Positions 1 through 64,000 of a stretch of DNA of 64,000 bases are shown one piece after another; within the stretch, counting starts at the first letter, position 1; each line of letters begins with the position of its first letter. Source of the stretch: Patescibacteria group bacterium (GTDB lineage Bacteria; Patescibacteriota; Microgenomatia; UBA1400; PJMF01); the NCBI GenBank assembly GCA_039934415.1, contig JBDTME010000001.1:442461-506460 (forward strand), read 5' to 3'. Below the pieces are notes generated by a model. The model saw nothing but the letters and a program-made list of their open reading frames with translations. It did not search any database and was not told the DNA's origin. Both the position numbers and the translations under genes were made by a program.

Positions 1-634
1 GCTCTCTGGTGGTTCGGCGATCACTATGTATGAAAAGATGTTTGAGATTTTGATTGAAAAAACTATTGACCTGCATAACCTCAGCGTCTCATTGTTTGAC
101 GAGCGGTTCGTATCTCAAAATTCTCTGGACAGCAACGAATTACAGTTGCGAAATGCTGGGGTCATAACACAACTCATGGATCGCGAAGCAAGCTGGATTC
201 CCTATCTTAACTCTGAACAAGAAGAAAATGGTAAACAGGTTGCCCAACGCGTCACTCAAGCACTCACTCGTGAACTCAGTTTAGGTAAACAGCTTATTAT
301 TTTGGCTGGTATGGGCGATGACGGACACACTGCTGGCCTACTCCCAGTACAACAAGATTCACCAAATCGATCTCGGCTTTTCGATACTGACCAGTTTGTA
401 GCGTACTATCAGGTAGATTCTTCAGATTCAAATAACCCGTTCTCATATCGTTTGACTGCAACACCAGCGCTTATTAAAGAAGCACATCACGTTTTTTTGT
501 ACACTGCTGGCGAAAAAAAGCGACCAGCCCTCCAACATTTTATGAACCAGGACGGACCTATTCATCGTTATCCTGTGATCAGTTTGCTTGCGAGTCAGCA
601 ACCAGTCGAAGTACTCACTGACATCACTGTTTAA
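1..634 (+). CDS. pgl: 6-phosphogluconolactonase, 5'-partial (continues upstream of window)
   Basis: Frame 2 from nt 2 reads LSGGS (Pgl N-motif) with no stop before the listed ORF. Downstream are an LFDERFV motif and GMGDDGHTAGLLP, matching the Pgl/DevB signature GMGxDGHTASLFP. Confidence 0.8.
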   Translation, partial: LSGGSAITMYEKMFEILIEKTIDLHNLSVSLFDERFVSQNSLDSNELQLRNAGVITQLMDREASWIPYLNSEQEENGKQVAQRVTQALTRELSLGKQLIILAGMGDDGHTAGLLPVQQDSPNRSRLFDTDQFVAYYQVDSSDSNNPFSYRLTATPALIKEAHHVFLYTAGEKKRPALQHFMNQDGPIHRYPVISLLASQQPVEVLTDITV

Positions 635-651
635 TTCAATTCTTCATCCAT

Positions 652-1608
652 ATGCTTCCCCTCCGCTATCTTTATCAAACTTCACCAGAGGCTAGTGGGC
701 TCGTCTTGCTGGGCAGCGCAGTGCGTGGTTTGGGAAAAGGCTGGCAAGTAGGAGTACTACACACTGACAACAGTTCAAATCTTTTTGAGCGGTTACGCAC
801 ACAATTAACAGATCCCACGCAATTGAGTATTTCAAAAGATGTTCGCACATTAGATCAGTGTCAACTGCTCTTAAGTGAAAATCCGACTGATCAGCAAGTA
901 GCACAACTATTCAATTCAACCCCACACGTAATGGTAGCAGGAGAACAGATCAATCCTGACCACTTTGATTTGGTCTCTCGCTTTGACGAACATAAATTGA
1001 ACCCTGATGGTGTGATCGCATTTGTTGGTAATGGAAAAGGCAAGACGACATCTGCTGTGGGAGTGGCAGTGAAATCTTTATTAGAACCAGAACAACAGAG
1101 ACCTGTCAGCATCATTCAATGGTTTAAAGAGCGCAAAAAACCGGGTGCGCTCACCTGGGCAATCAATGAGCATGAGTTCCCCGCACTTTTAAAGAAGAAA
1201 GAGTCGTTACAGTTTTTTCCAACTGGCTTGGGTTTTTTTGGTTCTCCCAATTTAGATCGAGTCAAAGGTGACCAAGCATATCAACAACATCGTGACAAAG
1301 CCTATGAAGGCCTTGAGCTTGCAAAACAGCAACTTCAATCAAATCAATACGCTGCAATAATTCTCGATGAGTTTGTAGATACTGTTCAGGAAATTGCAGG
1401 AAATTTGGAATATCCTTTAATCGATTTGCACGATGTAGTGGATTTTTTTGAGTACGCCACTCAGTTTCCAGACACTTTGCTCGTCATTACTGGCAGACGA
1501 GTCACTCCTCAGTACCAGAAGTTCGTCCACCAAATGATCACAGTCCATGAGGTCCGTCACCCTTTTAAAGAAAAAGGACAGGGTGCCATATCGGGGTTAG
1601 ATTTTTAA
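652..1608 (+). CDS. CobA/CobO/BtuR-like ATP:corrinoid adenosyltransferase family protein with ~120-aa N-terminal extension
   Basis: P-loop GNGKGKTTSAVGVA, then IILDEF, ITGR and a C-terminal HPFKEKGQGAISGLDF. These are colinear with E. coli BtuR/CobA (GNGKGKTTAAFG...VVLDEL...ITGR...HAFDAGVKAQMGIDY). Confidence 0.6.
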   Translation: MLPLRYLYQTSPEASGLVLLGSAVRGLGKGWQVGVLHTDNSSNLFERLRTQLTDPTQLSISKDVRTLDQCQLLLSENPTDQQVAQLFNSTPHVMVAGEQINPDHFDLVSRFDEHKLNPDGVIAFVGNGKGKTTSAVGVAVKSLLEPEQQRPVSIIQWFKERKKPGALTWAINEHEFPALLKKKESLQFFPTGLGFFGSPNLDRVKGDQAYQQHRDKAYEGLELAKQQLQSNQYAAIILDEFVDTVQEIAGNLEYPLIDLHDVVDFFEYATQFPDTLLVITGRRVTPQYQKFVHQMITVHEVRHPFKEKGQGAISGLDF

Positions 1609-1640
1609 GCTAGACAAACTGATACTTTTAGTGAGAGTAT

Positions 1641-2693
1641 ATGCACACTATGAAACAATCCAAACCATCCGATGCATTTTTTGTTGATGAGGCTGCCTTA
1701 AAAGCACTTAAGCTCGTCGCTGTTGCCTACTCCCACGTCGAACGTGCGGACTTCGCAACAGAAGGAGCGTACATTGCAGAACAAGAAGTCGAAGCCCGAG
1801 CTGAAGAAGTGATTGCCGAAGTCGCCAAATTAGGAATTGCAGTCAAAGGCTATGCAGCAGATGCATACTTTTTTACTAATATTTTAGTGGACAAACCTGA
1901 CCTTGTTCTTAACTTAGTTGACACTGTCAAAGGCAAAGACCGTTTACAGCCAGCTATTCCTGGAGCACTTGAACTGTCTGACATTCAGTACACTGGTGCT
2001 GGTATGCGTGGTTTGGTGGTCGGTAATGATCGTCATTTGTTCAAACAGTTATTGATCGCTCACGAGATTCCTACTCCACAGTATAAGTTTATCCGCGACT
2101 TACGCTCAAGAATTCCTGAAAATTTGGGGTTACCGTTGATCGTTAAATTAAATGAGTCGGGCGGGAGTGTAGGAATTGATAACAAAGCCGTCAAAGAGTC
2201 TTTTGTCGCAGCACAGAAAAAAGTTGAAGAGATGGTTAACACCTATAAGATTCCGGTAATCGTAGAAAAATTTGTTGATGGACCTGAAATCACCGCCGTG
2301 ATCTACGACGATGGTCGGAGAAAACATGTCTTTCTGGGTGAAAAAGTATTTGGCATCAAGCCAGATGGTAAGCACGATTTTACGAGTTTAGAAAGTTATG
2401 ACAACTTAAAGTCATATAAATACAAATTTCCTGATGAAGTGATGACTGACAAGATTTATCCCTATGTCATTCGCGCTTTCGATACATTGGGCTATCGTGA
2501 CTATGCGAAGTTTGATATTCGCTGGGAAACCGAAACTGGTCTCCCTTTGTTCATTGACTGTAATCCAAACACGGCTTTTGGACCAGACTTGGGACTGCCG
2601 ATGACAGAGGTTTTAGAGTTACACAATGTCGATTTCATCTCGTTGCTTAAGAGTTTATTGAGTAAACACGCCAGACACATCCAAAAGGCTTAA
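1641..2693 (+). CDS. ATP-grasp protein, D-alanine--D-alanine ligase family
   Basis: PLIVKLNESGGSVGI (compare Ddl PVFVKPANLGSSVGI), KFDIRWETETGLPLFIDCNPNTAFGP (compare Ddl RVDF...LLEVNTLPG). Length 350 aa. Confidence 0.6.
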   Translation: MHTMKQSKPSDAFFVDEAALKALKLVAVAYSHVERADFATEGAYIAEQEVEARAEEVIAEVAKLGIAVKGYAADAYFFTNILVDKPDLVLNLVDTVKGKDRLQPAIPGALELSDIQYTGAGMRGLVVGNDRHLFKQLLIAHEIPTPQYKFIRDLRSRIPENLGLPLIVKLNESGGSVGIDNKAVKESFVAAQKKVEEMVNTYKIPVIVEKFVDGPEITAVIYDDGRRKHVFLGEKVFGIKPDGKHDFTSLESYDNLKSYKYKFPDEVMTDKIYPYVIRAFDTLGYRDYAKFDIRWETETGLPLFIDCNPNTAFGPDLGLPMTEVLELHNVDFISLLKSLLSKHARHIQKA

Positions 2694-2717
2694 TTTTAAG
2701 AATGCTCAAGAAGCGTA

Positions 2718-3374
2718 TTGAGTACTTTATTTACTCGTTTTTCGTTTTCGACCCAGTGGCAAGACTGGTATAATACGGTCATGCCCGCCATCCGTCGTAT
2801 CCAACAGATTACTAGCTCCCATTGTGGCCCCGCTGTCGTCTGCATGTTGTTAGATGCCATCGGTATTCAAGTAGATCAAGAAACTGTCGCTAAGGCTGCC
2901 GATGCTGAATACAGTATAGAAGCTGATGGACTTCGAGTGGATCAAATCGCAACTGCGGTTGCTCGAATTGCCCCAGAAGCGACCTTTTGGTACAAGTATC
3001 AAGCCACTCTCAACGATATACGGTACATTCTCCGTCGAGGTTACGGAGTAGGTGTCGAGTGGCAAGGGTTATTTTACGATACAGAAGAAGAGGAAGAGGA
3101 AGATGACGAGGTGCTGGATATCGGCCACTACAGTATAATTAGTGACATTGACGAAGCGCACCAGGGTTTGCAGATTGTGAATCCTCACCAAGATTTTGCC
3201 TATCATGATCGGCTATTTTCAATTCCACTTTTTTTACGACGTTGGTGGGACACGAACGAGATGGTCAACCCCTTTTCAGGTAAAAAAGAGTTGGTGGAAG
3301 ATTTACGACTCCTTTTCTTCATTACCCCCAAAGATCAATATTTTTCACCAGAGATGGGTTTTCGAAGTCGATAG
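2718..3374 (+). CDS. papain-fold cysteine peptidase-like (C39-like) domain protein with poly-acidic tract
   Basis: QQITSSHCGPAVVCMLL resembles the C39 Q-x4-CG-x-A catalytic-Cys motif. EEEEEEDDE run at aa ~120. No further family match visible. Confidence 0.4.
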   Translation: MSTLFTRFSFSTQWQDWYNTVMPAIRRIQQITSSHCGPAVVCMLLDAIGIQVDQETVAKAADAEYSIEADGLRVDQIATAVARIAPEATFWYKYQATLNDIRYILRRGYGVGVEWQGLFYDTEEEEEEDDEVLDIGHYSIISDIDEAHQGLQIVNPHQDFAYHDRLFSIPLFLRRWWDTNEMVNPFSGKKELVEDLRLLFFITPKDQYFSPEMGFRSR

Positions 3375-3424
3375 CTTTTTTCCTTTTTTTTTATTTTCAA
3401 AAAAGACCTATCATTGAAGCAGAA

Positions 3425-3823
3425 ATGATATTGAAAGGATGTATGGAATTTGCGATCAGCATCAAAAATGTACCAAATAAGGGATTAGGAGTGTTTGCGG
3501 AAAAAGCATTTAAAACTGGTGAGATCATTGAGGCTTGCCCAACAATTCAAATGACACCAACTGAACGTAAGCATTGTGCCAAAACTATTCTCGATCACTA
3601 CATGTATCCATGGCGTAGTACCAGAAGTGCTTCTATCGTATTGGGGTATGGTTCCATCTATAATCACTCATTCACACCCAACGCTGATTGGAAGCAAAAT
3701 TTCAAAACAAAACGGATGGTCTATCGAGCGGTAAAGCCTATCAAAAAAGGCGAAGAAATCACTGTCAACTACAATGGTGAGCCTGATGATATGACTCCGA
3801 TTGAATGGTTCGACGTTATCTAA
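3425..3823 (+). CDS. SET domain protein (putative protein-lysine methyltransferase)
   Basis: GLGVFA...GEII, then NHSFTPN (compare canonical NHSCxPN) and a C-terminal ITVNYNGE, which are core SET motifs. The better RBS (aaagga) precedes the internal ATG at 3443 (MEFAIS). Confidence 0.7.
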   Translation: MILKGCMEFAISIKNVPNKGLGVFAEKAFKTGEIIEACPTIQMTPTERKHCAKTILDHYMYPWRSTRSASIVLGYGSIYNHSFTPNADWKQNFKTKRMVYRAVKPIKKGEEITVNYNGEPDDMTPIEWFDVI

Positions 3824-3834
3824 AATTTTTTCTG

Positions 3835-4251
3835 TTACTCCAAACCTTGTAGCCTGCTCATTTGGTCATTCACTTGTTGGTTGATATTCTGCGCAAATTG
3901 AAACGCATAATACGTACTCCCTAATAAAGACACCAAGGTCAGGAATATTGTCACTACCCCGATCATTTTAGCTTTTGTTGTCGATTCTTTGAGATACGGC
4001 CATCCCCAGACTAAGCCAAAAGGTGGGAGCAAAATACTTCCGCTGTATAGTAAAAATTGTTTGAGGACAGAAGTCGACAGGGGTTTTGGTTTTAAATTAT
4101 GTCCGCAGTTGAAACAAAAATAATCTGTAGATCTTACGGTGACGTGACAGGTAGGACACTGCGCATCTGCACTAAGGGGAGTAATTGTGGGAGTGGATAA
4201 TGGCACCTCGGCTGCTACTGGAGCAGCCGAAGCCGAAATCTGTTCTTGCAT
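3835..4251 (-). CDS. hypothetical membrane protein with N-terminal zinc-ribbon (CPTC...CFNCGH)
   Basis: Cys4 pattern CPTCHV-x13-CFNCGH followed by two hydrophobic helices. Confidence 0.45.
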   Translation of the reverse strand: MQEQISASAAPVAAEVPLSTPTITPLSADAQCPTCHVTVRSTDYFCFNCGHNLKPKPLSTSVLKQFLLYSGSILLPPFGLVWGWPYLKESTTKAKMIGVVTIFLTLVSLLGSTYYAFQFAQNINQQVNDQMSRLQGLE

Positions 4252-4273
4252 ACATTCATTCTACTCGCCCACT

Positions 4274-4504
4274 TCATTTCTTCATGCTGCACATTCTACA
4301 ATCAGTCATGTGAGTTCCAGCTAAGTACAATCCAGACAAACCAACCAGCACATACACGAGTCGCTCAATCACTGGCCAAGGTCCAAACAACATTCCAACC
4401 ACATTTAAGTTCATCAAACCAATCAAACCCCAGTTGACTGCACCAACGACCACGAGCACGAACGCAAGCATGTGTGCCATTTTCATATTAGACATATTTG
4501 TCAT
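4274..4504 (-). CDS. DUF378 family membrane protein
   Basis: VGAVNWGLIGLMNLNVVGMLFG matches the DUF378 signature (VGAINWGLIG...). Length 76 aa. Confidence 0.7.
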   Translation of the reverse strand: MTNMSNMKMAHMLAFVLVVVGAVNWGLIGLMNLNVVGMLFGPWPVIERLVYVLVGLSGLYLAGTHMTDCRMCSMKK

Positions 4505-4605
4505 ACGACTTTCTCCTCTCTATAACTAAGTATAATGTGAGAAACTGAACACTTTTTTTTCTCTTTTTTACTATACACAGTTGTGTAACAAAATTGCAAC
4601 ATGGA

Positions 4606-4635
4606 ATAAAAAACATCCCACCGGAGTGGGATGTT
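4606..4635 (-). terminator. Rho-independent terminator candidate for the 4720..4944 minus-strand gene
   Basis: Perfect 10-bp stem aacatcccac/gtgggatgtt (4612-4635) with loop cgga. On the minus strand it is followed by a TTTTTTATT run. Confidence 0.6.
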
Positions 4636-4719
4636 TTAAATAAGCAAAAAAAGCATCGTACTTTTCTAAAATGTTAAATGAGTCACCTGAAAGGAAGCTT
4701 AAGAGAAAAAAAACTGAGA

Positions 4720-4944
4720 CTAGTATTGATAATTAGAATTTTGCGAATCACCTTGAGAAGGCGAAGAGGAGTTGTAATTGTAGTTGTAACCCTTTTTGGC
4801 AAATATGGCAAAATAAATGAGTCCGTAGATAATGCTACCAATGATGACATAAATGAGTACCCATTGCCAAAGTGGTCGCTTGCCATAGCCCTTACTGTAA
4901 GCGGCGGCATAACTTTTCTTTTTTTGGGCGAGCTGTTTTTTCAT
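4720..4944 (-). CDS. small hypothetical membrane protein
   Basis: One clear TM helix (WQWVLIYVIIGSIIYGLIYFAIF). Followed by the terminator hairpin. Preferred over the overlapping + strand ORF 4678..5013, which is low-complexity and Arg-rich. Confidence 0.4.
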   Translation of the reverse strand: MKKQLAQKKKSYAAAYSKGYGKRPLWQWVLIYVIIGSIIYGLIYFAIFAKKGYNYNYNSSSPSQGDSQNSNYQY

Positions 4945-5009
4945 ATAAACATGGTTTCATTTGCCAGAAATTATGTCAAGCTACAAAAAAGTGTGATAGA
5001 CTGTGGAAT

Positions 5010-5297
5010 ATGACTACAACAGATCCAACTCAACTCCCCACACCATCAATTCCAACAGGTAAGATTGAAATTCCTGTAGAAAAAATGGATGCCGTTTCGA
5101 ACGATTCACCGTTATCGCCAAATGAAAAAAGTGAAAGAGCTGTCAGCGGCAGTAACCCTGGTGTGGAGTCAGACGATAATATGCTCGATAATGAAAAAGA
5201 GGTCGGGTTATATACTGATGTCACTGAAGATGACGCTCCTGACTTAAATATCGCAGATCAAGTGGAAAAAGCTGAAAAGTACCACCAAGACCACTAA
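5010..5297 (+). CDS. hypothetical acidic protein
   Basis: ORF 4872..5297, using the internal start MTTTDPTQ at 5010 rather than the N-terminal part that overlaps the minus-strand gene. No motifs. Confidence 0.3.
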   Translation: MTTTDPTQLPTPSIPTGKIEIPVEKMDAVSNDSPLSPNEKSERAVSGSNPGVESDDNMLDNEKEVGLYTDVTEDDAPDLNIADQVEKAEKYHQDH

Positions 5298-5318
5298 TCC
5301 CCGTTTCTACAATCATCC

Positions 5319-6671
5319 TCACCACTTGATGCTTTGATTTCTTTTAGCTCCGGTAGTGATCATGATGATTTTTGTTCCGATTTCTTTTTCGATGAACTTT
5401 AAGAATGTTTTTGCCGCTGTCGGAATTTCCTTGGCATTTTTTGCCAGCTGAATTTTTTGCTGATTCCAGGGTTTGAACTCTTTATATACTGGTTTCACTT
5501 TTGACAAAAATTCTTGATCTGGTCGGTAACTCACTTTTTTTCCCTTGAGCGTATAACCTACGCAAACTTTGATGGGTACTTCTGGATACACGATATCCAT
5601 GTGGGTGAGGACGTGAGTGTTTACGTTGCCAACTTTGGCATAATATTTGACTGCCTCCAAATCCAGATATGCAATGTCTCGCGGTCGACGAGTAGTGGCA
5701 CCGTACTCATTTGCGTCTTCGCGAATGCGGTGAGCGAGTTTTTCTGGCATCATTGAAGGTAACTTGCGCATCCCGACACTACTCATGTACGTGGCTTTGA
5801 TCACGGCAGCTCGAACTTTCATTTGAGTTGGGTCGATGATTCCTTCAGTCGCAGAGAAAATACCGTCAAATGTCGTCGTTGATGCGGTCACATCTGGATA
5901 CACACCCCACCGGTAATCGAGACCAATGGCTTGGGCTTTTTCAAATACATAACTGCATTTGGGATCGTTCCAAGTTGCTTCCAAAAAAGCAGATACATTC
6001 TTGGCATAAATTGACAGCATTTTACTTTGCTTTTGTAATCGATCGATGAATTGTGCTAGTGTTCCGACTGGAATGAGGTCTGCACTGCCTAACTGAGCTA
6101 CTTTGACTTCAGCTAACTTGGCACCCAATCCTTTGAGGAGGGCTTCATATAAACGGTAATGTTGTTCAATTTTGGTAGTGTTAAATGGTGTTAAATCTCG
6201 AACTCGTAACGGGTGTCGTAAGAGTACATCTGCATAGGCAGGTGAGATCCCGCGTCCGGTAGAGCCTTTGCCACCGTCTTCCCAAGTTTTCAAAATATTT
6301 TCAAATGCTCGATGAGTATCTAGTGACAAAATTGCCATCTCGTCCAACAAGATCGTGGCTAATTCAGCTTCTTTACTGAAAGTAATGACTTGATTAATTT
6401 CAACCATGAAATCACCAGGGTGAATCACCATTTCTTTTCCTAAAACCACGGTCGCGTTTTTACAAAAAATTCCCGATGGTAATTGGTGTAAGGCTATTTT
6501 CCCGCTCGCGAATGATACGGTGTGCCCTGCATTCGCTCCCCCGTTATCGCGGTACACAACGACGGGTCCTTTTTTTGCCAACTTTGAAACGTACTCATCT
6601 ACTATTCGTCCTTTGCCTTCATCTCCAAATGCACCACCACAAAATCCGTATGAGTTGGACTTAGTTTTCAT
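5319..6671 (-). CDS. purA: adenylosuccinate synthetase
   Basis: GDEGKGRIVDEY and GGANAGHTV signatures. Length 450 aa. Confidence 0.95.
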   Translation of the reverse strand: MKTKSNSYGFCGGAFGDEGKGRIVDEYVSKLAKKGPVVVYRDNGGANAGHTVSFASGKIALHQLPSGIFCKNATVVLGKEMVIHPGDFMVEINQVITFSKEAELATILLDEMAILSLDTHRAFENILKTWEDGGKGSTGRGISPAYADVLLRHPLRVRDLTPFNTTKIEQHYRLYEALLKGLGAKLAEVKVAQLGSADLIPVGTLAQFIDRLQKQSKMLSIYAKNVSAFLEATWNDPKCSYVFEKAQAIGLDYRWGVYPDVTASTTTFDGIFSATEGIIDPTQMKVRAAVIKATYMSSVGMRKLPSMMPEKLAHRIREDANEYGATTRRPRDIAYLDLEAVKYYAKVGNVNTHVLTHMDIVYPEVPIKVCVGYTLKGKKVSYRPDQEFLSKVKPVYKEFKPWNQQKIQLAKNAKEIPTAAKTFLKFIEKEIGTKIIMITTGAKRNQSIKW

Positions 6672-8049
6672 GAATCTCCTTTATACCTACCTCAACTAAT
6701 TGTTGTGCTAACCCAAGGTAAGTGAGTGGGGTGAGCTGTGTTAATTTTTTCTTTACCTGATCGTCAACTTCTAGTGAGTGTATAAATTTTCGCAAACTTT
6801 CCTGATCAATTTTTTTACCGCGCGAGAGTGTTTTTAGTTTTTCGTAGGCAGTTGTATCGCCACTTAAACGCAACAGTGTTTGAATACCTTCAGTCGTAAT
6901 TTCCCAGTGCGCCAACAACTCGGTTTGTAATTTTTCGGTATTAGGTTGAACTCGACTCAGGCCGCGCTGACATGATGTATACCCCAATAAGCAGTATCCA
7001 AAAGCAGAACCGAAGTTTCGTTTAACGGTGCTATCTGATAAATCCCGTTGGAGTCGTGAAATTGGTAATTTAGTGGCGAAATACTGAAACATGGCATTCG
7101 CCAGCCCTAAGTTGCCTTCGCTATTCTCAAAGTGAATGGGATTGACTTTCTGAGGCATGGTCGATGAACCGACTTCGTTCTGCTCCACTCTTTGCAGAAA
7201 GTATTCATCACTGATATACCTCCACATGTCTTGATCAAAACTAATAAGGATGGTGTTAATGAGTTCAAAACTTTGAAACAGTTTTGTATAGCTGTCTGCT
7301 GGTAATATCTGTGTCGTCCAGTGATTGGGTTGGAGACCTAAGGAAGTAATAAATTGATCGGAAAGTGCTAACCAGTTTAGTTTGGGAAAGGCGGTGTGTA
7401 ATGAGGTAAAGTTGCCGACGGCTCCCCCCATCTTTGCTTCAATAGGGATACTCTGCAAATTTTTAAATTCTTTGTGCAGTCGAATGGCAAAAATGATGAG
7501 CTCTTTTCCGACAGTGGTGGGGATGGCAGGTTGGCCATGTGTTCGTGCGAGCATGGGCAGTGCTTTGTATTTTTCTGCCATTTTGGCGATTTCATTGATG
7601 AGTGTAGTGAGTTGAGGAAATAGAACTTGTCGACAGGCTGTTTGAAGCATTAATGCCTGTGCTAATGAGTTGGTGTCTTCACTGGTGAGGCCAAAATGTA
7701 CGTACTGTTCATAACTTAATTTTGATTCGCGAAGTTTTTGACGGATGTAATACTCTACAGCTTTCACATCATGTTTGATCTTTGATTCAATTTGTTTTAA
7801 TTTTTGCGCTTCAGCAAGGTCGAACTGGGAAAAGATTTGATGTAATTTTTTTTCGTCTCCAACGTTCATTTCTTTGTTCAATACGTGACGAATAAAAAAG
7901 ACCAAAAATTTAATTTCTGCTTCGATGCGAAATTTATTGAGGGCAAATTCTGAAAAATAATTTGTGAGAGGAGCTGTTTCTTTAAAATATCGACCATCAA
8001 GTGGCGAGAGCGCGACAAACGGGGTAAGAACATCGTTCATGTACTTCAC
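6661..8049 (-). CDS. purB: adenylosuccinate lyase
   Basis: N-terminal LSPLDGRY and the fumarate-lyase signature GSSTMPQKVNP. Adjacent to purA with an 11-nt overlap. Confidence 0.9.
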   Translation of the reverse strand: MKYMNDVLTPFVALSPLDGRYFKETAPLTNYFSEFALNKFRIEAEIKFLVFFIRHVLNKEMNVGDEKKLHQIFSQFDLAEAQKLKQIESKIKHDVKAVEYYIRQKLRESKLSYEQYVHFGLTSEDTNSLAQALMLQTACRQVLFPQLTTLINEIAKMAEKYKALPMLARTHGQPAIPTTVGKELIIFAIRLHKEFKNLQSIPIEAKMGGAVGNFTSLHTAFPKLNWLALSDQFITSLGLQPNHWTTQILPADSYTKLFQSFELINTILISFDQDMWRYISDEYFLQRVEQNEVGSSTMPQKVNPIHFENSEGNLGLANAMFQYFATKLPISRLQRDLSDSTVKRNFGSAFGYCLLGYTSCQRGLSRVQPNTEKLQTELLAHWEITTEGIQTLLRLSGDTTAYEKLKTLSRGKKIDQESLRKFIHSLEVDDQVKKKLTQLTPLTYLGLAQQLVEVGIKEIHEN

Positions 8050-8088
8050 TTATAACATAAAAAGGTAGGAGTTCCAATCAAAGATTGG

Positions 8089-8394
8089 TTATGCGGGCTG
8101 CCATTGGGATGTTGCTAAGTTTACTTTATCGTTAATAAAGTCGACACCTTCATCTAAAAGCATTTCTCGTTTCGTAAATAGACCTGCTCCAGCAGAGTAT
8201 CCTGTCAATTTCCCATCTGATGCTACGACGCGGTGGCATGGAGTATGTGGTGCATCAGGGTTGGTTCGCATACACATGCCTACTGCTCGCGCGGCTTTAG
8301 GGTTGCCTGCCAAAGCAGCGACTTGTTTGTACGTCGCTACTCTGCCTTTGGGAATTTGGCGAGTAACTTGATAAACTTTTTCTTTGAAACTCAT
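8089..8394 (-). CDS. MGMT family protein (methylated-DNA--protein-cysteine methyltransferase DNA-binding domain only)
   Basis: VPCHRVV active-site motif and HTH-like YKQVAALAGNPKAARAVG. The 101-aa length matches the stand-alone C-terminal domain (Atl/YbaZ-like). Confidence 0.8.
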   Translation of the reverse strand: MSFKEKVYQVTRQIPKGRVATYKQVAALAGNPKAARAVGMCMRTNPDAPHTPCHRVVASDGKLTGYSAGAGLFTKREMLLDEGVDFINDKVNLATSQWQPA

Positions 8395-8478
8395 GATGTT
8401 CCTGCTAAGTATTAAAATAGAGTACTGTGTTCATTCGCGTTACTCTATTTTTTTATCTGTTTCCTAAAAAAGGCTTCC

Positions 8479-9477
8479 TTACGATCGATGCAGTTTTCTC
8501 AATGAATCAATTTCATCCCGAATATTTCCTCCACCTGGAGTATAGATGATTGTTCCACCAAAGCCGTGTTCGGAAATGATGTTTACTGCTCTGTCGAGCA
8601 GGCTTGTCTGAACATTATATCGCAAATCTCGTCTACCTGGTTCGATTGCAATTGACTGAACGAGTGCCAATTCTGGATGTTTGGGATTATTGGCTTGTAG
8701 CATTTCTGATATCACCAGTTCCAATAAATCACGATTGTCACCCAAGCTGTGAACGAGTGCAACCAAGCTCATCTCTATTCCACTGACGTCATATTTGTTG
8801 GTTTCTTCTCTCACCCTCTTTACTAAATCTGCTGCTGTTCCTGGTACTTTAGATCCCATGGTAGCTTTTCTGGCATAGGCAAACATCTTATCGTGGTCCA
8901 AAGCATACACTTTCGTTGTTATGTGATCATCCAATATGGCAGCGTTGGGGACACCTTCAGCTTGGCGATCTGCATAGACTCGGACTGGCAGAGTTTGATT
9001 TTCACGGCCTCGTAATAATTTTTGTTGCAACCGCCTCAGACTCTTGATACTGGATTCTGCAAAACGACTTTGCTCGAGTGCTGCCGACAATAATTGGAGT
9101 ATTAATCGATATGAGAAGTAATCAGGAATTTTAGCTTCACCTCTACTCGGCTCTGCTAAATAGTGAATAGCTTGAAGTAGAACTTCGGCATCGGGTGAGT
9201 TTTCAATATCTTGCCGAGCTGGAGAAATAGCTTGCCTCAGGGGTTCATACATTATCTGAACACCAAGTACTTCAGCTTCCATCTTTAAGTCATTGAGATT
9301 CCAGTTCAGAATATTTCTCGCTACAGTAGCATTGCCATACAGTTTGAGTAAGGAATGAGAGTGGATAGCAATTTCAGATGGGGTGACAACTCGGGGTTTT
9401 CTCAATTCTGAGGTACTTGTCATATAACAGGTACTATAAACCCTTTCACCACAGATCCACAGATGCAGGATACCCAA
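8479..9477 (-). CDS. hypothetical protein
   Basis: Long ORF. Likely true start MTSTSEL (aa 19). No motif recognised. Confidence 0.45.
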   Translation of the reverse strand: MGILHLWICGERVYSTCYMTSTSELRKPRVVTPSEIAIHSHSLLKLYGNATVARNILNWNLNDLKMEAEVLGVQIMYEPLRQAISPARQDIENSPDAEVLLQAIHYLAEPSRGEAKIPDYFSYRLILQLLSAALEQSRFAESSIKSLRRLQQKLLRGRENQTLPVRVYADRQAEGVPNAAILDDHITTKVYALDHDKMFAYARKATMGSKVPGTAADLVKRVREETNKYDVSGIEMSLVALVHSLGDNRDLLELVISEMLQANNPKHPELALVQSIAIEPGRRDLRYNVQTSLLDRAVNIISEHGFGGTIIYTPGGGNIRDEIDSLRKLHRS

Positions 9478-9517
9478 AACTACTTTCTTTTGCTAAAATA
9501 CTGAAATTGTACGACAA

Positions 9518-9592
9518 TCCCCGATAGCTCAGCGGTAGAGCAGGAAGCTGTTAACTTCAAGGTCCTAGGTTCGAATCCTAGTCGGGGAGCCA
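9518..9592 (+). tRNA. tRNA-Asn (anticodon GTT)
   Basis: Hand-folded cloverleaf. 7-bp acceptor stem TCCCCGA/TCGGGGA, D-arm GCTC-AGCGGTA-GAGC and anticodon loop CTGTTAA. T-arm is CTAGG-TTCGAAT-CCTAG, with discriminator G and an encoded CCA. Confidence 0.9.
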
Positions 9593-11128
9593 CGTATTGC
9601 TTATCCGAACCAAATCACGCTGGATAAGCGCATCGAAGCCGTCAGTATAGACGACAGAATCAATCCTTTTCCCTTTAATTTGGATCTTTTTTACCAGCCA
9701 ATTTAGGAATTGTTTTCGCTCAGGTTTGGTGAAAGCTTTATAAAGTTCTGGCAGTCTCTTTAAAAAGGCGATGATCTTTTCAATCTTCTGTTCATCCATG
9801 TTAGCCGATGGCTTTGTGAGTTTCTCAATTTGTGATTCAACCGTTGCTAGCTCTTGCCTCAGTGGTGAGTATTTTTTCTCAATGCGTTCTTTGGGGATGA
9901 TCTCACCAATGAGCTGATCCTCTAAGGCATCCATTTTCTTTTCAATGACTTCTTTTCGTTTTTTGAGTGTCTTTATCTGACTTGGAATATCAGTACCTTG
10001 GTTTTGCATGAGTGTTTGAAGCTCTTTACGTAAGCCATCATAGAATCGTTCACTAAACTTTAATCCTTTAATCCAAGCTTCAAGTTGATCGTGTACTTCA
10101 TCCATGACCGCATAAGGCTCATTACAACTTTTGCCATAGCTCTTTTGACCAAGACAGCGATAGTAGGTGTTAATTTGGCCAGTATCTTTGATGTGTTGTT
10201 CACCAGACATCAAGGTGCCACATGTATTGCAGTAAACTAAGCCAGCTAAGAACCAGTTATGTTTGCGAGAGCGGTCAGCTCCTTTATTGTGTTTTTGCAT
10301 AATGTCCTTTGATTTTTGTATATCTTCCATTGTCACGATGCAAGCGTGTAAGCCGTCATACATTTTACCGTCGTAAAGAACCTTTCCTGCATAACGGACA
10401 TCAGTCAACATGCGATGGATGGCATTAGCTCTGACTCGGTTGCCTTTAGGTGTGCGAAAGCCTTCAGCAAATAACTCATCTTCAAGCCGATAGATGGAGT
10501 AGCCGTCAGTGTGATAGCGGCGAAAGACTTCTTTGACAAAGTAGTCTCGCTCTTTATCAATAGCCCAAGGCTCACCTTTTTTGTATGAATTAAGATACCC
10601 AACTATAGCAGGACCAGGCTGAATGCCTTTCTCAGCAATTGAGACCATAGTTCGCTTAGTTTTTTGCCCAGTGATCTCCCGTTGGAGTTGGTTGGCTCCT
10701 GCCATGATCAGGTCTACAAAGTTGCCCACTGGATCATCCCCAAAATTTGGTTGTTCGGTTGCTATGAGTAAGACGTTATGTTTTTTGAGAAATGATTTAA
10801 CGGCCAAGTGATCCTGAGCATTTCGAGCGAAGCGGTCAGTCTCTTCCAGTAAGACGGCATGGACTTCTGGATCATCTTCACAACGCTCCAACATGCGGTT
10901 GAATTCAGGTCTTCCAGAAGTAGTCCCACCGCTTTTACCACCGTCTTTATAGACATCGATGATATTCCAGCTTCGCTCCCTAGCAAATTTAGTGAGGCGT
11001 TCAATCTGATCCTCAAATGAATGACCTTCTTTGACTTGGCGATCAGTACTCACACGAGCATAGAGCAAACAATTCTTAACTTTGGAGTAATCGTCGGTTG
11101 TATTTAGTTGTTGATACATATTTACCAC
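9578..11128 (-). CDS. large serine recombinase (resolvase/invertase N-domain + recombinase domain + zinc ribbon)
   Basis: LLYARVSTDRQ catalytic-Ser motif, a long recombinase domain and a C-proximal CNTCG...YYRC zinc ribbon. Its 3' end overlaps the tRNA-Asn 3' end by 15 nt. Confidence 0.9.
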   Translation of the reverse strand: MVNMYQQLNTTDDYSKVKNCLLYARVSTDRQVKEGHSFEDQIERLTKFARERSWNIIDVYKDGGKSGGTTSGRPEFNRMLERCEDDPEVHAVLLEETDRFARNAQDHLAVKSFLKKHNVLLIATEQPNFGDDPVGNFVDLIMAGANQLQREITGQKTKRTMVSIAEKGIQPGPAIVGYLNSYKKGEPWAIDKERDYFVKEVFRRYHTDGYSIYRLEDELFAEGFRTPKGNRVRANAIHRMLTDVRYAGKVLYDGKMYDGLHACIVTMEDIQKSKDIMQKHNKGADRSRKHNWFLAGLVYCNTCGTLMSGEQHIKDTGQINTYYRCLGQKSYGKSCNEPYAVMDEVHDQLEAWIKGLKFSERFYDGLRKELQTLMQNQGTDIPSQIKTLKKRKEVIEKKMDALEDQLIGEIIPKERIEKKYSPLRQELATVESQIEKLTKPSANMDEQKIEKIIAFLKRLPELYKAFTKPERKQFLNWLVKKIQIKGKRIDSVVYTDGFDALIQRDLVRISNTWLPD

Positions 11129-11164
11129 TTTTGTTTATTATTCTCGATAATATTTCCATATATG

Positions 11165-12451
11165 TCAACTTGGGAAATGAAGCGGAGTATGGTGACTTTC
11201 CTTTTTAGCTCGGCTGACCATTATCTCTATGATGTTATTGGATTCTTCTTTGATACTCACTGTTTTCTCACTGATGTCTAGGGGTTTAGGGTACTCAAAA
11301 GTAATTTTTTCTTGCGGGATTCGATGAAAGTATTTCAACAACTCATCAAAAATCTCAGTGTGACATTGTTCTAACCATTTGTAGGCTCGCTGCCCCTTAG
11401 TTCCAAACCAGAGCTCTCTACTAACTATTTCTTGACCGTCAAAGTAGCATGCCTCAACTCTCTTAGTTGCGTCTATGTAAGCCTCCATTTTCAAACGCAT
11501 AGTGGCTACTTGTCTGAATATATCCTCCATCTGCTCTTTTAAATCAGAATGAAGTGTGAGGGTAATGTCAAAATAATCTTTACTATGAGTTGCCTTGATA
11601 AAGGCAAAACTTTCGAAGATTTGCTTCATACTCTCTTTAGTACGTTCGGCGGTTGCACCTGCGTAAGGTGGTGAGTAATCTATGGCAACTTCATTTTCGC
11701 AGAAGTGAACAAGTTCTTTTTTGTTATCAATAAAGTCATTAAAATTTCTATCTAACTTTTCTTTACACTCGTACCAGCTAAGAGCTGTTACTCCTGGTTT
11801 TCCAATATCTCGTTTAGTGCAATAGTATCCTTGGCCAGTTGTTACAGTTTTTCCTTCTAGAACATTGTTATCAATCCACTGGTTGATTTTTAGTTGTTGT
11901 TTTGCAACTTCCTCAGCCCATTCCTTTTTGAGGTAAAAGTCTCCATCTCTTAAAGCCATTTGCACTTCATCTACGTGCCAGTCTGTAAGTTCACCTTTTG
12001 ATTTGAAGTAATGCAACGCCTCTTGCTCTGCTAAGCATTCAATAGTGAAGACAGCTGAAAACTCTTCAGTACGAAGTTTTTGATAGAGTTCTTCAAATCC
12101 TTGTTCAGTTAGGACTTTGGGTAACCATTTGAGTTGAAGCAATAATACGTCCGCTGCAATACTGAACCTAAGTAGCCGATAAATCGCATCTAATTTTGAT
12201 GCAAAGTACTGTAATTGGAGTGTCATAGTTTGTAAGTCACCATCCATCATGGCTTGTAGCGTGTAAATTAAGCTTGCGTAAAAGTTATATTCATTGATTT
12301 GGGCATTCGTAATGCCAGCCTTTACTGCTTCAATTTCGTGGGTGTAATTTCTGTCCTCAAGCTGTTCTTTGACAGAGTATTCAGCCACTAACTTTGCCCG
12401 TTCTTTGGCGGTGAGTACTTTGCTGATATTGTTGAGAGAAAAGTTTTTCAT
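11165..12451 (-). CDS. hypothetical protein (element-encoded)
   Basis: 428-aa ORF with no recognisable motif. 4-nt overlap with the downstream 12448..12831 ORF. Confidence 0.5.
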   Translation of the reverse strand: MKNFSLNNISKVLTAKERAKLVAEYSVKEQLEDRNYTHEIEAVKAGITNAQINEYNFYASLIYTLQAMMDGDLQTMTLQLQYFASKLDAIYRLLRFSIAADVLLLQLKWLPKVLTEQGFEELYQKLRTEEFSAVFTIECLAEQEALHYFKSKGELTDWHVDEVQMALRDGDFYLKKEWAEEVAKQQLKINQWIDNNVLEGKTVTTGQGYYCTKRDIGKPGVTALSWYECKEKLDRNFNDFIDNKKELVHFCENEVAIDYSPPYAGATAERTKESMKQIFESFAFIKATHSKDYFDITLTLHSDLKEQMEDIFRQVATMRLKMEAYIDATKRVEACYFDGQEIVSRELWFGTKGQRAYKWLEQCHTEIFDELLKYFHRIPQEKITFEYPKPLDISEKTVSIKEESNNIIEIMVSRAKKESHHTPLHFPS

Positions 12452-12831
12452 TTTGACCTCTTCTCAATTGTTCTGCGTTCGAAAATGACTCGCTCAATTG
12501 TTTCTAAGCGCTTACTTAGGTCAGCAGCCTCAATAGCTTTGAGTAAATGACCAGTCAAGTAACCAACGGTGTTGGCTATATTTGGAGGAATACTGCCATC
12601 TCTCACGCCGTTGATTGTTTGTTCAAGTAAGTCGATAGCATTATCGGGATCTCTCAATTGCAAAGGATCAAGGCTAATCAGTTCTTTTTTTGAAGAGTTT
12701 TTGCCACCTTCGGTTACTGCCGCAGCATGTTGCTCACGAGTGGCTGGATTGTGGGTAAAGCAGAACTCAGCATTCTTCATAGCATTAGCTTGGCATTGCT
12801 GATCGTTAGCTTTGAGATAAGTACATTGCAT
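12448..12831 (-). CDS. hypothetical protein with Cys/His cluster (element-encoded)
   Basis: CQANAMKNAEFCFTHNP possible zinc-binding motif. 127 aa. Confidence 0.4.
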   Translation of the reverse strand: MQCTYLKANDQQCQANAMKNAEFCFTHNPATREQHAAAVTEGGKNSSKKELISLDPLQLRDPDNAIDLLEQTINGVRDGSIPPNIANTVGYLTGHLLKAIEAADLSKRLETIERVIFERRTIEKRSK

Positions 12832-12880
12832 AGTTTTTCTCCTGATTTGTTAGTTACGCTTATGGGTGGAGGGGTGAAAA

Positions 12881-15226
12881 TTAGAACAGCGTCTGACGCA
12901 CCATTTCCTCCATATTTTCTTCATTTTTGTTGCCAATGCTGCCTATGTTGCCATCGGTTGAAGCTGTTGTAGTGGCTGATGGTTCTGGTTTAGAACCGTT
13001 GGTAGCTTGTTTGCTAATCGTGATGTACGTTCCCGCCAACTCTCGGTTCTTTGTGACATCCAGACCGTAAGCCATCAAATTAGGACGCACGTCCTTAATC
13101 TTTCTCCAAAGCCAGTTAGGGGATTTCGGGAAGCCTTTCTTGATTTTGAGTTTGTCGGCTTGAGCTTCCAATACATCAAATAGCTCGGAGCTTTTACCGA
13201 TCCAGTCACTCGTTTGGGTAGACATAAACTCAATCAAGGTTTGGGCGACGGCTGATGACTCAACAGCTTCTTCGTTTTGTTGGCGAACGTTCTGATTGAA
13301 GGCTCCAAGTAAGTCTTCTTCGGTAAATCCGAAGTGCATGGCAGCTGCGGTGGCATATTTGAAGTAGTCAGCCATTCTTGGTTTGGTGTGGAGTTTAAGA
13401 GTAGGAGCGAGTTTGAGCGTCGTTGCCACAGCATCAAACAATGATCCTAGTAGTAGAGGCTTGAGTTCTTCAAAATCATGCCAAAGGAACTTTTCTTCCT
13501 CACGTTGTGAGTCAGGAATTCTTTCCAAAGGAACGATAATGCTACGATCTAAGAGATCTGGGCGGGTGGCTACTTGGTTGATGCCACAAATACCAGCCAC
13601 ACGCTTGTAGGCATACAGTACGTCCTCATCATCAGTAAAAAGTTGGCGTTTGGTGAAGCCATCACCAGTGATCAGACGACAGAGGGCATCAGATAGGCTT
13701 GGGGAAATATCAGACAAGTTATCGAGAAAAAGTGCGTAGTGGTGACTTGCGAACTGAACGAGTTCACGAATGGAGTCAGGTGGTGTTAGAAGAGCAACCT
13801 GACTGGGGTCAATTAACTCTCTTAGTAACCTGAGAAGTGTTGATTTGGCTGAACCTTGATCGCCATGAAGAATGAGCATGGCTCGGGGAATATCAGGGAT
13901 GAGACTGGCCACTAAGAACGTCAAGACGAGCAGTTTATGTTCATCCGATTTGATATTCATAAACTGGGTGATTTCACGGAGATTGCCACCTCTTTTGGGT
14001 AAGACCTGGGCTTGCTGATGAGAAAAGCGTCTAAAGTAAACAGGAGCTTCTACTTCAACACTCCAACCTTCGGCAGTGATCTTAACAATATGCGTGTTAT
14101 CACCCATGTCATAGTAAATAGCTTTGCCTTTTCGCCCTACTCGGTTGAAAACCTCTATGGCTGGTCGATCAAAGGTAGCAATACCTTGCAGAGTTTTAAT
14201 CACAGCGCTGACTGCTTCTGAGCCAGGCGGTTTACCTTCTTGATCCCAATACATTTTGAATAGTAGTTGCTTAGTGGAGTCTGAATCGATTTTGTACGAT
14301 AAGAACGGCGTATGAGGTAAGGTCAGAACAGGTTCTTTAAACTGATTAGTGAAGAGTTTAATGGATGAAGATAAAACCATACCAACAAGTATTTGTGCTT
14401 GGCTTGGACGTTCGGAGCCACCTTGTGGACTGTTTACTGCCTTCTGTGAAATAGAGTTATAGACAGCTTCAATTTCTGAGCGAGGTAATGGAGGTTTGTT
14501 AAGCTGGTTCCAGGCTAAAAGTAAAGGCAAAGCAACTCTTTGCCACTCATCCTGAGGTAAGTATTTGAGGAGAAAGCCAACTACTTTGGCAGCTGAGTCA
14601 TTTCGTTTTGATTCACCGACCCCTTCAAAAATATTTTCTTCTGATTTGACTGTGGCACTCAGTTTGTCTTTGGTGGGTGGCTGCTGTAGCTGCTCGATGA
14701 GACCTGTTGGTAATTCAGCAAAAGAGATTTCGGTAGGTGACTCGAGCCAATAGTATTGATTTCCGCTGGGATGCTTTGAGGGAGGCAAGATGGCATATCC
14801 GCCTTCACCTCTAAAATCAGTTTTCTCTATGAAACTCGTAGCATTAGGAATCTCAAATTCAGGCGGTCTAAAGAAGTAATGGTGTCCACCTGAGCCTGTC
14901 TGTGAATGTGGCGTTTGGGGAAGTGTTTTAGTGTCAAATTTTGAGCCTTGGTCGAGATCTAAAACAACCACACCAGAAATCTTGCCTGTCACTAAAGCCA
15001 AGCCAGTTAGGCTTTTATGAGCTGACCATTTTTCAACTTCTTCGAGCGTAGGCTTCCTGTCTTGGAATTCTTTCCACTTAATTAGTGGCTTCTTCTCTGA
15101 ACCAATGGGGATGATTGACCAACCAAGTTCTAGATAGGTTTTGCCAAGCTCTAGCCATTCTTGTTGGGTTGATGGTGTTTTATTTGATATAGTACTCATA
15201 CATCTGTGGATAGAGGGCAAGTTCAA
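12881..15226 (-). CDS. bifunctional primase-polymerase (Prim-Pol) / P-loop NTPase replication protein (phage/plasmid P4-type)
   Basis: N-terminal WSIIPIG...KWKEF...GLALVTGKISGVVVLDLD (Prim-Pol catalytic DxD region). Central Walker A LILHGDQGSAKSTLLRLL (D5/DUF3987-like helicase domain). Length 781 aa. Confidence 0.8.
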   Translation of the reverse strand: MNLPSIHRCMSTISNKTPSTQQEWLELGKTYLELGWSIIPIGSEKKPLIKWKEFQDRKPTLEEVEKWSAHKSLTGLALVTGKISGVVVLDLDQGSKFDTKTLPQTPHSQTGSGGHHYFFRPPEFEIPNATSFIEKTDFRGEGGYAILPPSKHPSGNQYYWLESPTEISFAELPTGLIEQLQQPPTKDKLSATVKSEENIFEGVGESKRNDSAAKVVGFLLKYLPQDEWQRVALPLLLAWNQLNKPPLPRSEIEAVYNSISQKAVNSPQGGSERPSQAQILVGMVLSSSIKLFTNQFKEPVLTLPHTPFLSYKIDSDSTKQLLFKMYWDQEGKPPGSEAVSAVIKTLQGIATFDRPAIEVFNRVGRKGKAIYYDMGDNTHIVKITAEGWSVEVEAPVYFRRFSHQQAQVLPKRGGNLREITQFMNIKSDEHKLLVLTFLVASLIPDIPRAMLILHGDQGSAKSTLLRLLRELIDPSQVALLTPPDSIRELVQFASHHYALFLDNLSDISPSLSDALCRLITGDGFTKRQLFTDDEDVLYAYKRVAGICGINQVATRPDLLDRSIIVPLERIPDSQREEEKFLWHDFEELKPLLLGSLFDAVATTLKLAPTLKLHTKPRMADYFKYATAAAMHFGFTEEDLLGAFNQNVRQQNEEAVESSAVAQTLIEFMSTQTSDWIGKSSELFDVLEAQADKLKIKKGFPKSPNWLWRKIKDVRPNLMAYGLDVTKNRELAGTYITISKQATNGSKPEPSATTTASTDGNIGSIGNKNEENMEEMVRQTLF

Positions 15227-15250
15227 GACTCACCCTCTATCTCTTTCCTT

Positions 15251-15634
15251 TTATTTCGACGCTGGCATTACTTCACTGATAATCTGCCATCCTTCGGTAT
15301 CACCAGGTTTGTTCTTAACTAAGATCTGGCAAGCTTTACCTACCAGATCATTGAAACTAATCTCTTGTTCAGTTTCAGGTTGAGTTCCAAGTAGAGCGGT
15401 GACGATATCGAACAGCTTGGAGTTCTTTTTGCCTTTCCTCAGAGTAAGTTTTGCTATAGTTGAGCGTTCCGTTCCTTTATTATCACCATCAGTGATCTCA
15501 AACTTTAGCTTCAAGAATGTGCCATACTCGCCTTCGCCTTTATCTATCTCGGTGAGTTTGGCTTTGTAAACTCCTACTGGAATCGGTTCTGGTATGCTTG
15601 ATTCTTGAACTGTTAATATGATGTTTGCTGACAT
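15251..15634 (-). CDS. hypothetical protein (element-encoded)
   Basis: 127-aa ORF immediately downstream of the primase gene. No motif. Confidence 0.4.
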   Translation of the reverse strand: MSANIILTVQESSIPEPIPVGVYKAKLTEIDKGEGEYGTFLKLKFEITDGDNKGTERSTIAKLTLRKGKKNSKLFDIVTALLGTQPETEQEISFNDLVGKACQILVKNKPGDTEGWQIISEVMPASK

Positions 15635-15684
15635 AATTTTTTCCTTTAATAATTTGTTTTTAAATTGGGTTCACTACTTTTTCT

Positions 15685-15972
15685 TCACATATTTCCTCCT
15701 TCCTCTGGCATCAATAACTCAAGAGCTTTTTGAGAAATGGCTTCTTCAATCTCTTGACCAACCTCATAGTTGATTGGGTAGAAAATGGGTATTTCTGTAC
15801 CGTTATTGAGTTTTTTTGTGGGATAGACACAACGGAAGCCGTTGCCATCTCTGCGAGTAAAGACAGCTATATTGCCTACATAAAAACTGTGGTCGATCAC
15901 AAAGTTGGCAAAGAAGGTAAGGCCATTACTCGTGCGAATAGGAAGTAACTCGATCTCACTGATGGTTTTCAT
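15685..15972 (-). CDS. hypothetical protein
   Basis: 95-aa ORF overlapping the next ORF by 17 nt. Confidence 0.35.
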   Translation of the reverse strand: MKTISEIELLPIRTSNGLTFFANFVIDHSFYVGNIAVFTRRDGNGFRCVYPTKKLNNGTEIPIFYPINYEVGQEIEEAISQKALELLMPEEGGNM

Positions 15973-16165
15973 AGGCTTGTGCCTCCTTATCTTGTTTTTC
16001 TAATCGGTCGATTACTTGCAAAAGGAGTTCAGCCATTGAATGAAAAGAGCTCGCAACGAGCTTGTCCCGCTTTTCTTCAAGCTTAGGTTTGAGGGAAGTG
16101 ATGGGTTGTAGACTAGATTTTTCTACGTTTTCTCCAAATGACATGAAAGTATTTGACCATCTCAA
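15956..16165 (-). CDS. hypothetical small protein
   Basis: The ORF track start is TTG at 16163-16165. The first ATG would be at 16142-16144. Confidence 0.3.
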   Translation of the reverse strand: MRWSNTFMSFGENVEKSSLQPITSLKPKLEEKRDKLVASSFHSMAELLLQVIDRLEKQDKEAQAYENHQ

Positions 16166-16243
16166 TAGAGTATTGAGGTCAATACCCAGTTAGGGGCAAT
16201 TTTCAGAGGAAGGCAAACAAAAAAGGCCTCAATAGGTATTGAG
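16161..16243. promoter_or_regulatory. two copies of a 7-N2/3-7 palindrome CTCAATA-N-TATTGAG (operator candidate)
   Basis: ctcaatagagtattgag at 16161-16177 and ctcaataggtattgag at 16228-16243. Located in the 5' region of the 15956..16165 minus-strand gene. Confidence 0.4.
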
Positions 16244-16269
16244 ACCTAACAGAAAGATGAAAGTGAGAT

Positions 16270-17208
16270 TTAATTATCTTCGATTATGGGAGTAAGAAGT
16301 ATTCTATACGCACCAGGCTGTGCATCCCTTGATTCAATTGAAATGTAATCTTCAGCAGGCTTGCCTTTTATTTTTTCATCTCGAATCTGAGAAAGAATCT
16401 GTCTTACTTCGTCTGATGTTGAATTTGTAAGTGTAGCGAGTCTTTTTACTTCGACCCAAGCATCTTTAAATAGTGTAAGTCTCTTGAAGACCACACACCT
16501 CTTATTTTCAGCTGAGGAAAATACAAGAGTTATTCCATCAGTGATTTGAAAAGTTTTGCCGTCCTTTCTCCAACCGATCGATGCTCGCCAATTACCCACT
16601 TCTGATTGCATTGCATTGTTGTTAATTTTGGCGACTGAGCTTGCTAAAGCTATAACAGCTTCCTGATATTGTTGCTCCCTGGCGTTTTTCTCATCGATAT
16701 ATGACCAATCAATTTCTTCTAAAAAGCTAGATATGCGGTCTGGCTCTCTGTATGACATTGCGGAAGGCGGAGGTAAGTAGAAGGTTTCTTTGAGTTCGGG
16801 AAGTAACAATGGGAGTTTATTTACGCTTACTATTACATCAGCTAGTTTTCGAAGTGTTTGCTGAGCCATCTCAACCATTTGACGGAGTGGTTCCCAAAAT
16901 GACGTAGTTATTTCATCGATTACTCTAAGAAGCGGGCTTTCGATACGGACAACGGTGGATATTCCCATCGCTAGTTCAAGGTAGACAGGCTTAAATTGAG
17001 TAGCTGCAACAAGGGCTTCATTCCTAAAAGTGAGAACGGATTGAAGTGACTCAAACAACCTAGTTGTTGGGTTTGCTATTTCAAGTAAAGGGCTTAAATT
17101 AGGAACAGCATTAACAAAACCATCTGAGAACCGAACCATTTTGTCATTGATTTCCTTGGCTTGCTCATCGGTTAAATACTCTATTTTCTTTGCAGATAAT
17201 TCTGGCAT
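16270..17208 (-). CDS. hypothetical protein (element-encoded)
   Basis: 312-aa ORF. No motif. Confidence 0.45.
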   Translation of the reverse strand: MPELSAKKIEYLTDEQAKEINDKMVRFSDGFVNAVPNLSPLLEIANPTTRLFESLQSVLTFRNEALVAATQFKPVYLELAMGISTVVRIESPLLRVIDEITTSFWEPLRQMVEMAQQTLRKLADVIVSVNKLPLLLPELKETFYLPPPSAMSYREPDRISSFLEEIDWSYIDEKNAREQQYQEAVIALASSVAKINNNAMQSEVGNWRASIGWRKDGKTFQITDGITLVFSSAENKRCVVFKRLTLFKDAWVEVKRLATLTNSTSDEVRQILSQIRDEKIKGKPAEDYISIESRDAQPGAYRILLTPIIEDN

Positions 17209-17309
17209 AGTCGCTACTTTTTTGATACATTTTCATGACACGAGTGAATTTTAGATTACCAGTAAAAAGCACGAATGTGAAGTACTGGGGATATTGATAT
17301 ACTAATAAT

Positions 17310-17939
17310 ATGACAGTAAATGAAATCTACACTAAATATAGAACTCCAAATAATTTACAACAACACATGCTTCGAGTCGCAGCCTTATGCACTGTAATAG
17401 TTTCCAGTTGGAAAGGTGAACCGATTTCAAAAGAAGACATCGTTAACACTCTTCTTTTTCATGATATTGCTAAACCAGTTACATTTGATATTGCTAACCA
17501 GGCTAGGTTTGTTAGCTCGCCAGAGGAACTAGTTCGGCTTGAGCAAGATATCAAGTACTTAGTTGACAACTTTGGTTCGGAAGAGCATCAAGCAGCCCTT
17601 AAAATTTTTCAAGACATAGGGTTGAACAAAAACTGTCAGAGATTAATTAATAATTTGGAATGGCACAATACGGATGATCTGATGCGAGTTAACGATATCG
17701 AGTCATTACTGACGATTTATTGTGATATGAGGATTGGTCCTAAAGGAGTGCTTTTAATTGAGCAGAGATTGAGCGAGCTTAACGCTCGTAATCCAATAGA
17801 AGACTTTGAAAAAAGGTTAAAATCAGCCAAAGATCTCGAGAATCTCATTATAGGCAAAGTTCCAATTAAATTGGACGAAATTAAAGAGGAGCAAATATCC
17901 CCAATTGCTGAAATGCTATCCCAAAAGCAATTCAACTAG
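17310..17939 (+). CDS. HD domain protein (putative metal-dependent phosphohydrolase)
   Basis: HMLRVAAL ... LLFHDIAKP gives the H...HD...K arrangement of HD-superfamily metal ligands. Confidence 0.55.
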   Translation: MTVNEIYTKYRTPNNLQQHMLRVAALCTVIVSSWKGEPISKEDIVNTLLFHDIAKPVTFDIANQARFVSSPEELVRLEQDIKYLVDNFGSEEHQAALKIFQDIGLNKNCQRLINNLEWHNTDDLMRVNDIESLLTIYCDMRIGPKGVLLIEQRLSELNARNPIEDFEKRLKSAKDLENLIIGKVPIKLDEIKEEQISPIAEMLSQKQFN

Positions 17940-18211
17940 AACTCAAATAGCTCACGAACCTTAGCCTTTAGGCCTTTGGCAATCTTAATCAGATAACGAA
18001 CAGAAGTGTTGACGTAACCATTCTCAATCTTAGCTAGATAGGAGACGTTAATGTCAGCTTCATCTGCTAAATCCTCTTGAGTCAGCTTGCGGTCATTGCG
18101 AAGCTTCTTGATTGTCAGTCCTAGCTGCACACGTTCTTTTTGATATTCGTTCTTTTGTTGGTATCTACTTGGCATCTCCCCATTATTTGGGGACTTGCCA
18201 TAAACTACCAT
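17936..18211 (-). CDS. XRE-family helix-turn-helix transcriptional regulator
   Basis: LTIKKLRNDRKLTQEDLADEADINVSYLAKIENG is a typical Cro/CI HTH. Confidence 0.75.
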   Translation of the reverse strand: MVVYGKSPNNGEMPSRYQQKNEYQKERVQLGLTIKKLRNDRKLTQEDLADEADINVSYLAKIENGYVNTSVRYLIKIAKGLKAKVRELFEF

Positions 18212-18276
18212 TCCATATATGGAAACATTGGTATATAATCACAAGAACCAGACGTAGAACTCAGAAAGGAAAATGT

Positions 18277-18822
18277 ATGAAAAAAGTAGCAATGATTGGT
18301 GGAGGCATATTTTTGCTTCTCATTATTATTGGAGCCGCCTCAGGTGGTAGTAAAACTGAAAAAGTTGGCTCGACGAGCGACACTTCCCAAGTAGCCACAG
18401 CACCTTCTTCTCAACCTCAACAAGACACAAAATATAAAGTAGGCGATCAAGTGAAAATGGGTGATGTGATTTTGACAGTCAACAAAATGGAAAAATCACA
18501 AGGTGGGCAATTCACTAAGCCGAGTGAAGGCAATGAGTGGATTAACCTCAACATGACCATTGAAAACACTGGGTCAAAGCAAGAGTACGTCACTACCTTG
18601 GGTCAGATGTACGTTGTTGATAAAGACGGTAATCAATATCAGATAGCTGTTACCAATAAGGCAATGGAAAACATCAACAACTCTCTTGATGGTGCAGTAG
18701 TCGCCAAAGCCAAGAAGACTGGGTGGGTTGGTTTTGAAGTACCTAAAACAGCTACTGGCTTAACCTTCCGCTACAACGCTAGCTTCTGGAATGACAAAGC
18801 CATCCTAGTTGAATTGCAATAA
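18277..18822 (+). CDS. DUF4352 domain lipoprotein/secreted protein
   Basis: Signal/TM MKKVAMIGGGIFLLLIIIGAASG preceded by an RBS aggaaa. YKVGDQVKMGDVILTVNKMEKS...EGNEWINLNMTIENTGSKQEY pattern of DUF4352. Start moved to the internal ATG at 18277. Confidence 0.6.
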   Translation: MKKVAMIGGGIFLLLIIIGAASGGSKTEKVGSTSDTSQVATAPSSQPQQDTKYKVGDQVKMGDVILTVNKMEKSQGGQFTKPSEGNEWINLNMTIENTGSKQEYVTTLGQMYVVDKDGNQYQIAVTNKAMENINNSLDGAVVAKAKKTGWVGFEVPKTATGLTFRYNASFWNDKAILVELQ

Positions 18823-18989
18823 ACTCATGCTGCCAGTGCTGCAATGCTTACATGGCTAACTTAGCCTTGAATATGTAGGTAGTGTAGGCATTGGCAGCAT
18901 CATTACTTTCTCGATACGTTTCCGCTTTTTGTTTTGCTTACTTGAGTGTTAAAATTGCCATATAAGTAAAGTAGTGAAGACGTAGCATT

Positions 18990-19976
18990 ATGACCATTAA
19001 ACAGGCCACAGATTTATCGAAACAAATACTCCAAAAGCTTGGTTTTAGAGAAGAAGAATGTGATCTAATTTCCCAAAATCTCATAGAAGCTGAATTGGCT
19101 GAAAGAAAGACGCATGGTTTGATAAGGCTGCCAGCTATTGCTCGAAATGTAAAAAACGGGAGTATTAAGGTTACGCCAGAGGACATTGAAATTATTGCAG
19201 AGCATCCAGGCTCTTTGCATTTTGATGCTAAGCATAAACCAGGCTTCTACGTTCTTTATAAATCGCTAGAGATAGCTATTAAGAAAGCAAAAGTTTCTGG
19301 GATCGTGGCAGTAGCAATTAAAGATCTGGAGTATGCATCAGGCTACATTGGTGACTACGCTCGGCTAACAGCAGAACAAGATCTAATTTTTATTGGCTTC
19401 CATAATTCACCTGGTGGATTAGTTCCTCATGGGACAACAAAAGGCATTTGGGGTACAAATCCTATTACTATATCTGTACCCACCCAACAAATTCCAGTTA
19501 TTTTAGATATGGCTTCGTCTCAATCAACTTGGGGTGAGTTAATGGTTGCAAAAACTGAAGGTCGATCAATTAAAGAAGGTGTAGCAATTGATTCGGAGGG
19601 GAATGTAACTGTTGACCCTGCTAAAGCCATGGAAGGGGGTATTCTTCCCATAGCTGGTCATAAAGGTTCTGGTTTGGCATTTATAGTAGAACTTCTAAGT
19701 GGAGCGTTGAGTAACTCTAGAGTTGGAGGTGCTGTTGAGGGCGGCTGGGGTTCATTTTACATCTTGATTAACCCTGCTTTCTTTAGGGACCTGAGTGATT
19801 TTAAGAATGATGTCGAAGCAGCTATTCAAGAGTTAAAGTCTACACCTAAAGCAAAAGGCTTTAATGAGGTCTTCTTCCCAGGGGAGCAATCTTACTATAA
19901 GCGAAAAAGTAACCTCGAAAGAGATGAAATTGATATCAGTGAAAAACTAATGGCAGATTTGGAGGGGCTAAAATGA
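18990..19976 (+). CDS. Ldh2 family (malate/L-lactate/sulfolactate dehydrogenase-like) oxidoreductase
   Basis: ERKTHGLIRLP, GYIGDYA and IAGHKGSGLAFIVELLSG are conserved Ldh_2 family blocks. Confidence 0.8.
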   Translation: MTIKQATDLSKQILQKLGFREEECDLISQNLIEAELAERKTHGLIRLPAIARNVKNGSIKVTPEDIEIIAEHPGSLHFDAKHKPGFYVLYKSLEIAIKKAKVSGIVAVAIKDLEYASGYIGDYARLTAEQDLIFIGFHNSPGGLVPHGTTKGIWGTNPITISVPTQQIPVILDMASSQSTWGELMVAKTEGRSIKEGVAIDSEGNVTVDPAKAMEGGILPIAGHKGSGLAFIVELLSGALSNSRVGGAVEGGWGSFYILINPAFFRDLSDFKNDVEAAIQELKSTPKAKGFNEVFFPGEQSYYKRKSNLERDEIDISEKLMADLEGLK

Positions 19977-20845
19977 ATAACCAAAACTTGAAAGTAGGTA
20001 TTGTTGGCTTAGGAATTATGGGCAGAGGGATGGCTAATAACTTTATCAAGAAAGGTTTCACTCTTTTTATCTGGAACAGAACTCAGTCAGTTTGTGACGA
20101 ATTCAGTAAACAAGGTGCTGTTGTTTGCTCAACGCCTGCTGAAGTTGCTCAAAAAGCAGACGTTATATTTGAAATTACTGCCAATGACGAATCTTCAAAA
20201 GAGGTGTGGATGGGAGAAAAAGGTATTCTTGCTGGAGCTAGTACTGATAAAGTACTCATTGCTAGCGCAACTCTCTCTGTAGAGTGGGTGGATGAACTTG
20301 TTGCAAAATGCAAAAATCAAAAATTTACTTTCATGGACATTGCCCTAACTGGTGGACGAGTTGGAGCGGAAACAGGTAGCTTGACTGTATTATGTGGTGG
20401 AGATGAAGCAACACTTCAACAAATTGAACCAGTCTTACAAGCGGTAGCAAAAAAGATTTTCCACTTTGGACCAGCAGGTCATGGCATGAGATATAAACTG
20501 ATTCTCAACTTCCTGCAAGCTGTTCACATCATTGGATTTGGACAGGCGATGAAAATCGCTAAAGCCTATGACATGGACCTAAAGAAAGTTAGTGAAGCTT
20601 TAGTTGATAGACCAGGAGGAACAATCACTGGAATTGCCCAAAAAACTTACTTTGAAGAACCAAACCCCATAACCTTTTCCATTGAATGGATTTCTAAGGA
20701 CCTGACTTATGCTAAGAAATTAGCTAAAAATTTAGATGTCTGTTTACTTGATGGTGTATTGAGCGAGTATAAAAAGGCGATGGAAAAGGGCCATTCGAAG
20801 AGAGACTGGGCGTCAATCAATACTCTTATTGAGGAGCAGTTATGA
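19973..20845 (+). CDS. NAD(P)-dependent dehydrogenase, 3-hydroxyisobutyrate dehydrogenase (HIBADH)/GarR family
   Basis: N-terminal Rossmann VGIVGLGIMGRGMANN and the overall HIBADH layout. Overlaps the previous gene by 4 nt. Confidence 0.8.
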   Translation: MNNQNLKVGIVGLGIMGRGMANNFIKKGFTLFIWNRTQSVCDEFSKQGAVVCSTPAEVAQKADVIFEITANDESSKEVWMGEKGILAGASTDKVLIASATLSVEWVDELVAKCKNQKFTFMDIALTGGRVGAETGSLTVLCGGDEATLQQIEPVLQAVAKKIFHFGPAGHGMRYKLILNFLQAVHIIGFGQAMKIAKAYDMDLKKVSEALVDRPGGTITGIAQKTYFEEPNPITFSIEWISKDLTYAKKLAKNLDVCLLDGVLSEYKKAMEKGHSKRDWASINTLIEEQL

Positions 20846-21468
20846 CAGATAAATTTGCCTCAACCATTCAAACATACAACAAGTTTGCACCTCAGTTCAT
20901 TCAACACTTTGAAAAGAAGTTGGATACGACTGAACTGGATAAGTTCATAGAAGGAGTACCAAAAGGTGGTTATATTCTTGATGCTGGATGTGGATCAGCT
21001 AGAGATGCAGCGTACTTCATTAGTAAGGGCTATAAAGCACTGGGTATTGATCTCTCAGATGGGCTCCTGGGTGAAGCAAAGAAAATACACCCCGAAGTTC
21101 CAACTCAACAAATGAGCTTAACTGAAATCACACTGCCTGACGCAAAATTTGACGGAGTTTGGTGTAAAGCAGCTTTGCTTCATATTGATCGAAATGACAT
21201 TCCTAAAGTACTGAAAGATTTTTATCGGATCCTCAAGCCTAACGGAGCATTATTTATTCAGACAAAAGAGGGTGAAGGTGAAGGCACTCAGCCAGTTCCT
21301 TTTGATGAAACGATGACAAGAATGTTTACCTTTTTCACCGTAGAAGAAATGGAGAAACTGGTAAAGGATGCAGGCTTTGAACTATTAGGTAGTTATGACT
21401 TCAATGGTAAGAATCGAGGTACTAACTCTCGAGATCAGGAGTGGGTAGTTATCTTTGCAAAAAAGTAA
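20842..21468 (+). CDS. class I SAM-dependent methyltransferase
   Basis: Motif I ILDAGCGSARDAAYF and motif post-I ALGIDLS. 4-nt overlap with the upstream gene. Confidence 0.8.
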   Translation: MTDKFASTIQTYNKFAPQFIQHFEKKLDTTELDKFIEGVPKGGYILDAGCGSARDAAYFISKGYKALGIDLSDGLLGEAKKIHPEVPTQQMSLTEITLPDAKFDGVWCKAALLHIDRNDIPKVLKDFYRILKPNGALFIQTKEGEGEGTQPVPFDETMTRMFTFFTVEEMEKLVKDAGFELLGSYDFNGKNRGTNSRDQEWVVIFAKK

Positions 21469-21474
21469 AAACAT

Positions 21475-22230
21475 ATGAAATTTAAAGCTCTCGTTTTTGA
21501 TCTAGATGGCACCGCCATTCCCAAAAGGCCAGATGGTATGCCTTCTCAAGCAGTGATTGACGCTGTTGCTAAAGCTAAGAAAGTCTGCCACGTTTCGATT
21601 GCCACAGGTAGACCATACTCTTTATGCGAAGATATCCTAGATGCATTGGATATTGATGATTTATGTATTGTGAATGGTGGTACCCACTTATATTCAAGAA
21701 AAACAAATGAATATGTCTGGAAACAAGAGATAGATCAGTTAGTGCTTCAAGAGCTATTCTTTAAACTTAAAGAATTTCGCCAGTATGATGTCGCTGATGA
21801 GAAGAGGCTCGATAGAGTTCCAATTGAAGAATATCGAACTGATGAGGCTATTGCTTTGGCTTGTATTTTTTCTACCACAAAACAGGATGCTCAAAAGATC
21901 ATTTCGGTTGTCAAGGGATTTAAATCCGTCACGGCTCATGCCGTTTCGTCGTGGAAAGACGGGACATTTGATATTCACATCAGCCATGAACTAGCGACAA
22001 AGAAACACGCCTTGCAATCCTTGCTCTCTAGACTAAATGTTGATCTAGACCAAATAATGGTGGCTGGTGACGGAGGGAATGATCTCCCTCTCTTTGAACT
22101 CGCAGGTTGGAAAGTGGCGATGGGAAATGGTGCTGATGAGTTAAAAGAACAAGCTGATTGGATTGCCCCTCATGTCGATGATGATGGCCTAGCGGTTGCT
22201 ATCAATAAGTTTATTTTGAAGAAAGACTAA
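21475..22230 (+). CDS. HAD-IIB (Cof-type) hydrolase
   Basis: N-terminal DLDGT nucleophile motif and C-terminal GDGGNDLPLFELAGWKVAMGNG. Confidence 0.8.
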   Translation: MKFKALVFDLDGTAIPKRPDGMPSQAVIDAVAKAKKVCHVSIATGRPYSLCEDILDALDIDDLCIVNGGTHLYSRKTNEYVWKQEIDQLVLQELFFKLKEFRQYDVADEKRLDRVPIEEYRTDEAIALACIFSTTKQDAQKIISVVKGFKSVTAHAVSSWKDGTFDIHISHELATKKHALQSLLSRLNVDLDQIMVAGDGGNDLPLFELAGWKVAMGNGADELKEQADWIAPHVDDDGLAVAINKFILKKD

Positions 22231-22231
22231 T

Positions 22232-22708
22232 ATGAATTACTCGTCATTCCTTGACTCATTTTTCGAACAGATACACAAAGCTGGTCTTGATATTGCTAGA
22301 CTTCCTCTAGATCACGTTGCTTATCAAGCCTCATCATCAGAAGACTATGAGAGGCTACTACCTGAATTTTCAGCCTTAGGTGAGCTAATGAGTGAAGAGA
22401 TTATCGGGGAAAGGCGTGTCGCAGTTTTCAACTTGAGTGAGCCTATCCAATACAAAGAGTATTCGATCCCTGCTCTGGAACTCATTGAACCTCGAAGAGG
22501 CCAACAATGTGAGTCGTCTTTTCAACACGCAGAATTTGTTACAAGCAAACCTTTCGAGGAGTATATGCAGCAATATCCAAACATTAAATGGGATACAAGC
22601 TCGATGCACAGGGATGAGTTTTCCCACTTAAAGCTTAACTTTGAGAATGGACTAACACTTAAATTTCTACTTAAGCCTATCCTTGAACTTGTGGGTATTA
22701 AAAAATAA
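22232..22708 (+). CDS. YecM-like VOC superfamily protein
   Basis: DHVAYQASSSEDYERLLPEFSALGELMSEEIIGERRVAVFNLSEPIQY is colinear with E. coli YecM DHISLRCHQNATAERWRRGFEQCGELLSENMINGRPICLFKLHEPVQV. Confidence 0.65.
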   Translation: MNYSSFLDSFFEQIHKAGLDIARLPLDHVAYQASSSEDYERLLPEFSALGELMSEEIIGERRVAVFNLSEPIQYKEYSIPALELIEPRRGQQCESSFQHAEFVTSKPFEEYMQQYPNIKWDTSSMHRDEFSHLKLNFENGLTLKFLLKPILELVGIKK

Positions 22709-22722
22709 AGTACGGATTAACT

Positions 22723-23295
22723 ATGACAACTTATTTACTCCATGGTGGAGGAACTTCAAAAGATCTGGCAGGTAACGACCTCTTTTTTTCTCAGTTTACT
22801 AAATTGGTCGATAAACCTGAGGTAAAGGTTCTCTTGTGTTACTGGTCAAGGAATCAGCACGAGTGGCAAACATTGATAGAAAGAGATCAAAGCAGGATTC
22901 TCAAAAATTCAGATAAAAAAGTATCTTTCCAGGTCGCTGAAAACAGTAAGGATCTATTTGAGAAGCCTAGGGATTCTGATGTGCTTTATGTGGCTGGTGG
23001 TGATGCTGAACTTTTAGAACCATATTACAGTGAGCTGAGCAATCTAAGGAGTTCACTGAATGGAAAAATCTATGCAGGCAGCTCTATGGGAGCATTTTTA
23101 GCTTCTAACCAGTATGTATTGCCCTTTGATAGCCAGGACGATGAGTCGGTTCATGCTGGGGTGGGTTTATTACCAATTCAAGTACTCTGTCATTGGAATG
23201 TAGAAAAGAAGAAAGATTTCAAACTCAATCTTTTGTCTAACTCAAAGCCAATTATTACTTTGAACGAAGGTGAGTTTGTAGAAATATACCAATAA
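22723..23295 (+). CDS. peptidase S51 (dipeptidase E/cyanophycinase-like) family protein
   Basis: VLYVAGGDAELL and GSSMGAF (Ser nucleophile context) are typical of S51. Its stop overlaps the next start (TAATG). Confidence 0.6.
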   Translation: MTTYLLHGGGTSKDLAGNDLFFSQFTKLVDKPEVKVLLCYWSRNQHEWQTLIERDQSRILKNSDKKVSFQVAENSKDLFEKPRDSDVLYVAGGDAELLEPYYSELSNLRSSLNGKIYAGSSMGAFLASNQYVLPFDSQDDESVHAGVGLLPIQVLCHWNVEKKKDFKLNLLSNSKPIITLNEGEFVEIYQ

Positions 23296-24404
23296 TGGAT
23301 GCTGGAACGATCGCAAGTATTGCTATAGAAATTATAAAGTTTGTGTTTAAACCACTCACTTTATTTTTGAAATGGGTTATTGATAAGCTCCCATTTGAGA
23401 TCAGGTGGAAAAGAATTAAATTGGGAATCATTGAGTCTAGGTGGGGCACACATACATGGGACAGAGGAAAGCAAGGTGATGAACCTGTTATTTTTGTTCA
23501 CACACGCTGGAGCTTTACTAATACTTTACCTTACAATATTACAGCTTTAAATGCCTTTCTCATTAGACCGCAGAAAGTGAAAGGCCATGCACTAATTAAG
23601 GATCCCGAAGCCAATATGTATGGTTCGTATGTAATTCCAAGTGGATATACTACGGAGGTCCATGCTGATTTCGTGATAGATGATAATAATGTAAAGTCAG
23701 AATACGAAATTTTAAAGGCAGATATAAATTTTCAGGACTCAATTGGGCGTTTACATAAAGTAAGAAATGTAGATATTTATCCGATAAAAGTAAATGCAGT
23801 AAAACAAGAGAAACTGACTGTTGAAGACTCATCAAAAATCACAAACGAAACTGAAAGAAAGTTGGTATCTGTTCTCAAAAACGAGATCCAACAATATAAA
23901 GTAAGAGGTCGTAGAGAAGGTGGACTAGGTACGGTTGATTGGCCAAGAGGAACTATTGAATGGACTCAAGCAGGTAGTACGATTCAATTTCTCTTTCAGA
24001 CCTCATCAGAAGAGCATGTGCGATCCGAACATGCGACTGCTCTACTTAACTTATATAAAAATGCAAACAAGGCCCAGAAAAAAGTTTTCATTCAAGCATT
24101 GCTTGATCGTATTGATCGGAAAAGTGAGTACAGAGACGTAGCATACTTAATTATCTTTGTTCTTTTCTTATGTGGTTTTCTCAAAGACGGACTAATAATT
24201 GCAAAAAAAGATCTACTAAACGACAAGGCCCACGGTTTCAGTGACATGCTAAGACTTATAGATTTGTTGTTGGCTTTTAGATATCAAGAATTTGATGAAA
24301 AAACATTAAACGAAATTGAGAAATTAGTTTTTTCAGTTCAAGAACACCCTTTCAGGATAAAAGAAAGAATAAATGCAATAAGAGTGAAAGGGCTGGTGAG
24401 CTGA
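23295..24404 (+). CDS. hypothetical protein, N-terminal TM anchor (no recognisable domain)
   Basis: 369 aa. Hydrophobic N-terminus IASIAIEIIKFVF and a second TM near aa 290. Translationally coupled to the upstream gene (TAATG) and to the downstream gene (1-nt gap). Confidence 0.5.
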   Translation: MDAGTIASIAIEIIKFVFKPLTLFLKWVIDKLPFEIRWKRIKLGIIESRWGTHTWDRGKQGDEPVIFVHTRWSFTNTLPYNITALNAFLIRPQKVKGHALIKDPEANMYGSYVIPSGYTTEVHADFVIDDNNVKSEYEILKADINFQDSIGRLHKVRNVDIYPIKVNAVKQEKLTVEDSSKITNETERKLVSVLKNEIQQYKVRGRREGGLGTVDWPRGTIEWTQAGSTIQFLFQTSSEEHVRSEHATALLNLYKNANKAQKKVFIQALLDRIDRKSEYRDVAYLIIFVLFLCGFLKDGLIIAKKDLLNDKAHGFSDMLRLIDLLLAFRYQEFDEKTLNEIEKLVFSVQEHPFRIKERINAIRVKGLVS

Positions 24405-24405
24405 T

Positions 24406-25356
24406 ATGGGGCACCTAATAAAAATAACTCTCAAGACAACTAAGTCGAATATTAGTATTACTGAGGGAAAAATTGGAAAGTGGTTATTTTCTTGGTCGAA
24501 TAATCAGGTCGAAGCATTTGCAGAAGCTGAATACAATGCGGGTTCTATTTCAGATCCTTTCGATCTTGTGAGAAAAACTACAAAGTTGAATTTGGCGCTT
24601 CTGATTGACTGTTTAACTATGATTGTTAATCAAGAAGTGAATACATCAATAGTTATTTCCACTGATCCAAAAATACTTGTCTATCAAAAAACTAATTCAA
24701 AAAGAGTCACATCAATACATGAAGCAAGAACTCTAACAAGGTCTATTAGACCAATATGTAATGCGAGCTCACTTGGGGAAGAGGTTCCGAAGAGAATCGA
24801 TGAGGGGGTTACCATAAACCTTTCTGAAGATCGTATAAGAATATTACGCTATTTGTTGGATTTTTTTAGCAAGAAAAAATCGTACAAAAATATTCATTTA
24901 AAATTAGTAAATTATTGGAGGAAAGGCGTTGATTTAGATCAACTCATGCTAGTTGATGAAAGCTACTTAGCATTCTTTAAAATTATTGAATACTACATCA
25001 ATAGGTCGAATGTAAAAGAGTCTGATATTCCTTCAAAGTTTCGTGAGCCAAAATCATTGCAAGATGCTTACAAGTTTTCACTTGGAACAGGTTTATCTTC
25101 TATGAAAGATGATCAACTCCAAATGATATCTGACTTTGTTCACATTCGGAACAACTGGGATATTGCCCACGTTAAAATGGGAAGCTTACCTGATGATAAG
25201 TTCGGTGGCCTATATTACTCTCATATGGATGAGGGCTGGGAATATCATAGCCACATTTGTCAGATTTCACGCTGGGTAATCTTAAAAGAGCTAGGTATAA
25301 AAGACCTGATGCTCGAGAATAATGGAGGCTTATTAGAACTATCTATTACTGAGTAA
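24406..25356 (+). CDS. hypothetical protein (no recognisable domain)
   Basis: 316 aa, last gene of the co-directional overlapping operon. No motif identified. Confidence 0.5.
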   Translation: MGHLIKITLKTTKSNISITEGKIGKWLFSWSNNQVEAFAEAEYNAGSISDPFDLVRKTTKLNLALLIDCLTMIVNQEVNTSIVISTDPKILVYQKTNSKRVTSIHEARTLTRSIRPICNASSLGEEVPKRIDEGVTINLSEDRIRILRYLLDFFSKKKSYKNIHLKLVNYWRKGVDLDQLMLVDESYLAFFKIIEYYINRSNVKESDIPSKFREPKSLQDAYKFSLGTGLSSMKDDQLQMISDFVHIRNNWDIAHVKMGSLPDDKFGGLYYSHMDEGWEYHSHICQISRWVILKELGIKDLMLENNGGLLELSITE

Positions 25357-25421
25357 TCTTTCGGATAAAGTCCCATACGGGGAGCCGTCTAAAAAGGTTC
25401 AAAACTTAAAACCAAAAAATA

Positions 25422-25790
25422 CTATTTTCTTTGATATAGTCCGACGCGATTACCTTCACTGTCTTCAAATATAGAGATATAACCATATTCTCCTATATCT
25501 TTTTTAGGTACGTGAATTTTTCCACCAGCAATTACAATCTTTTTTTCCATTTCATCAATCATATTCGTATCAAGATAAACGGTCGTACCTGTAAGACTTG
25601 GTTTATATCCAAACCCCTTCATTAATCCACCAGTTGCTCCAATACCACCTCTTTGCATAGGGAATGAGAGCATCTCATACCCTGCATTAGTTTCAGGTGT
25701 CATTTCAAAACCAAAAACTTCTTCATAAAACTTTTTTGCTCTAGCTAAATCTAGGGCTGGGAGTTCAAACCAACTTACTGGGTTCTTCAT
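25422..25790 (-). CDS. VOC family (glyoxalase/bleomycin resistance-like) protein
   Basis: N-terminal FELPALDLARAKKFYEEVFGF and a 122-aa size typical of the single-domain VOC fold. Confidence 0.75.
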   Translation of the reverse strand: MKNPVSWFELPALDLARAKKFYEEVFGFEMTPETNAGYEMLSFPMQRGGIGATGGLMKGFGYKPSLTGTTVYLDTNMIDEMEKKIVIAGGKIHVPKKDIGEYGYISIFEDSEGNRVGLYQRK

Positions 25791-25937
25791 AATGAATCCT
25801 TATTATCAATAATAATAAGTAAATTTTAGCAAAAAATTGATATGAAGTCTTATCCATGCCTAATTCGACTCAGAATGCTTGAACCTCAAACGTTTTTTGT
25901 AGTAAAATTTGTCTATAAAATTAAATAGGAGAATAGA

Positions 25938-26441
25938 ATGAGTAAACTAATTACATGCATCTGGTTTGTCAACAACAACGGAGACGAGGCAGTAAAATAC
26001 TACATCGAGACTTTTAATTCGGCTCCAGGAGATCACGAAGCAAAACTTGGAGATATCACAAAAACTCCTAAGCCATCTGAAGAAGCTCCGTTTGCAATGT
26101 CTGAAGGTTCCGTACTGACAGGCGAATGCGAACTTGATGGAATTAGTTTTATGTTTCTTAACGGTGGTCCTATGGAACAATACAAGCTCAATGGATCAAC
26201 TTCTTATATTATAGAGTGTGAGACACAAGAAGAGATTGATTACTTCTGGGAAAAGCTTTCGGCTGTTCCTGAAGCAGAGCAATGCGGATGGTGTACAGAT
26301 AAATTTGGTATAACCTGGCAAGTAACACCAAGAATCTTAGATGAACTGATGCGTAATCCTGAAAAGGCAGAAGCAGTAACTGCTGCATTTATGCCAATGA
26401 AAAAACTTGATCTTGAAACAATTAGAAAAGCTGGCGAATAA
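25938..26441 (+). CDS. VOC family protein, PhnB-like (so-called 3-demethylubiquinone-9 3-methyltransferase domain)
   Basis: ITCIWFVNNNGDEAVKYYIETF is an N-terminal block typical of the PhnB-like family. 167 aa. Confidence 0.65.
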   Translation: MSKLITCIWFVNNNGDEAVKYYIETFNSAPGDHEAKLGDITKTPKPSEEAPFAMSEGSVLTGECELDGISFMFLNGGPMEQYKLNGSTSYIIECETQEEIDYFWEKLSAVPEAEQCGWCTDKFGITWQVTPRILDELMRNPEKAEAVTAAFMPMKKLDLETIRKAGE

Positions 26442-26576
26442 AGCTATTACTACAGTAGAGTTTGGGTGATCTTTCATTGGAAGCCTTGAGATGTATACAA
26501 GTTCGTACTTTTTTAAATTCAAGGTATGGAGTACGCTATATAGCATTATTATTCAATTAATTTAATGGGAGTAGAT

Positions 26577-26768
26577 ATGATTACAGGATATTGCGTTAAA
26601 TGTAAGGAAAAAGGCGTTGAATTGACCGGAGTAGCGATTCATCAAACTATAAAAGGTGGTTTCATGGCTAAAGGAACGCATGAGAAGTGTGGAACAACTG
26701 TTTGTGCAATGATGTCTAAAGACAATGCTGAAAAAGCAGTAAAAGACGGCGCAAAGAAAGCGTACTAA
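26577..26768 (+). CDS. DUF5679-like small CxxC protein
   Basis: MITGYCVKCKEKGVEL...KCGTTVC gives two CxxC-type pairs. Confidence 0.45.
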   Translation: MITGYCVKCKEKGVELTGVAIHQTIKGGFMAKGTHEKCGTTVCAMMSKDNAEKAVKDGAKKAY

Positions 26769-27018
26769 ACGTTTAACTCATTTTAGTATAACGATCTAGA
26801 TTTTCTGAATAAATTAGAAGTCGTGTCATCCTTGAGTAAAAGTAGTTACATCATACTTGTAAATTTCAAGTAAGTGATCTTCATACCCGTTCCGTAACTA
26901 GTCCAAGAGGAGAGCAAGTTATTTTTTCAAATGTTTGACTTAGAGTAAACTACACATAGTCTCAGAAACTTGGATCATTGATATACTAGTTATACACAAC
27001 TATAAAAAAGGGAAATAT

Positions 27019-27408
27019 ATGTTCCAGCCAATAGCAGCCTTTAGCGGGTTTTCTGTATTAGATTTAGCAAAGACAAAAACTTTCTATAACGACATATTGG
27101 GTTTGAAGATTGAAGAGGATAAAATGGGCTTGCAACTCCACTTGCCAGGAGGTGCTACGGTTTTCATATATGAAAAAAAGAATCATCAGCCAGCGGAGTT
27201 CACCATTTTAAATTTAATTATCAAGAATATTGATGAAAGCATAGATGGATTAGCAGCTAAGGGTGTCAAGTTTGAACACTATAATAGCAAAGAGATGCCA
27301 CAAGATGAAAAAGGTGTTCTGCGAGGCTTAAGCGTTGGTATGGGGCCAAATATTGCTTGGTTCCAAGATCCATCACATAACATCATTTCTCTTTTGCAAG
27401 AGAAGTAA
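27019..27408 (+). CDS. VOC family (glyoxalase-like) protein
   Basis: FSVLDLAKTKTFYNDILGLK N-terminal VOC block. 129 aa. Third VOC gene within 2 kb. Confidence 0.7.
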   Translation: MFQPIAAFSGFSVLDLAKTKTFYNDILGLKIEEDKMGLQLHLPGGATVFIYEKKNHQPAEFTILNLIIKNIDESIDGLAAKGVKFEHYNSKEMPQDEKGVLRGLSVGMGPNIAWFQDPSHNIISLLQEK

Positions 27409-27539
27409 TTCTTTGATTTCTTAAATTTAAAAACTTTGAGTATCTCTTCTAGACAAAAATTAATAATGTTAAATGTTGATATGCGTCAAATTACAGTTCC
27501 TGACAGGTTCAAGTTTTCTCTGTTTACTTCTTATAGTCG

Positions 27540-27890
27540 CTATCTCAGCTTTTTATACGCAACATATGCTGCTAGACCAGCAGGTATAACTGCCCAAAGC
27601 ATACCTACCCCTGAGTAAGCCAAGTACAAACCTATTCCCATGAATGAAATTATTGACAAGCCAATAGCAGAAATAACGGTTTGATTAGGAAGTAGCTTGA
27701 TTTTATCGGGAAGAATTAAACCTATTGAAAATATAATTTGCAGTATTCCAAGAATAATCCAAAAAAAAGATGGCAAGGTGTTCAATGCCCAGTTGTTCGC
27801 AAGGCTTTCATAATTACTCATCATGTAAAGTCCACCAGCGATATTCCAGAATCCAAGTGCAATTCTAAGTATCCAAATTAATATATTCAT
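27540..27890 (-). CDS. small membrane protein (4 TM)
   Basis: Start moved to MNILIWIL (ATG at 27888-27890), preceded by a gggaga RBS. Four hydrophobic segments. Confidence 0.5.
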   Translation of the reverse strand: MNILIWILRIALGFWNIAGGLYMMSNYESLANNWALNTLPSFFWIILGILQIIFSIGLILPDKIKLLPNQTVISAIGLSIISFMGIGLYLAYSGVGMLWAVIPAGLAAYVAYKKLR

Positions 27891-28006
27891 ATTCTGTTTC
27901 TCCCTTGTTTTCTTACTAGATCCAATTATAAGAAAACTGATGGCTTCGGTCAAATAGAACAGTTTCTCACTTCTTTTACAACGTGGCAAAATGTTATAGT
28001 AATGTG

Positions 28007-28273
28007 ATGACACCACTTGCATTTTTAGCTACTTCGGTTGGAATCTTTCTCGGTCTATCCAATCTTCCTCAAGCTTTAAAAATTTTTAAAAGAAAAAGTG
28101 CTAAAGATATTTCACTCACTACATACCTTATCGTAGAATTTGGTTCAATCGTTTGGATATTTTACGGCTTAGAAATTAGAAGTTTTCCAATAGTAATACC
28201 AAATATACTTGGTTTGATGGCAACTACCCTAGTTCTGATTGGATACTTCTACTACAGCAAGCCAAGTAAATAA
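28007..28273 (+). CDS. PQ-loop/SemiSWEET-like small transporter
   Basis: About 88 aa and 3 TM, with a PQ motif in NLPQALKIFKRKSAKDISL, as in bacterial SemiSWEETs. Confidence 0.55.
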   Translation: MTPLAFLATSVGIFLGLSNLPQALKIFKRKSAKDISLTTYLIVEFGSIVWIFYGLEIRSFPIVIPNILGLMATTLVLIGYFYYSKPSK

Positions 28274-28291
28274 GAAGGTTATAATTCATTT

Positions 28292-28870
28292 ATGGGAAAA
28301 ATAATCGCTGGTATGGCTATATCTCTGGACGGATTTATCAACGACGCTGATGGGAGCGTCGAAAAATTGTATTCAGATTTTAGTGAACTTCATGATGTTC
28401 CATCGTTTAAGGAAATGATTAAAGACACAGGGGCTGTGATTATGGGTAAAGGTGTTTACAAAATGGCAGACCCTTTTACTTGGGTCAACGATGATTACGA
28501 ATTTCAAACTCCTATTTTTGTCCTGACACATACACCACCTACAAAGTATCCCCAAGGAAACGATAAACTCAGTCTTACTTTTGTGACTGACGGTATTGAA
28601 AGTGCAATCGCTCAAGCACGGAAAGCGGCAAACGGTAAAGATGTTCAGGTGATAGGTGCAAGCACGATTCAACAGTGCCTCAATTCAGGGTTATGCGATG
28701 AACTAGCATTAGATTTTATGCCCGTCATCCTAGGAAAAGGAAAAAAGCTATTTGAAAATATCGACACAGATAATATAAAACTTGAAAGAATTAAAGTTGA
28801 AGAAACAACTTCCGAAAGGACAAGTATTATATACAAAGTTACAAAAACAGCTCCGTCCAGAATCAGGTAG
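28292..28870 (+). CDS. dihydrofolate reductase family protein (RibD C-terminal domain type)
   Basis: MGKIIAGMAISLDGFI is the classic start of the YwjB/RibD_C family. 192 aa. Confidence 0.8.
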   Translation: MGKIIAGMAISLDGFINDADGSVEKLYSDFSELHDVPSFKEMIKDTGAVIMGKGVYKMADPFTWVNDDYEFQTPIFVLTHTPPTKYPQGNDKLSLTFVTDGIESAIAQARKAANGKDVQVIGASTIQQCLNSGLCDELALDFMPVILGKGKKLFENIDTDNIKLERIKVEETTSERTSIIYKVTKTAPSRIR

Positions 28871-28878
28871 TGTTGTGA

Positions 28879-29310
28879 TTAACTCAGCATCTTGCCATAA
28901 ACCATCATTACCATCCCCTGGGCAACATCCAGAACAACAGCCAGTCCGACTATCACCATCCATGAGCTAACACCTAAACCAAACTGTTCCGAAAAGCGAG
29001 AAATGACCCACAGCGTTGCTACATTCACGACAAGGTAAAGTACTGACCACTCGATAGGTGAGAAAATTCTTTGACGTGCAGCCTCATACTTACTCACAAA
29101 TGGCATCACAATCGCTCCAATGACAGCAAGTTTACTCATACTCATCCCAACCGCCCACCAGTAACTTAGTGCATGTGTCCCTAGAACAATTGCTTTAGGA
29201 AAAAGTGATTGTGCGATAAATAATACTGCCACGTTTGTGACGAATAAAACCAAAGTTGAAATGACTAAAGTCATGCCAGAAATCTGTGGGAAATTTTTTG
29301 TTGTTGCCAT
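28879..29310 (-). CDS. membrane protein, paralog of 51138..51608
   Basis: C-terminal block VVNVATLWVISRFSEQFGLGVSSWMVIVGLAVVLDVAQGMVMMVYG closely matches VVNFATVWLMSRVSQVFGLGISSWLVVLIVSIVLDVVQGAAMMLVEG in the other gene. Confidence 0.5.
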   Translation of the reverse strand: MATTKNFPQISGMTLVISTLVLFVTNVAVLFIAQSLFPKAIVLGTHALSYWWAVGMSMSKLAVIGAIVMPFVSKYEAARQRIFSPIEWSVLYLVVNVATLWVISRFSEQFGLGVSSWMVIVGLAVVLDVAQGMVMMVYGKMLS

Positions 29311-29567
29311 ATATCCTTTTAATAAATATGTAAGCTTTACTCAATTAAAACACACTCACAGTTTGTACAGCTAGTATGAATCTGAACACAAAGTTTATAT
29401 ATTCTTCTCAACTACTAAATTTCCCCAAAATATAATGTGAACGAGACTGGTCCTTTTCCCACTTATAAAGTGATCAAGTCTCTTGTTACACTGAATAACT
29501 ACTGTACTATTGTGGTTTATGAGAGTTCAGAGCAGAATAAAGCCAATTGCAAGAAAAACAGAGACTT

Positions 29568-30101
29568 ATGGATAAAAATGCTGAAACTCCACCCACTGGA
29601 AATCGATTTGAGACATTACGAGCACAAGAATATATAGATATTACTAACGGTTTCCCTTTTTCTAATTCCCAGGATTTTTACGATTTTATTTGGGATTCTG
29701 CTGAATACCACGAGACTACAAGATTTCCCATTGTCAGTCTGCGGCAGACTGATGGTAGCACCCGTGTATATATGCTGCTGAAAAACACACAAAATGGAAA
29801 ACAAGATCATCACTCTCTATTAGGGCGTCTGGGACTTCTGTTAGAGCAGCTTGAACAAGATGCCTCCCCTGTCGCCTTTACCACCTCACTGGAAGGTCAC
29901 GGATACACTAAACCGGAAAAAGGTTCGTACCTTGAGTTTACAGCCAAAAATGAGTATGACGACAAACCAGAGACAAAATATATATCACTTGGTAAAGGTT
30001 CTGACTTATTTCCTCTACAGAATAGTCAATTTACTAATGAGGGGAAACAGACACTTACAGAAATATTCGGACGCTTGAACGTGCAGGTGCGTACTAATTA
30101 A
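29568..30101 (+). CDS. hypothetical protein
   Basis: ORF 29547..30101, with likely start MDKNAETPP. No motif. Confidence 0.4.
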
Positions 30102-30194
30102 AAGAGCCAATAATGCAGGAGATTCGCTACTTGGACAAGTTGATCGATGAGCTGGCAAAAGGCAAAACAATGGAAAAAATATTACGGTAGGAAT

Positions 30195-30452
30195 ATGACA
30201 GAAAAAATTCGTTGTCAAAGTTGTGGAATGCCTTTGGGTGAAGGGTTTTTTGGTACAAATGCTAACGGATCACTTACTCAGGAGTATTGTAAATTCTGTT
30301 TTCAACTTGGCAAATTCACTCACCCTGAATTAACAATTCCAGACATGATTCGAATGTCTGTTAAAAATATGGTAGAAGAACTTCATCTCGATGAAGACAA
30401 AGCAAAAACTTTAGCAGAGTCTTTTATTCCTCAGCTAAAAAGGTGGAAGTAG
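30195..30452 (+). CDS. putative zinc-ribbon domain protein (Zn_ribbon_2-like)
   Basis: IRCQSCGMPLGEGFFGTNANGSLTQEYCKFCFQLGKF matches the CxxCGMPL...FGT...YCxxC pattern of that family. Confidence 0.6.
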   Translation: MTEKIRCQSCGMPLGEGFFGTNANGSLTQEYCKFCFQLGKFTHPELTIPDMIRMSVKNMVEELHLDEDKAKTLAESFIPQLKRWK

Positions 30453-30720
30453 AGAAAGAAGGAATCCTGAAATAATTGTTCACGAGGAAGTCAACTCAAT
30501 TACAACTGTTATTAGTAGTTTTTTAGTAGTTTTATGGAGTTACTGAGTGACGAAGAACCAACCTTAGCCATGTAGTTATTAATTTATCTTGGAAAAATCC
30601 AAAGATAATAGATCAAATTGCCAAGGTTGTTAATGGCGAAATCGTCACTGAATTACCAGATAGTGAAACCAAGCCAGAAGTCGATGTTTTAATTATTGTT
30701 GGAAGATAACCAAAGTCAAG

Positions 30721-31056
30721 TTAAAAAAAGTAACCTCTATTGACTACTGCGCCAAGTACAATGAGTACCTGCACTAATACTAAACAAAAATTTGTTAGTA
30801 TAATCGGCTTTTCACCATTCAGCACACCATATACAAACCAAGCAAAAGATATGATGGAAAAACCAACCCAAGAGGTAACTGAAAGACCGGAACTATCTTT
30901 CGAAACCCACACAGTGATGAGTTGCGGAATATTTACAACGATAGCCATGAACGCAACAACATATATAAAATAGCCATACGCTTGAGAAACACTTTTTTTT
31001 AACCAAAAAGTCTTTACAGATCTCTTTTTTTTAATATGATGCATTCCGAAATTCAT
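30721..31056 (-). CDS. PQ-loop repeat membrane protein (SemiSWEET-like)
   Basis: NIPQLITVWVSKDSSGLSVTSW PQ motif and 3 TM segments. Confidence 0.5.
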   Translation of the reverse strand: MNFGMHHIKKKRSVKTFWLKKSVSQAYGYFIYVVAFMAIVVNIPQLITVWVSKDSSGLSVTSWVGFSIISFAWFVYGVLNGEKPIILTNFCLVLVQVLIVLGAVVNRGYFF

Positions 31057-31111
31057 AATTCGTCATCTGTATAAGATATTGTGCGAGTACTCTTTTATCT
31101 GAGAATGAGTT

Positions 31112-31327
31112 CTATCCCCAACGAATATGTTTCCAAACTCGCTCGTGAAAAAAGTAAATTACGCTACTGAATAGATTGGTCAATATAATCAATGCTATTG
31201 CCACTGTGAACCGATGGGTCAGCAGATACACGACTAAAAAATCAGATATTACCACTAATATACGAAAAGTTATTGACTTTGCTATCGACCTTTTGATTGT
31301 ATTCGCAATTGGTTCTTTAATTTTCAC
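31112..31327 (-). CDS. DUF2061 family membrane protein
   Basis: KRSIAKSITFRILVVISDF...YFFHERVW matches the DUF2061 consensus (KTITWR...YYxHERxW). Confidence 0.65.
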   Translation of the reverse strand: MKIKEPIANTIKRSIAKSITFRILVVISDFLVVYLLTHRFTVAIALIILTNLFSSVIYFFHERVWKHIRWG

Positions 31328-31436
31328 AGCAACGTTAACTGTTTTTTAGTGCAATCTTTTAATAATACAAGGTATCTATTTTAAATATAACGCTCATTTT
31401 CTTTTTAATCTACGCCAAGCGGCGTATACTGCCTTC

Positions 31437-32147
31437 ATGGTTGATTTTAGTCCTGTTTTTTCTTCTAATAACGAAAGCGTGATCTTCAGCTGTGGTCTAT
31501 TATTAGCGGCTAACCAAGAAGCATCAGCTATTGCACTCTGTGATCAGATTGCAAAAAACAATCCCAATAAACTCAAATTTATACTGAACAAAGTGACTCA
31601 TCCTCCCTATGTGAGATTATATGAAACAGTGCTTCCCAGTAAAAACATCCCACTCGCGTTAGACAGATTAGAAAAAATTTCGGCTGATATGATCCCCTTT
31701 CAAATGGATTGGGGAATGATAGAACAAACCAATCATTTTGTGGCAATTTGGGGAGAATTAAATGATACGCTCAAAGTCTTTCATCAAGCGGTATTGATCG
31801 ATATCAATAACCTTAGAGAAGGTGATTTTAAAGAGAAATATATAGAAGATGAAAATAATCATGCTTTTTCAGAAAAGGAAGATGAGAGCTTTAGAAAATG
31901 GGGCTCCCCTTGGGTTGACCCATATATCCCCCATATGGTGGTAGCAAAGGCGGAGCCAGTTTTTGATGTTAAAAAAACAACTTTGGAATGGAAATTTAAG
32001 CATTGTTTATTTCGTGGATTACTAATCGGAATTCGCTCCGAACACGGCGACTTCACACATTCATATCAAATTAACTTTAAACAACCCACGCAAACAGAAA
32101 TTGACATTCCTGAGCTGTCAGTGTCATCTGTTTTGTCTCTAAAATAG
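31437..32147 (+). CDS. hypothetical protein
   Basis: 236-aa ORF. No motif. Confidence 0.4.
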   Translation: MVDFSPVFSSNNESVIFSCGLLLAANQEASAIALCDQIAKNNPNKLKFILNKVTHPPYVRLYETVLPSKNIPLALDRLEKISADMIPFQMDWGMIEQTNHFVAIWGELNDTLKVFHQAVLIDINNLREGDFKEKYIEDENNHAFSEKEDESFRKWGSPWVDPYIPHMVVAKAEPVFDVKKTTLEWKFKHCLFRGLLIGIRSEHGDFTHSYQINFKQPTQTEIDIPELSVSSVLSLK

Positions 32148-32179
32148 TTCGAAACGCTATCCTCGTTTTTTACCTTACA

Positions 32180-32818
32180 GTGGTTTTTGACTCAAAAAGA
32201 CTATTGAACTTATTTATTACTCAACGAGATCCTCGAAGCTCTGCTATACTTTTACTCATGAGTCGTTTTGGTCATTGGAAATATAAAAATCTCACTTTTT
32301 TACTCATCTCACTGTTAATTGCTTTCTTTGTTCTACGAAATGAGACTTTACACTCTTTCTTAATGCATCTGGGTAACTTGGGATATATAGGGGCTTTTTT
32401 TGCTGGTTTATTATTTGTCTCAACTTTTACCGTCGCAACAGGTGCAATCATCTTGCTGGTACTTGCTGAGACGTTGTCGCCGATTGAGCTTGGCCTGATA
32501 GCTGGTTTTGGAGCAGTATTGGGTGATTTTGTCATTTTTCGTTTTGTGAAAGATGACTTAACAACCGAAATTAAACTGCTTTATAACATTTTTGATAGAA
32601 AACACCAATTTAAGAAGGTATTGCGCACAAAATATTTTAGTTGGTCGCTCCCAGTCGTTGGTGCTCTTATTATCGCTTCACCTCTACCTGATGAACTCGG
32701 CGTTAGCCTAATGGGGATTTCGAAGCTTAAAACGTATCAATTTGTACTGCTATCTTTTGTGCTGAACATGGTCGGTATATTTCTTGTTACTTCTTCGTCA
32801 TTTATTTTTAAACCTTAA
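32180..32818 (+). CDS. hypothetical polytopic membrane protein
   Basis: Five to six hydrophobic segments. No motif. Confidence 0.45.
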   Translation: MVFDSKRLLNLFITQRDPRSSAILLLMSRFGHWKYKNLTFLLISLLIAFFVLRNETLHSFLMHLGNLGYIGAFFAGLLFVSTFTVATGAIILLVLAETLSPIELGLIAGFGAVLGDFVIFRFVKDDLTTEIKLLYNIFDRKHQFKKVLRTKYFSWSLPVVGALIIASPLPDELGVSLMGISKLKTYQFVLLSFVLNMVGIFLVTSSSFIFKP

Positions 32819-32880
32819 GACATTGAAGTTGAATGTTGTTCAAGATGTTAGGAAACAATGTCTAAATGGAAAGGAAGCGT

Positions 32881-33363
32881 ATGAAAAAATATAAATTATT
32901 GCCAATGGCAATCTTTGGGTGTGCGATATTTGTACTAGCAGGTTGTTCACAAACAACTCCGGCAAAAGTTGAAATGAGAAGTGAAAATGTCCCTGGTGAA
33001 CCAGAATCTTCGAGTAGTGAAAAAGTCAAAATGAAAACTGATGGTCGATATGAACCATTCACACCAGAAGTGTTAGCAGATGCTTCAAATAGTAGAAGGG
33101 TGCTCTTTTTCTATGCGAATTGGTGTCCAACGTGTAAACCAGCAAATGAGAGTTTTATTAAAAATGAACAACTCATTCCTCAGGACGTGAAACTTATTCG
33201 TGTAAATTATAATGACTCAGATACTGATCAAACAGAAAAAGATTTAGCGAAAAAGTATGCCGTCACCTATCAACACACCTATGTCCAAATTGATGCTCAA
33301 GGAAACGAACTCAAGAAATGGAATGGTGGAGAAATAGAAGAACTCTTGAGTAACATAAAGTAA
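32881..33363 (+). CDS. thioredoxin-fold lipoprotein
   Basis: Lipoprotein signal ...VLAGCS and the thioredoxin active-site WCPTC. Start moved to MKKYKLL. Confidence 0.75.
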
Positions 33364-33373
33364 GGAGACCCCT

Positions 33374-33817
33374 ATGGCAGCAATCACCAACAAAAAATTT
33401 GAAGGATTCTCAGAAGAAGAACGATCTGCTATGAAAGCCCGTGCCAAAGAATTACTAGCCGAGGCTAAAGCTGATAAAAACAAAGCTCAGGGAGAAGCCG
33501 CCCTACTCAAAGCGATTGATGAGATGTCTGCAGCAGATCGCAGTATGGCCAAACGACTCCATGCTCTCATTAAAAAGAATGCCCCAACACTGTGGCCAAA
33601 AACTTGGTATGGAATGCCAGCATATGCTAAAGATGAAAAGGTTGTTTGCTTCTTCCAAAGTGCTGAAAAGTTCAAAGCGCGATACTCAACATTGGGTTTT
33701 AGTGATACTGCCAAGCTCGATGAAGGCGATATGTGGCCAACTTCATTCGCACTCAAGAAATTAGGTGATGCTGAAGAAAAAAAAATTAGCGCACTCCTAG
33801 AAAAAGCAGTGCGCTAA
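33374..33817 (+). CDS. DUF1801 (YdhG-like) domain protein
   Basis: [36 protein letters not shown] pattern of DUF1801. Confidence 0.65.
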
Positions 33818-33845
33818 TCATTGTTAAAAACTTAGAGTGTGAACA

Positions 33846-34082
33846 TTAGTCCTCAGGGAGACCAGCAAAAGCCTTTTTGGTTTTCATGTACCATCCCATC
33901 CCTTTGATCGGATTTTTCCATCTCCCCTGCATGTCTTTCAATGCACTTTCGTGCGTTGCATCACCTTTTGCAACCATTTCTTTCAAATGAGCATCTTGTG
34001 CTTTTATGACGTCATCACCCGTATTCCCATGGAATGCTAAATCACATGGACCACCCATTTGTTTACATGTCATTGTTTTCAT
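33846..34082 (-). CDS. DUF1059 domain protein
   Basis: MKTMTCKQMGGPCDLAFHG is a characteristic DUF1059 start. Confidence 0.7.
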   Translation of the reverse strand: MKTMTCKQMGGPCDLAFHGNTGDDVIKAQDAHLKEMVAKGDATHESALKDMQGRWKNPIKGMGWYMKTKKAFAGLPED

Positions 34083-34254
34083 AAAGTATCTCCTCTTGTA
34101 ATACCGTCAAGTATACTTCAAGTACTGTTATCTGGATAATGAACACGTATCCATTACACAAGAAAAGTCTACATCACCTGATAATTCACTTCATCTGAAT
34201 TGTATGGAAATTCCATTACCTGAGACATTTTTTGCTGTTCTGACATAAATTTCA

Positions 34255-34827
34255 TCACTCCTTCAAATGATCGATGCTTGCAAGTGCTATTAACCTTGTT
34301 TTTCCGACACTAAGATCAGCTTCAATAATTGTAATAGAACATTCTTTTATATTCACGTCCAAGGTCACATCAAAGTCTTGATTTCTCAAAAAATCAGTAG
34401 TGATGCCACCATGTGTCACCAATACTATATGTTCGTGTTCGCTTTGTAAGTACTCCCTTATGATTTTTTCCAAACGTTCTCCTGATCTTAGGGAAGAATC
34501 GCCAGTCGGTGGCTGCCATTCTCTATCATGAGAACCTCTTCTCCATTCTTTTAAAAAATTAGGAAAAGTTTGTGCTGGATCGCTTCCCCAATTCATCCGT
34601 TCTTTCAGAAGTTCGTTTGTTTCAACTTTCAAACCCAAAAGATCTGCTATGTGCATTGCAGTTTGTTGAGTTCTCAGCAATGGACTCGCTACAATCTTGG
34701 AAATCGGGATTGATTTTAAATATTTTGCTGCCAACAGTGCTTGTCTATTCCCTGTTTGCGATAAGGGGGGATCACCAGGGATTCTCAACTTTTCCCCATG
34801 TCGAATGATGTAGAAGCGTTTAGTCAT
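34255..34827 (-). CDS. histidine phosphatase family protein (phosphoglycerate mutase-like)
   Basis: IIRHGEK catalytic RHG motif at the N-terminus, and a second His in VLVTHGG. Confidence 0.8.
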   Translation of the reverse strand: MTKRFYIIRHGEKLRIPGDPPLSQTGNRQALLAAKYLKSIPISKIVASPLLRTQQTAMHIADLLGLKVETNELLKERMNWGSDPAQTFPNFLKEWRRGSHDREWQPPTGDSSLRSGERLEKIIREYLQSEHEHIVLVTHGGITTDFLRNQDFDVTLDVNIKECSITIIEADLSVGKTRLIALASIDHLKE

Positions 34828-34847
34828 AAACAGAGTATAGTACGGTT

Positions 34848-35168
34848 ATGGATTATCTCGCATTTTTACGACAGTACAGACTTGGCCCTTTCCCTCTTTT
34901 TGATACAGCACTTGCATATGCTGGTGTTTTTCTGGTCGCACCCCTTTTAACAAAATTATTTAAAAAAATTCACCTTAACATATCTTGGACCGAGTGGCTC
35001 TGGTTGACTCTGCCCATTTCAGTTCTCTTCCATCTTATTTTCCGTCAAGACACACCACTGATGCGGCTCCTCTCAGATCCTTACCATGTGTACTTCTACA
35101 TAATAGTCTTCGTTCTCATCTTCATGACTTATATGGGTTTAAGAAACTGCAAAAAACCACTCAAATAG
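34848..35168 (+). CDS. hypothetical membrane protein
   Basis: Three hydrophobic segments. No motif. Confidence 0.35.
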   Translation: MDYLAFLRQYRLGPFPLFDTALAYAGVFLVAPLLTKLFKKIHLNISWTEWLWLTLPISVLFHLIFRQDTPLMRLLSDPYHVYFYIIVFVLIFMTYMGLRNCKKPLK

Positions 35169-35316
35169 TATTAAAAAAAAAAGACAACAGTATGGTACAA
35201 CTTTTCTTGCTTGAATGATCAGCCAAAACAATGTTACTATAATGTTACTATTAGATAATATTTAGTAAAAGAAACAATTAACTCAGCAGCTGATACAATT
35301 TAAAAAAGGAGTAAAT

Positions 35317-35715
35317 ATGGTAGATGTTGTCAAAGAAACAGTGGTTACCCAAGACGATGCTGTAAAGCCAATTGTTGTTGCGCCAGTGAAAATTGAAGCA
35401 ACTAGTTTTCAAACCATTGAATACTTAATCTATTTTTTGTTCGGTGTACTCGAGGTATTACTCGCATTCAGGCTGATTCTAAAATTAATGGGGGCAAGTA
35501 TCTCAAGTGCCTTTGTGGGGTTCATTTATGGAGTGTCAGGAATCTTCATTCTCCCTTTTGAGGGAATTTTCAGGAAAGCAGTTACTCAAGGTATTGAAAC
35601 AGTTGCCATCCTTGAGCCCTCAACAGTCGTTGCACTCATCGTCTACGCAGTTCTTGCTTGGGGTGTGGTAAAATTAATCAGAATATTTTCTGGTGAGAAA
35701 CAGCCTTCAGAATAG
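35317..35715 (+). CDS. YggT-like membrane protein
   Basis: LEVLLAFRLILKLMG resembles the YggT repeat (LL.ARxILSW). Confidence 0.45.
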   Translation: MVDVVKETVVTQDDAVKPIVVAPVKIEATSFQTIEYLIYFLFGVLEVLLAFRLILKLMGASISSAFVGFIYGVSGIFILPFEGIFRKAVTQGIETVAILEPSTVVALIVYAVLAWGVVKLIRIFSGEKQPSE

Positions 35716-35729
35716 GCGGAAAGAAAGAT

Positions 35730-35969
35730 ATGAGTATTATTTTTTGGATTGTTTTTGGATTGATTGCAGGTAGCATTGCTAACTTCATTTCTCCAAGTTC
35801 CCAAGGAGGGATTGTTGGCTCGATCATATTAGGAATCGTTGGCTCTGTCGTCGGTGGTTTCTTAGGTGAACGGTTTTTTGGAGTTGGAGTCACCGGATTC
35901 AACTTGATGTCCTTTATAGTCGCAGTAGCAGGCGCACTGTTAGTGCTTTTCATTGCCAGACTATTCTAA
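35730..35969 (+). CDS. GlsB/YeaQ/YmgE family stress-response membrane protein
   Basis: IIFWIVFGLIAGSIANFI...GIVGSIILGIVGSVVGGFLG is a diagnostic pattern of this family. Confidence 0.8.
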   Translation: MSIIFWIVFGLIAGSIANFISPSSQGGIVGSIILGIVGSVVGGFLGERFFGVGVTGFNLMSFIVAVAGALLVLFIARLF

Positions 35970-36250
35970 AGTAAGTCTGCCAAGCACATCACTAGCTTTC
36001 ATATTCTCATTCTTTAATTAAGATTTTACTAACTCTTGACGGAGTTCTGTTGTTGCAGGCCGCCCATACTAAAAGTAAGATTTGTTGCGTTAAAGAAGTA
36101 ATAGCAGTGTGGAAGAATAAAAAGCAAGGGCGGCTATCATTGGTTTTATAAAATAGTTACTTATTTGTAACATTATTTATAATCAATGACGACCACGTTG
36201 TAAAGATGGGAAAATCTGTCAGAAAAAAACAAAAACAATAAGTAAAAAAA

Positions 36251-36499
36251 TCAAACTAACTCGAGGTCTTTTTTCATTCTGTGACTAATATCTTCTAGAT
36301 ACCAGTTTAAAACGACAGCTGTCTTGAGGTGAAGAGCGAGTGCTATTTTAGGTATTACTTTTTTCCCAGGCAAACGCTTGCCGTTTTCAATTAGCGTAAT
36401 ATAACTACGAGAGGTTCCACAAGCACTGGCTATCATCTGAACAGTGAAGCCGTTTTTTTTTCTCTCTACTCGAAGTTGCTCACCAAATGATTTGTTCAT
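36251..36499 (-). CDS. XRE-family HTH transcriptional regulator
   Basis: LRVERKKNGFTVQMIASACGTSRSYITLIENGKR. Start moved to MNKSFGEQ. Confidence 0.65.
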   Translation of the reverse strand: MNKSFGEQLRVERKKNGFTVQMIASACGTSRSYITLIENGKRLPGKKVIPKIALALHLKTAVVLNWYLEDISHRMKKDLELV

Positions 36500-36646
36500 A
36501 GTAAGGGGCTCGATTATAGGCATTTCAATGCAAAATGCAACTGTCACCACTTGAGAGCATTCTTCGTTATTACCTTCTCGTAACAAGTAAAATCCTCGAA
36601 TAAATAGTCAACAAAAATGTAAAAAAAAAAGTAAAAAAATGACTGA

Positions 36647-36666
36647 TTGCTAGCATATACTAGCAA
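36647..36666. promoter_or_regulatory. palindromic operator candidate TTGCTAG-N6-CTAGCAA
   Basis: Perfect 7-bp arms in the divergent intergenic region between the XRE gene and the ArsR-YHS regulator/copA operon. Confidence 0.35.
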
Positions 36667-36854
36667 TAGTCTCTATCTAATTTATTTGAATGAATTGTTA
36701 GAAACAAGATTTGAAGCAAGAGAAAAATATTCACTACTTCAATAATTCCCAATCTTTAAGTATTTCCGACACGTGACCAGCAGTGAGCATTGTAGTCAGT
36801 ATATACTGAATGTAGTCATTGACATACACCGCTAACATATTCTATTATTAGAAT

Positions 36855-37340
36855 ATGTACTTAGAGTTATTTGAAAAACACGCTGAACTTTTAAAAGCGC
36901 TCGCTCATCCTCGCCGATTGGAAATTATCCATCTGCTTCGAGACCAAGAATTACCAGTCAATGATATTCACACGATGCTCGATCTCCCCCAAGCGAACAT
37001 CAGCCAACATTTAATGGTTCTGAGGGAGTCTGGGATAGTTAACACTAGGCGAGATGGTAAACAAATTTATTACTCACTGAGTAGTACCAACTTCATTAAA
37101 GCAAGTGATTTATTACGTGAAGTCCTAATAGATAAGTTAAATAATCCTCAATTCTCACAAAATGCAGAACTCAAAATGAAAGATTTAGTGCCACTTGTCC
37201 ATGATCCAGTCTGTAATATGCGTGTCTCGCCCAAAACGGCCGGATTCAGTCATACTCATGATCATCAAACATTTTATTTTTGTGCAAGTGGCTGTTTAAA
37301 AAAATTTATAATGAAGCCGGAGCAATATGCCATCAACTAA
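36855..37340 (+). CDS. ArsR/SmtB family metalloregulator fused to C-terminal YHS/TRASH metal-binding domain
   Basis: HPRRLEIIHLL...NISQHLMVLRESGIV (ArsR HTH), followed by DPVCNMRV...YFCASGCLKKF (YHS domain). Overlaps the copA start. Confidence 0.8.
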   Translation: MYLELFEKHAELLKALAHPRRLEIIHLLRDQELPVNDIHTMLDLPQANISQHLMVLRESGIVNTRRDGKQIYYSLSSTNFIKASDLLREVLIDKLNNPQFSQNAELKMKDLVPLVHDPVCNMRVSPKTAGFSHTHDHQTFYFCASGCLKKFIMKPEQYAIN

Positions 37341-39678
37341 CAAGACACACTCATTTGATGTCTCCGGCATGCACTGTGCCTCTTGTGCGAGTACGATTAA
37401 GCGAAGACTTGAAAAAATCGATGGCGTTGAAGAATGCACCATAAATTACGGTACAGAGAAAGCTAAAGTCGTCTTTGACCCACAGAAGGTTGGTTTACCA
37501 CAAATGAATGCTGAAATCGATAAGTTGGGATATGAACTCATGGGAGATCAGTCAACTATGCAACATGCTGATCATGACGAGATGGCTCCAAATATGGATC
37601 ACTCACTCCATGAAGGCCATGACATGATGACTCCACTCACTTCAGATCAATCTGTTAAAGAAAGAAAGTTGAAAGACCTAGCTCAACTCAAAAAACACAT
37701 TCAAATTGTCATCCCCTTTGTAGGCGTCAGTCTATTCGTTATGGCATGGGAAATTGGTGCTAATCCATTTGGCCTATGGCCAGTCATGCCGGAAGTGATC
37801 AAAACATTTTTCCATCATCTACTTCCAGTCTTTGCTACATATACCTTATTCGTGATTGGTCTGCCATACATCAAAGGAGTGCAACGATTTGTGAAATATG
37901 GCGTAGCAAACATGGATAGTTTGGTAGGAATTGGCACTTCAGTTGCTTTTTTATATAGTTTCATCTTATCTGCATTCGAAAATGTGCTTGCACCGTACAT
38001 CGATACGGGACACACCTATTACGACGTTGTGATTGTCGTGATTGGTTTTATTACTCTTGGCAAGTATTTGGAAGCACGCTCAAAATTAAAAACTGGAGAA
38101 GCAATCGAGAAGCTGCTTGGTCTACAAGCAAAGAAAGCTACAGTCTTACTTGATGGTAAGGAGATGGAAATAGCCATTGATGAAGTGATTGTAGGTGATA
38201 TCGTCATCGTCAAACCCGGCCAAAAAGTTCCGGTCGATGGTGAAATCACAGAGGGTAAGTCCTCATTAGATGAATCAATGATCACTGGAGAATCAATCCC
38301 TGTTGATAAAGTACCTGGCGATACTGTCATCGGTGCAACCATCAACAAGCAGGGTTCCTTAAAGATAAAAGCCACTAAAATTGGCAAAGATACAGTTCTA
38401 TCTCAAATTATTTCTATGGTCGAAGAAGCTCAAGGCTCGAAAGCGCCTATTGAAAAGTTAGCAGATCAAATCTCAGCTGTTTTTGTGCCAATCGTATTAG
38501 TGCTTTCTGTCGTTGTCTTTCTGACTTGGTTGCTCGTTGGTTCGCAATTCATGCCATTCTCACAAGCCTTGACCTTGGCAATTGTAAGTTTTGTTGGTGT
38601 CTTAGTCATTGCGTGTCCCTGCGCAATGGGCTTGGCAACTCCCACAGCTGTTATTGTAGGAGTAGGAAAAGCTGCACAAAATGGAATCTTAATTAAAAAT
38701 GCAGAAAGTTTGGAAAAATTCAACTCAATTGATACTGTGGTATTAGACAAAACAGGCACACTAACCAAAGGTGAACCTGAGGTAACAGATATCCAACTAG
38801 TAGGAACACTTTCTCAAACTGAAGTACTTCAACTTCTAGCTTCTTTGGAAAAACATTCTGAACATCCACTTGCCCAAGCAGTTGTTGAGCAAGCTCAAAA
38901 AGAAAAAATCTCTCTCCAACCGGTCGACGATTTTGAAATCATTGAAGGCAAAGGACTAAAAGGTTTAATTAAAAAGAGACAGTATTTTGCTGGTAATCTC
39001 AAACTGGTTGAAGACTTACACCTCAAAATTGATGAAACAGTCGTAAATACTTTTACCTCACAAGGAAAAACTCCGGTCGTGTTCATGAACGACAAAGAAG
39101 TACTGGCCTATATCGGCATTGCCGACACGATTAAGGATGATGCAAAAGAAGCGATTAAACAATTACATAAACAAGGTTTGCAAGTAGCGATGCTAACTGG
39201 CGATCATCAAAAGACAGCTGAACACATCGCTCAACAGCTAGGAATTGATCGAGTGATAGCTGAAGTGCTACCAAAAGATAAAGCCGCTGAAATCAAGAAA
39301 CTGCAAAGCGAAGGTCATACAGTTGCGATGGTCGGTGATGGCATTAATGACGCACCTGCACTTGCTACAGCCGATGTAGGAGTCGCAATGGGTACCGGTA
39401 CTGATGTAGCAATTGAATCTGCAGGGATCACATTATTGGGTGGACACATTTCAAAGCTACCCAAAGCAGTCACTTTGGCACGAGCGACGATGCGAACAAT
39501 TAAACAGAATTTGTTCTGGGCTTTTTTCTACAATGTCATCACTATTCCAGTTGCAGCAGGTTTACTCTACCCTACATTTGGAATATTACTCAACCCTGCA
39601 ATTGCTGGTGGCGCGATGGCCTTCTCCAGTGTGAGTGTAGTATTAAATGCATTACGACTCAAACGAGTTAGGTTGTAA
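37327..39678 (+). CDS. copA: copper-translocating P1B-type ATPase
   Basis: N-terminal HMA GMHCASCASTI, TM CPC motif IACPCAMGLATPTA, DKTGTLT phosphorylation site, GDGINDAP hinge and TGES actuator. Confidence 0.92.
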   Translation: MPSTNKTHSFDVSGMHCASCASTIKRRLEKIDGVEECTINYGTEKAKVVFDPQKVGLPQMNAEIDKLGYELMGDQSTMQHADHDEMAPNMDHSLHEGHDMMTPLTSDQSVKERKLKDLAQLKKHIQIVIPFVGVSLFVMAWEIGANPFGLWPVMPEVIKTFFHHLLPVFATYTLFVIGLPYIKGVQRFVKYGVANMDSLVGIGTSVAFLYSFILSAFENVLAPYIDTGHTYYDVVIVVIGFITLGKYLEARSKLKTGEAIEKLLGLQAKKATVLLDGKEMEIAIDEVIVGDIVIVKPGQKVPVDGEITEGKSSLDESMITGESIPVDKVPGDTVIGATINKQGSLKIKATKIGKDTVLSQIISMVEEAQGSKAPIEKLADQISAVFVPIVLVLSVVVFLTWLLVGSQFMPFSQALTLAIVSFVGVLVIACPCAMGLATPTAVIVGVGKAAQNGILIKNAESLEKFNSIDTVVLDKTGTLTKGEPEVTDIQLVGTLSQTEVLQLLASLEKHSEHPLAQAVVEQAQKEKISLQPVDDFEIIEGKGLKGLIKKRQYFAGNLKLVEDLHLKIDETVVNTFTSQGKTPVVFMNDKEVLAYIGIADTIKDDAKEAIKQLHKQGLQVAMLTGDHQKTAEHIAQQLGIDRVIAEVLPKDKAAEIKKLQSEGHTVAMVGDGINDAPALATADVGVAMGTGTDVAIESAGITLLGGHISKLPKAVTLARATMRTIKQNLFWAFFYNVITIPVAAGLLYPTFGILLNPAIAGGAMAFSSVSVVLNALRLKRVRL

Positions 39679-39686
39679 AGGATTTT

Positions 39687-40820
39687 ATGAATTTCTGGAT
39701 CATTTTTCTTACAGGACTCACGACAGGCGGTTTATCTTGCTTGGCAGTTCAAGGTGGTTTGCTGACGAGTATCATCGCCAACCAAAAGGACTCAGAGATC
39801 GACGAGGCAGATGTATCCAAGAAAGAACTCAAAACTAGAAAGAGAAAGAAATATCTAGCTACTCAACAATCTGTTCACAAAACAAATTTGCTTCCAGGTT
39901 CTTTTGACCAATTAGATTGGATGCCAGTTGTACTCTTTTTGTTAACAAAATTAGTCGCTCACATCATTCTCGGTTTCTTCCTGGGCTGGCTTGGCTCAAA
40001 ATTGCAGTTGAGTCTAACAGTCCGTCTGATCTTTCAAGGATTAGCTGCCTTGTTCATGTTTGGAACGGCAATGAACTTACTGGAAGTCCATCCTATCTTC
40101 CGCTATTTAGTGTTTCAGCCACCGCGGTTTATACAGCGCTGGCTTCGAAATACGAGTAAAGGAAAAGCTTTTTTTACTCCAGCAGTATTAGGACTGATGA
40201 CGATCTTTATTCCTTGCGGTGTCACCCAATCTATGGAAGTTCTTGCAATGAGTTCAGGGAATGCTTTTGTAGGGGCGCTCATTTTGGGAGTGTTTGTATT
40301 GGGAACTTCTCCTCTCTTTGCGGTGATTGGAATCGCGACTGCGAAGTTGTCAGAAACCTTTCAAACCAAATTCTTAAGGGTTGCGGCTGGTGCATTGATA
40401 CTTTTATCAGTCAGTAGCTTCAATGGCATTTTAGTTGTCTTGAACTCGCCGATAACGATCGGGAGCATTACACACCCTATTACTTACTTCTTTTCGGATG
40501 AACGATATAACACACTGAAAAATACTAGAAATTCTTCAATCGGGACAGTCAATGGAATCCAAGTAGTGAACATACTCGCAAGTAGTAATGGATACACTCC
40601 AAACAAAATCACCGTCAAGGCTGGCATACCCGTTCAACTTACTGTCCAAACCAAAGATACTTTTAGTTGTGCGAGCTCTTTTGTCTTTAAAGAGTTTAAT
40701 ATTTCTTTTCAACTTGGTCCAACTGATTCTAAAGTAGCGATGTTCACACCAAATAAACCAGGAAAATATCAATTTACTTGTGGCATGGGTATGTACAAAG
40801 GTGAGTTGGAGGTCATTTAA
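39687..40820 (+). CDS. polytopic membrane protein (TauE/DsbD_2-like) with C-terminal cupredoxin-like domain
   Basis: About 8 TM N-terminal region. C-terminal soluble domain ...FSCASSF...PGKYQFTCGMGMYKGELEV suggests a Cys/Met copper site. Operon with copA and copZ. Confidence 0.5.
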   Translation: MNFWIIFLTGLTTGGLSCLAVQGGLLTSIIANQKDSEIDEADVSKKELKTRKRKKYLATQQSVHKTNLLPGSFDQLDWMPVVLFLLTKLVAHIILGFFLGWLGSKLQLSLTVRLIFQGLAALFMFGTAMNLLEVHPIFRYLVFQPPRFIQRWLRNTSKGKAFFTPAVLGLMTIFIPCGVTQSMEVLAMSSGNAFVGALILGVFVLGTSPLFAVIGIATAKLSETFQTKFLRVAAGALILLSVSSFNGILVVLNSPITIGSITHPITYFFSDERYNTLKNTRNSSIGTVNGIQVVNILASSNGYTPNKITVKAGIPVQLTVQTKDTFSCASSFVFKEFNISFQLGPTDSKVAMFTPNKPGKYQFTCGMGMYKGELEVI

Positions 40821-40821
40821 T

Positions 40822-41082
40822 ATGTTTAATTTTTCAAAGAAGAAAGAATCACAAGGTACTCAAGTAAGTTTCAAAGTTGACGGCATGCATTGCAGTAGCT
40901 GCAGCATGAATATCGACGGCGAGCTGGAAGATACCAAAGGAGTACTAAAATCCAGTACAAGCTACGCAAAAGCGAAAACAATTATTGAATATGATCCCGC
41001 AATAGTAAATTCAAAACAACTCAAAAAAAAAATTGAATCACTAGACTATAGTGCTTCAGAGATTGAATTAGAAACTCCTTGA
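40822..41082 (+). CDS. heavy-metal-associated (HMA) domain copper chaperone, CopZ-like
   Basis: VDGMHCSSCSMNI is the GMxCxxC HMA motif. Start moved to MFNFSKKK. Confidence 0.75.
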   Translation: MFNFSKKKESQGTQVSFKVDGMHCSSCSMNIDGELEDTKGVLKSSTSYAKAKTIIEYDPAIVNSKQLKKKIESLDYSASEIELETP

Positions 41083-41228
41083 TTCTTCCATCAAAATTGT
41101 TTTAATTATCAATGAAGTTGAACATATGAAAAACTCACTCAAGAGTATCGGTGCGGTCCTTGCGAGAACTCACTCGATCATCAAAACTGTGCTAAAATCA
41201 CACATCAGTATCAATAGTCTAGTTTTCC

Positions 41229-42701
41229 GTGATGTCTATGTCAGAAAATGAAGTAATTGTCCGATTTAGCAATGTTTCTTTCAACTTTGAGTACAACAAG
41301 CCCATTTTGGATGATGTAAGTTTTTCGATGCGAAAAGGAATGAAAATGGCCTTAATGGGACAAAATGGGGCTGGCAAGAGTACAATCTTCAAATTAATGA
41401 CCAAAGCCATCCAACCAGAGAGTGGCAATATCTCGGTCGATAATTCACTGAAAGTAGCGACTGCTCATCAAGTCATTAGTTTAGAAGATCGTGAAGTTAC
41501 CATTGAAGCATTTTTTCAAAAATACTCCGGTTTGGAGGCTCATGATCTCAAACGAAAAATCAGTGATGCTCTAACTATTGTCAATCTACATGCACCACTT
41601 GAAAAAGTAGTGAGAGATTTTTCAGGAGGTCAACAAGCTCGTTTGTTGCTAGCTGCGGCGTTAATTCAGAATCCTGATTTACTCTTGCTCGATGAGCCAA
41701 CGAATAACCTTGATCCTGCTGGAATCGAACACCTCACTCATTTTCTCGTTAATTACAAAAAATCCTGTTTAGTCATTTCTCACGATGCTGATTTCTTGAA
41801 TGCATTCACCGAAGGTGTTTTTTACTTGGACACATTTACTCACAAAATTGAACAATATACAGGCAACTACTACAGCGTCGTTGAAGAAATCTCAGTGCGG
41901 ATTGAAAAAGAAAACCAACTCAACGCACGTAAAGCCAAAGGCATTCAGGAGAACAAAGAGAAAGCTAACTTTTTCGCACATAAAGGTGGCAAGATGCGTC
42001 TCGTCGCTAAAAAAATGCGTGAACGCGCGGAATTATTAGAGAGTGAAAAAGTAGATGTTCGCAAAGAAGACAAGACAATCCGCAAGTTCACTATCCCTGC
42101 TCAAAGAGACATCATGAGTCCCATAGTCAAAATTTCATCTTTCTCGGTGATGAAAAATCATCAAACAGTAACTAAGAAAACAAATATTTTTGTTGGCAAA
42201 AATGATCATTTACTCATTTCTGGACCAAACGGAATTGGCAAGAGCACACTCATTGAATCCCTAGCAACTGGCACTGCGGAAGGAGCAACCATCTCCTCTG
42301 GCGTTACCGTTGGATATTATCGACAAGATTTTTCGACATTGAACTTTGATGACACCGTTCGGGAGTCACTTGTCAAAGCACTCACTGGCTCTGGAGGTTT
42401 GACCCACGAAGAAGAACTCCGTTCAGTTGCTTCAGGATTCTTGATCAACTCTGATTTAATTAAATCAAGAATTGGAAATTTGTCAGAAGGTCAAAAAGGA
42501 TTAGTGTCTTTTGCTCGACTAGTTTTGCAAAAACCTGGCTTGCTAATTTTAGACGAACCGACAAATCACATCAACTTTCGTCATTTACCTATCATTGCTC
42601 AAGCGCTAGACAAATATGAAGGTGCCATGATCTTGGTATCACACGTTCCAGAGTTTGTTTGGCAAATTCGCATCGACCAAGAATTGGATTTGGAGAAGTA
42701 A
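41229..42701 (+). CDS. ABC-F family ATPase (two tandem ABC domains, no TM domain)
   Basis: Walker A GQNGAGKST and GPNGIGKST. Signatures LSGGQQARL and LSEGQKGLV. Walker B LLLDEPTNNLD and LILDEPTNHIN. Confidence 0.85.
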   Translation: MMSMSENEVIVRFSNVSFNFEYNKPILDDVSFSMRKGMKMALMGQNGAGKSTIFKLMTKAIQPESGNISVDNSLKVATAHQVISLEDREVTIEAFFQKYSGLEAHDLKRKISDALTIVNLHAPLEKVVRDFSGGQQARLLLAAALIQNPDLLLLDEPTNNLDPAGIEHLTHFLVNYKKSCLVISHDADFLNAFTEGVFYLDTFTHKIEQYTGNYYSVVEEISVRIEKENQLNARKAKGIQENKEKANFFAHKGGKMRLVAKKMRERAELLESEKVDVRKEDKTIRKFTIPAQRDIMSPIVKISSFSVMKNHQTVTKKTNIFVGKNDHLLISGPNGIGKSTLIESLATGTAEGATISSGVTVGYYRQDFSTLNFDDTVRESLVKALTGSGGLTHEEELRSVASGFLINSDLIKSRIGNLSEGQKGLVSFARLVLQKPGLLILDEPTNHINFRHLPIIAQALDKYEGAMILVSHVPEFVWQIRIDQELDLEK

Positions 42702-42718
42702 GCTGTTATTCTATTCTG

Positions 42719-44191
42719 ATGAGTATTCGAGGAAAAATTAGTTATCATCTTCCGTTCATCCTCCTTCTGGTCATTGCTCTTTTTCTTCGACTCAACAATC
42801 TTTCAACATTAACCACATTTGGACGAGATCAAGGCATTGATTTCTCAACCGTCAAAAAAATGATTGTTGAACGGAAACCCACTCTTATCGGTATTGAGGT
42901 TTCAATCGCGCAGTTCCACCAAGGACCTGTGTATCTCTACATGCTGGTCCCACTTTTTCTTTTATTACAATTTGACCCAATTGCAGGAGCATATACCGCT
43001 GTCCTTATATCAGTTATCACGATCGCCTTACTTTATTTTTTTACAAAAAAGTTCTTCGGTCGCAAAACCGCATTGATCAGTAGTGCTTTATTTGCAGTCT
43101 CACCAGAATTCGTCCGCGAAGGCAACACGCCACTCTATCAACATTTTTTGCCGTTGTTTTTAATCATAGCCATCTACGTATTACTTGAATTATTTAAAAC
43201 GACAGAACGAAGTAAAAAACATGGGTTGGCACTCTTCTTAGGCATAATTGTTGGCATCTGCCTAGAGATCCATTTTCTAGCGATCACTTTCGCGCTCGCC
43301 ATTTTCACACTCTTATTTTTCAAGCTCTCCAAAAATTTGAAGGTCGTGTGTTTTTATTTCCTCGGTATTTTAATTGGGGTAAGTCCGACAATATTTTTTG
43401 AACTTAAACATCAATTTTTAAATACTCATCTTTTATGGTCATATCTCACATCGGTTCATGATTCGACATCAGTTCGATCGCTTACACGTCTAACAGTACC
43501 TTGGATTGAATCCCAAACGAAATGGTTTGGGGCAGATTTGAATATTTTAGGAGTTCTTATTTTTGCATGGAATATCTATGCTTTTTTACGCATCAGACTC
43601 AAACTCTCTCACGAAAAAACACTTCGACAGTTACTACTCCACGTTACTGGATTCAGTCTTTTTTTTGAATTTGGAATCGGTGATTTTCAAGCACACTATC
43701 TACTTCCTCTTTTGGTCATAGAACTCATACTCATTCCCACCTGGATTATCCAGTTAAAATTTACTCCTCGTCTGATAAGTTATCTTGCAATGTTAATCAT
43801 AATTTGTGTCAGCTTGAACGCTGTCATGTATGCTTCTTTTGCCAATCATGGTTACTCTATGACAGATGGATGGAGTTTACGAAAAATGCAATCAATCACT
43901 GACATCATTACTAGTGATGCCCAAGATCGAGAACGCGTGAATATAGCCTCTTTAATTGATGGAGATGCTCGAACTTATCCATTGAGATATATGCTAGATG
44001 TGAGAGGCGTTCCGATTGATTCATTTGAAAATTATTCGAACAGCAAAGTCATGTACTTGGTCTCTAGAATTAATGAAAATGAAGTAAATAACTCTATGTT
44101 GTGGGAAGTTGCCTCGTTTAAACCATTTGCAATTGGACAACATTGGGAATTAGGAGATGGCATTCAACTATTCCGTTTGGAAAAAGAATAG
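42719..44191 (+). CDS. GT-C fold membrane glycosyltransferase (GT39/ArnT-like)
   Basis: Start MSIRGKISYHLPFILLLVIALFLRLNNL and about 12 TM, typical of PMT/ArnT-like proteins. Start moved to the internal ATG after the ABC-F stop region. Confidence 0.55.
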   Translation: MSIRGKISYHLPFILLLVIALFLRLNNLSTLTTFGRDQGIDFSTVKKMIVERKPTLIGIEVSIAQFHQGPVYLYMLVPLFLLLQFDPIAGAYTAVLISVITIALLYFFTKKFFGRKTALISSALFAVSPEFVREGNTPLYQHFLPLFLIIAIYVLLELFKTTERSKKHGLALFLGIIVGICLEIHFLAITFALAIFTLLFFKLSKNLKVVCFYFLGILIGVSPTIFFELKHQFLNTHLLWSYLTSVHDSTSVRSLTRLTVPWIESQTKWFGADLNILGVLIFAWNIYAFLRIRLKLSHEKTLRQLLLHVTGFSLFFEFGIGDFQAHYLLPLLVIELILIPTWIIQLKFTPRLISYLAMLIIICVSLNAVMYASFANHGYSMTDGWSLRKMQSITDIITSDAQDRERVNIASLIDGDARTYPLRYMLDVRGVPIDSFENYSNSKVMYLVSRINENEVNNSMLWEVASFKPFAIGQHWELGDGIQLFRLEKE

Positions 44192-44198
44192 CGATTAC

Positions 44199-45290
44199 TT
44201 ATCCGCCAACAATCTTTTTTAACACTGGAGTCTTCTGAATTAAGTAAGCAAGTGGAATGGTCAATGCAAAAGCCGTAATCGTTTCTATTATTAAATACAT
44301 CCACAAACTCGCCATGCTCGGACTATCAGGGGTGATCCCAAAGAATTTACTTAATACATCCATAACTAGTAAATGGTTGAGATACATTGCAAATGCTAAA
44401 CCTGCCAAAAAAACCACTGGCTTCTTGATCCAATCATAGGTTTCGAGTTTTAAAATTCCTTCACTTCGCATCAGAAGATTGAATACACTTACAGACATCA
44501 TCATGACGCTGATACTCAGATATCCATCAGCATACGTTTGACCTCCAATATAGAAGAGCTCATTCACATGATGATGAAAGAGCCAAAGCGTTACATACCC
44601 AAAAGCAACCGTTGCTATGTATCCGATAATGAACAAATAGCTGTACCATTTTTTTTCTGCTGACGATAGAAGAACAGGTTTCCGTTTGACCCAGTACCCA
44701 TATAAGTAATATCCAACCCACATCAACCAATACGTGTAAGTACTAAATACTTCACCTTCGCGTAAACTTAAATAATAAAAAATATTGGCGACCGCACCTA
44801 GTATAAAGAAAAAAGTACAAACATATTGAAGTACTAAGGTATTTTTTTCTTCGGTCAACAAGTTCCATAACGGATTGAGTAACTGGATAAAAAGTAACAC
44901 GACTAGAAAATATAAACTGGAATGCGTATTTTTACTTAAATTGTGAAAAATACCCCAATAATCAAACGGCTCTGCTCTCAGCCAAGCCATGGAGGCATAT
45001 ACTACTGTAAAAATAATATAGTACGCTACAAGTGGAACGAGCAAACGCCGAGTGACACGACTGAGATTCTGACGCACTGTCACTGATTTTCCTAAGGTCA
45101 GATACCCACTCAAAAGAATGAATAACGGTACACTTATTCGAAATAAACAATTGACCAAGAAGGTCAGCCACCATAACCCCCCACCAAAAAAATCTGGTCG
45201 TGCAGTAATAGGAATGACTAAATGAACTCCAATCACTGCTAAAATAGCAAAGGTTCTAACAAAGTCAGCTTGGAATAAATATTTTTTCAT
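44199..45290 (-). CDS. acyltransferase 3 family membrane protein
   Basis: ADFVRTFAILAVIGVHL N-terminal block and 10 TM architecture of OatA/acyltransferase_3 proteins. Confidence 0.7.
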   Translation of the reverse strand: MKKYLFQADFVRTFAILAVIGVHLVIPITARPDFFGGGLWWLTFLVNCLFRISVPLFILLSGYLTLGKSVTVRQNLSRVTRRLLVPLVAYYIIFTVVYASMAWLRAEPFDYWGIFHNLSKNTHSSLYFLVVLLFIQLLNPLWNLLTEEKNTLVLQYVCTFFFILGAVANIFYYLSLREGEVFSTYTYWLMWVGYYLYGYWVKRKPVLLSSAEKKWYSYLFIIGYIATVAFGYVTLWLFHHHVNELFYIGGQTYADGYLSISVMMMSVSVFNLLMRSEGILKLETYDWIKKPVVFLAGLAFAMYLNHLLVMDVLSKFFGITPDSPSMASLWMYLIIETITAFALTIPLAYLIQKTPVLKKIVGG

Positions 45291-45304
45291 ACTGCAAAGA
45301 ATTC

Positions 45305-47083
45305 ATGTTCACCGATATAGTACCATTAAAATCACACTGGTTGCTAAAACACATGTTTATAAAAAAAACACCAACTCTAAGAATAAAAGGACCAATACTT
45401 TGGCTACTCATGGGAAGTGTCTTGATTCTGTACTTCACAGCTCCAAGTCTTAATCCTTTCAAAAGTGGAATGTTTGGTTTTCAAGATCCGACTCAAGTGG
45501 GACGAGTGACGAGTTTCGTTGGAAACTTAAAATCTGGGCACATTCCGCCAAGATTAGCACCCGAATACTCTTTCCACCTTGGATTTCCCGTCTTTAATTT
45601 TTATGCACCGACAGCATATTGGTTGACCAGTTTAATCGCCCTAACAGGCATCTCTTCGATCACAGCTGTAAAGCTTTCCTTCCTATTTTCAATGCTCGGT
45701 GCTTACTTTGGCATGTACTTTTTACTAAGTAAACTATTTGCTTCAAAGAGAGCACTCGCCCCGCTATTGGGCGCAAGCGTCTACGTGACCTCCACATACT
45801 TTGCGACAGAAATTGTGGTGAGAGGTAATCTGGCTGAGTGTTGGTTTTTAGCTTTGTTACCGATTTGCTTAGGTTTGATCATTCATAACAGCCAATCCCA
45901 AAAAAGAAGTATTCAAATTGCTACCACCTTTTTACTCGCGTTATTATTCACTTCACACAACATGATGATGTTATTTGCGGTGCCAACTGCCGTCATCTTT
46001 CTATTATTTTTTCCAAATAAAAGAAAAAATATTCTAGCATTAGGTGTAGCATTGCTCATTGATAGTTATTTTTTGATTCCAGCTTTTCTAGAGGGCTCAC
46101 TTGTCCAAGCAACACATGTCGCCAAAGAGTATATTTACTCAACTCATTTTCTGTGCGCGTGGCAGTTGTGGACTGCAAAGGGTTGGGTGTTTGGTGGTTC
46201 AGTACCAGGATGTGAAGATCCAACAGAGATGAGTTTTAAAATTGGAAAACTACAATTCATACTAGGTACTTTGGGACTCAGTGCATTTCTCTTTAAGATT
46301 TTCCGTCAAAAAAAGATTTCCCAAAATAATCTACCATTATTGTTCATTGCGGTATTTTCTGTAGGCGCATTTTTCTTAACACTCTATCCTTCTCAATTTA
46401 TTTGGGACTTTTTCTCATCAGTCATGGCGCTCTTTCAGTTTCCCTGGAGGTTCATCGTGTTTGGGTTGTTTGGCATTGCTGTATTTGCTGGATACCTTTT
46501 TCATGCTTTTCATTTTCCATTGCAAAAAATTATTGCATTTACAATAGTGCTCTTTCTTTTTATTTCCGGTAGAAAATACTTTATTACTCCCACTATGCCA
46601 TTCGATACATATCAAACACAGTACAATTCTGATGAATATTTTTCTCAACATTTAGCGTACAAAATGCCAGAGTATTTAGTCACGATAGCCGACCTCCCCT
46701 ATTGGCGATCATTGCAATCATCAGATGAAAAAAAGGTTGATCTCAGTTTTGATCCAGCTTTACCAACCCAATCAACAACAGAGTATACCCTGATACAAAA
46801 CACACCGTTCGAAAAATCACTTTCCTTCATGGAAGCAGGTGACGCTATCATTAACATTCATTATTTTCCATTTTGGAAAATTATGGTGAATGATCAGCAA
46901 GTGTTTCCTACTCATTTTGACATGCTCGCTCGACCGATCATGAGTTTAGATGCTGGAGACAAGGTCACAATTCAGTACGAGCAAACTTCAATTGAAAAAG
47001 CGGCAGATATACTCAGTCTGATAGGTTTCATTCTCTTATTCTCAACTCCGCTTTTTCTCCCGAAAATTGATACTCGTGTATAA
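45305..47083 (+). CDS. large polytopic membrane protein, putative GT-C-like glycosyltransferase
   Basis: 592 aa, more than 10 TM segments. Located in an envelope glycosylation cluster. No precise motif. Confidence 0.4.
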   Translation: MFTDIVPLKSHWLLKHMFIKKTPTLRIKGPILWLLMGSVLILYFTAPSLNPFKSGMFGFQDPTQVGRVTSFVGNLKSGHIPPRLAPEYSFHLGFPVFNFYAPTAYWLTSLIALTGISSITAVKLSFLFSMLGAYFGMYFLLSKLFASKRALAPLLGASVYVTSTYFATEIVVRGNLAECWFLALLPICLGLIIHNSQSQKRSIQIATTFLLALLFTSHNMMMLFAVPTAVIFLLFFPNKRKNILALGVALLIDSYFLIPAFLEGSLVQATHVAKEYIYSTHFLCAWQLWTAKGWVFGGSVPGCEDPTEMSFKIGKLQFILGTLGLSAFLFKIFRQKKISQNNLPLLFIAVFSVGAFFLTLYPSQFIWDFFSSVMALFQFPWRFIVFGLFGIAVFAGYLFHAFHFPLQKIIAFTIVLFLFISGRKYFITPTMPFDTYQTQYNSDEYFSQHLAYKMPEYLVTIADLPYWRSLQSSDEKKVDLSFDPALPTQSTTEYTLIQNTPFEKSLSFMEAGDAIINIHYFPFWKIMVNDQQVFPTHFDMLARPIMSLDAGDKVTIQYEQTSIEKAADILSLIGFILLFSTPLFLPKIDTRV

Positions 47084-48701
47084 CTGTCGTATTGGCTAAT
47101 ATCCAATCCCACACCTGAGCTTTGCGCAATAAAGCTGGTTCTGGAAAGATCAAAAAGTATTTAGTTCTCGTCTGATTGAGTTGGTCAATCACCTGCTGCT
47201 CCGTCCAATCAGAACGCTCATTCATCAGAATGATATACCGTGTGGGGTTCGTAAGATGAAAATATTCATTAAGAATTACATTCTTTGGAAAGATGAACAG
47301 ATATTTTTCCTCTGCTGGAATGTCGGCTCGAATCTGTTGCAAAACTTGCTCATCGCTCCCAGTCCCCATTAACATTCCTCCCACTTCCGTCCCTTCTGAA
47401 GTAACGAATGAGTATTGAAAACCTTTTGTGGTTGGAAGTGTTTGGCGAACAAACAATAATTTTAAATAGCTGACACTATGAAAAACAATCAGCGCAGTAA
47501 TCGTACCGGCGATAAGTACTGAAAATACAGAACGAGTATATCGACGAATAATTAGGAAAATAATGGGAACTGAGATAAGAAAGAAGGCTGGTGATTTCAA
47601 TTGCAGAACAACATGACCGTAAGTGTAAAAACCAATCGCAATAAATACACATGTCTTTATCGAAATGCGTTCACGTCTGAGAATCCCAATCCCAACTCTC
47701 ACAACTGTATACAATAGTAATACAGGAAACCAAGTCAAACCGTACCAAAGATGTGGCTCATCCGAACGGCCGAGCGCAGTGACATAACTTACCACAACAA
47801 ACACAGCGAAAATTTGTAGCCCCAATCGTTGAACTAAATGAGGCATTTTTTTGCTCTCCACCATGATTCCCGCTGCTGCAGTCATCACAAAGAGCAGTGT
47901 AGCTAACCAAACGAACCGCAATTCATTGAACGGTATTGGTAAACTCATGAACTTCGGTTGAATGATGAGTCCCAGAATAAGAGTGTCATATAAGAAGTTG
48001 TACAACGATCCGTTGATCATGATCGCAATAATAGTCGGAACCCAAACCAACCCAAACCCACTCAAAAATGGAAGTTTTTGTGGTGTTTCTTTGAAGAAGA
48101 TAAGTGGTATCAGTAAAAAGAACAGAGCATCAAGTAATAAAATACCACTATCCAAACGGAATAGAAAAATGAGACCAAGTAACACTCCCAAACTCAATAG
48201 CCTCACTTTCGTTAATTTTTTGGCTGTGAGAACAATGATGAAAAACAGTGCACTCAAGACATGGACTTCTTGTGCCGATCTGAAAAAATCCAAGTAGATG
48301 AGTATTGCTGCAATGGATAAAACATACGAAATTAAAGAAGAGTATTTCTTTATTCGAAATTGAGAAAAAATAAGTTCAAAAAAGTAAAAACTTAGAACAA
48401 AAAGTGCAGCTGGAAAAAACACAAAAGTCGCAGATATATGTGATGTAAACGAGAGAGCAACAGAAGGTGTAAAAATCTTGAAAAGTAACGCCTGAAGAAA
48501 AAACCGTCCAGGTGGATACAGAATACTGAAACTAGAGTATAAACCTTCCCCTTTTGAAATTCTCAAAGAGACGAGATAATCAGCATCTGAGTCAGGAATA
48601 CTCGAATACCCCATCATCGGCTGACTTTTGACGAGTGCAAACGGGAAAAAGAGCCAAATGAGCACCAAAACCGTCACCAAAACAAGCAAATTTTTCTTCA
48701 T
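47028..48701 (-). CDS. large polytopic membrane protein, putative GT-C-like glycosyltransferase
   Basis: 557 aa, many TM segments. N-terminal layout resembles PMT_2/GT39 proteins. Confidence 0.45.
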   Translation of the reverse strand: MKKNLLVLVTVLVLIWLFFPFALVKSQPMMGYSSIPDSDADYLVSLRISKGEGLYSSFSILYPPGRFFLQALLFKIFTPSVALSFTSHISATFVFFPAALFVLSFYFFELIFSQFRIKKYSSLISYVLSIAAILIYLDFFRSAQEVHVLSALFFIIVLTAKKLTKVRLLSLGVLLGLIFLFRLDSGILLLDALFFLLIPLIFFKETPQKLPFLSGFGLVWVPTIIAIMINGSLYNFLYDTLILGLIIQPKFMSLPIPFNELRFVWLATLLFVMTAAAGIMVESKKMPHLVQRLGLQIFAVFVVVSYVTALGRSDEPHLWYGLTWFPVLLLYTVVRVGIGILRRERISIKTCVFIAIGFYTYGHVVLQLKSPAFFLISVPIIFLIIRRYTRSVFSVLIAGTITALIVFHSVSYLKLLFVRQTLPTTKGFQYSFVTSEGTEVGGMLMGTGSDEQVLQQIRADIPAEEKYLFIFPKNVILNEYFHLTNPTRYIILMNERSDWTEQQVIDQLNQTRTKYFLIFPEPALLRKAQVWDWILANTTVIHEYQFSGEKAELRIRE

Positions 48702-48773
48702 AGAGTACAGTAGATTGTAGCAAATATTTATTTTTTATACTTAACAAAGTGTTTACAATTTTGTTACACTTGA

Positions 48774-50030
48774 ATGATAAAGAAACAACTCAACCTTCCA
48801 CTATTTAAGAAAATAAAACCATCTCGTGCCTTGCTTCAATTGGGAGTACTTGCAGTAGTAGTGATAATTGGCATCCTCGTCTTCGGTGCCTATGCCTACT
48901 ACCAGTCAGTGATTACTAGAGAAGTTAATTCAGAGTTAGTGAAAACTCAGTTGACGCAACAACTTGACTCAGTTACTACAGATCTGGCATCTGTAACCGT
49001 CCAACTCGCCAGCAGTAGTGCTGAGGTCGCTAGTTTGAAAGCAGAAGATCAACGCGTTAAAAATGATGCACTGCAGCTCGAAATTAAAAACATTCAAGAA
49101 ACGTATCATTCAGCAGTGAGCTCATATGAGGACATTCTGAAGTTACGTGGCGACGGTGGAAAAACCCAACCACTAGAAGCAGAGTTCAGTACAGTACTGA
49201 CACAGCTTTCCAAGAAGGATTATAAAGGTGCAGTTACTACACTTCAAAAATTAACAAAAGACATCACCGCGCTCCAAACCCTTTTGTCGAATACAGCAGG
49301 TGCTATCCCTACAGATCTCAAAAACTCTAATACTGCTCCTGGATCTGGGTATAGTCGTCAGGTTGTGACGAGTGATGCCGGACAGTTTGTCGTAGATATA
49401 TTGGCTGCAGATTTAAATTCAACTCGTGTTCAAGTAGAAACAGCTTCTTCAGGCGATTGTAAAGACGGTTGTCCAGTTTCTAGTCTGTCTGACTACGTCG
49501 CGCGCAGTGGCGGCTTCGCCGGAATCAATGGACCGTATTTCTGTCCTGCAGACTACCCGAGCTGTGCTGGAAAAACCAACTCCTACGACACATTGATCAT
49601 GAATAAAGCCAAGTTCTACTTCAACTCTGATAATAATGTGTATAGTACTGTGCCAGCCATTATCTTCAGTGGCGGTTCCGCAAGATTAGTAAACAGCTCT
49701 GACGCTGGAAGAGATGGTGGAGTTGACGCTGTGATTGCCGGTCAACCAGCACTTGTTAGAGGTGGTGAGGTGGCTTTTGGTGGGGACGGTGATCCTAAAA
49801 AAGGTAGTCGCGGCTCTCGAAGCTTCATCGCCGCGAAAGGCAGTACAGTATATATTGGTGTCGTTCGAGGAGCAACCGTCGCAGAAGTGGCTAGAGTTTT
49901 GAAAACCATGGGCATGGATTCTGCTATCAATCTAGATAGCGGCGGTTCCACTGCTTTCTTAGTCAACGGCAAGTATCTGGCTGGCCCCGGCAGACAAACG
50001 CCGTTTGGGATTGTGCTTGTAAGGAAGTAG
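48774..50030 (+). CDS. membrane-anchored phosphodiester glycosidase (NAGPA/DUF2233) family protein
   Basis: N-terminal TM, a coiled-coil linker and a C-terminal domain with GINGPYF and NLDSGGSTA motifs of PF09992. Confidence 0.7.
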   Translation: MIKKQLNLPLFKKIKPSRALLQLGVLAVVVIIGILVFGAYAYYQSVITREVNSELVKTQLTQQLDSVTTDLASVTVQLASSSAEVASLKAEDQRVKNDALQLEIKNIQETYHSAVSSYEDILKLRGDGGKTQPLEAEFSTVLTQLSKKDYKGAVTTLQKLTKDITALQTLLSNTAGAIPTDLKNSNTAPGSGYSRQVVTSDAGQFVVDILAADLNSTRVQVETASSGDCKDGCPVSSLSDYVARSGGFAGINGPYFCPADYPSCAGKTNSYDTLIMNKAKFYFNSDNNVYSTVPAIIFSGGSARLVNSSDAGRDGGVDAVIAGQPALVRGGEVAFGGDGDPKKGSRGSRSFIAAKGSTVYIGVVRGATVAEVARVLKTMGMDSAINLDSGGSTAFLVNGKYLAGPGRQTPFGIVLVRK

Positions 50031-50039
50031 AATAGCCCT

Positions 50040-51161
50040 ATGGCTACTCCCAAACTACGTTGCGTACTACTTCAAGTTATCGATCCACACCAAAGTCACT
50101 TGGATCCTAATATCGCTTCCAAAAAAATGGCTGAACTTGAACTGCTAGTGGAAACACTTGGCGGTGAAGTCATTGAAAAAACCTTTCAACATCGAGTTAC
50201 TCCCCATCCCAGCACATATGTTGGGGGTGGAAAAGTGGAGTGGCTTAAACAAGTTGTTGAAGAAAAAATGATAGATGTGGTTGTGTTGGGAAATGTAGCC
50301 AAATCGAGTCAACTCTTCCGATTGGAAAAGATGCTCTGGGAAATCAATCCCAAAATCCAGGTTTGGGACCGTGTCGATTTAATATTAAAAATTTTTGATC
50401 TTCATGCCAATACAATTGAAGCTAAGCTACAAATTCAACTCGCTCGAATTCAACACATCGGACCCAGGATTTACGGACTCGGTGGAACAGTGCTATCCAA
50501 ACAAGGCGCGGGACAAGGTTCCAAAGGGTCAGGTGAGACAAACATTGAGTTTGAACGTCGAAAAATTAAAAAAGAGAAACAACACATTCAACAACAACTT
50601 GAAGCCCTCAATATTAATCAATTGCGTCAAATTTCAGAACGAAAAGAACAACAAACCAAAACCATTGCACTTGTGGGATATACCAGTGCTGGAAAAACAA
50701 CACTATTCAACACCTTAACGGGAAAAGAAAGACAAACGAATCCATCACTATTTACAACACTCGATAGTGTCTTAGGAAAAGTGAAGCTCGCTGAACATCA
50801 AACCAGCATCTTGGTCTCTGACACCATTGGCTTTATTGATGACTTACCACCTCAACTGATTGAAGCATTCAAAACGACTTTGATGATCACACTCAAAGCA
50901 CAATTACTTTTGCATGTTATCGATGCAGCAGACCCCTATTTTCAAAGTAAATTTAACGTAGTTGAAAATATTTTGACGGAACTTGGAGTCGAGACCCTTC
51001 CTGTTTTGGTCTTTAATAAAGCAGATTTGATCACAATGGAACAACGATCAAACATCGAAGCGCTTTACGCAGATCGTACCAAGATATTTATCTCGGCAAA
51101 AACCGGAATGAATATTGAAGAACTAAAAAAGTTGATGTTAGCTCTTCATACCCTCTACTAA
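50040..51161 (+). CDS. hflX: GTPase HflX
   Basis: HflX N-domain, G1 VGYTSAGKTTLFN and G3 DTIGFI. Confidence 0.85.
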   Translation: MATPKLRCVLLQVIDPHQSHLDPNIASKKMAELELLVETLGGEVIEKTFQHRVTPHPSTYVGGGKVEWLKQVVEEKMIDVVVLGNVAKSSQLFRLEKMLWEINPKIQVWDRVDLILKIFDLHANTIEAKLQIQLARIQHIGPRIYGLGGTVLSKQGAGQGSKGSGETNIEFERRKIKKEKQHIQQQLEALNINQLRQISERKEQQTKTIALVGYTSAGKTTLFNTLTGKERQTNPSLFTTLDSVLGKVKLAEHQTSILVSDTIGFIDDLPPQLIEAFKTTLMITLKAQLLLHVIDAADPYFQSKFNVVENILTELGVETLPVLVFNKADLITMEQRSNIEALYADRTKIFISAKTGMNIEELKKLMLALHTLY

Positions 51162-51608
51162 CATCATGGCTGCACCTTGTACAACGTCCAAAACGATTGA
51201 AACGATAAGTACCACTAACCAAGATGAAATGCCGAGTCCGAATACTTGAGAAACACGACTCATCAGCCAGACTGTTGCAAAATTCACCACCAGAAAAACG
51301 GCCATCATCTCCATCGGAGACAACATGTGCTTCATCTGTGCTGAAAAATCACTGATGAATGGAAAAACAAAGGTCGTAACCAATGCAATCACACCAGAAC
51401 TCAAGACCAATGCCCAAAATAAAGATAGACTCTGATTTCCTAGCACAACTTGCAAAGGACTCATATTATTAGCCCCATACAATACCACTGCACTCACGAG
51501 CATAGTGATTAGAAACATGAAAACGAGCATTATCCCTGGGCTGCTAGACTTTGCTTTTGATAATGACTTGGTGACAGTTTTTGATTTTGCCATATATTTC
51601 TCCTTCAC
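51138..51608 (-). CDS. membrane protein, paralog of 28879..29310
   Basis: Shares a roughly 50-aa C-terminal block with the 28879..29310 product. Confidence 0.5.
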   Translation of the reverse strand: MKEKYMAKSKTVTKSLSKAKSSSPGIMLVFMFLITMLVSAVVLYGANNMSPLQVVLGNQSLSLFWALVLSSGVIALVTTFVFPFISDFSAQMKHMLSPMEMMAVFLVVNFATVWLMSRVSQVFGLGISSWLVVLIVSIVLDVVQGAAMMLVEGMKS

Positions 51609-51646
51609 TATTTATAATAACCTCTTATTCGTGTAAAGTCAGTACT

Positions 51647-52996
51647 ATGAACATCAAATTTTTAGGCGCGGCTGGCACAGTTACTGGTTCGTCCTATGCA
51701 CTCACTTCGGGATCGGGACGGTCTATCTTGATAGACCTTGGCATGTTTCAAGGACCACAACAGATCGAGCAGTTGAATTATGAACCGTATGAATATGATT
51801 GTTCCAAACTTGTTGGGATGGTACTTACCCATGCGCATCTTGATCACTGTGGCCGTCTTCCCATCCTGCTTCCAAAAGGATTTAAAGGTAATATTTGGAT
51901 GACAACATCAACCAGAGACTTAACAGAACTATCTCTATTAGACACAGCCAAGATTGCAAAAGAAGATGAGAAACCAATTTTGTTTGATAAAGAACTTGCT
52001 CAACGAGCCATTGAGCAATTTAAAACAGTTGAGTACCGCACACCAGTCCAAATGGGTGATTTTACAATCACATTTCGAGATGCTGGACACATTTTAGGCT
52101 CAGCAAGTTTAGAAATTGAAGATAAATCGCCTAATTCTGAAATACGAAAGATTATTTTCAGTGGCGATCTGGGCAACACTCCCGAAGATCTACTAGAAGC
52201 AACTGAGACGATTGACACTGCTGACGCAGTAGTCATGGAGTCTACGTACGGAGATCGTCTTCATCCAAAACAAGATCCTACTGAGACTATCCAATCGGAA
52301 ATTAACGCAGTAGAAACTTCAGGTGGAACGCTACTCATCCCATCCTTTTCTTTGAATAGAACTCAGGAAATCTTGCACATCATCAGACATTTAAAAAGGG
52401 ATGGAAAGATTTCACCCCAAACTCTAGTCTTTCTGGATAGTCCAATGGCAGAAAAAGCAACACGAATCTACATGAACTATCGACCTCTATTTAACGCACA
52501 TATTCGAGAAGATTTTAAAACAGGTAGTCCATTTGAATTTCCAGGATATCAGGAATTGGCCAAACAAGCTCAGAGTCAAGCCATCGAAGAACAGAGTGGA
52601 CCAAAAGTTATTATCGCGGGGAGTGGCATGATGACCGGCGGACGTATAGTAAGACACGCAGCACACTATTTACCAATTGCGTCCACTCGCCTACTCATTG
52701 TCGGATATCAAGGCATTGGAACATTAGGAAGAGAATTACTGGATGGTAAAAAAGACGTCGGAATCGAAGGACGTTCCGTTCATGTAACTGCCACGGTTAC
52801 CGACACTCAAGCGATGAGTTCACACGCGGATCAATCCCAACTGTTAGATTGGTTAGGTCACATTCAACATGTCAAAAAAGTGTTTCTGACCCACGGTGAT
52901 AACGTACCTCGAGAGGCACTTTCTTTGAAAATCAAAGAAGCCCTGCAACTGACTGACATCACCATGCCAACAATGAATCAGGAAATCTCCTTTTAA
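51647..52996 (+). CDS. MBL-fold metallo-hydrolase with beta-CASP/RNA-specificity domain (RNase J / CPSF-like ribonuclease)
   Basis: HAHLDHCGRLP (HxHxDH motif) and MESTYGDR (beta-CASP motif). About 450 aa. Start moved to MNIKFLGAAG. Confidence 0.8.
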   Translation: MNIKFLGAAGTVTGSSYALTSGSGRSILIDLGMFQGPQQIEQLNYEPYEYDCSKLVGMVLTHAHLDHCGRLPILLPKGFKGNIWMTTSTRDLTELSLLDTAKIAKEDEKPILFDKELAQRAIEQFKTVEYRTPVQMGDFTITFRDAGHILGSASLEIEDKSPNSEIRKIIFSGDLGNTPEDLLEATETIDTADAVVMESTYGDRLHPKQDPTETIQSEINAVETSGGTLLIPSFSLNRTQEILHIIRHLKRDGKISPQTLVFLDSPMAEKATRIYMNYRPLFNAHIREDFKTGSPFEFPGYQELAKQAQSQAIEEQSGPKVIIAGSGMMTGGRIVRHAAHYLPIASTRLLIVGYQGIGTLGRELLDGKKDVGIEGRSVHVTATVTDTQAMSSHADQSQLLDWLGHIQHVKKVFLTHGDNVPREALSLKIKEALQLTDITMPTMNQEISF

Positions 52997-53133
52997 ATGA
53001 CCACTCTTCATGTCACAGGTTAGTCACCACTAGGTCTGGACTAGTGTAAAAAAAAGTCTACAATTGATTGAAATAAAAATGAGGTGCATTGCTGCGTTAC
53101 AAAGTAAAGTGGGATGGGAGGAGGTGAAAAAGC

Positions 53134-53340
53134 ATGTTCGTGATGGATTTGGTGACGGGTATCATAGGTTTTGTCTTGATCTTGGCTCCGTTCATATTTA
53201 ATTTTTATGAGAACTCAATGGCAACCTGGGTGAGTATAGTGATTGGAATGATGTTGTTTTTTAGCTCATGCAGGCAAGCAATGAAACGGTTTGAATTCAT
53301 TGAAGAAGATGAGATTGACGGTGCCGAACAACAAGAGTAA
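53134..53340 (+). CDS. hypothetical small membrane protein
   Basis: Single TM segment. Preceded by ggaggaggtg. Confidence 0.3.
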   Translation: MFVMDLVTGIIGFVLILAPFIFNFYENSMATWVSIVIGMMLFFSSCRQAMKRFEFIEEDEIDGAEQQE

Positions 53341-53392
53341 CGGTGTTTAAAAATAAAGTTTCTTCGAATCTTAAAAGTGATTTGAGTGTGGG

Positions 53393-55234
53393 TTATTTCT
53401 TCTTTTCAAAATAGATTTCAATTTTCAAAATTTGTTTCACCCACCAAGGTGTTGTATCCTCAGCAAGTGGACGTGCAATGTAGATTCGTTGCGGCACTGA
53501 GCGAGTCAGATAAGTTCGGTCATTCTGTTTTCGACTCCGCTCCACGAACCACTGATAAAATCCTGGCTGTAAGGTACTGGTGTCCCACGATCGGTCGTCA
53601 GTTTTTAAACTAATTGTTTGATCAGACTTTTCATCAAGATTCAGCACATTCTGGCGTGTATTAAAAATGACAACTCGCTCATCTTCAGCTTCATCTTGTT
53701 CTGGGACAAGATGCCATTCGATTTTAGTTGGATTGATAGAGACCATTTCTTGAAGAGGAATAATCTCACTGATTGGTTTAGCTCTGTCTGTCTTTTCAGA
53801 TAACGCTGATTTGATTTCTGAAACTGCAGGTGTATCCTTATGTTCTTTCCAATTGTAAATATCAATGAGTTGCGCTGAGTTTGTCGTGTTATCAAGCGTG
53901 TTGTGCATCGCTTTTTTCCAACTTGGCGCATCTTTGTCAGTGCTAAACTCGCTTGCTCCCCAACTTGGTTCTCCTTCGTTTTTCAATGTTGTGGCTAATA
54001 ACGGTAATGTAAGCGGGTCTTGAGCGTAACCATACAAACTTAAGGTGGGTCGTGCGTAATAATTTATCGAGGCCAAGAAGTAATTCTCGTAGCGAGGTTC
54101 ATCTGATTTTGCCTCACTCCACACATGGGTATAGATACGCTGCTTGGGTAGGCCGGCTTTGACTGCACGATAAGAAAGATTGGTCAAATATTGATTGACA
54201 ACCTGTTCTCTCAACTGATGAATTTCAGTTTGAGTGAGCTCCTTTTCTTTGCCACAAGTCGGTTGTTCTTCAGGGCAAATCAAATCTTGAATCGCTCTGT
54301 ATCCATACGGAATAAATTCGTCCTGCTTAGTCACAGAAGCATTGAGAGATACCTCTGTCCCAATCGATACTCCGGCAAAAAGATAACCTTTGTTTTCATC
54401 TAGCCACTTTTTATATTGATTTGAAATGACTGCAGTAATCGCTTCAAAACGAGCCGTTTGGAAATCGTTATAGCTAGCCTCAACTCGCGGATTATCTATT
54501 AGATTAGGCGGTGGGGCGAGCTGCACTCCTCCGCCACCCCAGTTCCGCCAATTGAGGTGCATCGGAGTATTCCAATTTTGCCATTCCACATTCCATTTAT
54601 TATTGGGGTTGTACCCTTCAATAAACTGCTTACGATACTCTGGGTCTCGCAACTTCGGAAACTTGCAGGAATAAATCGGATCGGAACCTGCATGGCCAAC
54701 GATTTTTGTGTAATTATCATTCTCACAACCAGGAGTGTGATCGCCATCGGGATCCCAATAATTCCACAGTTCGGGGACGGCATTCCACCATTGAAAACCA
54801 TTGAGTGGTAAATACACCGGTAAATCAGCTGCTTCGGCCAGCTCCATAATTCGTTTGGCTTGAATGACGTATCGAGAGCTATCAGAAGGAGTATCCATTG
54901 GAAAATCTGTATATTCTAGTAAAGTACTCCAAGCCAATTTGCGATTATCCGTTCCAACACCTAGTGTTTTTTTCATTTCTAAAATATCTTTGAGAAGATC
55001 CGGTTTTACTTTTGCTTCCCAGCTTGCTTCCTCAGCTCCCCAATCTGCAAAATAAAACGTATCAGAGAAATTAACGACAACGAATTGAGGATCTTGAGTG
55101 ATTGTGGTGGCCTGTGTATGAGCGGGACGCAAGAGGATGAATGAGGCAAGTGCAGTCGCTAAGAGGAAGGAAAGAGTACTTTTTGTACTCAAATTACTAA
55201 TGCAACAAAACTGATAAATTTGTTTAAAACTCAT
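53393..55234 (-). CDS. secreted hypothetical protein, Trp/Asn-rich, possibly carbohydrate-active
   Basis: Signal peptide MSFKQIYQFCC...SFILLRPAHTQA. Start moved to ATG at 55232-55234. W/N/Y-rich blocks (WWNAVPELWNYWDPDGDHTPGC). No family assignable. Confidence 0.5.
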   Translation of the reverse strand: MSFKQIYQFCCISNLSTKSTLSFLLATALASFILLRPAHTQATTITQDPQFVVVNFSDTFYFADWGAEEASWEAKVKPDLLKDILEMKKTLGVGTDNRKLAWSTLLEYTDFPMDTPSDSSRYVIQAKRIMELAEAADLPVYLPLNGFQWWNAVPELWNYWDPDGDHTPGCENDNYTKIVGHAGSDPIYSCKFPKLRDPEYRKQFIEGYNPNNKWNVEWQNWNTPMHLNWRNWGGGGVQLAPPPNLIDNPRVEASYNDFQTARFEAITAVISNQYKKWLDENKGYLFAGVSIGTEVSLNASVTKQDEFIPYGYRAIQDLICPEEQPTCGKEKELTQTEIHQLREQVVNQYLTNLSYRAVKAGLPKQRIYTHVWSEAKSDEPRYENYFLASINYYARPTLSLYGYAQDPLTLPLLATTLKNEGEPSWGASEFSTDKDAPSWKKAMHNTLDNTTNSAQLIDIYNWKEHKDTPAVSEIKSALSEKTDRAKPISEIIPLQEMVSINPTKIEWHLVPEQDEAEDERVVIFNTRQNVLNLDEKSDQTISLKTDDRSWDTSTLQPGFYQWFVERSRKQNDRTYLTRSVPQRIYIARPLAEDTTPWWVKQILKIEIYFEKKK

Positions 55235-55262
55235 TGACCCAAGTATATAAAATGTATGAGGA

Positions 55263-56411
55263 TTAGTCGAGATAATCTCGTAATTGCTTTCGCTCGGAAG
55301 GGTGACGAAGTTTCCGTAATGCTTTGGCTTCAATCTGTCGGATACGCTCACGAGTCACGCCAAAAAACTGACCGACTTCTTCTAACGTCATTGAACGGGC
55401 ACTATTCAAACCAAATCGCATTTCCAGCACCTTGGCTTCTCGATCAGAAAGAGCAGCAAACACTTCTTTAATATTCTCTTTGAGCATGCGTTTGCTCGTC
55501 GAGTCATATGGTGTTACCTGGTTTTCGTCAGCAATGAAATCTCCAAGGAAACTGTCTTCATTATCACCGATTGGCGTTTCCAATGAGGTCGTTTTTTGAG
55601 AGATTTTCAAAATTTCTCGAACTTTTTCTGGCTCTAGTTCTAAGACTGCACCAATTTCTTCGTATGTTGGCTCTCGGCCCAAATCTTGCATTAATTTTCG
55701 TGAAGTTCGAATCAATTTATTGATCGTCTCGACCATGTGTACCGGTATACGAATGGTACGAGCCTGATCAGCAATAGCTCGAGTGATGGCTTGGCGGATC
55801 CACCAAGTAGCATAGGTCGAAAATTTGTAGCCTTTTCGCCAATCAAATTTCTCCACAGCGCGAATCAATCCTTTATTTCCCTCTTGAATCAGGTCTAAAA
55901 AGGTCATACCCCGACCAATGTATTTTTTGGCGATGGACACAACTAAACGTAAATTTGAAGAAGTTAACAATGCTTTTGCTGGTGGTTCACCAATTTCGGT
56001 ACGCTGCGCTAAATCAATTTCTTGAGATCGAGATAATAAAGGAATCCGACCAATTTCGCGTAAATACATGCGAACAGGGTCAGAAACTGATTTATCCTCT
56101 AGGCTGGATAAAACTTCGAGCTCTTTCTCGAGAGCAGTCATCGCATCCTGATCAGTTCGAGTATCTTGTTCCGAGACACTTTCAAAAACATCGATTCCTG
56201 CTTCGAACACCTGGGAGTAGAACTCATCGAGTTGGTCAATGTGTTCTTCAGGTTGAGCAAATACAGTTAAAATTTCATCTTGAGTGACAAACCCTTGAGT
56301 CTCTCCTTTTTTGAGGAGTTTCTTCAACTCGGCTTGCTGTGAGGCGGACAATTTGGACATAGGGAAAGAGTTTTTTGTACTCAACTCGTCAAATTTGAGC
56401 GAGCTTACCAA
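55263..56411 (-). CDS. rpoD: RNA polymerase sigma factor, sigma-70 family (primary sigma)
   Basis: Region 2 [18 protein letters not shown]...[17 protein letters not shown] and region 4 [29 protein letters not shown]. Confidence 0.92.
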
Positions 56412-56508
56412 TACAAATAAAGACCCACTGCGATGGGATGTACCAGAGTATACTCTAGCGAGTTAATTTTGCAAGAGTTTAAAAGAAAAACACCGAAATG
56501 TGCTTACA

Positions 56509-58302
56509 TCAACTCTTGCCGCGCAATTTAATGACCTCTCGGAGAATCGCATTCATGCGAGCATCTTCTTCAGTGCTCAACTCCGACTTCGCCTCGAGTA
56601 ACTGAAGTTCAGCGGTCAGGACTTTCATCTGCTTTTGTGAGGAGACAGCTTTCATCCGCTTCAACACATCTTGGAACTCTTTTGAGGTAGGCAGTTGTTC
56701 TAGTATATTTTCAAAATAAAGAGTTGAAAAAGCTGCTTCTGCCTCTGGTGGGAGTTGTTTGACAAACTCATTGAGTCGGAACTGAGATTGATGTTGTAAT
56801 TTTTTTAAAATTATTTGATGAGCGGGCAAGGAGAAGTCAGCCACATCTAACTTGCGGGCTTGCTCCAATACCTCGGAATCTGTTAACTGGATCAGGATAG
56901 ACAACACTGTTTGCTCGATCTGAGTGAGCTGGTCTAGCACTTGCGCTTCAACTGGCTTCTTGGATGGCGTGGTGAGTTGTTTCCCTACCTTGAGACGCAA
57001 TAAATCTTGTTGGAGGGCAGACTCCGGAACTTCCAGCCGTTTCGCCAAAATAGATACATAGTGCTGTCTTTCAACAGCATGCACGATCAAATTCAAAGAT
57101 GGACCAACTTCATTGACGATTTGTTGTTTATTCTCGCCGGAATCGATGGCGTGTTGACGAAAGGCAACATCGATCAAAAATTGATACACCGATTCAGAAT
57201 GTTTGGTAGACTCCCGCCATTTATTCGGATCTTCTCGTGCAATGTCGTCCGGATCTTTCCCACCAAACAGATAAGACGGTAACACGCGCAGTCTCACTTC
57301 ATCAAATTGCTGGATGATTTGGATAGCACGCTTTGTGGCCTGGATACCAGCTGAGTCGGCATCTAAAGATAATATAATAGTGTCAACAGTTCGACGAAGT
57401 AACTCGACATGTTCTTTAGTCAAGGCACTACCTTTGATTGCTACTACATTGTGAACGAATGCTTGGCTGGACGACAACACATCAAACTCTCCTTCCACGA
57501 CGATGACTTGTTTGGCTTCTCGAATCGAGTGATACTGTTGAGAAAATCCAAACAACATTTTGCTCTTGTGATAGAGTTCAGTTTCTGGAGTGTTGATGTA
57601 TTTTGCTTCCTTAGTCGTCTTATCTAAGACTCGACCCGAAAAACCAACTACTCTGCCACGATGATCCGTGAGGGGAAACATCAATCGGCCACGAAATCGG
57701 TCATAGTAATCATTTGGATTGGTACTGCCTGCGCGACCATTTGAACGCATGATGACCATACCGGCTTTTTCCAAATCTCGAATGTCATATTTTTTCTTAC
57801 CCACTAAATACTTGATCAAGCCATCCCAATTTGGCAACGAAAATCCTAACTGAAAAAGTTTAATGCTTTCTTGAGTCGTTTTACGATCTTTCAAATACTC
57901 GCGCCCAACTTGACCTGCTTTATGCGTAATCAATAAATAGTGATAGTACTCTTTGCTTAACTCTAATAGCTCAAGCACACGTTCTCGAGTCGTATCCTCT
58001 TGAGATTTTTGAAATTTCTCCAGTTTAATGCCCGCACGCTCTGCCAACATTTCCAGTGCTTCAGCAAAAGTCATGCCTTCGTATTTTTCTAAAAACGTGA
58101 AGACGTCGCCGCGTTCACCACAACCAAAACACCGAAAGACTTGAATATCAGGACTGACAAAAAACGAGGGGGATTTTTCTGAATGAAACGGACACAACGC
58201 TTTCATGTTGCGACCAGCGCGCGACAACGAAATCCGCTCACCAATGATCTGAGCGATATCACTTGCTTCTTTGACTTGTTGGATTTGGGTGGACATAGAC
58301 AC
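56509..58302 (-). CDS. dnaG: DNA primase
   Basis: Zinc ribbon CPFHSEKSPSFFVSPDIQVFRCFGCG and a TOPRIM region (EGEFDVLS). Immediately upstream of rpoD in the same direction, as in the MMS operon. Confidence 0.9.
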   Translation of the reverse strand: MSMSTQIQQVKEASDIAQIIGERISLSRAGRNMKALCPFHSEKSPSFFVSPDIQVFRCFGCGERGDVFTFLEKYEGMTFAEALEMLAERAGIKLEKFQKSQEDTTRERVLELLELSKEYYHYLLITHKAGQVGREYLKDRKTTQESIKLFQLGFSLPNWDGLIKYLVGKKKYDIRDLEKAGMVIMRSNGRAGSTNPNDYYDRFRGRLMFPLTDHRGRVVGFSGRVLDKTTKEAKYINTPETELYHKSKMLFGFSQQYHSIREAKQVIVVEGEFDVLSSSQAFVHNVVAIKGSALTKEHVELLRRTVDTIILSLDADSAGIQATKRAIQIIQQFDEVRLRVLPSYLFGGKDPDDIAREDPNKWRESTKHSESVYQFLIDVAFRQHAIDSGENKQQIVNEVGPSLNLIVHAVERQHYVSILAKRLEVPESALQQDLLRLKVGKQLTTPSKKPVEAQVLDQLTQIEQTVLSILIQLTDSEVLEQARKLDVADFSLPAHQIILKKLQHQSQFRLNEFVKQLPPEAEAAFSTLYFENILEQLPTSKEFQDVLKRMKAVSSQKQMKVLTAELQLLEAKSELSTEEDARMNAILREVIKLRGKS

Positions 58303-58370
58303 ACTCGAATATTACCCGTATTGTAACGAATAATCTGCTGTCTGGCGTTAGGTAAAAGATTTTAAAATCA

Positions 58371-59627
58371 TTAAAACAATGTATCCATTTCATCTTCAAT
58401 TGCGGAAGGAAGTTCTAAACTTTTGACAGTGGGCAGAGCAGAACCAATAATTCCTTGCAAATCGCCGTACATACCTGAAGTATTACGAATGACTCGTTCA
58501 ATTTCTTGTTCGCGTTTTTTCCAAATACGATCAAAAGCGCGTTTCTCTTTTTCCAAATCTTCTTTCATCGTCGCAAACGCTGTCACGATGGCTTCAACTC
58601 GATTACGAAAATCATGGCCAGAAAGATATGTGTAAAGGAGTTCCATTTTCTGGTCTTTTCCCTCCATTGAACGCTGCATTTGAAAGACTTGTAATAGTTG
58701 GGCTCGTAAAGCTTGAGTCAGTGGCAACACGTATTGAGGAGCCACTACCCAGACTCCATTTACTTGCCCAAAACTGGAAATGTCAGTTGGCAAAACAGTC
58801 GAGACCAAAATCGCGATACCGGCTTTACACTGCATTTGATCGTCTTTGAGTTTTTGAATCCAGCTCGGACTCCAGGCTTTGGTGTTTTTTGACTCCCATA
58901 GCAACGTTCCAATGGGTTGACCGTATCCGTTCGAAACATGATGAATTAAATCGGCACCTTTAATACCTTTTTCAACATCTTGAATTTGATCAGTCGGAAA
59001 AGAAGAACTGAGCAACTCTTTCAAATTATCTTCTTGAACTTCTCCTTGAATCTGCATCGAACCTTGCTCACTTTTTCTTTTCAACTCTTCGATTTGAGTC
59101 CGCATCATTTCCAGTTGCTTTTCTTTTTCCGCCATTTTTAAATGATGTTCATCATCAGCCATTTTTTTAGTTGACTCGGCAATACGCTTTCGCTCTTCAT
59201 CAAGTTTCCGTTGTACCTCAAGCTCTAATTTGGCTGATCGCTCTTCAAGTTGTTGACGCTCTTTACGGATTTCTAGTTCCGCGCCTTCCGCCTTTTGCAA
59301 AGCTGCTGCTTTTTTTTGATTATCTTCTTCAAGCAATTGAACTTTCTTTTGCATTGACTCTTGCGCCTGCTGCTTTGCAATTGACTGAGCCTGGGCCCAT
59401 AATTTCTTTTTTTCCTGTGTCAACTTTTCATCAAAATTCGCTTGATCTTGAGAAATTTTCAGTTGGAGTGACTTTAACTCTTCTTTTTGCTTGTCTAGTT
59501 TGGCTAACTCGGTCTGTAATTTTTCATTTGCCTGTTTTTCAACCTCTTCCCGAATTTGGGCAGCCATGGTTGAACTCATCGAGAATTGATGCTGGCAGTG
59601 GGGGCAAATGATAAGTTGGTCGGGCAT
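58371..59627 (-). CDS. DUF2130 domain coiled-coil protein
   Basis: N-terminal CPHCQHQF zinc finger-like motif followed by a long Lys/Glu/Gln-rich coiled coil, typical of DUF2130. Start moved to MPDQLIICPHC. Confidence 0.6.
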   Translation of the reverse strand: MPDQLIICPHCQHQFSMSSTMAAQIREEVEKQANEKLQTELAKLDKQKEELKSLQLKISQDQANFDEKLTQEKKKLWAQAQSIAKQQAQESMQKKVQLLEEDNQKKAAALQKAEGAELEIRKERQQLEERSAKLELEVQRKLDEERKRIAESTKKMADDEHHLKMAEKEKQLEMMRTQIEELKRKSEQGSMQIQGEVQEDNLKELLSSSFPTDQIQDVEKGIKGADLIHHVSNGYGQPIGTLLWESKNTKAWSPSWIQKLKDDQMQCKAGIAILVSTVLPTDISSFGQVNGVWVVAPQYVLPLTQALRAQLLQVFQMQRSMEGKDQKMELLYTYLSGHDFRNRVEAIVTAFATMKEDLEKEKRAFDRIWKKREQEIERVIRNTSGMYGDLQGIIGSALPTVKSLELPSAIEDEMDTLF

Positions 59628-59734
59628 AAAACTCCATTTCGTATTTTCTTCGTATTTCATTATTATCAAATTCAAAGCAGTTTGCAATAGACATTTATTT
59701 TGATCCAGAGTACAGTACCAGTAAAGGAGCTATC

Positions 59735-60100
59735 ATGGCGACAACTTCCGATAAGAAACCTACGACCAAAAAACCATTTCACAAATCTCCATTCAGTGAG
59801 TACTTTAACTTGCTCAGCGACATTGATAAAGGACAACGATACTCGGAAGAGTATGGTTCGATCATGATCTTGGGCTTGATGGAAGAAGTCGGAGAGATGG
59901 CTCGTGCTTACTTAGCAGAACATGGTCGAAAAAAGACAAATTTATCAGCTCAAGCAGATGAATCCTATCAAGAGGAACTTGGCGACTTGATCTTAACGAT
60001 CTTACGTTTTGCCCGCATCAAAAACATCAACTTACATGAGCGAATCATGTACAGTCTGGAAAAAGTTCAGGCTCGGAAGAGAAATCCCAAAGGCGCGTAA
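59735..60100 (+). CDS. MazG-like nucleotide pyrophosphohydrolase family protein
   Basis: LMEEVGEMARAY and EELGDLILTILRFA give the EExxE...ExxD arrangement of MazG/NTP-PPase. Confidence 0.55.
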   Translation: MATTSDKKPTTKKPFHKSPFSEYFNLLSDIDKGQRYSEEYGSIMILGLMEEVGEMARAYLAEHGRKKTNLSAQADESYQEELGDLILTILRFARIKNINLHERIMYSLEKVQARKRNPKGA

Positions 60101-60167
60101 TCTCCACAAAACTGTCTATCTTGACGCTTGTGTTTTGATCCAAATGTTTTTACACTGAGACAATCAT

Positions 60168-61814
60168 ATGCAAAATTCAGGTGTTTCACTTCAAGACCAA
60201 ATCGTTGCTGTAACAAAAAAAATCCCCCTACAGGTAGTGGTCTTTGGACAAACCTTGCTCATTGTTGTATTGATCCTCATCATTCCAGTCATATTTTTGT
60301 CGATTAAAAATAGTAAGTCGAATAACCTACAAGCTTCTATCCCCAATGGCACTGCTACTATTTCACTTTCACCTGCCTCGACACAACTCGTACCAAACAC
60401 TCATCAGAACGTAGACGTACTCATTAATACCAGCCAAGAACACGTAGATGGTATTCAAACAATTGTCCTTTTCACAGGGACAATTCCGAGCGATCTAAGT
60501 TTTTCGCCCAACATCATTCCGGGATTGACTGCGATTGTGAACACGACTGAGCCAACAAGTAACGGCAAGAAAATCTCAGTGGCATTTATCACCTCAAACC
60601 CTCAACAACCCTTTACGACAAACTCTGCGCTGACAAAAATTGGAACGTTTTCATTTACAGTACCTCCTACCGGAACAATGAACGTCGCGTTTAACCAACA
60701 ATCAACGAGTGTTATTCAAAGTGTGACTTCAAAAGATATTTTACGACCACCACTCGATAGTGCCTACACTTTTGCTTTTGCTCAAAATCAATCTGAACCT
60801 TCGCTCTCCTTTGACACCCTGACACCACCAAATCCTCAACAAGTTGGCAGTAACTTTCAAGTTAATGTCGTAGCTGATACCGCCGGACAAAAAGTAAGTG
60901 GTGTGGATGCACAACTGACTTTTGACCCCAACACAGTTGAGATTGTGAGCATTCAACAAGGAACAGGTGCCTCTTTTCCGTCCTATCAGGAGCTCACTTA
61001 CGATAATACAGCAGGAAAAATTTATATTTCTGCCAATATAGGAACTTCTGCGTCACCAACTCCAGTCATGGGGTCAAATATTCAAGTTGCGAAAATTATC
61101 GGAAAAACAAAAACTGCCACAAGCTCAACTTCACTTCAGTTTGTATTCGCACCCAACGATCGCAATGACAGTAACTTGGTACTTTTCCTCGATCAACAAG
61201 GTCAGGAACCCACTGACATTTTGGCTAAAGTTACTAATCAAGAACTGATTGCGGTAAATGCCCAACCTAGCCCTGGACCGACAGCAACTCCTTCACCAGA
61301 GCCTACGCTAGCACCAAGTGCTACTCCACTCCCAACTTCAACACCTATTTCACCGGTCAACACTACAATGCAGTTCTTACTGCAAGGAAAGAATAGACCA
61401 GAAATTGATAAAACAGCACAAATTGAGGTTGATGCAAAATCAGTAGACAATACTCAAACGGTCACGAGTACGCTCACAACAGATACGACAGGTCAGGCAC
61501 AAATCGAACTCGTTCCAAACAATTACGTAATATTAGTCAAAGCACCGGGTTACTTAGCGAAAAAAATTGGTTCAACAACTAGCCCAATTCAAGTCACGGG
61601 TGGTGCAACTCCACTTAATCTCACATCAACTCCGTTACTAGGTGGTGATTTTAATGGTGATGGCGAAGTGAATGAGATCGACTACACACTCAAATTCCTG
61701 ACTTCATTCAGAGATGCTAATCCAGTTGTTGATCTTGATAGTAGCGGCGTGGTCAATAACTTGGACTTTGCGATCATGCGAAGTAACTGGGCACTACACT
61801 CAGATACGTTATAA
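60168..61814 (+). CDS. secreted protein with cohesin-like domain, Pro/Thr-rich linker and C-terminal dockerin
   Basis: C-terminal duplicated Ca-binding repeats GDFNGDGEVNEIDYTL and DLDSSGVVNNLDFAIM (dockerin). Central region resembles cohesin beta-sandwich blocks. Linker PSPGPTATPSPEPTLAPSATPLPTSTP. Confidence 0.6.
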   Translation: MQNSGVSLQDQIVAVTKKIPLQVVVFGQTLLIVVLILIIPVIFLSIKNSKSNNLQASIPNGTATISLSPASTQLVPNTHQNVDVLINTSQEHVDGIQTIVLFTGTIPSDLSFSPNIIPGLTAIVNTTEPTSNGKKISVAFITSNPQQPFTTNSALTKIGTFSFTVPPTGTMNVAFNQQSTSVIQSVTSKDILRPPLDSAYTFAFAQNQSEPSLSFDTLTPPNPQQVGSNFQVNVVADTAGQKVSGVDAQLTFDPNTVEIVSIQQGTGASFPSYQELTYDNTAGKIYISANIGTSASPTPVMGSNIQVAKIIGKTKTATSSTSLQFVFAPNDRNDSNLVLFLDQQGQEPTDILAKVTNQELIAVNAQPSPGPTATPSPEPTLAPSATPLPTSTPISPVNTTMQFLLQGKNRPEIDKTAQIEVDAKSVDNTQTVTSTLTTDTTGQAQIELVPNNYVILVKAPGYLAKKIGSTTSPIQVTGGATPLNLTSTPLLGGDFNGDGEVNEIDYTLKFLTSFRDANPVVDLDSSGVVNNLDFAIMRSNWALHSDTL

Positions 61815-61842
61815 GCTTATCGTTTTCAATTTCTAAAATAGT

Positions 61843-62625
61843 ATGAGTCATTTTGTACATCGGCTCACAACATTTCCTTTATTGTTCCTGTTTTTTTGGG
61901 TGGTAGTATTGTGCACTCAATCGCAAGCTAGGGCGCAGTCGGTTGAGCCAGCAAGCCTCCTATTTGTGCCTGAAACCATTTCCACCGGCGTAGGTCAGCA
62001 GTTTACTACTCAAGTGTGGATAGACACGGCAGGAGCATCAGTGGGTGGCGTAGGAGCTAAGATTAACTTCAATGCAACTTCCTTATCGGTTGAAAAGATC
62101 GAGACGCTGCCTGTCTTTCCTGACTATCCAGCAACCACTTTTGATAATGAGACAGGAAGTATTAACATTTCCGGTATCGTTCGGAGTAAAGATGAGTTGT
62201 ATACCGGAAAAGGACAGTTCGCGACGATTACGTGGAAAACAAAGGGCGCTGGAGATAGCAGTATTGCCTTTAATTATGTCCCCAACTCGACAAATGACTC
62301 TAATATCGCAGTACTTTATGGAAATGGAGACATTTTACAAAAAACTAATTCGGTAGTGATCCAGGTAGCCGCTGCACCCGCAAGTAGTCGAGTAACCGAC
62401 TCGACAGCCGAGTCGACCGCTGAACCAGCAGTGACTTCAGAAGCGATGAACTCATCAGACAAAACGCCAGAGTTTTCAAAGACAGATCAAGCTCCTTCTC
62501 CGATTGTGATTTTAATCGGAGTTGCTACGCTGTTTAGTCTTGGTTTCCAAGCGTACCTCTACTTCAAAATGAAACGGATTGAAAAATATAAAGAAGCCAT
62601 TCCCCACATCCATACACCATCATAA
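61843..62625 (+). CDS. cohesin-like domain surface protein with C-terminal TM anchor
   Basis: Signal peptide, a cohesin-like domain (FTTQVWIDTAGASVGGVGAKINFNATSLSVEKIE...) and a C-terminal hydrophobic anchor PIVILIGVATLFSLGFQAYLYF. Confidence 0.5.
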   Translation: MSHFVHRLTTFPLLFLFFWVVVLCTQSQARAQSVEPASLLFVPETISTGVGQQFTTQVWIDTAGASVGGVGAKINFNATSLSVEKIETLPVFPDYPATTFDNETGSINISGIVRSKDELYTGKGQFATITWKTKGAGDSSIAFNYVPNSTNDSNIAVLYGNGDILQKTNSVVIQVAAAPASSRVTDSTAESTAEPAVTSEAMNSSDKTPEFSKTDQAPSPIVILIGVATLFSLGFQAYLYFKMKRIEKYKEAIPHIHTPS

Positions 62626-62628
62626 CTT

Positions 62629-63903
62629 TTAGTGTTGTTCTGCAGCTAAGATAATTTCATTGATTTGTTTTTGAGGAAGATGTACTTTTCGAGGGAATGT
62701 GAAGTATAACCAAAGTGACCACAGAAAAATTAGTGCTCCCCAAATTTTGAACACTGCCAACTCACCGAAGGCATCATTGAGCAAACCATTCAGAATCGGA
62801 CCAATAATATAGCTAAAACTAGCTGTTAAAGCGGTCATGCTAATCAAATCATTGGCAACTTTTTCACCACGAGCAATCAAGTCTTCGAATACCGCCACCA
62901 AAACTGGCTCCATGATCGCCAACCAAAACGAGGCCAAGAACATGCCCACTAGAATCATGACGACTGAAACTGAAAAACTCATCAAGAAAGCACACAATCC
63001 TCCAAGTGCACCAGTAACAAAAGCGAGTCTTTTTTTACCGAAACGGGCCGCCAGTGTGGGAATAAAAAATCCGACAAAAATACCTGGCACTCCATACATA
63101 CTAATAAATAGCCCACCCCACTCGTGTTGTAATTTTAAGTGTTCACTAAAAAGTGGTCCGACAGAAAATATGGCAGAGTCAAATAAATAGAATAAAACGA
63201 AATAAATGAGTAACGGCCATAACACTCTATCAAGTGATTTCCAAATCTGAACTGTTTCCTTGAATGTGCGGTGCATTGCTGGAGTTTGTGAGAGCGATTG
63301 AAAATCACCATTACTACTCTTTCTTTTTTCCAACAGTACATACAGAAAAAAGAGCGCGACGGCGAAACCGTTGAATACTATTGCGTAGTAGATCGGCAGA
63401 TTATGAGATTGGGCGTAGGCTACGCTGGCAATCAACGGAGCAATGGTGAGAGAAACATTTTTTAAAATGGCCACTAATCCCCATGCCCAAGCATGATGGA
63501 CTTTGCCCACTGCCTCATGAATAGCGTGATAGGTACAAAAAACCATCGCTTCATAACTGATCCCCCACCAGGCCATTGCCATAATGAGTGAAACAAGGGA
63601 ATGAGACAAGAAAAAACTTAAGGGAAGCAAAAAAACCAGGAGGAACAGGACACGTTGAAAGAAAAAAGCACGCTTTTGACTGAAGACTTGGGCAAACGCA
63701 AAGTCGGTCAACATGCCGACAAAAGATGATGTCGCTAAAATGAAGCCCATCTTTGTCGAAGAACCCACCACATTTTCGATCACAACTGGCGCGTAGTAAC
63801 TCATAATTGCATCTGCCATGAACAAAAAAAACATCATCATTGCAAACAGCAAAAAACGGTACGAAGGAGCAGATGAGAAAAAGGGCAGGGACTTTAGATT
63901 CAT
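62629..63903 (-). CDS. MFS transporter
   Basis: 424 aa and about 12 TM helices. Consistent with a major facilitator superfamily transporter; no diagnostic sequence motif was read. Confidence 0.7.
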   Translation of the reverse strand: MNLKSLPFFSSAPSYRFLLFAMMMFFLFMADAIMSYYAPVVIENVVGSSTKMGFILATSSFVGMLTDFAFAQVFSQKRAFFFQRVLFLLVFLLPLSFFLSHSLVSLIMAMAWWGISYEAMVFCTYHAIHEAVGKVHHAWAWGLVAILKNVSLTIAPLIASVAYAQSHNLPIYYAIVFNGFAVALFFLYVLLEKRKSSNGDFQSLSQTPAMHRTFKETVQIWKSLDRVLWPLLIYFVLFYLFDSAIFSVGPLFSEHLKLQHEWGGLFISMYGVPGIFVGFFIPTLAARFGKKRLAFVTGALGGLCAFLMSFSVSVVMILVGMFLASFWLAIMEPVLVAVFEDLIARGEKVANDLISMTALTASFSYIIGPILNGLLNDAFGELAVFKIWGALIFLWSLWLYFTFPRKVHLPQKQINEIILAAEQH

Positions 63904-64000
63904 GACAGTTTAGCTTGACACATCTCAAGAAAATCATCAAGTCGAGCGCAGTTTACTTCGTCTGTTTGCTATAATGGAGAAATGGAAGATCAATTGGTTG

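Follow-up and report, generated by a model that had tools for sequence, protein, structure and literature searches.

We found that positions 9589-25383 of the window (the whole 64,000-nt stretch of DNA that was analysed) are probably an integrated mobile element, with 15,795 bp between its putative crossovers, which was put into the 3' end of a tRNA-Asn gene by a large serine recombinase (LSR). The host of the element is a Patescibacteria/CPR bacterium. The protein domains, the geometry of the att sites, conservation in the family, tRNA targeting and the variability of the cargo were all shown by the analysis.

The target and the enzyme are convergent genes that overlap by 15 nt:

9518..9592, + strand: tRNA-Asn(GTT), intact, the integration target (ARAGORN, Rfam RF00005, sequence)
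9578..11128, - strand: LSR gene, likely start ATG 11119, 513 aa (Pfam, PHROG, homologues, tail analysis)

ARAGORN found this tRNA as the only one in the window, and Rfam concurs on tRNA-Asn at 66.6 bits. The ATG at 11119 is also the start used by homologues (513 aa), and the TAG stop (9578-9580) lies within the 3' strand of the tRNA T-stem; together with Pfam, these results bear out the sequence-only reading, in which an LSR converged on tRNA-Asn and overlapped its 3' end. The LSR has the N-terminal catalytic domain (Resolvase PF00239, 5.6e-27, residues 21-168) with the nucleophilic-serine motif YARVSTDRQ, followed by Recombinase PF07508 (2.6e-8) and Zn_ribbon_recom PF13408 (4.1e-8), and the Pfam scan gave weak coiled-coil-type matches at residues 351-456. 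Against PHROGs, it matches the integrase cluster phrog_95 at 5e-87; the other recombinase clusters in the homologue search share only 22-31% identity with it. tRNA genes are rarely the target of large serine integrases.

To describe the two ends of the element, we divided each candidate att site into half-sites:

9561..9614, + strand: attL; B arm 9561-9586, putative GA crossover 9587-9588, P' arm 9589-9614
25356..25409, + strand: attR; P arm 25356-25381, putative GA crossover 25382-25383, B' arm 25384-25409 (host DNA)

In attL, the B arm combines the T-arm with the acceptor 3' strand and has a TTCGAA motif at 9570-9575. The P' arm has TTATCCGAA at 9601-9609, lies within the LSR coding sequence (VRISNTW) and is kept in all relatives. 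A search for copies of CGGGGAGCC found exactly two in the window, at 9583-9591 and 25378-25386, and the second copy is, as had been read, in a short gap, here the 65 nt that separate the plus-strand operon, which ends at 25356, from the convergent VOC gene (25422-25790). Whether this repeat exceeds chance depends on how it is counted: 0.08 copies are expected for this particular 9-mer, but when any 9-mer within the final 35 nt of the tRNA is counted, a shuffled window has a mean of 7.3 repeats. The 9-mer repeat alone is therefore not significant, since about 7 such repeats arise by chance per window.

The arrangement around the repeat is far rarer. The tRNA end reads CGGGGAGCC-9 nt-TTATCCGAA, and the distal site (25360-25386) reads TTCGGATAA-9 nt-CGGGGAGCC in mirror image; TTCGGATAA, at 25360-25368, is the inverted partner of TTATCCGAA and occurs only there in the window. 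Of 1000 shuffles that preserved dinucleotides, one had this joint mirrored arrangement. The earlier reading suspected a coincidental repeat, since serine integrases normally leave 2-bp crossovers; the crossover is still best placed at 2 bp (GA). The 9-bp identity of the ends arises because the element must re-supply the last bases of the tRNA (GAGCC/A) and because the inner P arm is similar to the tRNA arm, as half-sites bound by one protein should be. The inverted 9-mer at mirrored spacing was absent from the sequence-only reading.

Motif spacing distinguishes the two kinds of half-site. In the tRNA junctions, of which there are four (those of the window, L051, L052 and L053), the distance from the start of TTCGAA to GAGCC is 17 nt, whereas a TTCGRA-type motif begins 22 nt before GAGCC in three element-type, non-tRNA junctions (the window attR, L061 and L116). 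For the A118/LI integrase, the zinc-ribbon (ZD) motif of attB half-sites lies closer to the centre, by 5 bp, than that of attP half-sites (PMC3783163), and the difference between 17 and 22 nt, as read from the junctions, matches this 5-bp shift. By these features, the candidate site at 25.36 kb is built like an LSR P half-site with its core.

The inner dyad of the rebuilt attB is TAGTCGG-GGAG-CCGTCTA, in which CCGTCTA (25385-25391) mirrors TAGTCGG (9579-9585) about GA, with the axis in the middle of GA. Because of this axis, the GAGCC core in all junctions and the variable 5' base in L116 and L117, we infer that the crossover is the non-palindromic 2-bp GA of ...GGGGAGCC. The symmetry of P and P' is imperfect: it holds for the outer 9-mers only, the inner parts are asymmetric, and there is a 1-nt offset relative to a 2-bp centre. 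The TTTGAA motif of the B' arm has a spacing intermediate between the B and P types. Excision is predicted to give an attP junction of ...TTTCGGATAAAGTCCCATACGGGGAGCCACGTATTGCTTATCCGAAC... on the circle and an attB junction of ...GGTTCGAATCCTAGTCGGGGAGCCGTCTAAAAAGGTTC... at the empty site.

We propose that the LSR recombined attP with attB and so brought the element into the outermost 3' end of tRNA-Asn(GTT), with the T-arm and 3' acceptor strand as the B half-site and the T-loop TTCGAA serving as the motif for the zinc-ribbon domain. The terminal bases of the tRNA, from about 9589, would then come from the element, and the tRNA stays intact because the element re-supplies GCCA. The putative attP lies inside the LSR gene, where the P' arm would be the codons for VRISNTW and the P arm the final codons of the excised-form protein; integration thereby swaps the tail PVWDFIRKITQ for two tRNA-encoded residues (PD). 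In the predicted excised form, the ORF crosses attP, is 9 aa longer and ends with ...WLPVWDFIRKITQ and a stop. Its predicted tail, WLPVWDFIRK, agrees with the pattern WL-x-[VLR]-[MIW]-[DNE]-x-[IF]-R-[TK], which was derived from homologues with ORFs that cross P-type junctions, and the tail swap may have a functional role.

To place the element in its family, we compared it with relatives. LSRs with 59-97% identity are found in Woesebacteria-like MAGs with the common gene order XRE-PrimPol/helicase-LSR. The LSR stop lies inside tRNA-Asn in all four contexts that were read, and the tail follows the acceptor stem of each host; hence, the crossover is at the very end of the tRNA. The tails of many further homologues read like a T-loop. 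L051 has an LSR that is 97% identical in a different host context, L061 has an element that is 91-97% identical with other flanking genes, and L052 and L053 have the element in other hosts. Among the sequences compared, no empty attB or circular junction was found: the only exact-match contig, L115, has an occupied site with the same arrangement as the window, and for PurB the nearest genomes of the species collection reach an identity of only about 49%. P-type junctions also follow the LSR in L061 and L117, and in L116 a window-like element is joined to a distant cousin through a P'-GAGCC-P junction. TrbC/VirB4-type genes do occur in L057, a separate element that has an XRE homologue.

The backbone of the element (9.6-19.0 kb) has the following features:

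11165-12451 (428 aa) and 12448-12831 (127 aa), - strand: two conserved genes with no Pfam family, in the same order in relatives
12881..15226, - strand: Prim-Pol/PriCT-1/P-loop replication protein, 781 aa (Pfam; PHROGs primase/polymerase)
15251-15634, - strand: SSB-like protein, 127 aa (phrog_378 SSB, weak at 4e-7; synteny)
15685-15972, - strand: SpoVG-like protein, 95 aa (Pfam SpoVG; synteny)
15956-16165, - strand: small ORF (synteny)
16270-17208, - strand: 312-aa protein of no family (synteny)
17213..18290, no strand: regulatory region, an inverted-repeat pair flanking the HD and XRE genes
17310-17939, + strand: HD gene (Pfam HD)
17936-18211, - strand: XRE repressor gene (Pfam HTH_3)
18277..18822, + strand: DUF4352 protein with an N-terminal hydrophobic anchor (Pfam DUF4352, 1.5e-20; phrog_806)
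18827..18971, + strand: conserved non-coding backbone end, a hairpin plus an invariant block (alignments)

Pfam thus reproduced the gene content of the sequence-only reading, with PrimPol/PriCT/P-loop, XRE and HD genes, then an operon with an Ldh_2 gene. The replication protein is 65-97% identical in relatives. The 22-nt inverted repeats (17213-17234 and 18269-18290) are complementary at 21 of 22 positions and are probably operators; both copies are retained in L061 and L062. The HD gene is an insertion, as the segment is missing from L061, L062 and L053. Since the DUF4352 gene has the position of DUF4352/Ltp lipoprotein genes in relatives, it may have an exclusion function. The backbone closes with a long hairpin (18827-18900, fold z = -4.4) and the invariant block TAAAATTGCCATATAAGTAAAG at 18950-18971.

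Together, the modules are the LSR, PrimPol/helicase, SSB-like and SpoVG-like proteins, an XRE repressor whose operator-like repeats form a pair, and a DUF4352 protein of the envelope. This content implies an element that would be repressed, excisable and self-replicating. No capsid, tail, terminase, lysis or packaging genes were found (Pfam and PHROGs for the backbone, Pfam and NCBIfam for the cargo), which speaks against a temperate phage. Similarly, an integrative conjugative or mobilizable element was ruled against, since no relaxase, coupling protein or type IV secretion genes were found by Pfam in the element or by PHROGs in the backbone. Near-identical DNA matches to the element were absent from the phage collection, where the tRNA alone matched; in IMG/VR, the PrimPol had distant relatives only and the LSR had none. 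Pfam and PHROGs recognised no recombination directionality factor in the backbone, for which the 428-aa and 127-aa proteins are candidates, as they are for another accessory role.

Directly 3' of the invariant block, variable cargo begins:

18990..25356, + strand: operon of 8 cargo genes, flanked by the conserved block and the P arm (Pfam)

This cargo is a small-molecule metabolism operon. Pfam assigned an Ldh_2-family dehydrogenase, a beta-hydroxyacid dehydrogenase, a SAM methyltransferase and a Cof-type HAD phosphatase; the further genes are YecM/VOC-like, S51-like and two unknown proteins. NCBIfam gave family-level matches only, all under the curated cut-offs. The genes after the block are unrelated among four relatives and always face outward: the sets are SAVED; SMODS; Lactamase_B/MOSC/NUDIX; and an 8.5-kb metabolic-type operon. 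Judged by these families, the slot of relatives carries defence-type genes. In L116, cargo (HerA/NurA/DruA) comes immediately after a P-type arm, and XRE comes next. From this order and from the window, we place the cargo inside the att sites, so that a variable slot would sit between the conserved terminal block and the P arm.

The sequence-only reading had allowed an element of 9-16 kb with attL at tRNA-Asn and the repeat as its far end. The 15.8-kb version is favoured over one of about 9 kb because the P half-site and core are at 25.36 kb, none is near 18.98 kb, and variable cargo follows the backbone of relatives. If only the backbone (about 9589-18980, 9.4 kb) were mobile, the Ldh_2 operon would be host DNA and the 25.36-kb site a chance match. 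DNA homology stops early enough for this (at 18978 for L051 and at 18972 for L061, past the invariant block, with 18972-18978 the range for L051, L061 and L052), GC has no step at 25.4 kb, with the final 2.5 kb of cargo (0.34-0.37) resembling the right flank, the operon enzymes are housekeeping-like, and no attR or other far att site was seen in the flanking DNA examined for any relative. Yet where backbone homology stops, near 18.98 kb, there is no att-like site, core or P arm, and the window has only two occurrences of the pattern GGCTC-N14-19-TYCGAA-like. In addition, the rarity of the mirrored 9+9 arrangement among shuffles, the P-type spacing at 25.36 kb, common to two independent P-type junctions, and the fit of the predicted LSR tail to the family pattern all speak for the distal site, and four unrelated outward gene sets after the same block in four relatives are unexpected for coincidental host flanks. 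Hence, we consider the shorter element improbable.

It is likewise improbable that the island is a domesticated or dead relic, immobile, with the LSR-tRNA overlap as a frozen accident. Excision evidence was not obtained, no directionality factor was recognised by Pfam or PHROGs, and the integrated-form LSR is without its native tail; but every backbone ORF is intact, LSRs that are 97% identical occur in different genomic contexts with backbone DNA 85-94% identical between relatives, and the turnover of cargo among close relatives implies recent activity. An element that is active in the present day and replicates as a circle would be consistent with these features.

A composite or decayed tandem is still more doubtful. 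On this reading, an older element of the same kind, which has lost its integration module, would have left its remnant at 18.99-25.36 kb or immediately to the right of 25.38 kb, and the present att pair would bracket two histories. Tandem arrays are known among relatives (the P'-GAGCC-P junction of L116 and the P-type junctions of L061 and L117) and the B' arm is like P' at 12 of 26 positions in register, but 19-25.4 kb has no internal P'-core-P junction, second recombinase or second replication gene. At 25360, the P arm has an outer 9-mer that perfectly mirrors the P' arm of its own LSR, whereas the P arms of neighbouring elements differ (TTCTGAACG in L061, TTCGAATCT in L116), and the inner dyad of B and B' is as expected for a true attB.

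A single integrated element of 15.8 kb, which we prefer, shares features with several known systems. By domain order and site logic, the LSR is like the Listeria A118/LI, Bxb1, phiC31 and SPbeta SprA integrases (catalytic Ser, recombinase, zinc ribbon with coiled-coil insert), and the att sites are like those of phage large serine integrases in their length of about 50 bp, the ZD motif 5 bp closer in the host-type half-site and the non-palindromic central dinucleotide (putatively GA). In contrast to those enzymes, the target here is a tRNA 3' end with its own T-loop as the ZD motif, attP is inside the integrase ORF, and P/P' symmetry is in the outer motif only. Tyrosine-integrase tRNA islands (Islander/TIGER type) also insert at tRNA 3' ends and restore the gene with element sequence. 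Their integrase gene, too, is beside the tRNA, their cargo varies, and one tRNA can have a tandem array of them; however, their recombinase family is unrelated, and the end identity here is 9 bp instead of the usual longer tRNA fragment.

PrimPol/AEP-helicase elements are integrated, 10-20 kb long, use a tyrosine or serine recombinase and are in many cases in tRNA genes (Kazlauskas et al. 2018, PMC5862659). Ours likewise carries a Prim-Pol + PriCT-1 + P-loop protein on an integrated element of that size, but the host phylum is Patescibacteria, and the backbone with its LSR-tRNA pairing was not found in the phage collection. The Vibrio cholerae PLE, a small island integrated by an LSR, reportedly has a replication module of its own and defence-related cargo but lacks structural genes, and is said to insert in a repeat element and not in a tRNA. 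The analogy is purely functional, and a helper phage is not known here. SSV1-type archaeal integrases and the integrases of mycobacteriophage integration-dependent immunity are tyrosine recombinases, for which integration splits the gene or removes a degradation tag. As in those cases, integration alters the product of the gene that spans attP, but here only the short LSR tail changes, with the last 10 codons lost and two tRNA-encoded codons gained. With integration into the 3' end of tRNA-Asn, the LSR of this element appears to use a tRNA target, as its enzyme type rarely does.

The sole tRNA that ARAGORN reports in the window is a tRNA-Asn(GTT), and the open reading frame running towards it carries the Pfam domains Resolvase, Recombinase and Zn_ribbon_recom together with a coiled-coil-like stretch. 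We found that the TAG stop of this frame (9578-9580) falls within the 3' strand of the T-stem of the tRNA. Hence, the arrangement proposed in a sequence-only reading, a tRNA-Asn with a convergent large serine recombinase (LSR) ending inside its 3' end, is borne out by ARAGORN, Rfam and Pfam alike. Since its homologues are 513 aa long, the true start of the LSR is probably the ATG at 11119. Exact-protein look-ups for the window LSR (from two start codons) and for PurA gave no match. The features discussed here are as follows.

9518-9592 (+), tRNA-Asn(GTT)
9561-9614, putative attL
9578-11128 (-), LSR open reading frame
17213-17234 and 18269-18290, 22-nt inverted repeats
17310-17939, HD-domain gene
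18827-18900, hairpin
18950-18971, invariant 22-nt block
18990-25356 (+), eight-gene cargo operon
25356-25409, putative attR (far site)
55300-58200, rpoD and dnaG homologues

The sequence CGGGGAGCC, proposed earlier as a 9-bp att repeat, occurs in two copies only in the window, at 9583 and 25378, and the second copy falls, as described, just after the plus-strand operon ends (25356), in the short space before a convergent VOC gene. By itself, this repeat is weak evidence for an att pair; a mean of 7.3 such repeats arises per shuffled window when every 9-mer within the final 35 nt of the tRNA counts. On the tRNA side, CGGGGAGCC is followed after a 9-nt spacer by TTATCCGAA (9601-9609), and on the far side TTCGGATAA (25360-25368, with no further copy within the 64 kb) is followed after a 9-nt spacer by CGGGGAGCC, so that the outer 9-mers are exact reverse complements with exactly mirrored spacing. 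Under a strict test, which asks for a direct 9-mer together with an inverted one whose spacing mirrors it to within 1 nt, only 1 of 1000 dinucleotide-preserving shuffles scored, and the real window gave this site alone; a looser test (k = 8, any spacing) was unselective (89/300 shuffles positive). The earlier worry about coincidence applies to the 9-mer alone and much less to the mirrored arrangement. Judged by their sequence, the two sites show the junction layout expected of a serine integrase, with attL as B-core-P', attR as P-core-B', and the element arms P and P' as inverted repeats (B and B' being the host arms). A generic repeat search of 9-30 kb surfaced the 22-nt inverted repeat and did not have the att pair among its top families, and GC content shows no step at 25.4 kb.

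A protein search returned many LSR homologues, from 97% to about 59% identity, followed by a gap down to 40% or less. The homologue contigs L051, L052 and L053-56 belong to MAGs of Patescibacteria (one carries the label Woesebacteria), and the gene order common to the relatives is XRE, unknown, (SpoVG), 127 aa, PrimPol, 127 aa, ~428 aa and LSR. The LSR terminates inside the tRNA-Asn 3' end in all four contexts read (the window and these three), and many more homologues have C-terminal tails resembling a T-loop. The last residues before the stop are tRNA-encoded and vary with the host acceptor stem (TWLPD, TWLLG and TWLPRVDSNHEP). Hence, the tRNA through the 3' strand of its acceptor is host DNA, and the exchange point lies at the very end of the gene. 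Since L051 carries a 97% identical LSR in another host neighbourhood and the element of contig L061 is 91-97% identical in DNA, the element has moved recently.

In L052 and L053, minus-strand group I introns (Rfam RF00028) occupy the anticodon loop of tRNA-Asn (L052:11576-11769, 56.5 bits; L053:11577-11836, 77.8 bits), which is why ARAGORN reports no tRNA there; the 3'-end integrase target of these genes is unaffected. At most a few kb separate rpoD and dnaG from tRNA-Asn in relatives L051-L053, and in the window their homologues (rpoD at 72-74% DNA identity) are ~46 kb from it, on the opposite side and the opposite relative strand, a displacement that points to rearrangement near the integration site. 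When the species-genome collection was scanned with PurB, relatives reached no more than 49% identity and no empty site came to light; a search with a left-flank host protein matched only the genome of the window itself and a 2-kb contig in which the site is likewise occupied. Logan run SRR26386571 also contains this locus.

After aligning the junctions on their common GAGCC, we found that TTCGAA begins 17 nt upstream of it in the four tRNA junctions, and that a TTCGGA, TTCTGA or TTCGAA motif begins 22 nt upstream in the three non-tRNA junctions (the window far site and the LSR-end junctions of L061 and L116). In the A118/LI integrase, attB has its zinc-ribbon-domain motif 5 bp nearer the centre than attP does, the recombinase-domain part keeps its register, and this motif shift is the basis of directionality (Rutherford et al., PMC3783163). 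Here, the B and P arms are alike in register in their inner parts (pattern xAxxCGG, 13 of 26 positions identical). Hence, the 5-bp shift and the in-register inner parts argue that 25356-25381 is a P-type half-site and the T-arm a B-type half-site. In its domains, half-site symmetry and 5-bp shift, the LSR has the marks of a large serine integrase.

GAGCC(A) is common to all junctions, and the preceding base is G in the tRNAs, C in L116 and T in contig L117, which argues against a crossover that includes this base. The attB rebuilt from the tRNA side of attL and the host side of attR contains an inner dyad, TAGTCGG-GGAG-CCGTCTA, whose axis falls in the middle of GA. From this axis and the variable 5' base, we infer that the central dinucleotide is GA (9587-9588 and 25382-25383), a crossover that would give an element of 15,795 bp. 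The outer P/P' dyad centres on the G, about a centre of 2 bp, P and P' are off by 1 nt, and the spacing of the B' arm's outer motif is intermediate. The predicted attP and attB junctions are ATCTTTCGGATAAAGTCCCATACGGGGAGCCACGTATTGCTTATCCGAACCAAA and GGTCCTAGGTTCGAATCCTAGTCGGGGAGCCGTCTAAAAAGGTTCAAAACTTAA, respectively. The rebuilt empty site reads ...GGGGAGCCG (25384-25386 versus 9589-9592), which would leave the last A of CCA unencoded in the host tRNA-Asn gene; the integrated element contributes GCCA and so an encoded CCA end.

Conserved backbone DNA extends from the LSR through the XRE and DUF4352 genes, and homology ends at 18978 (L051) and 18972 (L061). The non-coding stretch before this border is kept in all elements compared; it holds a long hairpin (fold z = -4.4, with some compensatory changes among five elements) and the invariant block TAAAATTGCCATATAAGTAAAG, in and around which no sigma-70-type promoter was found. 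This stretch (18827-18971) is possibly an origin, a terminator/insulator or a non-coding RNA. Past the invariant block, the cargo is different in every element and is always transcribed away from the backbone.

Cargo of the window element and its relatives
L051: SAVED and an unknown protein
L052: Lactamase_B/MOSC/NUDIX/GNAT
L053: SMODS
L062: guanylate kinase, Ham1, methyltransferase
JGI contig: 8.5-kb run of metabolic-type genes
Window (eight genes): Ldh_2-family dehydrogenase, beta-hydroxyacid dehydrogenase, SAM methyltransferase, Cof-type HAD phosphatase, YecM/VOC-like, S51-like, two unknowns

The window cargo genes have family-level matches only, and their operon ends 4 nt ahead of the P-arm motif TTCGGATAA. 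L116 has the same order as the window: minus-strand cargo (HerA/DUF87, NurA, DruA) directly adjoins a P-type arm, and a small gene and then XRE come next. No far att site was found in the 10-kb flanks of L051-L056, L062 and L117 by searches for the core with mismatches, for TTATCCGAA with mismatches, by local alignment to the window attR and by a geometry pattern; hence, the cargo of these relatives appears to extend past the flanks.

Given the mirrored arms, the P-type spacing common to independent junctions, the attB dyad and the tail pattern, a 15.8-kb element is much the most likely reading of these sites, and we consider it probable. Some probability goes to a decayed tandem and some to a fixed relic. 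An element of 9.4 kb, ending at the backbone border with the far site a chance look-alike, also keeps some probability, but there is no core-like or P-arm-like sequence near 18.98 kb. Of the earlier proposal of a 9-16 kb element, the integrated element is supported, and the evidence favours the 25378 copy as its far end and the 15.8-kb length over the 9-kb end.

The gene content previously listed between the two sites was correct. The backbone of the proposed 15.8-kb element encodes a PrimPol/PriCT/P-loop replication protein, an SSB-like protein (weak match), a SpoVG-like protein and a DUF4352 envelope protein, in whose place a relative has an Ltp lipoprotein. The 22-nt inverted repeats (21/22 complementary) flank the XRE repressor gene at two promoter regions, with one copy overlapping the DUF4352 start codon; L061 and L062 retain both copies, which probably serve as operators for the repressor. 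L061, L062 and L053 have no HD-domain gene at the corresponding position; in the window this gene is convergent with XRE, and its segment (17283-17936) is a window-specific insertion inside the backbone. Look-ups of XRE homologues led mostly to other element types (contigs L057 and L059), the most informative being the homologous protein P0096. The L057 element (L057:10001-17351), headed by a 77% identical XRE homologue, belongs to a Patescibacteria genome of 1.57 Mb; it encodes TrbC, VirB4/TraG-like ATPases and an M23 peptidase, which make it a type IV secretion element. The XRE repressor module is common to unrelated CPR mobile elements. Within the window's element, we found no capsid, terminase, lysis, relaxase or secretion genes; megablast against a phage collection matched the tRNA only, and scans of IMG/VR gave only distant relatives for PrimPol and none for the LSR. 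The gene content of the window's element fits best with a small element that integrates and replicates itself (integrative plasmid or satellite).

Three contigs have an LSR end joined to a P-type arm and not to a tRNA (L116:4640-4700, L061:8870-8930 and L117:11520-11570). In L116, a window-like element (LSR 84% identical) is joined head to tail via P'-GAGCC-P to a distant cousin (LSR 25% identical), and these are two different elements, each with its own XRE, PrimPol and LSR. In L061, a MamI-type restriction-modification pair (N6_N4_Mtase and RE_MamI, L061:8998-10929) directly follows the P-type junction and is presumably the terminal cargo of a neighbouring element. The simplest reading of these junctions is that a newcomer targets the resident's attL and so inserts beside the tRNA; they may instead reflect dimers or free circles. 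The L061 junction may be a free attP, but L116 shows that such junctions arise in tandem arrays too.

The P' arm is coding sequence (GTT CGG ATA, encoding VRI). With 25386 joined to 9592, the LSR of the predicted excised form reads across attP and ends ...TWLPVWDFIRKITQ, 9 aa longer than the integrated form. This form would be 522 aa against 513 aa, or 525 aa if translation began at the GTG at 11128. Open reading frames crossing P-type junctions (those of P0003, P0006, P0027, P0028, P0031 and L061) end WL-x-[VLR]-[MIW]-[DNE]-x-[IF]-R-[TK], and the predicted excised-form tail of the window matches this pattern. Since the conserved [IF]-R is TTCGRA on the other strand, DNA and protein constraints are inseparable here. 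A speculative and rather unlikely idea is that this is a serine-integrase clade with the tRNA T-arm as host half-site and attP in its own coding sequence, in which the swap between a tRNA-encoded tail and the native WL-x-V-W-D-x-I-R-K would be a built-in sensor of integration state for stability, directionality or expression. If true, the tail swap would be a serine-recombinase counterpart of integration-dependent immunity, and it might explain newcomers inserting beside residents to give the tandem arrays of L116, L061 and L117.

Natural serine integrases have been said not to target tRNA genes (PMC4383910, 2014), and in a review of mobilizable elements, serine-recombinase elements insert within and disrupt genes (PMC5704250), whereas the LSR family here uses the tRNA-Asn 3' end. 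PrimPol-bearing integrative elements are known with either recombinase type (PMC5862659). The combination of features in this element is unusual; a limited literature search found no description of this LSR-element family, and large recent surveys may hold similar cases.

With short sites and no need for host factors, serine integrases are mainstays of genome engineering. The family here targets a tRNA gene, with a host half-site drawn from the nearly universal T-loop, and 50-bp attP and attB sites of this element can be specified. Genetic tools for Patescibacteria/CPR are almost lacking, their genomes are tiny and few mobile elements have been described in them; a native CPR element that integrates, self-replicates and has a defined cargo slot would be a vector candidate. 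With defence genes in the cargo slot of relatives and a metabolic operon in that of the window, such elements may supply metabolism horizontally to genome-reduced symbionts.

Follow-up and report, generated by a model that had tools for sequence, protein, structure and literature searches.

A predicted HEPN-fold RNase and a member of an uncharacterised defence-associated family as terminal cargo of a tRNA-Asn element in a Patescibacteria genome

Within the stretch of Patescibacteria DNA analysed here (64,000 nucleotides in full; hereafter ‘the window’), two adjacent genes, A (369 aa; 23295..24404, + strand) and B (316 aa; 24406..25356, + strand), form the last two cargo genes of an integrative element of ~15.8 kb inserted at a tRNA-Asn gene. 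Our preferred reading, to which we give a probability of about 0.55, is that the two are independently mobile modules of defence or addiction type that have come to be stacked at this position and do not make up an obligate pair: A belonging to an uncharacterised family tied to defence islands, and B being a Patescibacteria-restricted protein of predicted HEPN fold.

The element and its boundaries

Starting at the left-hand end, the target of integration is tRNA-Asn (GTT; 9518..9592, + strand), the sole tRNA found by ARAGORN in the window; the attL core, CGGGGAGCC (9583..9591, + strand), comprises the 3' acceptor strand, discriminator base and CC of this tRNA. Overlapping the same 3' end is a gene for a site-specific recombinase of the large serine type (516 aa; 9578..11128, − strand), the open reading frame of which crosses the att core and terminates within the tRNA gene. 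Its product carries a YARVSTDRQ motif at the N-terminus and resembles those encoded at two other loci, L001 (29% identity, E 6e-62) and L013 (25% identity, E 6e-30), both of which contain the Pfam domains Resolvase, Recombinase and Zn_ribbon_recom.

The only second copy of CGGGGAGCC in the window lies at 25378..25386 (+ strand), just where the first-pass annotation had placed a 9-bp repeat of the tRNA end; the core matches at 9/9 positions and, on extension of the alignment by eye, 14/18 positions agree. Taken by itself, this 9-mer is statistically not significant as an att-type repeat, with 10 shared 9–10-mers observed between the tRNA region and the downstream DNA against ~15 expected. It becomes persuasive only through comparison with the close relative L013: nucleotide homology to the window (~86%) extends from 23206 and ends exactly at 25386, the last base of the 9-mer and the point at which a second serine-recombinase element begins in L013. 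Because of this breakpoint we take the 9-mer to be the attR core, and hence the right-hand boundary of the island, and A and B to be the last cargo genes, with no gene between B and attR. The window thus contains a serine-recombinase integrative element of ~15.8 kb (9583–25386) in the 3' end of tRNA-Asn, and the earlier proposal that A and B are the terminal cargo of such an island is borne out by the integrase at the tRNA end, the attR 9-mer and the coincident breakpoint. The predicted attB is ...CCTAGTCGGGGAGCC joined at the crossover point to GTCTAAAAAGG, and the predicted attP ...CCCATACGGGGAGCC joined to ACGTATTGC.

Inside these limits we distinguish a backbone (11165..18822, no single strand assigned; delimited from its open reading frames, Pfam matches and similarity to L013) from a variable cargo block (18990..23295, + strand). 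The backbone holds open reading frames of 428 aa, 127 aa and 312 aa and a SpoVG-like gene, together with a gene for a Prim-Pol/helicase-like protein (781 aa; 12881–15226, − strand) that has only distant matches in IMG/VR, an HD-domain insert (Pfam HD; 17310–17939), an XRE gene (17936–18211, − strand) and a gene combining a transmembrane (TM) segment with DUF4352 (Pfam; 18277–18822). Two sections (14676–16136 and 17935–18978) are ~85% identical to L013, where the matching backbone genes carry Prim-Pol, SpoVG, HTH_3 and DUF4352. The cargo block encodes, by Pfam, Ldh_2, NAD_binding_2 (HIBADH-like), a SAM methyltransferase, HAD/Cof, YecM and Peptidase_S51; in place of this entire block L013 has one 2057-aa ABC1/UbiB-like gene. 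The final ~89 nt of the S51 gene (23206..23294, + strand; delimited from the blastn breakpoint and alignment with L013) survive there ahead of A as a remnant that no longer codes, and this short section moves with the A-B cassette.

The arrangement recalls tRNA-targeting islands with integrase-distal defence cargo (satellites, IMEs and ICEs) in the abutting of the integrase on the tRNA 3' end, in the short repeat at the far boundary and in having a replication/regulation backbone with variable cargo slots, one of which differs in a close relative. It departs from them in that its recombinase is of the large serine type and not a tyrosine integrase, in its Patescibacterium host, in its six-gene metabolic cargo block and in that no capsid or terminase genes are recognised in the island and no T4SS genes in the window. 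As such, the locus offers a cleanly delimited element with exchangeable cargo slots and a hotspot for tandem integration at a tRNA-Asn-like core.

The layout of the two genes is as first described: the stop codon of the S51 gene overlaps the ATG of A (TAATG), and the TGA of A is followed, after one base, by the ATG of B. These overlaps had been read as coupling; whilst they are real, they are the local norm, the gaps along the operon being −4, −4, 6, 1, 14, −1 and 1 nt between genes of unrelated Pfam families, and so do not discriminate. The AT-richness remarked on earlier is likewise real though modest (GC 0.359 for A and 0.349 for B, as compared with 0.401 for the window), and is not distinctive; the non-island DNA just downstream has an equally low GC (0.35–0.38), for which reason we rejected composition as evidence of foreign origin. 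Scans for promoters and terminators gave signals not above chance. Comparison with L013 shows strong purifying selection on each of the two genes (dN/dS 0.067 in A, 0.076 in B).

Gene B, a protein of predicted HEPN fold

The AF2 model of B (pLDDT 84, pTM 0.85) shows two parts. Residues 1–135 (24406..24810, + strand) form an alpha/beta domain, with strands in the sections 3–41 and 89–121 (pLDDT ~90), that matches nothing in Pfam or among PDB sequences and is a candidate sensor or autoinhibitory domain. Residues 141–296 (24826..25293, + strand) form a HEPN-like helical bundle: helix 1 (162–179), helix 2 (183–200), an insert (216–228), helix 3 (235–257) and helix 4 (277–296). At the C-terminal end of helix 3, immediately before a flexible loop, sits the sequence RNNWDIAH (25147..25170, + strand; translation checked), a putative Rx6H RNase active site comprising R248, N249 and H255, which is invariant in 23/23 B homologues. 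HEPN proteins are defined by an Rx4-6H motif that either closes helix 3 or opens the loop leading to helix 4, the arginine being followed by a polar residue, N, D or H (PMC3710099); B agrees with this definition in the position of its motif, the polar residue that follows R and the 6-residue spacer. The acidic residue typical of helix 2 (Ex3[KR]) also has its counterpart in E195, invariant and located in helix 183–200; the family consensus around it is IEYxSK (Ex3K), the copy in the window reading IEYYINR. With the fold itself also conforming to that of the superfamily, we consider B, on the basis of its model, to be a new HEPN-fold protein found in Patescibacteria only and a predicted RNase. 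The initial statement that B carries no recognisable motif is therefore overturned by its invariant HEPN-type RNNWDIAH.

The four-helix bundle with an insert between helices 2 and 3, the Rx4-6H ending helix 3, the N after R, the acidic residue of helix 2 and the occurrence on mobile elements or in defence islands are all shared with HEPN proteins of Abi and toxin systems (AbiV, AbiJ/Abi_C, AbiU2, HepT of HEPN-MNT, Csm6/Csx1). In contrast to these, B matches no HEPN family of Pfam, NCBIfam or PADLOC, has a 6-residue motif spacer and a novel N-terminal alpha/beta domain of ~135 aa, has neither an MNT antitoxin adjoining it nor a CARF domain, and is confined to Patescibacteria. Profile searches with B against Pfam, NCBIfam, PHROGs and PADLOC gave no match and those against the PDB no meaningful one, and hhalign comparison with example sequences of AbiJ, AbiU2 and AbiV from fetched loci returned probabilities of ≤1%. 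Weak matches to MauJ were seen in 9/23 B homologues (best E 0.0084), spanning 30–50 residues of helix 2 only; we set MauJ aside as an identity for B because we found no paper connecting it with HEPN.

The B family comprises 26 clusters. In three diverged T4SS clusters (pilin, TrbL-like, VirB4-like, Peptidase_M23, B, HTH) B is the terminal gene, and it occurs without A in three other contexts as well, these three looking non-mobile, which counts against the preferred reading. One homologue, in L030, lies in a run of small enzymes (MTase/NUDIX, ASCH, SET, APH).

Gene A and its family

A is predicted to consist of three sections. The first (residues 1–32; 23295..23390, + strand), assigned from AF2 and hydropathy, is an amphipathic/hydrophobic helical hairpin, at the position where relatives have one or two TM helices or a TIR domain. 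Its helices (3–17 and 19–31; 15 and 13 residues, pLDDT 64–76) have a best KD19 value of 1.68, with 3 charged residues in that segment, and a muH of 0.43. The second (residues 44–163; 23424..23783, + strand) is an Ig-like beta-sandwich. The third (residues 185–368; 23847..24398, + strand) begins with a long helix, continues through a glycine/arginine-rich loop (LKNExxQYKxRGRREGxLGT) and ends in a helical bundle; this module is the most widely conserved part of the family, and separately mobile. As modelled, A has a conserved helical module and no catalytic fold. The description of A as membrane-anchored fares better for the family than for A itself: strict windows detect TM helices N-terminal of the sandwich in 45/59 distant relatives, but the N-terminus of A appears, from its sequence, to be a borderline and unconvincing TM segment; for an integral membrane protein one would look for a hydrophobic helix of ~19 residues or more.

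Searches of Pfam, NCBIfam, PHROGs and PADLOC profiles with A gave nothing usable. The only match in PADLOC-DB v2 was OloA (E 0.0075), which we take to be due to chance, and rejected as an identity, because it does not recur among 147 relatives; PDC-M49B, matched by four relatives (best E 0.011), is too weak to use. No meaningful match was returned by a profile search of the PDB, and no nucleotidyltransferase match was found, the fold being one of beta-sandwich plus helical repeat. Fold matches in BFVD were to generic TM plus Ig-like proteins, and the combination of sandwich and helical module is unmatched in PADLOC v2, Pfam and PDB sequences.

The family itself has no Pfam or PADLOC model and numbers 358 cluster representatives at 50% identity, ranging from Patescibacteria to Armatimonadota, with the subfamily closest to A restricted to the former phylum. 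Its domain architectures vary: in P0138 a ThsB/PDC-S66-like TIR domain replaces the N-terminal helices, so that TM and TIR interchange at one position among relatives; in P0203 a PD-T4-6/mad6-like Ser/Thr kinase follows the A-type C-terminal module; and this module is elsewhere fused to GGDEF or to a helical domain of ~150 aa, which we call ‘X’ (G[AS]H...EYAR..KN..YE; seen in P0176, P0142, P0192, P0109 and others). ‘X’, for which a profile search of the PDB also gave no meaningful match, has the look of a HEPN domain and would have supplied a Rosetta-stone link to B; we rejected this since ‘X’ shows no relation to B. One relative of A matches the superinfection-exclusion protein SieB. We considered and rejected a viral origin, relatives of A or B not being found in IMG/VR; tblastn with two distant A relatives did not match any plasmid either. 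From the positive residues after the TM helix and the fusions to cytoplasmic TIR, kinase and GGDEF domains in relatives, most of A is predicted to lie in the cytoplasm.

TIR and TM N-termini place the relatives of A alongside single-chain defence proteins with swappable N-terminal effectors (ThsB-like TIR/PDC-S66, TM), and the kinase that follows the A-type module in P0203 recalls defence kinases of PD-T4-6/mad6 type; A itself differs from both groups in lacking a catalytic domain of any kind, TIR and kinase included, and the likeness is one of architecture only. Homologues of A neighbour genes for Type III and Type IIG restriction-modification (RM) enzymes, KAP NTPase, GHKL ATPase, Mrr_cat, SLFN_AlbA_2, AbiV and TIR, and in four loci NucS_C/DUF5655, an association with defence that is qualitative and carries no background statistics. 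Together with the HEPN fold of B and the TIR- and kinase-fused relatives of A, these neighbourhoods agree with the defence or toxin character first suggested for both genes.

Pairing, mechanism and significance

Of 28 loci searched by tblastn, L013 and L014 alone contain both genes, their A being 91% and their B 87% identical to the window copies; across the ~13 independent A loci and ~7 independent B loci examined, co-occurrence is seen nowhere outside the window and these 87–91% identical relatives. The first-pass annotation had put the pair forward as a candidate system, and that part of its proposal is not supported by these loci: A and B are better read as two stacked, independently mobile defence-type modules than as a conserved two-gene system.

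There is, nonetheless, a possible if doubtful case for a genuine two-component system, in which A would be a membrane-associated sensor, regulator or antitoxin and B its HEPN RNase effector, as one instance of a modular ‘A plus interchangeable nuclease’ scheme. Besides the 1-nt gap, the purifying selection on each gene and the co-inheritance of A-B in L013 as one cassette that includes the ~89-nt upstream leader, this draws on what lies downstream of A elsewhere. In 7/~13 independent A loci a co-directional nuclease-like gene follows within 26 nt (gaps −4 to 26 nt), the slot directly 3' of A being filled by NucS_C/DUF5655 in four loci, Mrr_cat in one and SLFN_AlbA_2 in one, as it is by the HEPN-like B here. 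A and DUF5655 moreover co-diverge in L001, L020 and L028, and L015 has a DUF5655 relative of ~30% identity adjoining an A of 60% identity. These downstream genes hint that A may need a partner. A has no recognisable effector, and a stand-alone function is hard to imagine for it, which tells against the preferred reading. Against such a system stand the confinement of A-B co-occurrence to close relatives, the solitary occurrence of B in ~7 independent contexts and the lack of any co-directional downstream partner of A in L004, L016, L021 and L034. Homologues of A that are 83% identical to each other have differing neighbours, and the genes downstream of A have no domain in common, either mutually or with B; the ‘X’ domain fused to A-type modules is unrelated to B, tight gene spacing is normal in this genome, and nucleases are in any case common in defence islands.

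A further reading, which we regard as unlikely, is that both genes serve the mobile element: B as a toxin for addiction or exclusion, or as an effector linked to the T4SS, of conjugative elements in Patescibacteria, and A as a membrane-associated exclusion or maintenance protein. That B closes three diverged T4SS operons, that serine-recombinase elements carry these genes both here and in L001, L013 and L034, and that one A relative matches SieB would all fit such a role, but the window lacks T4SS genes, classical antiphage genes overwhelmingly predominate among the neighbours of A, and the predicted cytoplasmic bulk of A suits sensing better than surface exclusion. That the two genes play an ordinary accessory or metabolic part alongside the upstream operon (S51 peptidase and others), as the TAATG overlap, the S51-A adjacency ancestral to the window and L013 (seen in the remnant) and the L030 homologue of B within a comparable run of small enzymes might suggest, is very improbable given the absence of S51 or metabolic-gene linkage from every other A or B locus sampled, the retention of A-B in L013 despite loss of the operon, the HEPN motif of B and the defence-type contexts and fusions of A.

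Under the preferred reading of two independent modules, the C-terminal four-helix bundle of B would form a metal-independent RNase site from R248, N249, H255 and E195, held silent by the novel N-terminal domain until a trigger arrives, which may be phage infection or a mobile element entering or being lost; the resulting cleavage of RNA would arrest the cell, in the manner of abortive-infection and toxin systems. A, for its part, may be a non-catalytic, membrane-associated sensor or scaffold in the cytoplasm, the beta-sandwich and helical module sensing or oligomerising, and the N-terminal position serving as the output end (an amphipathic hairpin here, one or two TM helices in most relatives and TIR in one). 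A bolder proposal, which we offer as speculation, would make the A family an undescribed and widespread class of membrane-tethered immune sensor with interchangeable outputs, supplied either in cis (TM, TIR, kinase, GGDEF) or in trans (downstream NucS/DUF5655, Mrr, Schlafen-like or the HEPN protein B), and A-B of the window a working abortive-infection system, indigenous to Patescibacteria, that joins a sensor to a HEPN RNase.

Genomes of Patescibacteria have yielded very few known defence systems (PMC12366544). Two defence proteins validated by experiment, LdgA and DdgA (Dallas system), are reported to be almost exclusive to this phylum and are described as having no homology, in sequence or structure, to known proteins (PMC12366544). 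They share their phylum restriction with B and the close A subfamily; as compared by published description only, identity of A or B with either is mildly argued against, because the wider A family reaches Armatimonadota and B has a recognisable HEPN fold.

In this instance, overlap coupling and island position failed to pinpoint a conserved two-gene system, and in the compact genomes of Patescibacteria translational overlap is weak evidence of functional linkage. What the locus adds is a new Patescibacteria-specific family of predicted HEPN fold, recurrent as the last gene of T4SS/conjugative clusters, and, in the A family, a concrete candidate for defence discovery by virtue of its fusions to TIR, kinase and GGDEF domains and its occurrence near RM, KAP and nuclease genes.

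The integrative element and its cargo

Two adjoining open reading frames on the forward strand have the positions and dimensions ascribed to them by the first-pass annotation: gene A (23295–24404; 369 aa) and gene B (24406–25356; 316 aa). Both are under strong purifying selection, with dN/dS values of 0.067 for A and 0.076 for B when referred to a relative ~87% identical in nucleotides. The stop codon of the preceding Peptidase_S51 gene overlaps the start of A (TAATG), and a single base separates the TGA of A from the ATG of B—spacings previously read as translational coupling. These exist as described, but equally tight gaps (-4, -4, 6, 1, 14, -1 and 1 nt) run through the operon between genes of unrelated Pfam families, so that the overlaps are what is usual here and do not point to a dedicated system. 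Scans for promoters and terminators gave nothing above chance. The suspected AT-richness is similarly real (GC of 0.359 for A and 0.349 for B, against 0.401 for the window) but carries little weight, since non-island DNA directly past the right-hand attachment site (attR) is as AT-rich. Low GC (0.34–0.38) persists for ~7 kb in that direction (25387–33000), with many short ORFs on both strands; this stretch, lying beyond the island, may be variable as well.

The only tRNA gene in the window, tRNA-Asn (9518–9592), has the 3′ end CGGGGAGCC (9583–9591), of which one further copy lies at 25378–25386. By itself this 9-mer repeat is weak evidence for an island end: the 121-nt tRNA region has ten 9–10-mers in common with the 34 kb that follow, where ~15 would be expected. 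Much stronger evidence comes from L013, a contig from a close relative whose A and B are 91% and 87% identical to those of the window. The two share segments of an island backbone (14676–16136, 17198–17282 and 17935–18978) and the A–B cassette (23206–25386), with homology ending at 25386, the final base of the 9-mer; beyond this point L013 runs into the 3′ end of another large serine recombinase gene, part of a second element. The window has its own large serine recombinase ORF (9578–11128; 516 aa), overlapping tRNA-Asn, whose product has homologues with the Pfam domains Resolvase, Recombinase and Zn_ribbon_recom. At attL of the window CGGGGAGCC is followed by the base A and then the end of the recombinase gene, and in L013 by the same base and then the end of its own recombinase gene; to the left of the attR core there is likeness to the tRNA T-arm and acceptor (14/18 positions, in an alignment judged by eye). 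From the breakpoint in L013 and the recombinase overlapping tRNA-Asn, we conclude that 9583–25386 is an integrative element of ~15.8 kb carrying A and B as attR-proximal cargo, which bears out their earlier placement at the island end.

The second serine recombinase element of L013 (12052–13668, 12084–12092) lies in tandem with the first, inserted at its attR core. As the recombinases of L013 and the window are only 25% identical, the tRNA-Asn-like core seems to be a hotspot that different elements of Patescibacteria can reuse. Both recombinase ORFs cross the att core (window 9578–9592; L013 12052–12092) and take their stop codon from the flank—the tRNA gene in the window, the 3′ end of gene B in L013—so the C-terminus of each should differ between integrated and excised forms.

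Six genes separate the DUF4352 gene (18277–18822) from A, assigned by Pfam as Ldh_2, an NAD_binding_2 dehydrogenase (HIBADH-like), a SAM methyltransferase, a HAD/Cof hydrolase, YecM and Peptidase_S51. This metabolic block (18979–23205) is island cargo too, and its position in L013 is occupied by one giant ABC1/UbiB-kinase-like gene (3729–9902; 2057 aa). In L013 the final ~85 nt of S51 are still present ahead of A as non-coding sequence, indicating that the S51–A–B order is ancestral and the L013 arrangement derived. L013 lacks a ~650-bp segment (17283–17934) that holds an HD-domain gene (17310–17939), and the sequences on either side almost meet there; this seems to be a second, small slot for variable cargo in the backbone.

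Gene B, a predicted HEPN RNase

B found no match in any profile library tried, nor among PDB sequences, and it belongs to a very small family of 26 clusters, none labelled by Pfam and every named source belonging to Patescibacteria. The structure check proposed alongside the original description was more productive: a confident AF2 model (pLDDT 84, pTM 0.85) comprises a beta-rich N-terminal domain (residues 1–135) and an HEPN-like helical C-terminal half (residues 141–296), the latter bearing R248-N-N-W-D-I-A-H255, a block without variation in the family alignment. That alignment also shows E195 to be invariant and contains an NYWRKG motif. HEPN domains are defined by an Rx4–6H motif where helix 3 ends and passes into the helix 3–4 loop; by a polar residue after the R, mostly N, D or H; by a spacer that may be six residues long; and by an acidic residue in helix 2, usually within Ex3[KR] (PMC3710099). 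The alignment and AF2 model of B agree with all four: the motif closes helix 235–257, before a flexible loop and helix 277–296; N249, which follows R248, is invariant; and E195 lies in helix 183–200, where the consensus is IEYxSK. A further helix (216–228) is inserted between helices 2 and 3. On this match to each of the four published features, B is a HEPN-fold protein and predicted RNase, placed outside all named HEPN families.

Gene A and its changing neighbours

No model for the A family exists in PADLOC v2 or Pfam. A first search returned 39 homologues, whose named sources were all Patescibacteria; an exhaustive profile search extended this to 358 representatives (clustering at 50% identity; 78 at E ≤ 1e-30), with Armatimonadota MAGs among the sources. 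Homologues 47–49% identical also occur in L015 and L016, contigs labelled ‘Woesearchaeota archaeon’ and ‘uncultured Gammaproteobacteria’ MAG respectively, which could be mis-binned Patescibacteria contigs or reflect inter-phylum transfer.

In the AF2 model of A (pLDDT 85), a short helical hairpin (residues 3–31) precedes an Ig-like beta-sandwich (44–163), a long helix with a Gly/Arg-rich loop (LKNExxQYKxRGRREGxLGT) and a helical bundle (245–368). The N-terminal membrane anchor suggested by the first-pass annotation is doubtful in A itself, but 45 of 59 distant relatives carry one or two strict TM helices there, trailed by basic residues, implying that most of an A-type protein is cytoplasmic. 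Other relatives are fusions: P0138 has a ThsB/PDC-S66-like TIR domain where the N-terminal helices would be, whilst after the C-module P0203 adds a PD-T4-6/mad6-like Ser/Thr kinase and P0184 a GGDEF domain. An uncharacterised helical ‘X’ domain of ~150 aa (invariant pattern R..R, Y...S..G.H, E.AR...N..YE) follows the A-type C-module in P0176, P0142, P0192, P0188, P0197 and P0174, and forms the C-terminus of P0109; the domain matched no PDB sequence and showed no relationship to B.

Gene contexts were compared at ~13 independent Patescibacteria loci and two distant ones. Upstream of A are Type III RM Mod and Res (L001), a KAP NTPase (L003), a GHKL ATPase (L018) or a Type IIG Eco57I-like enzyme (L019); TIR, KAP, PDDEXK, STAND and radical-SAM genes are also found nearby, and a small resolvase adjoins one distant family member. 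Immediately downstream (gap of -4 to 26 nt) come Mrr_cat (L018), SLFN_AlbA_2 and then HEPN_AbiV (L019), B in the window, and NucS_C/DUF5655 proteins at four loci (L001 9121–9990; L020 1128–2000; L028 539–1453; L015 3047–3760). The last, a ~290-aa protein, is the commonest neighbour of the A family; it shows 77–88% identity among three loci and ~30% in the fourth.

Independent modules or a sensor with its nuclease

The main rival to a reading of A and B as independent is that A acts as a sensor paired with whichever nuclease sits downstream, here B. A nuclease slot does recur behind A, and A and DUF5655 co-diverge; against this, A–B co-occurrence is absent outside the near-identical relatives, B is solitary, some A loci have no partner, A homologues of 83% mutual identity have differing neighbours, and the downstream proteins share no domain among themselves or with B that might serve as a common adaptor. 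We therefore regard the pairing as a tentative alternative, with the odds against it.

In three diverged loci B is the final gene of a T4SS-type cluster (pilins, TrbL-like, TraC-like, VirB4-like, Peptidase_M23, B, small HTH gene), with RM, SNF2 or AbiJ genes close by; three more B loci look non-mobile, and none of the six has an A homologue. The A–B ‘pair’, put forward as an undescribed system, is thus not a conserved system. The T4SS-type clusters (L007 2816–9200, L008 2641–9003, L029 1960–8225) have two pilin-like genes and a PrgI-like gene ahead of the TraC-like one, and no relaxase was recognised within the stretches seen. There are no T4SS genes in the window, and we think it improbable that A and B serve mobile-element maintenance or exclusion. 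That they are metabolic helpers, beside the six-gene block, deserves very little credence.

Our preferred reading, with a probability of about 0.55, is that A and B are defence-type modules, each mobile on its own, that have come to lie one behind the other at the cargo end, the defence association being judged qualitatively from gene contexts. Fold, motif, fusions and context suggest roles for each. B would be a HEPN RNase that its N-terminal domain restrains until infection, or perturbation of a mobile element, sets it free; A may be a cytoplasmic sensor or scaffold associated with the membrane, with the N-terminus as the probable output end (hairpin, TM helices or TIR, depending on the member). 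LdgA and DdgA, defence proteins without known homology validated in a 2025 study, occur ‘almost exclusively’ in Patescibacteria (PMC12366544); A or B may be one of these, the two published proteins being compared by description only. The family of A is unannotated and bears clear hallmarks of defence, but we assign it no mechanism; B is a predicted new member of a well-known kind, the HEPN toxins.
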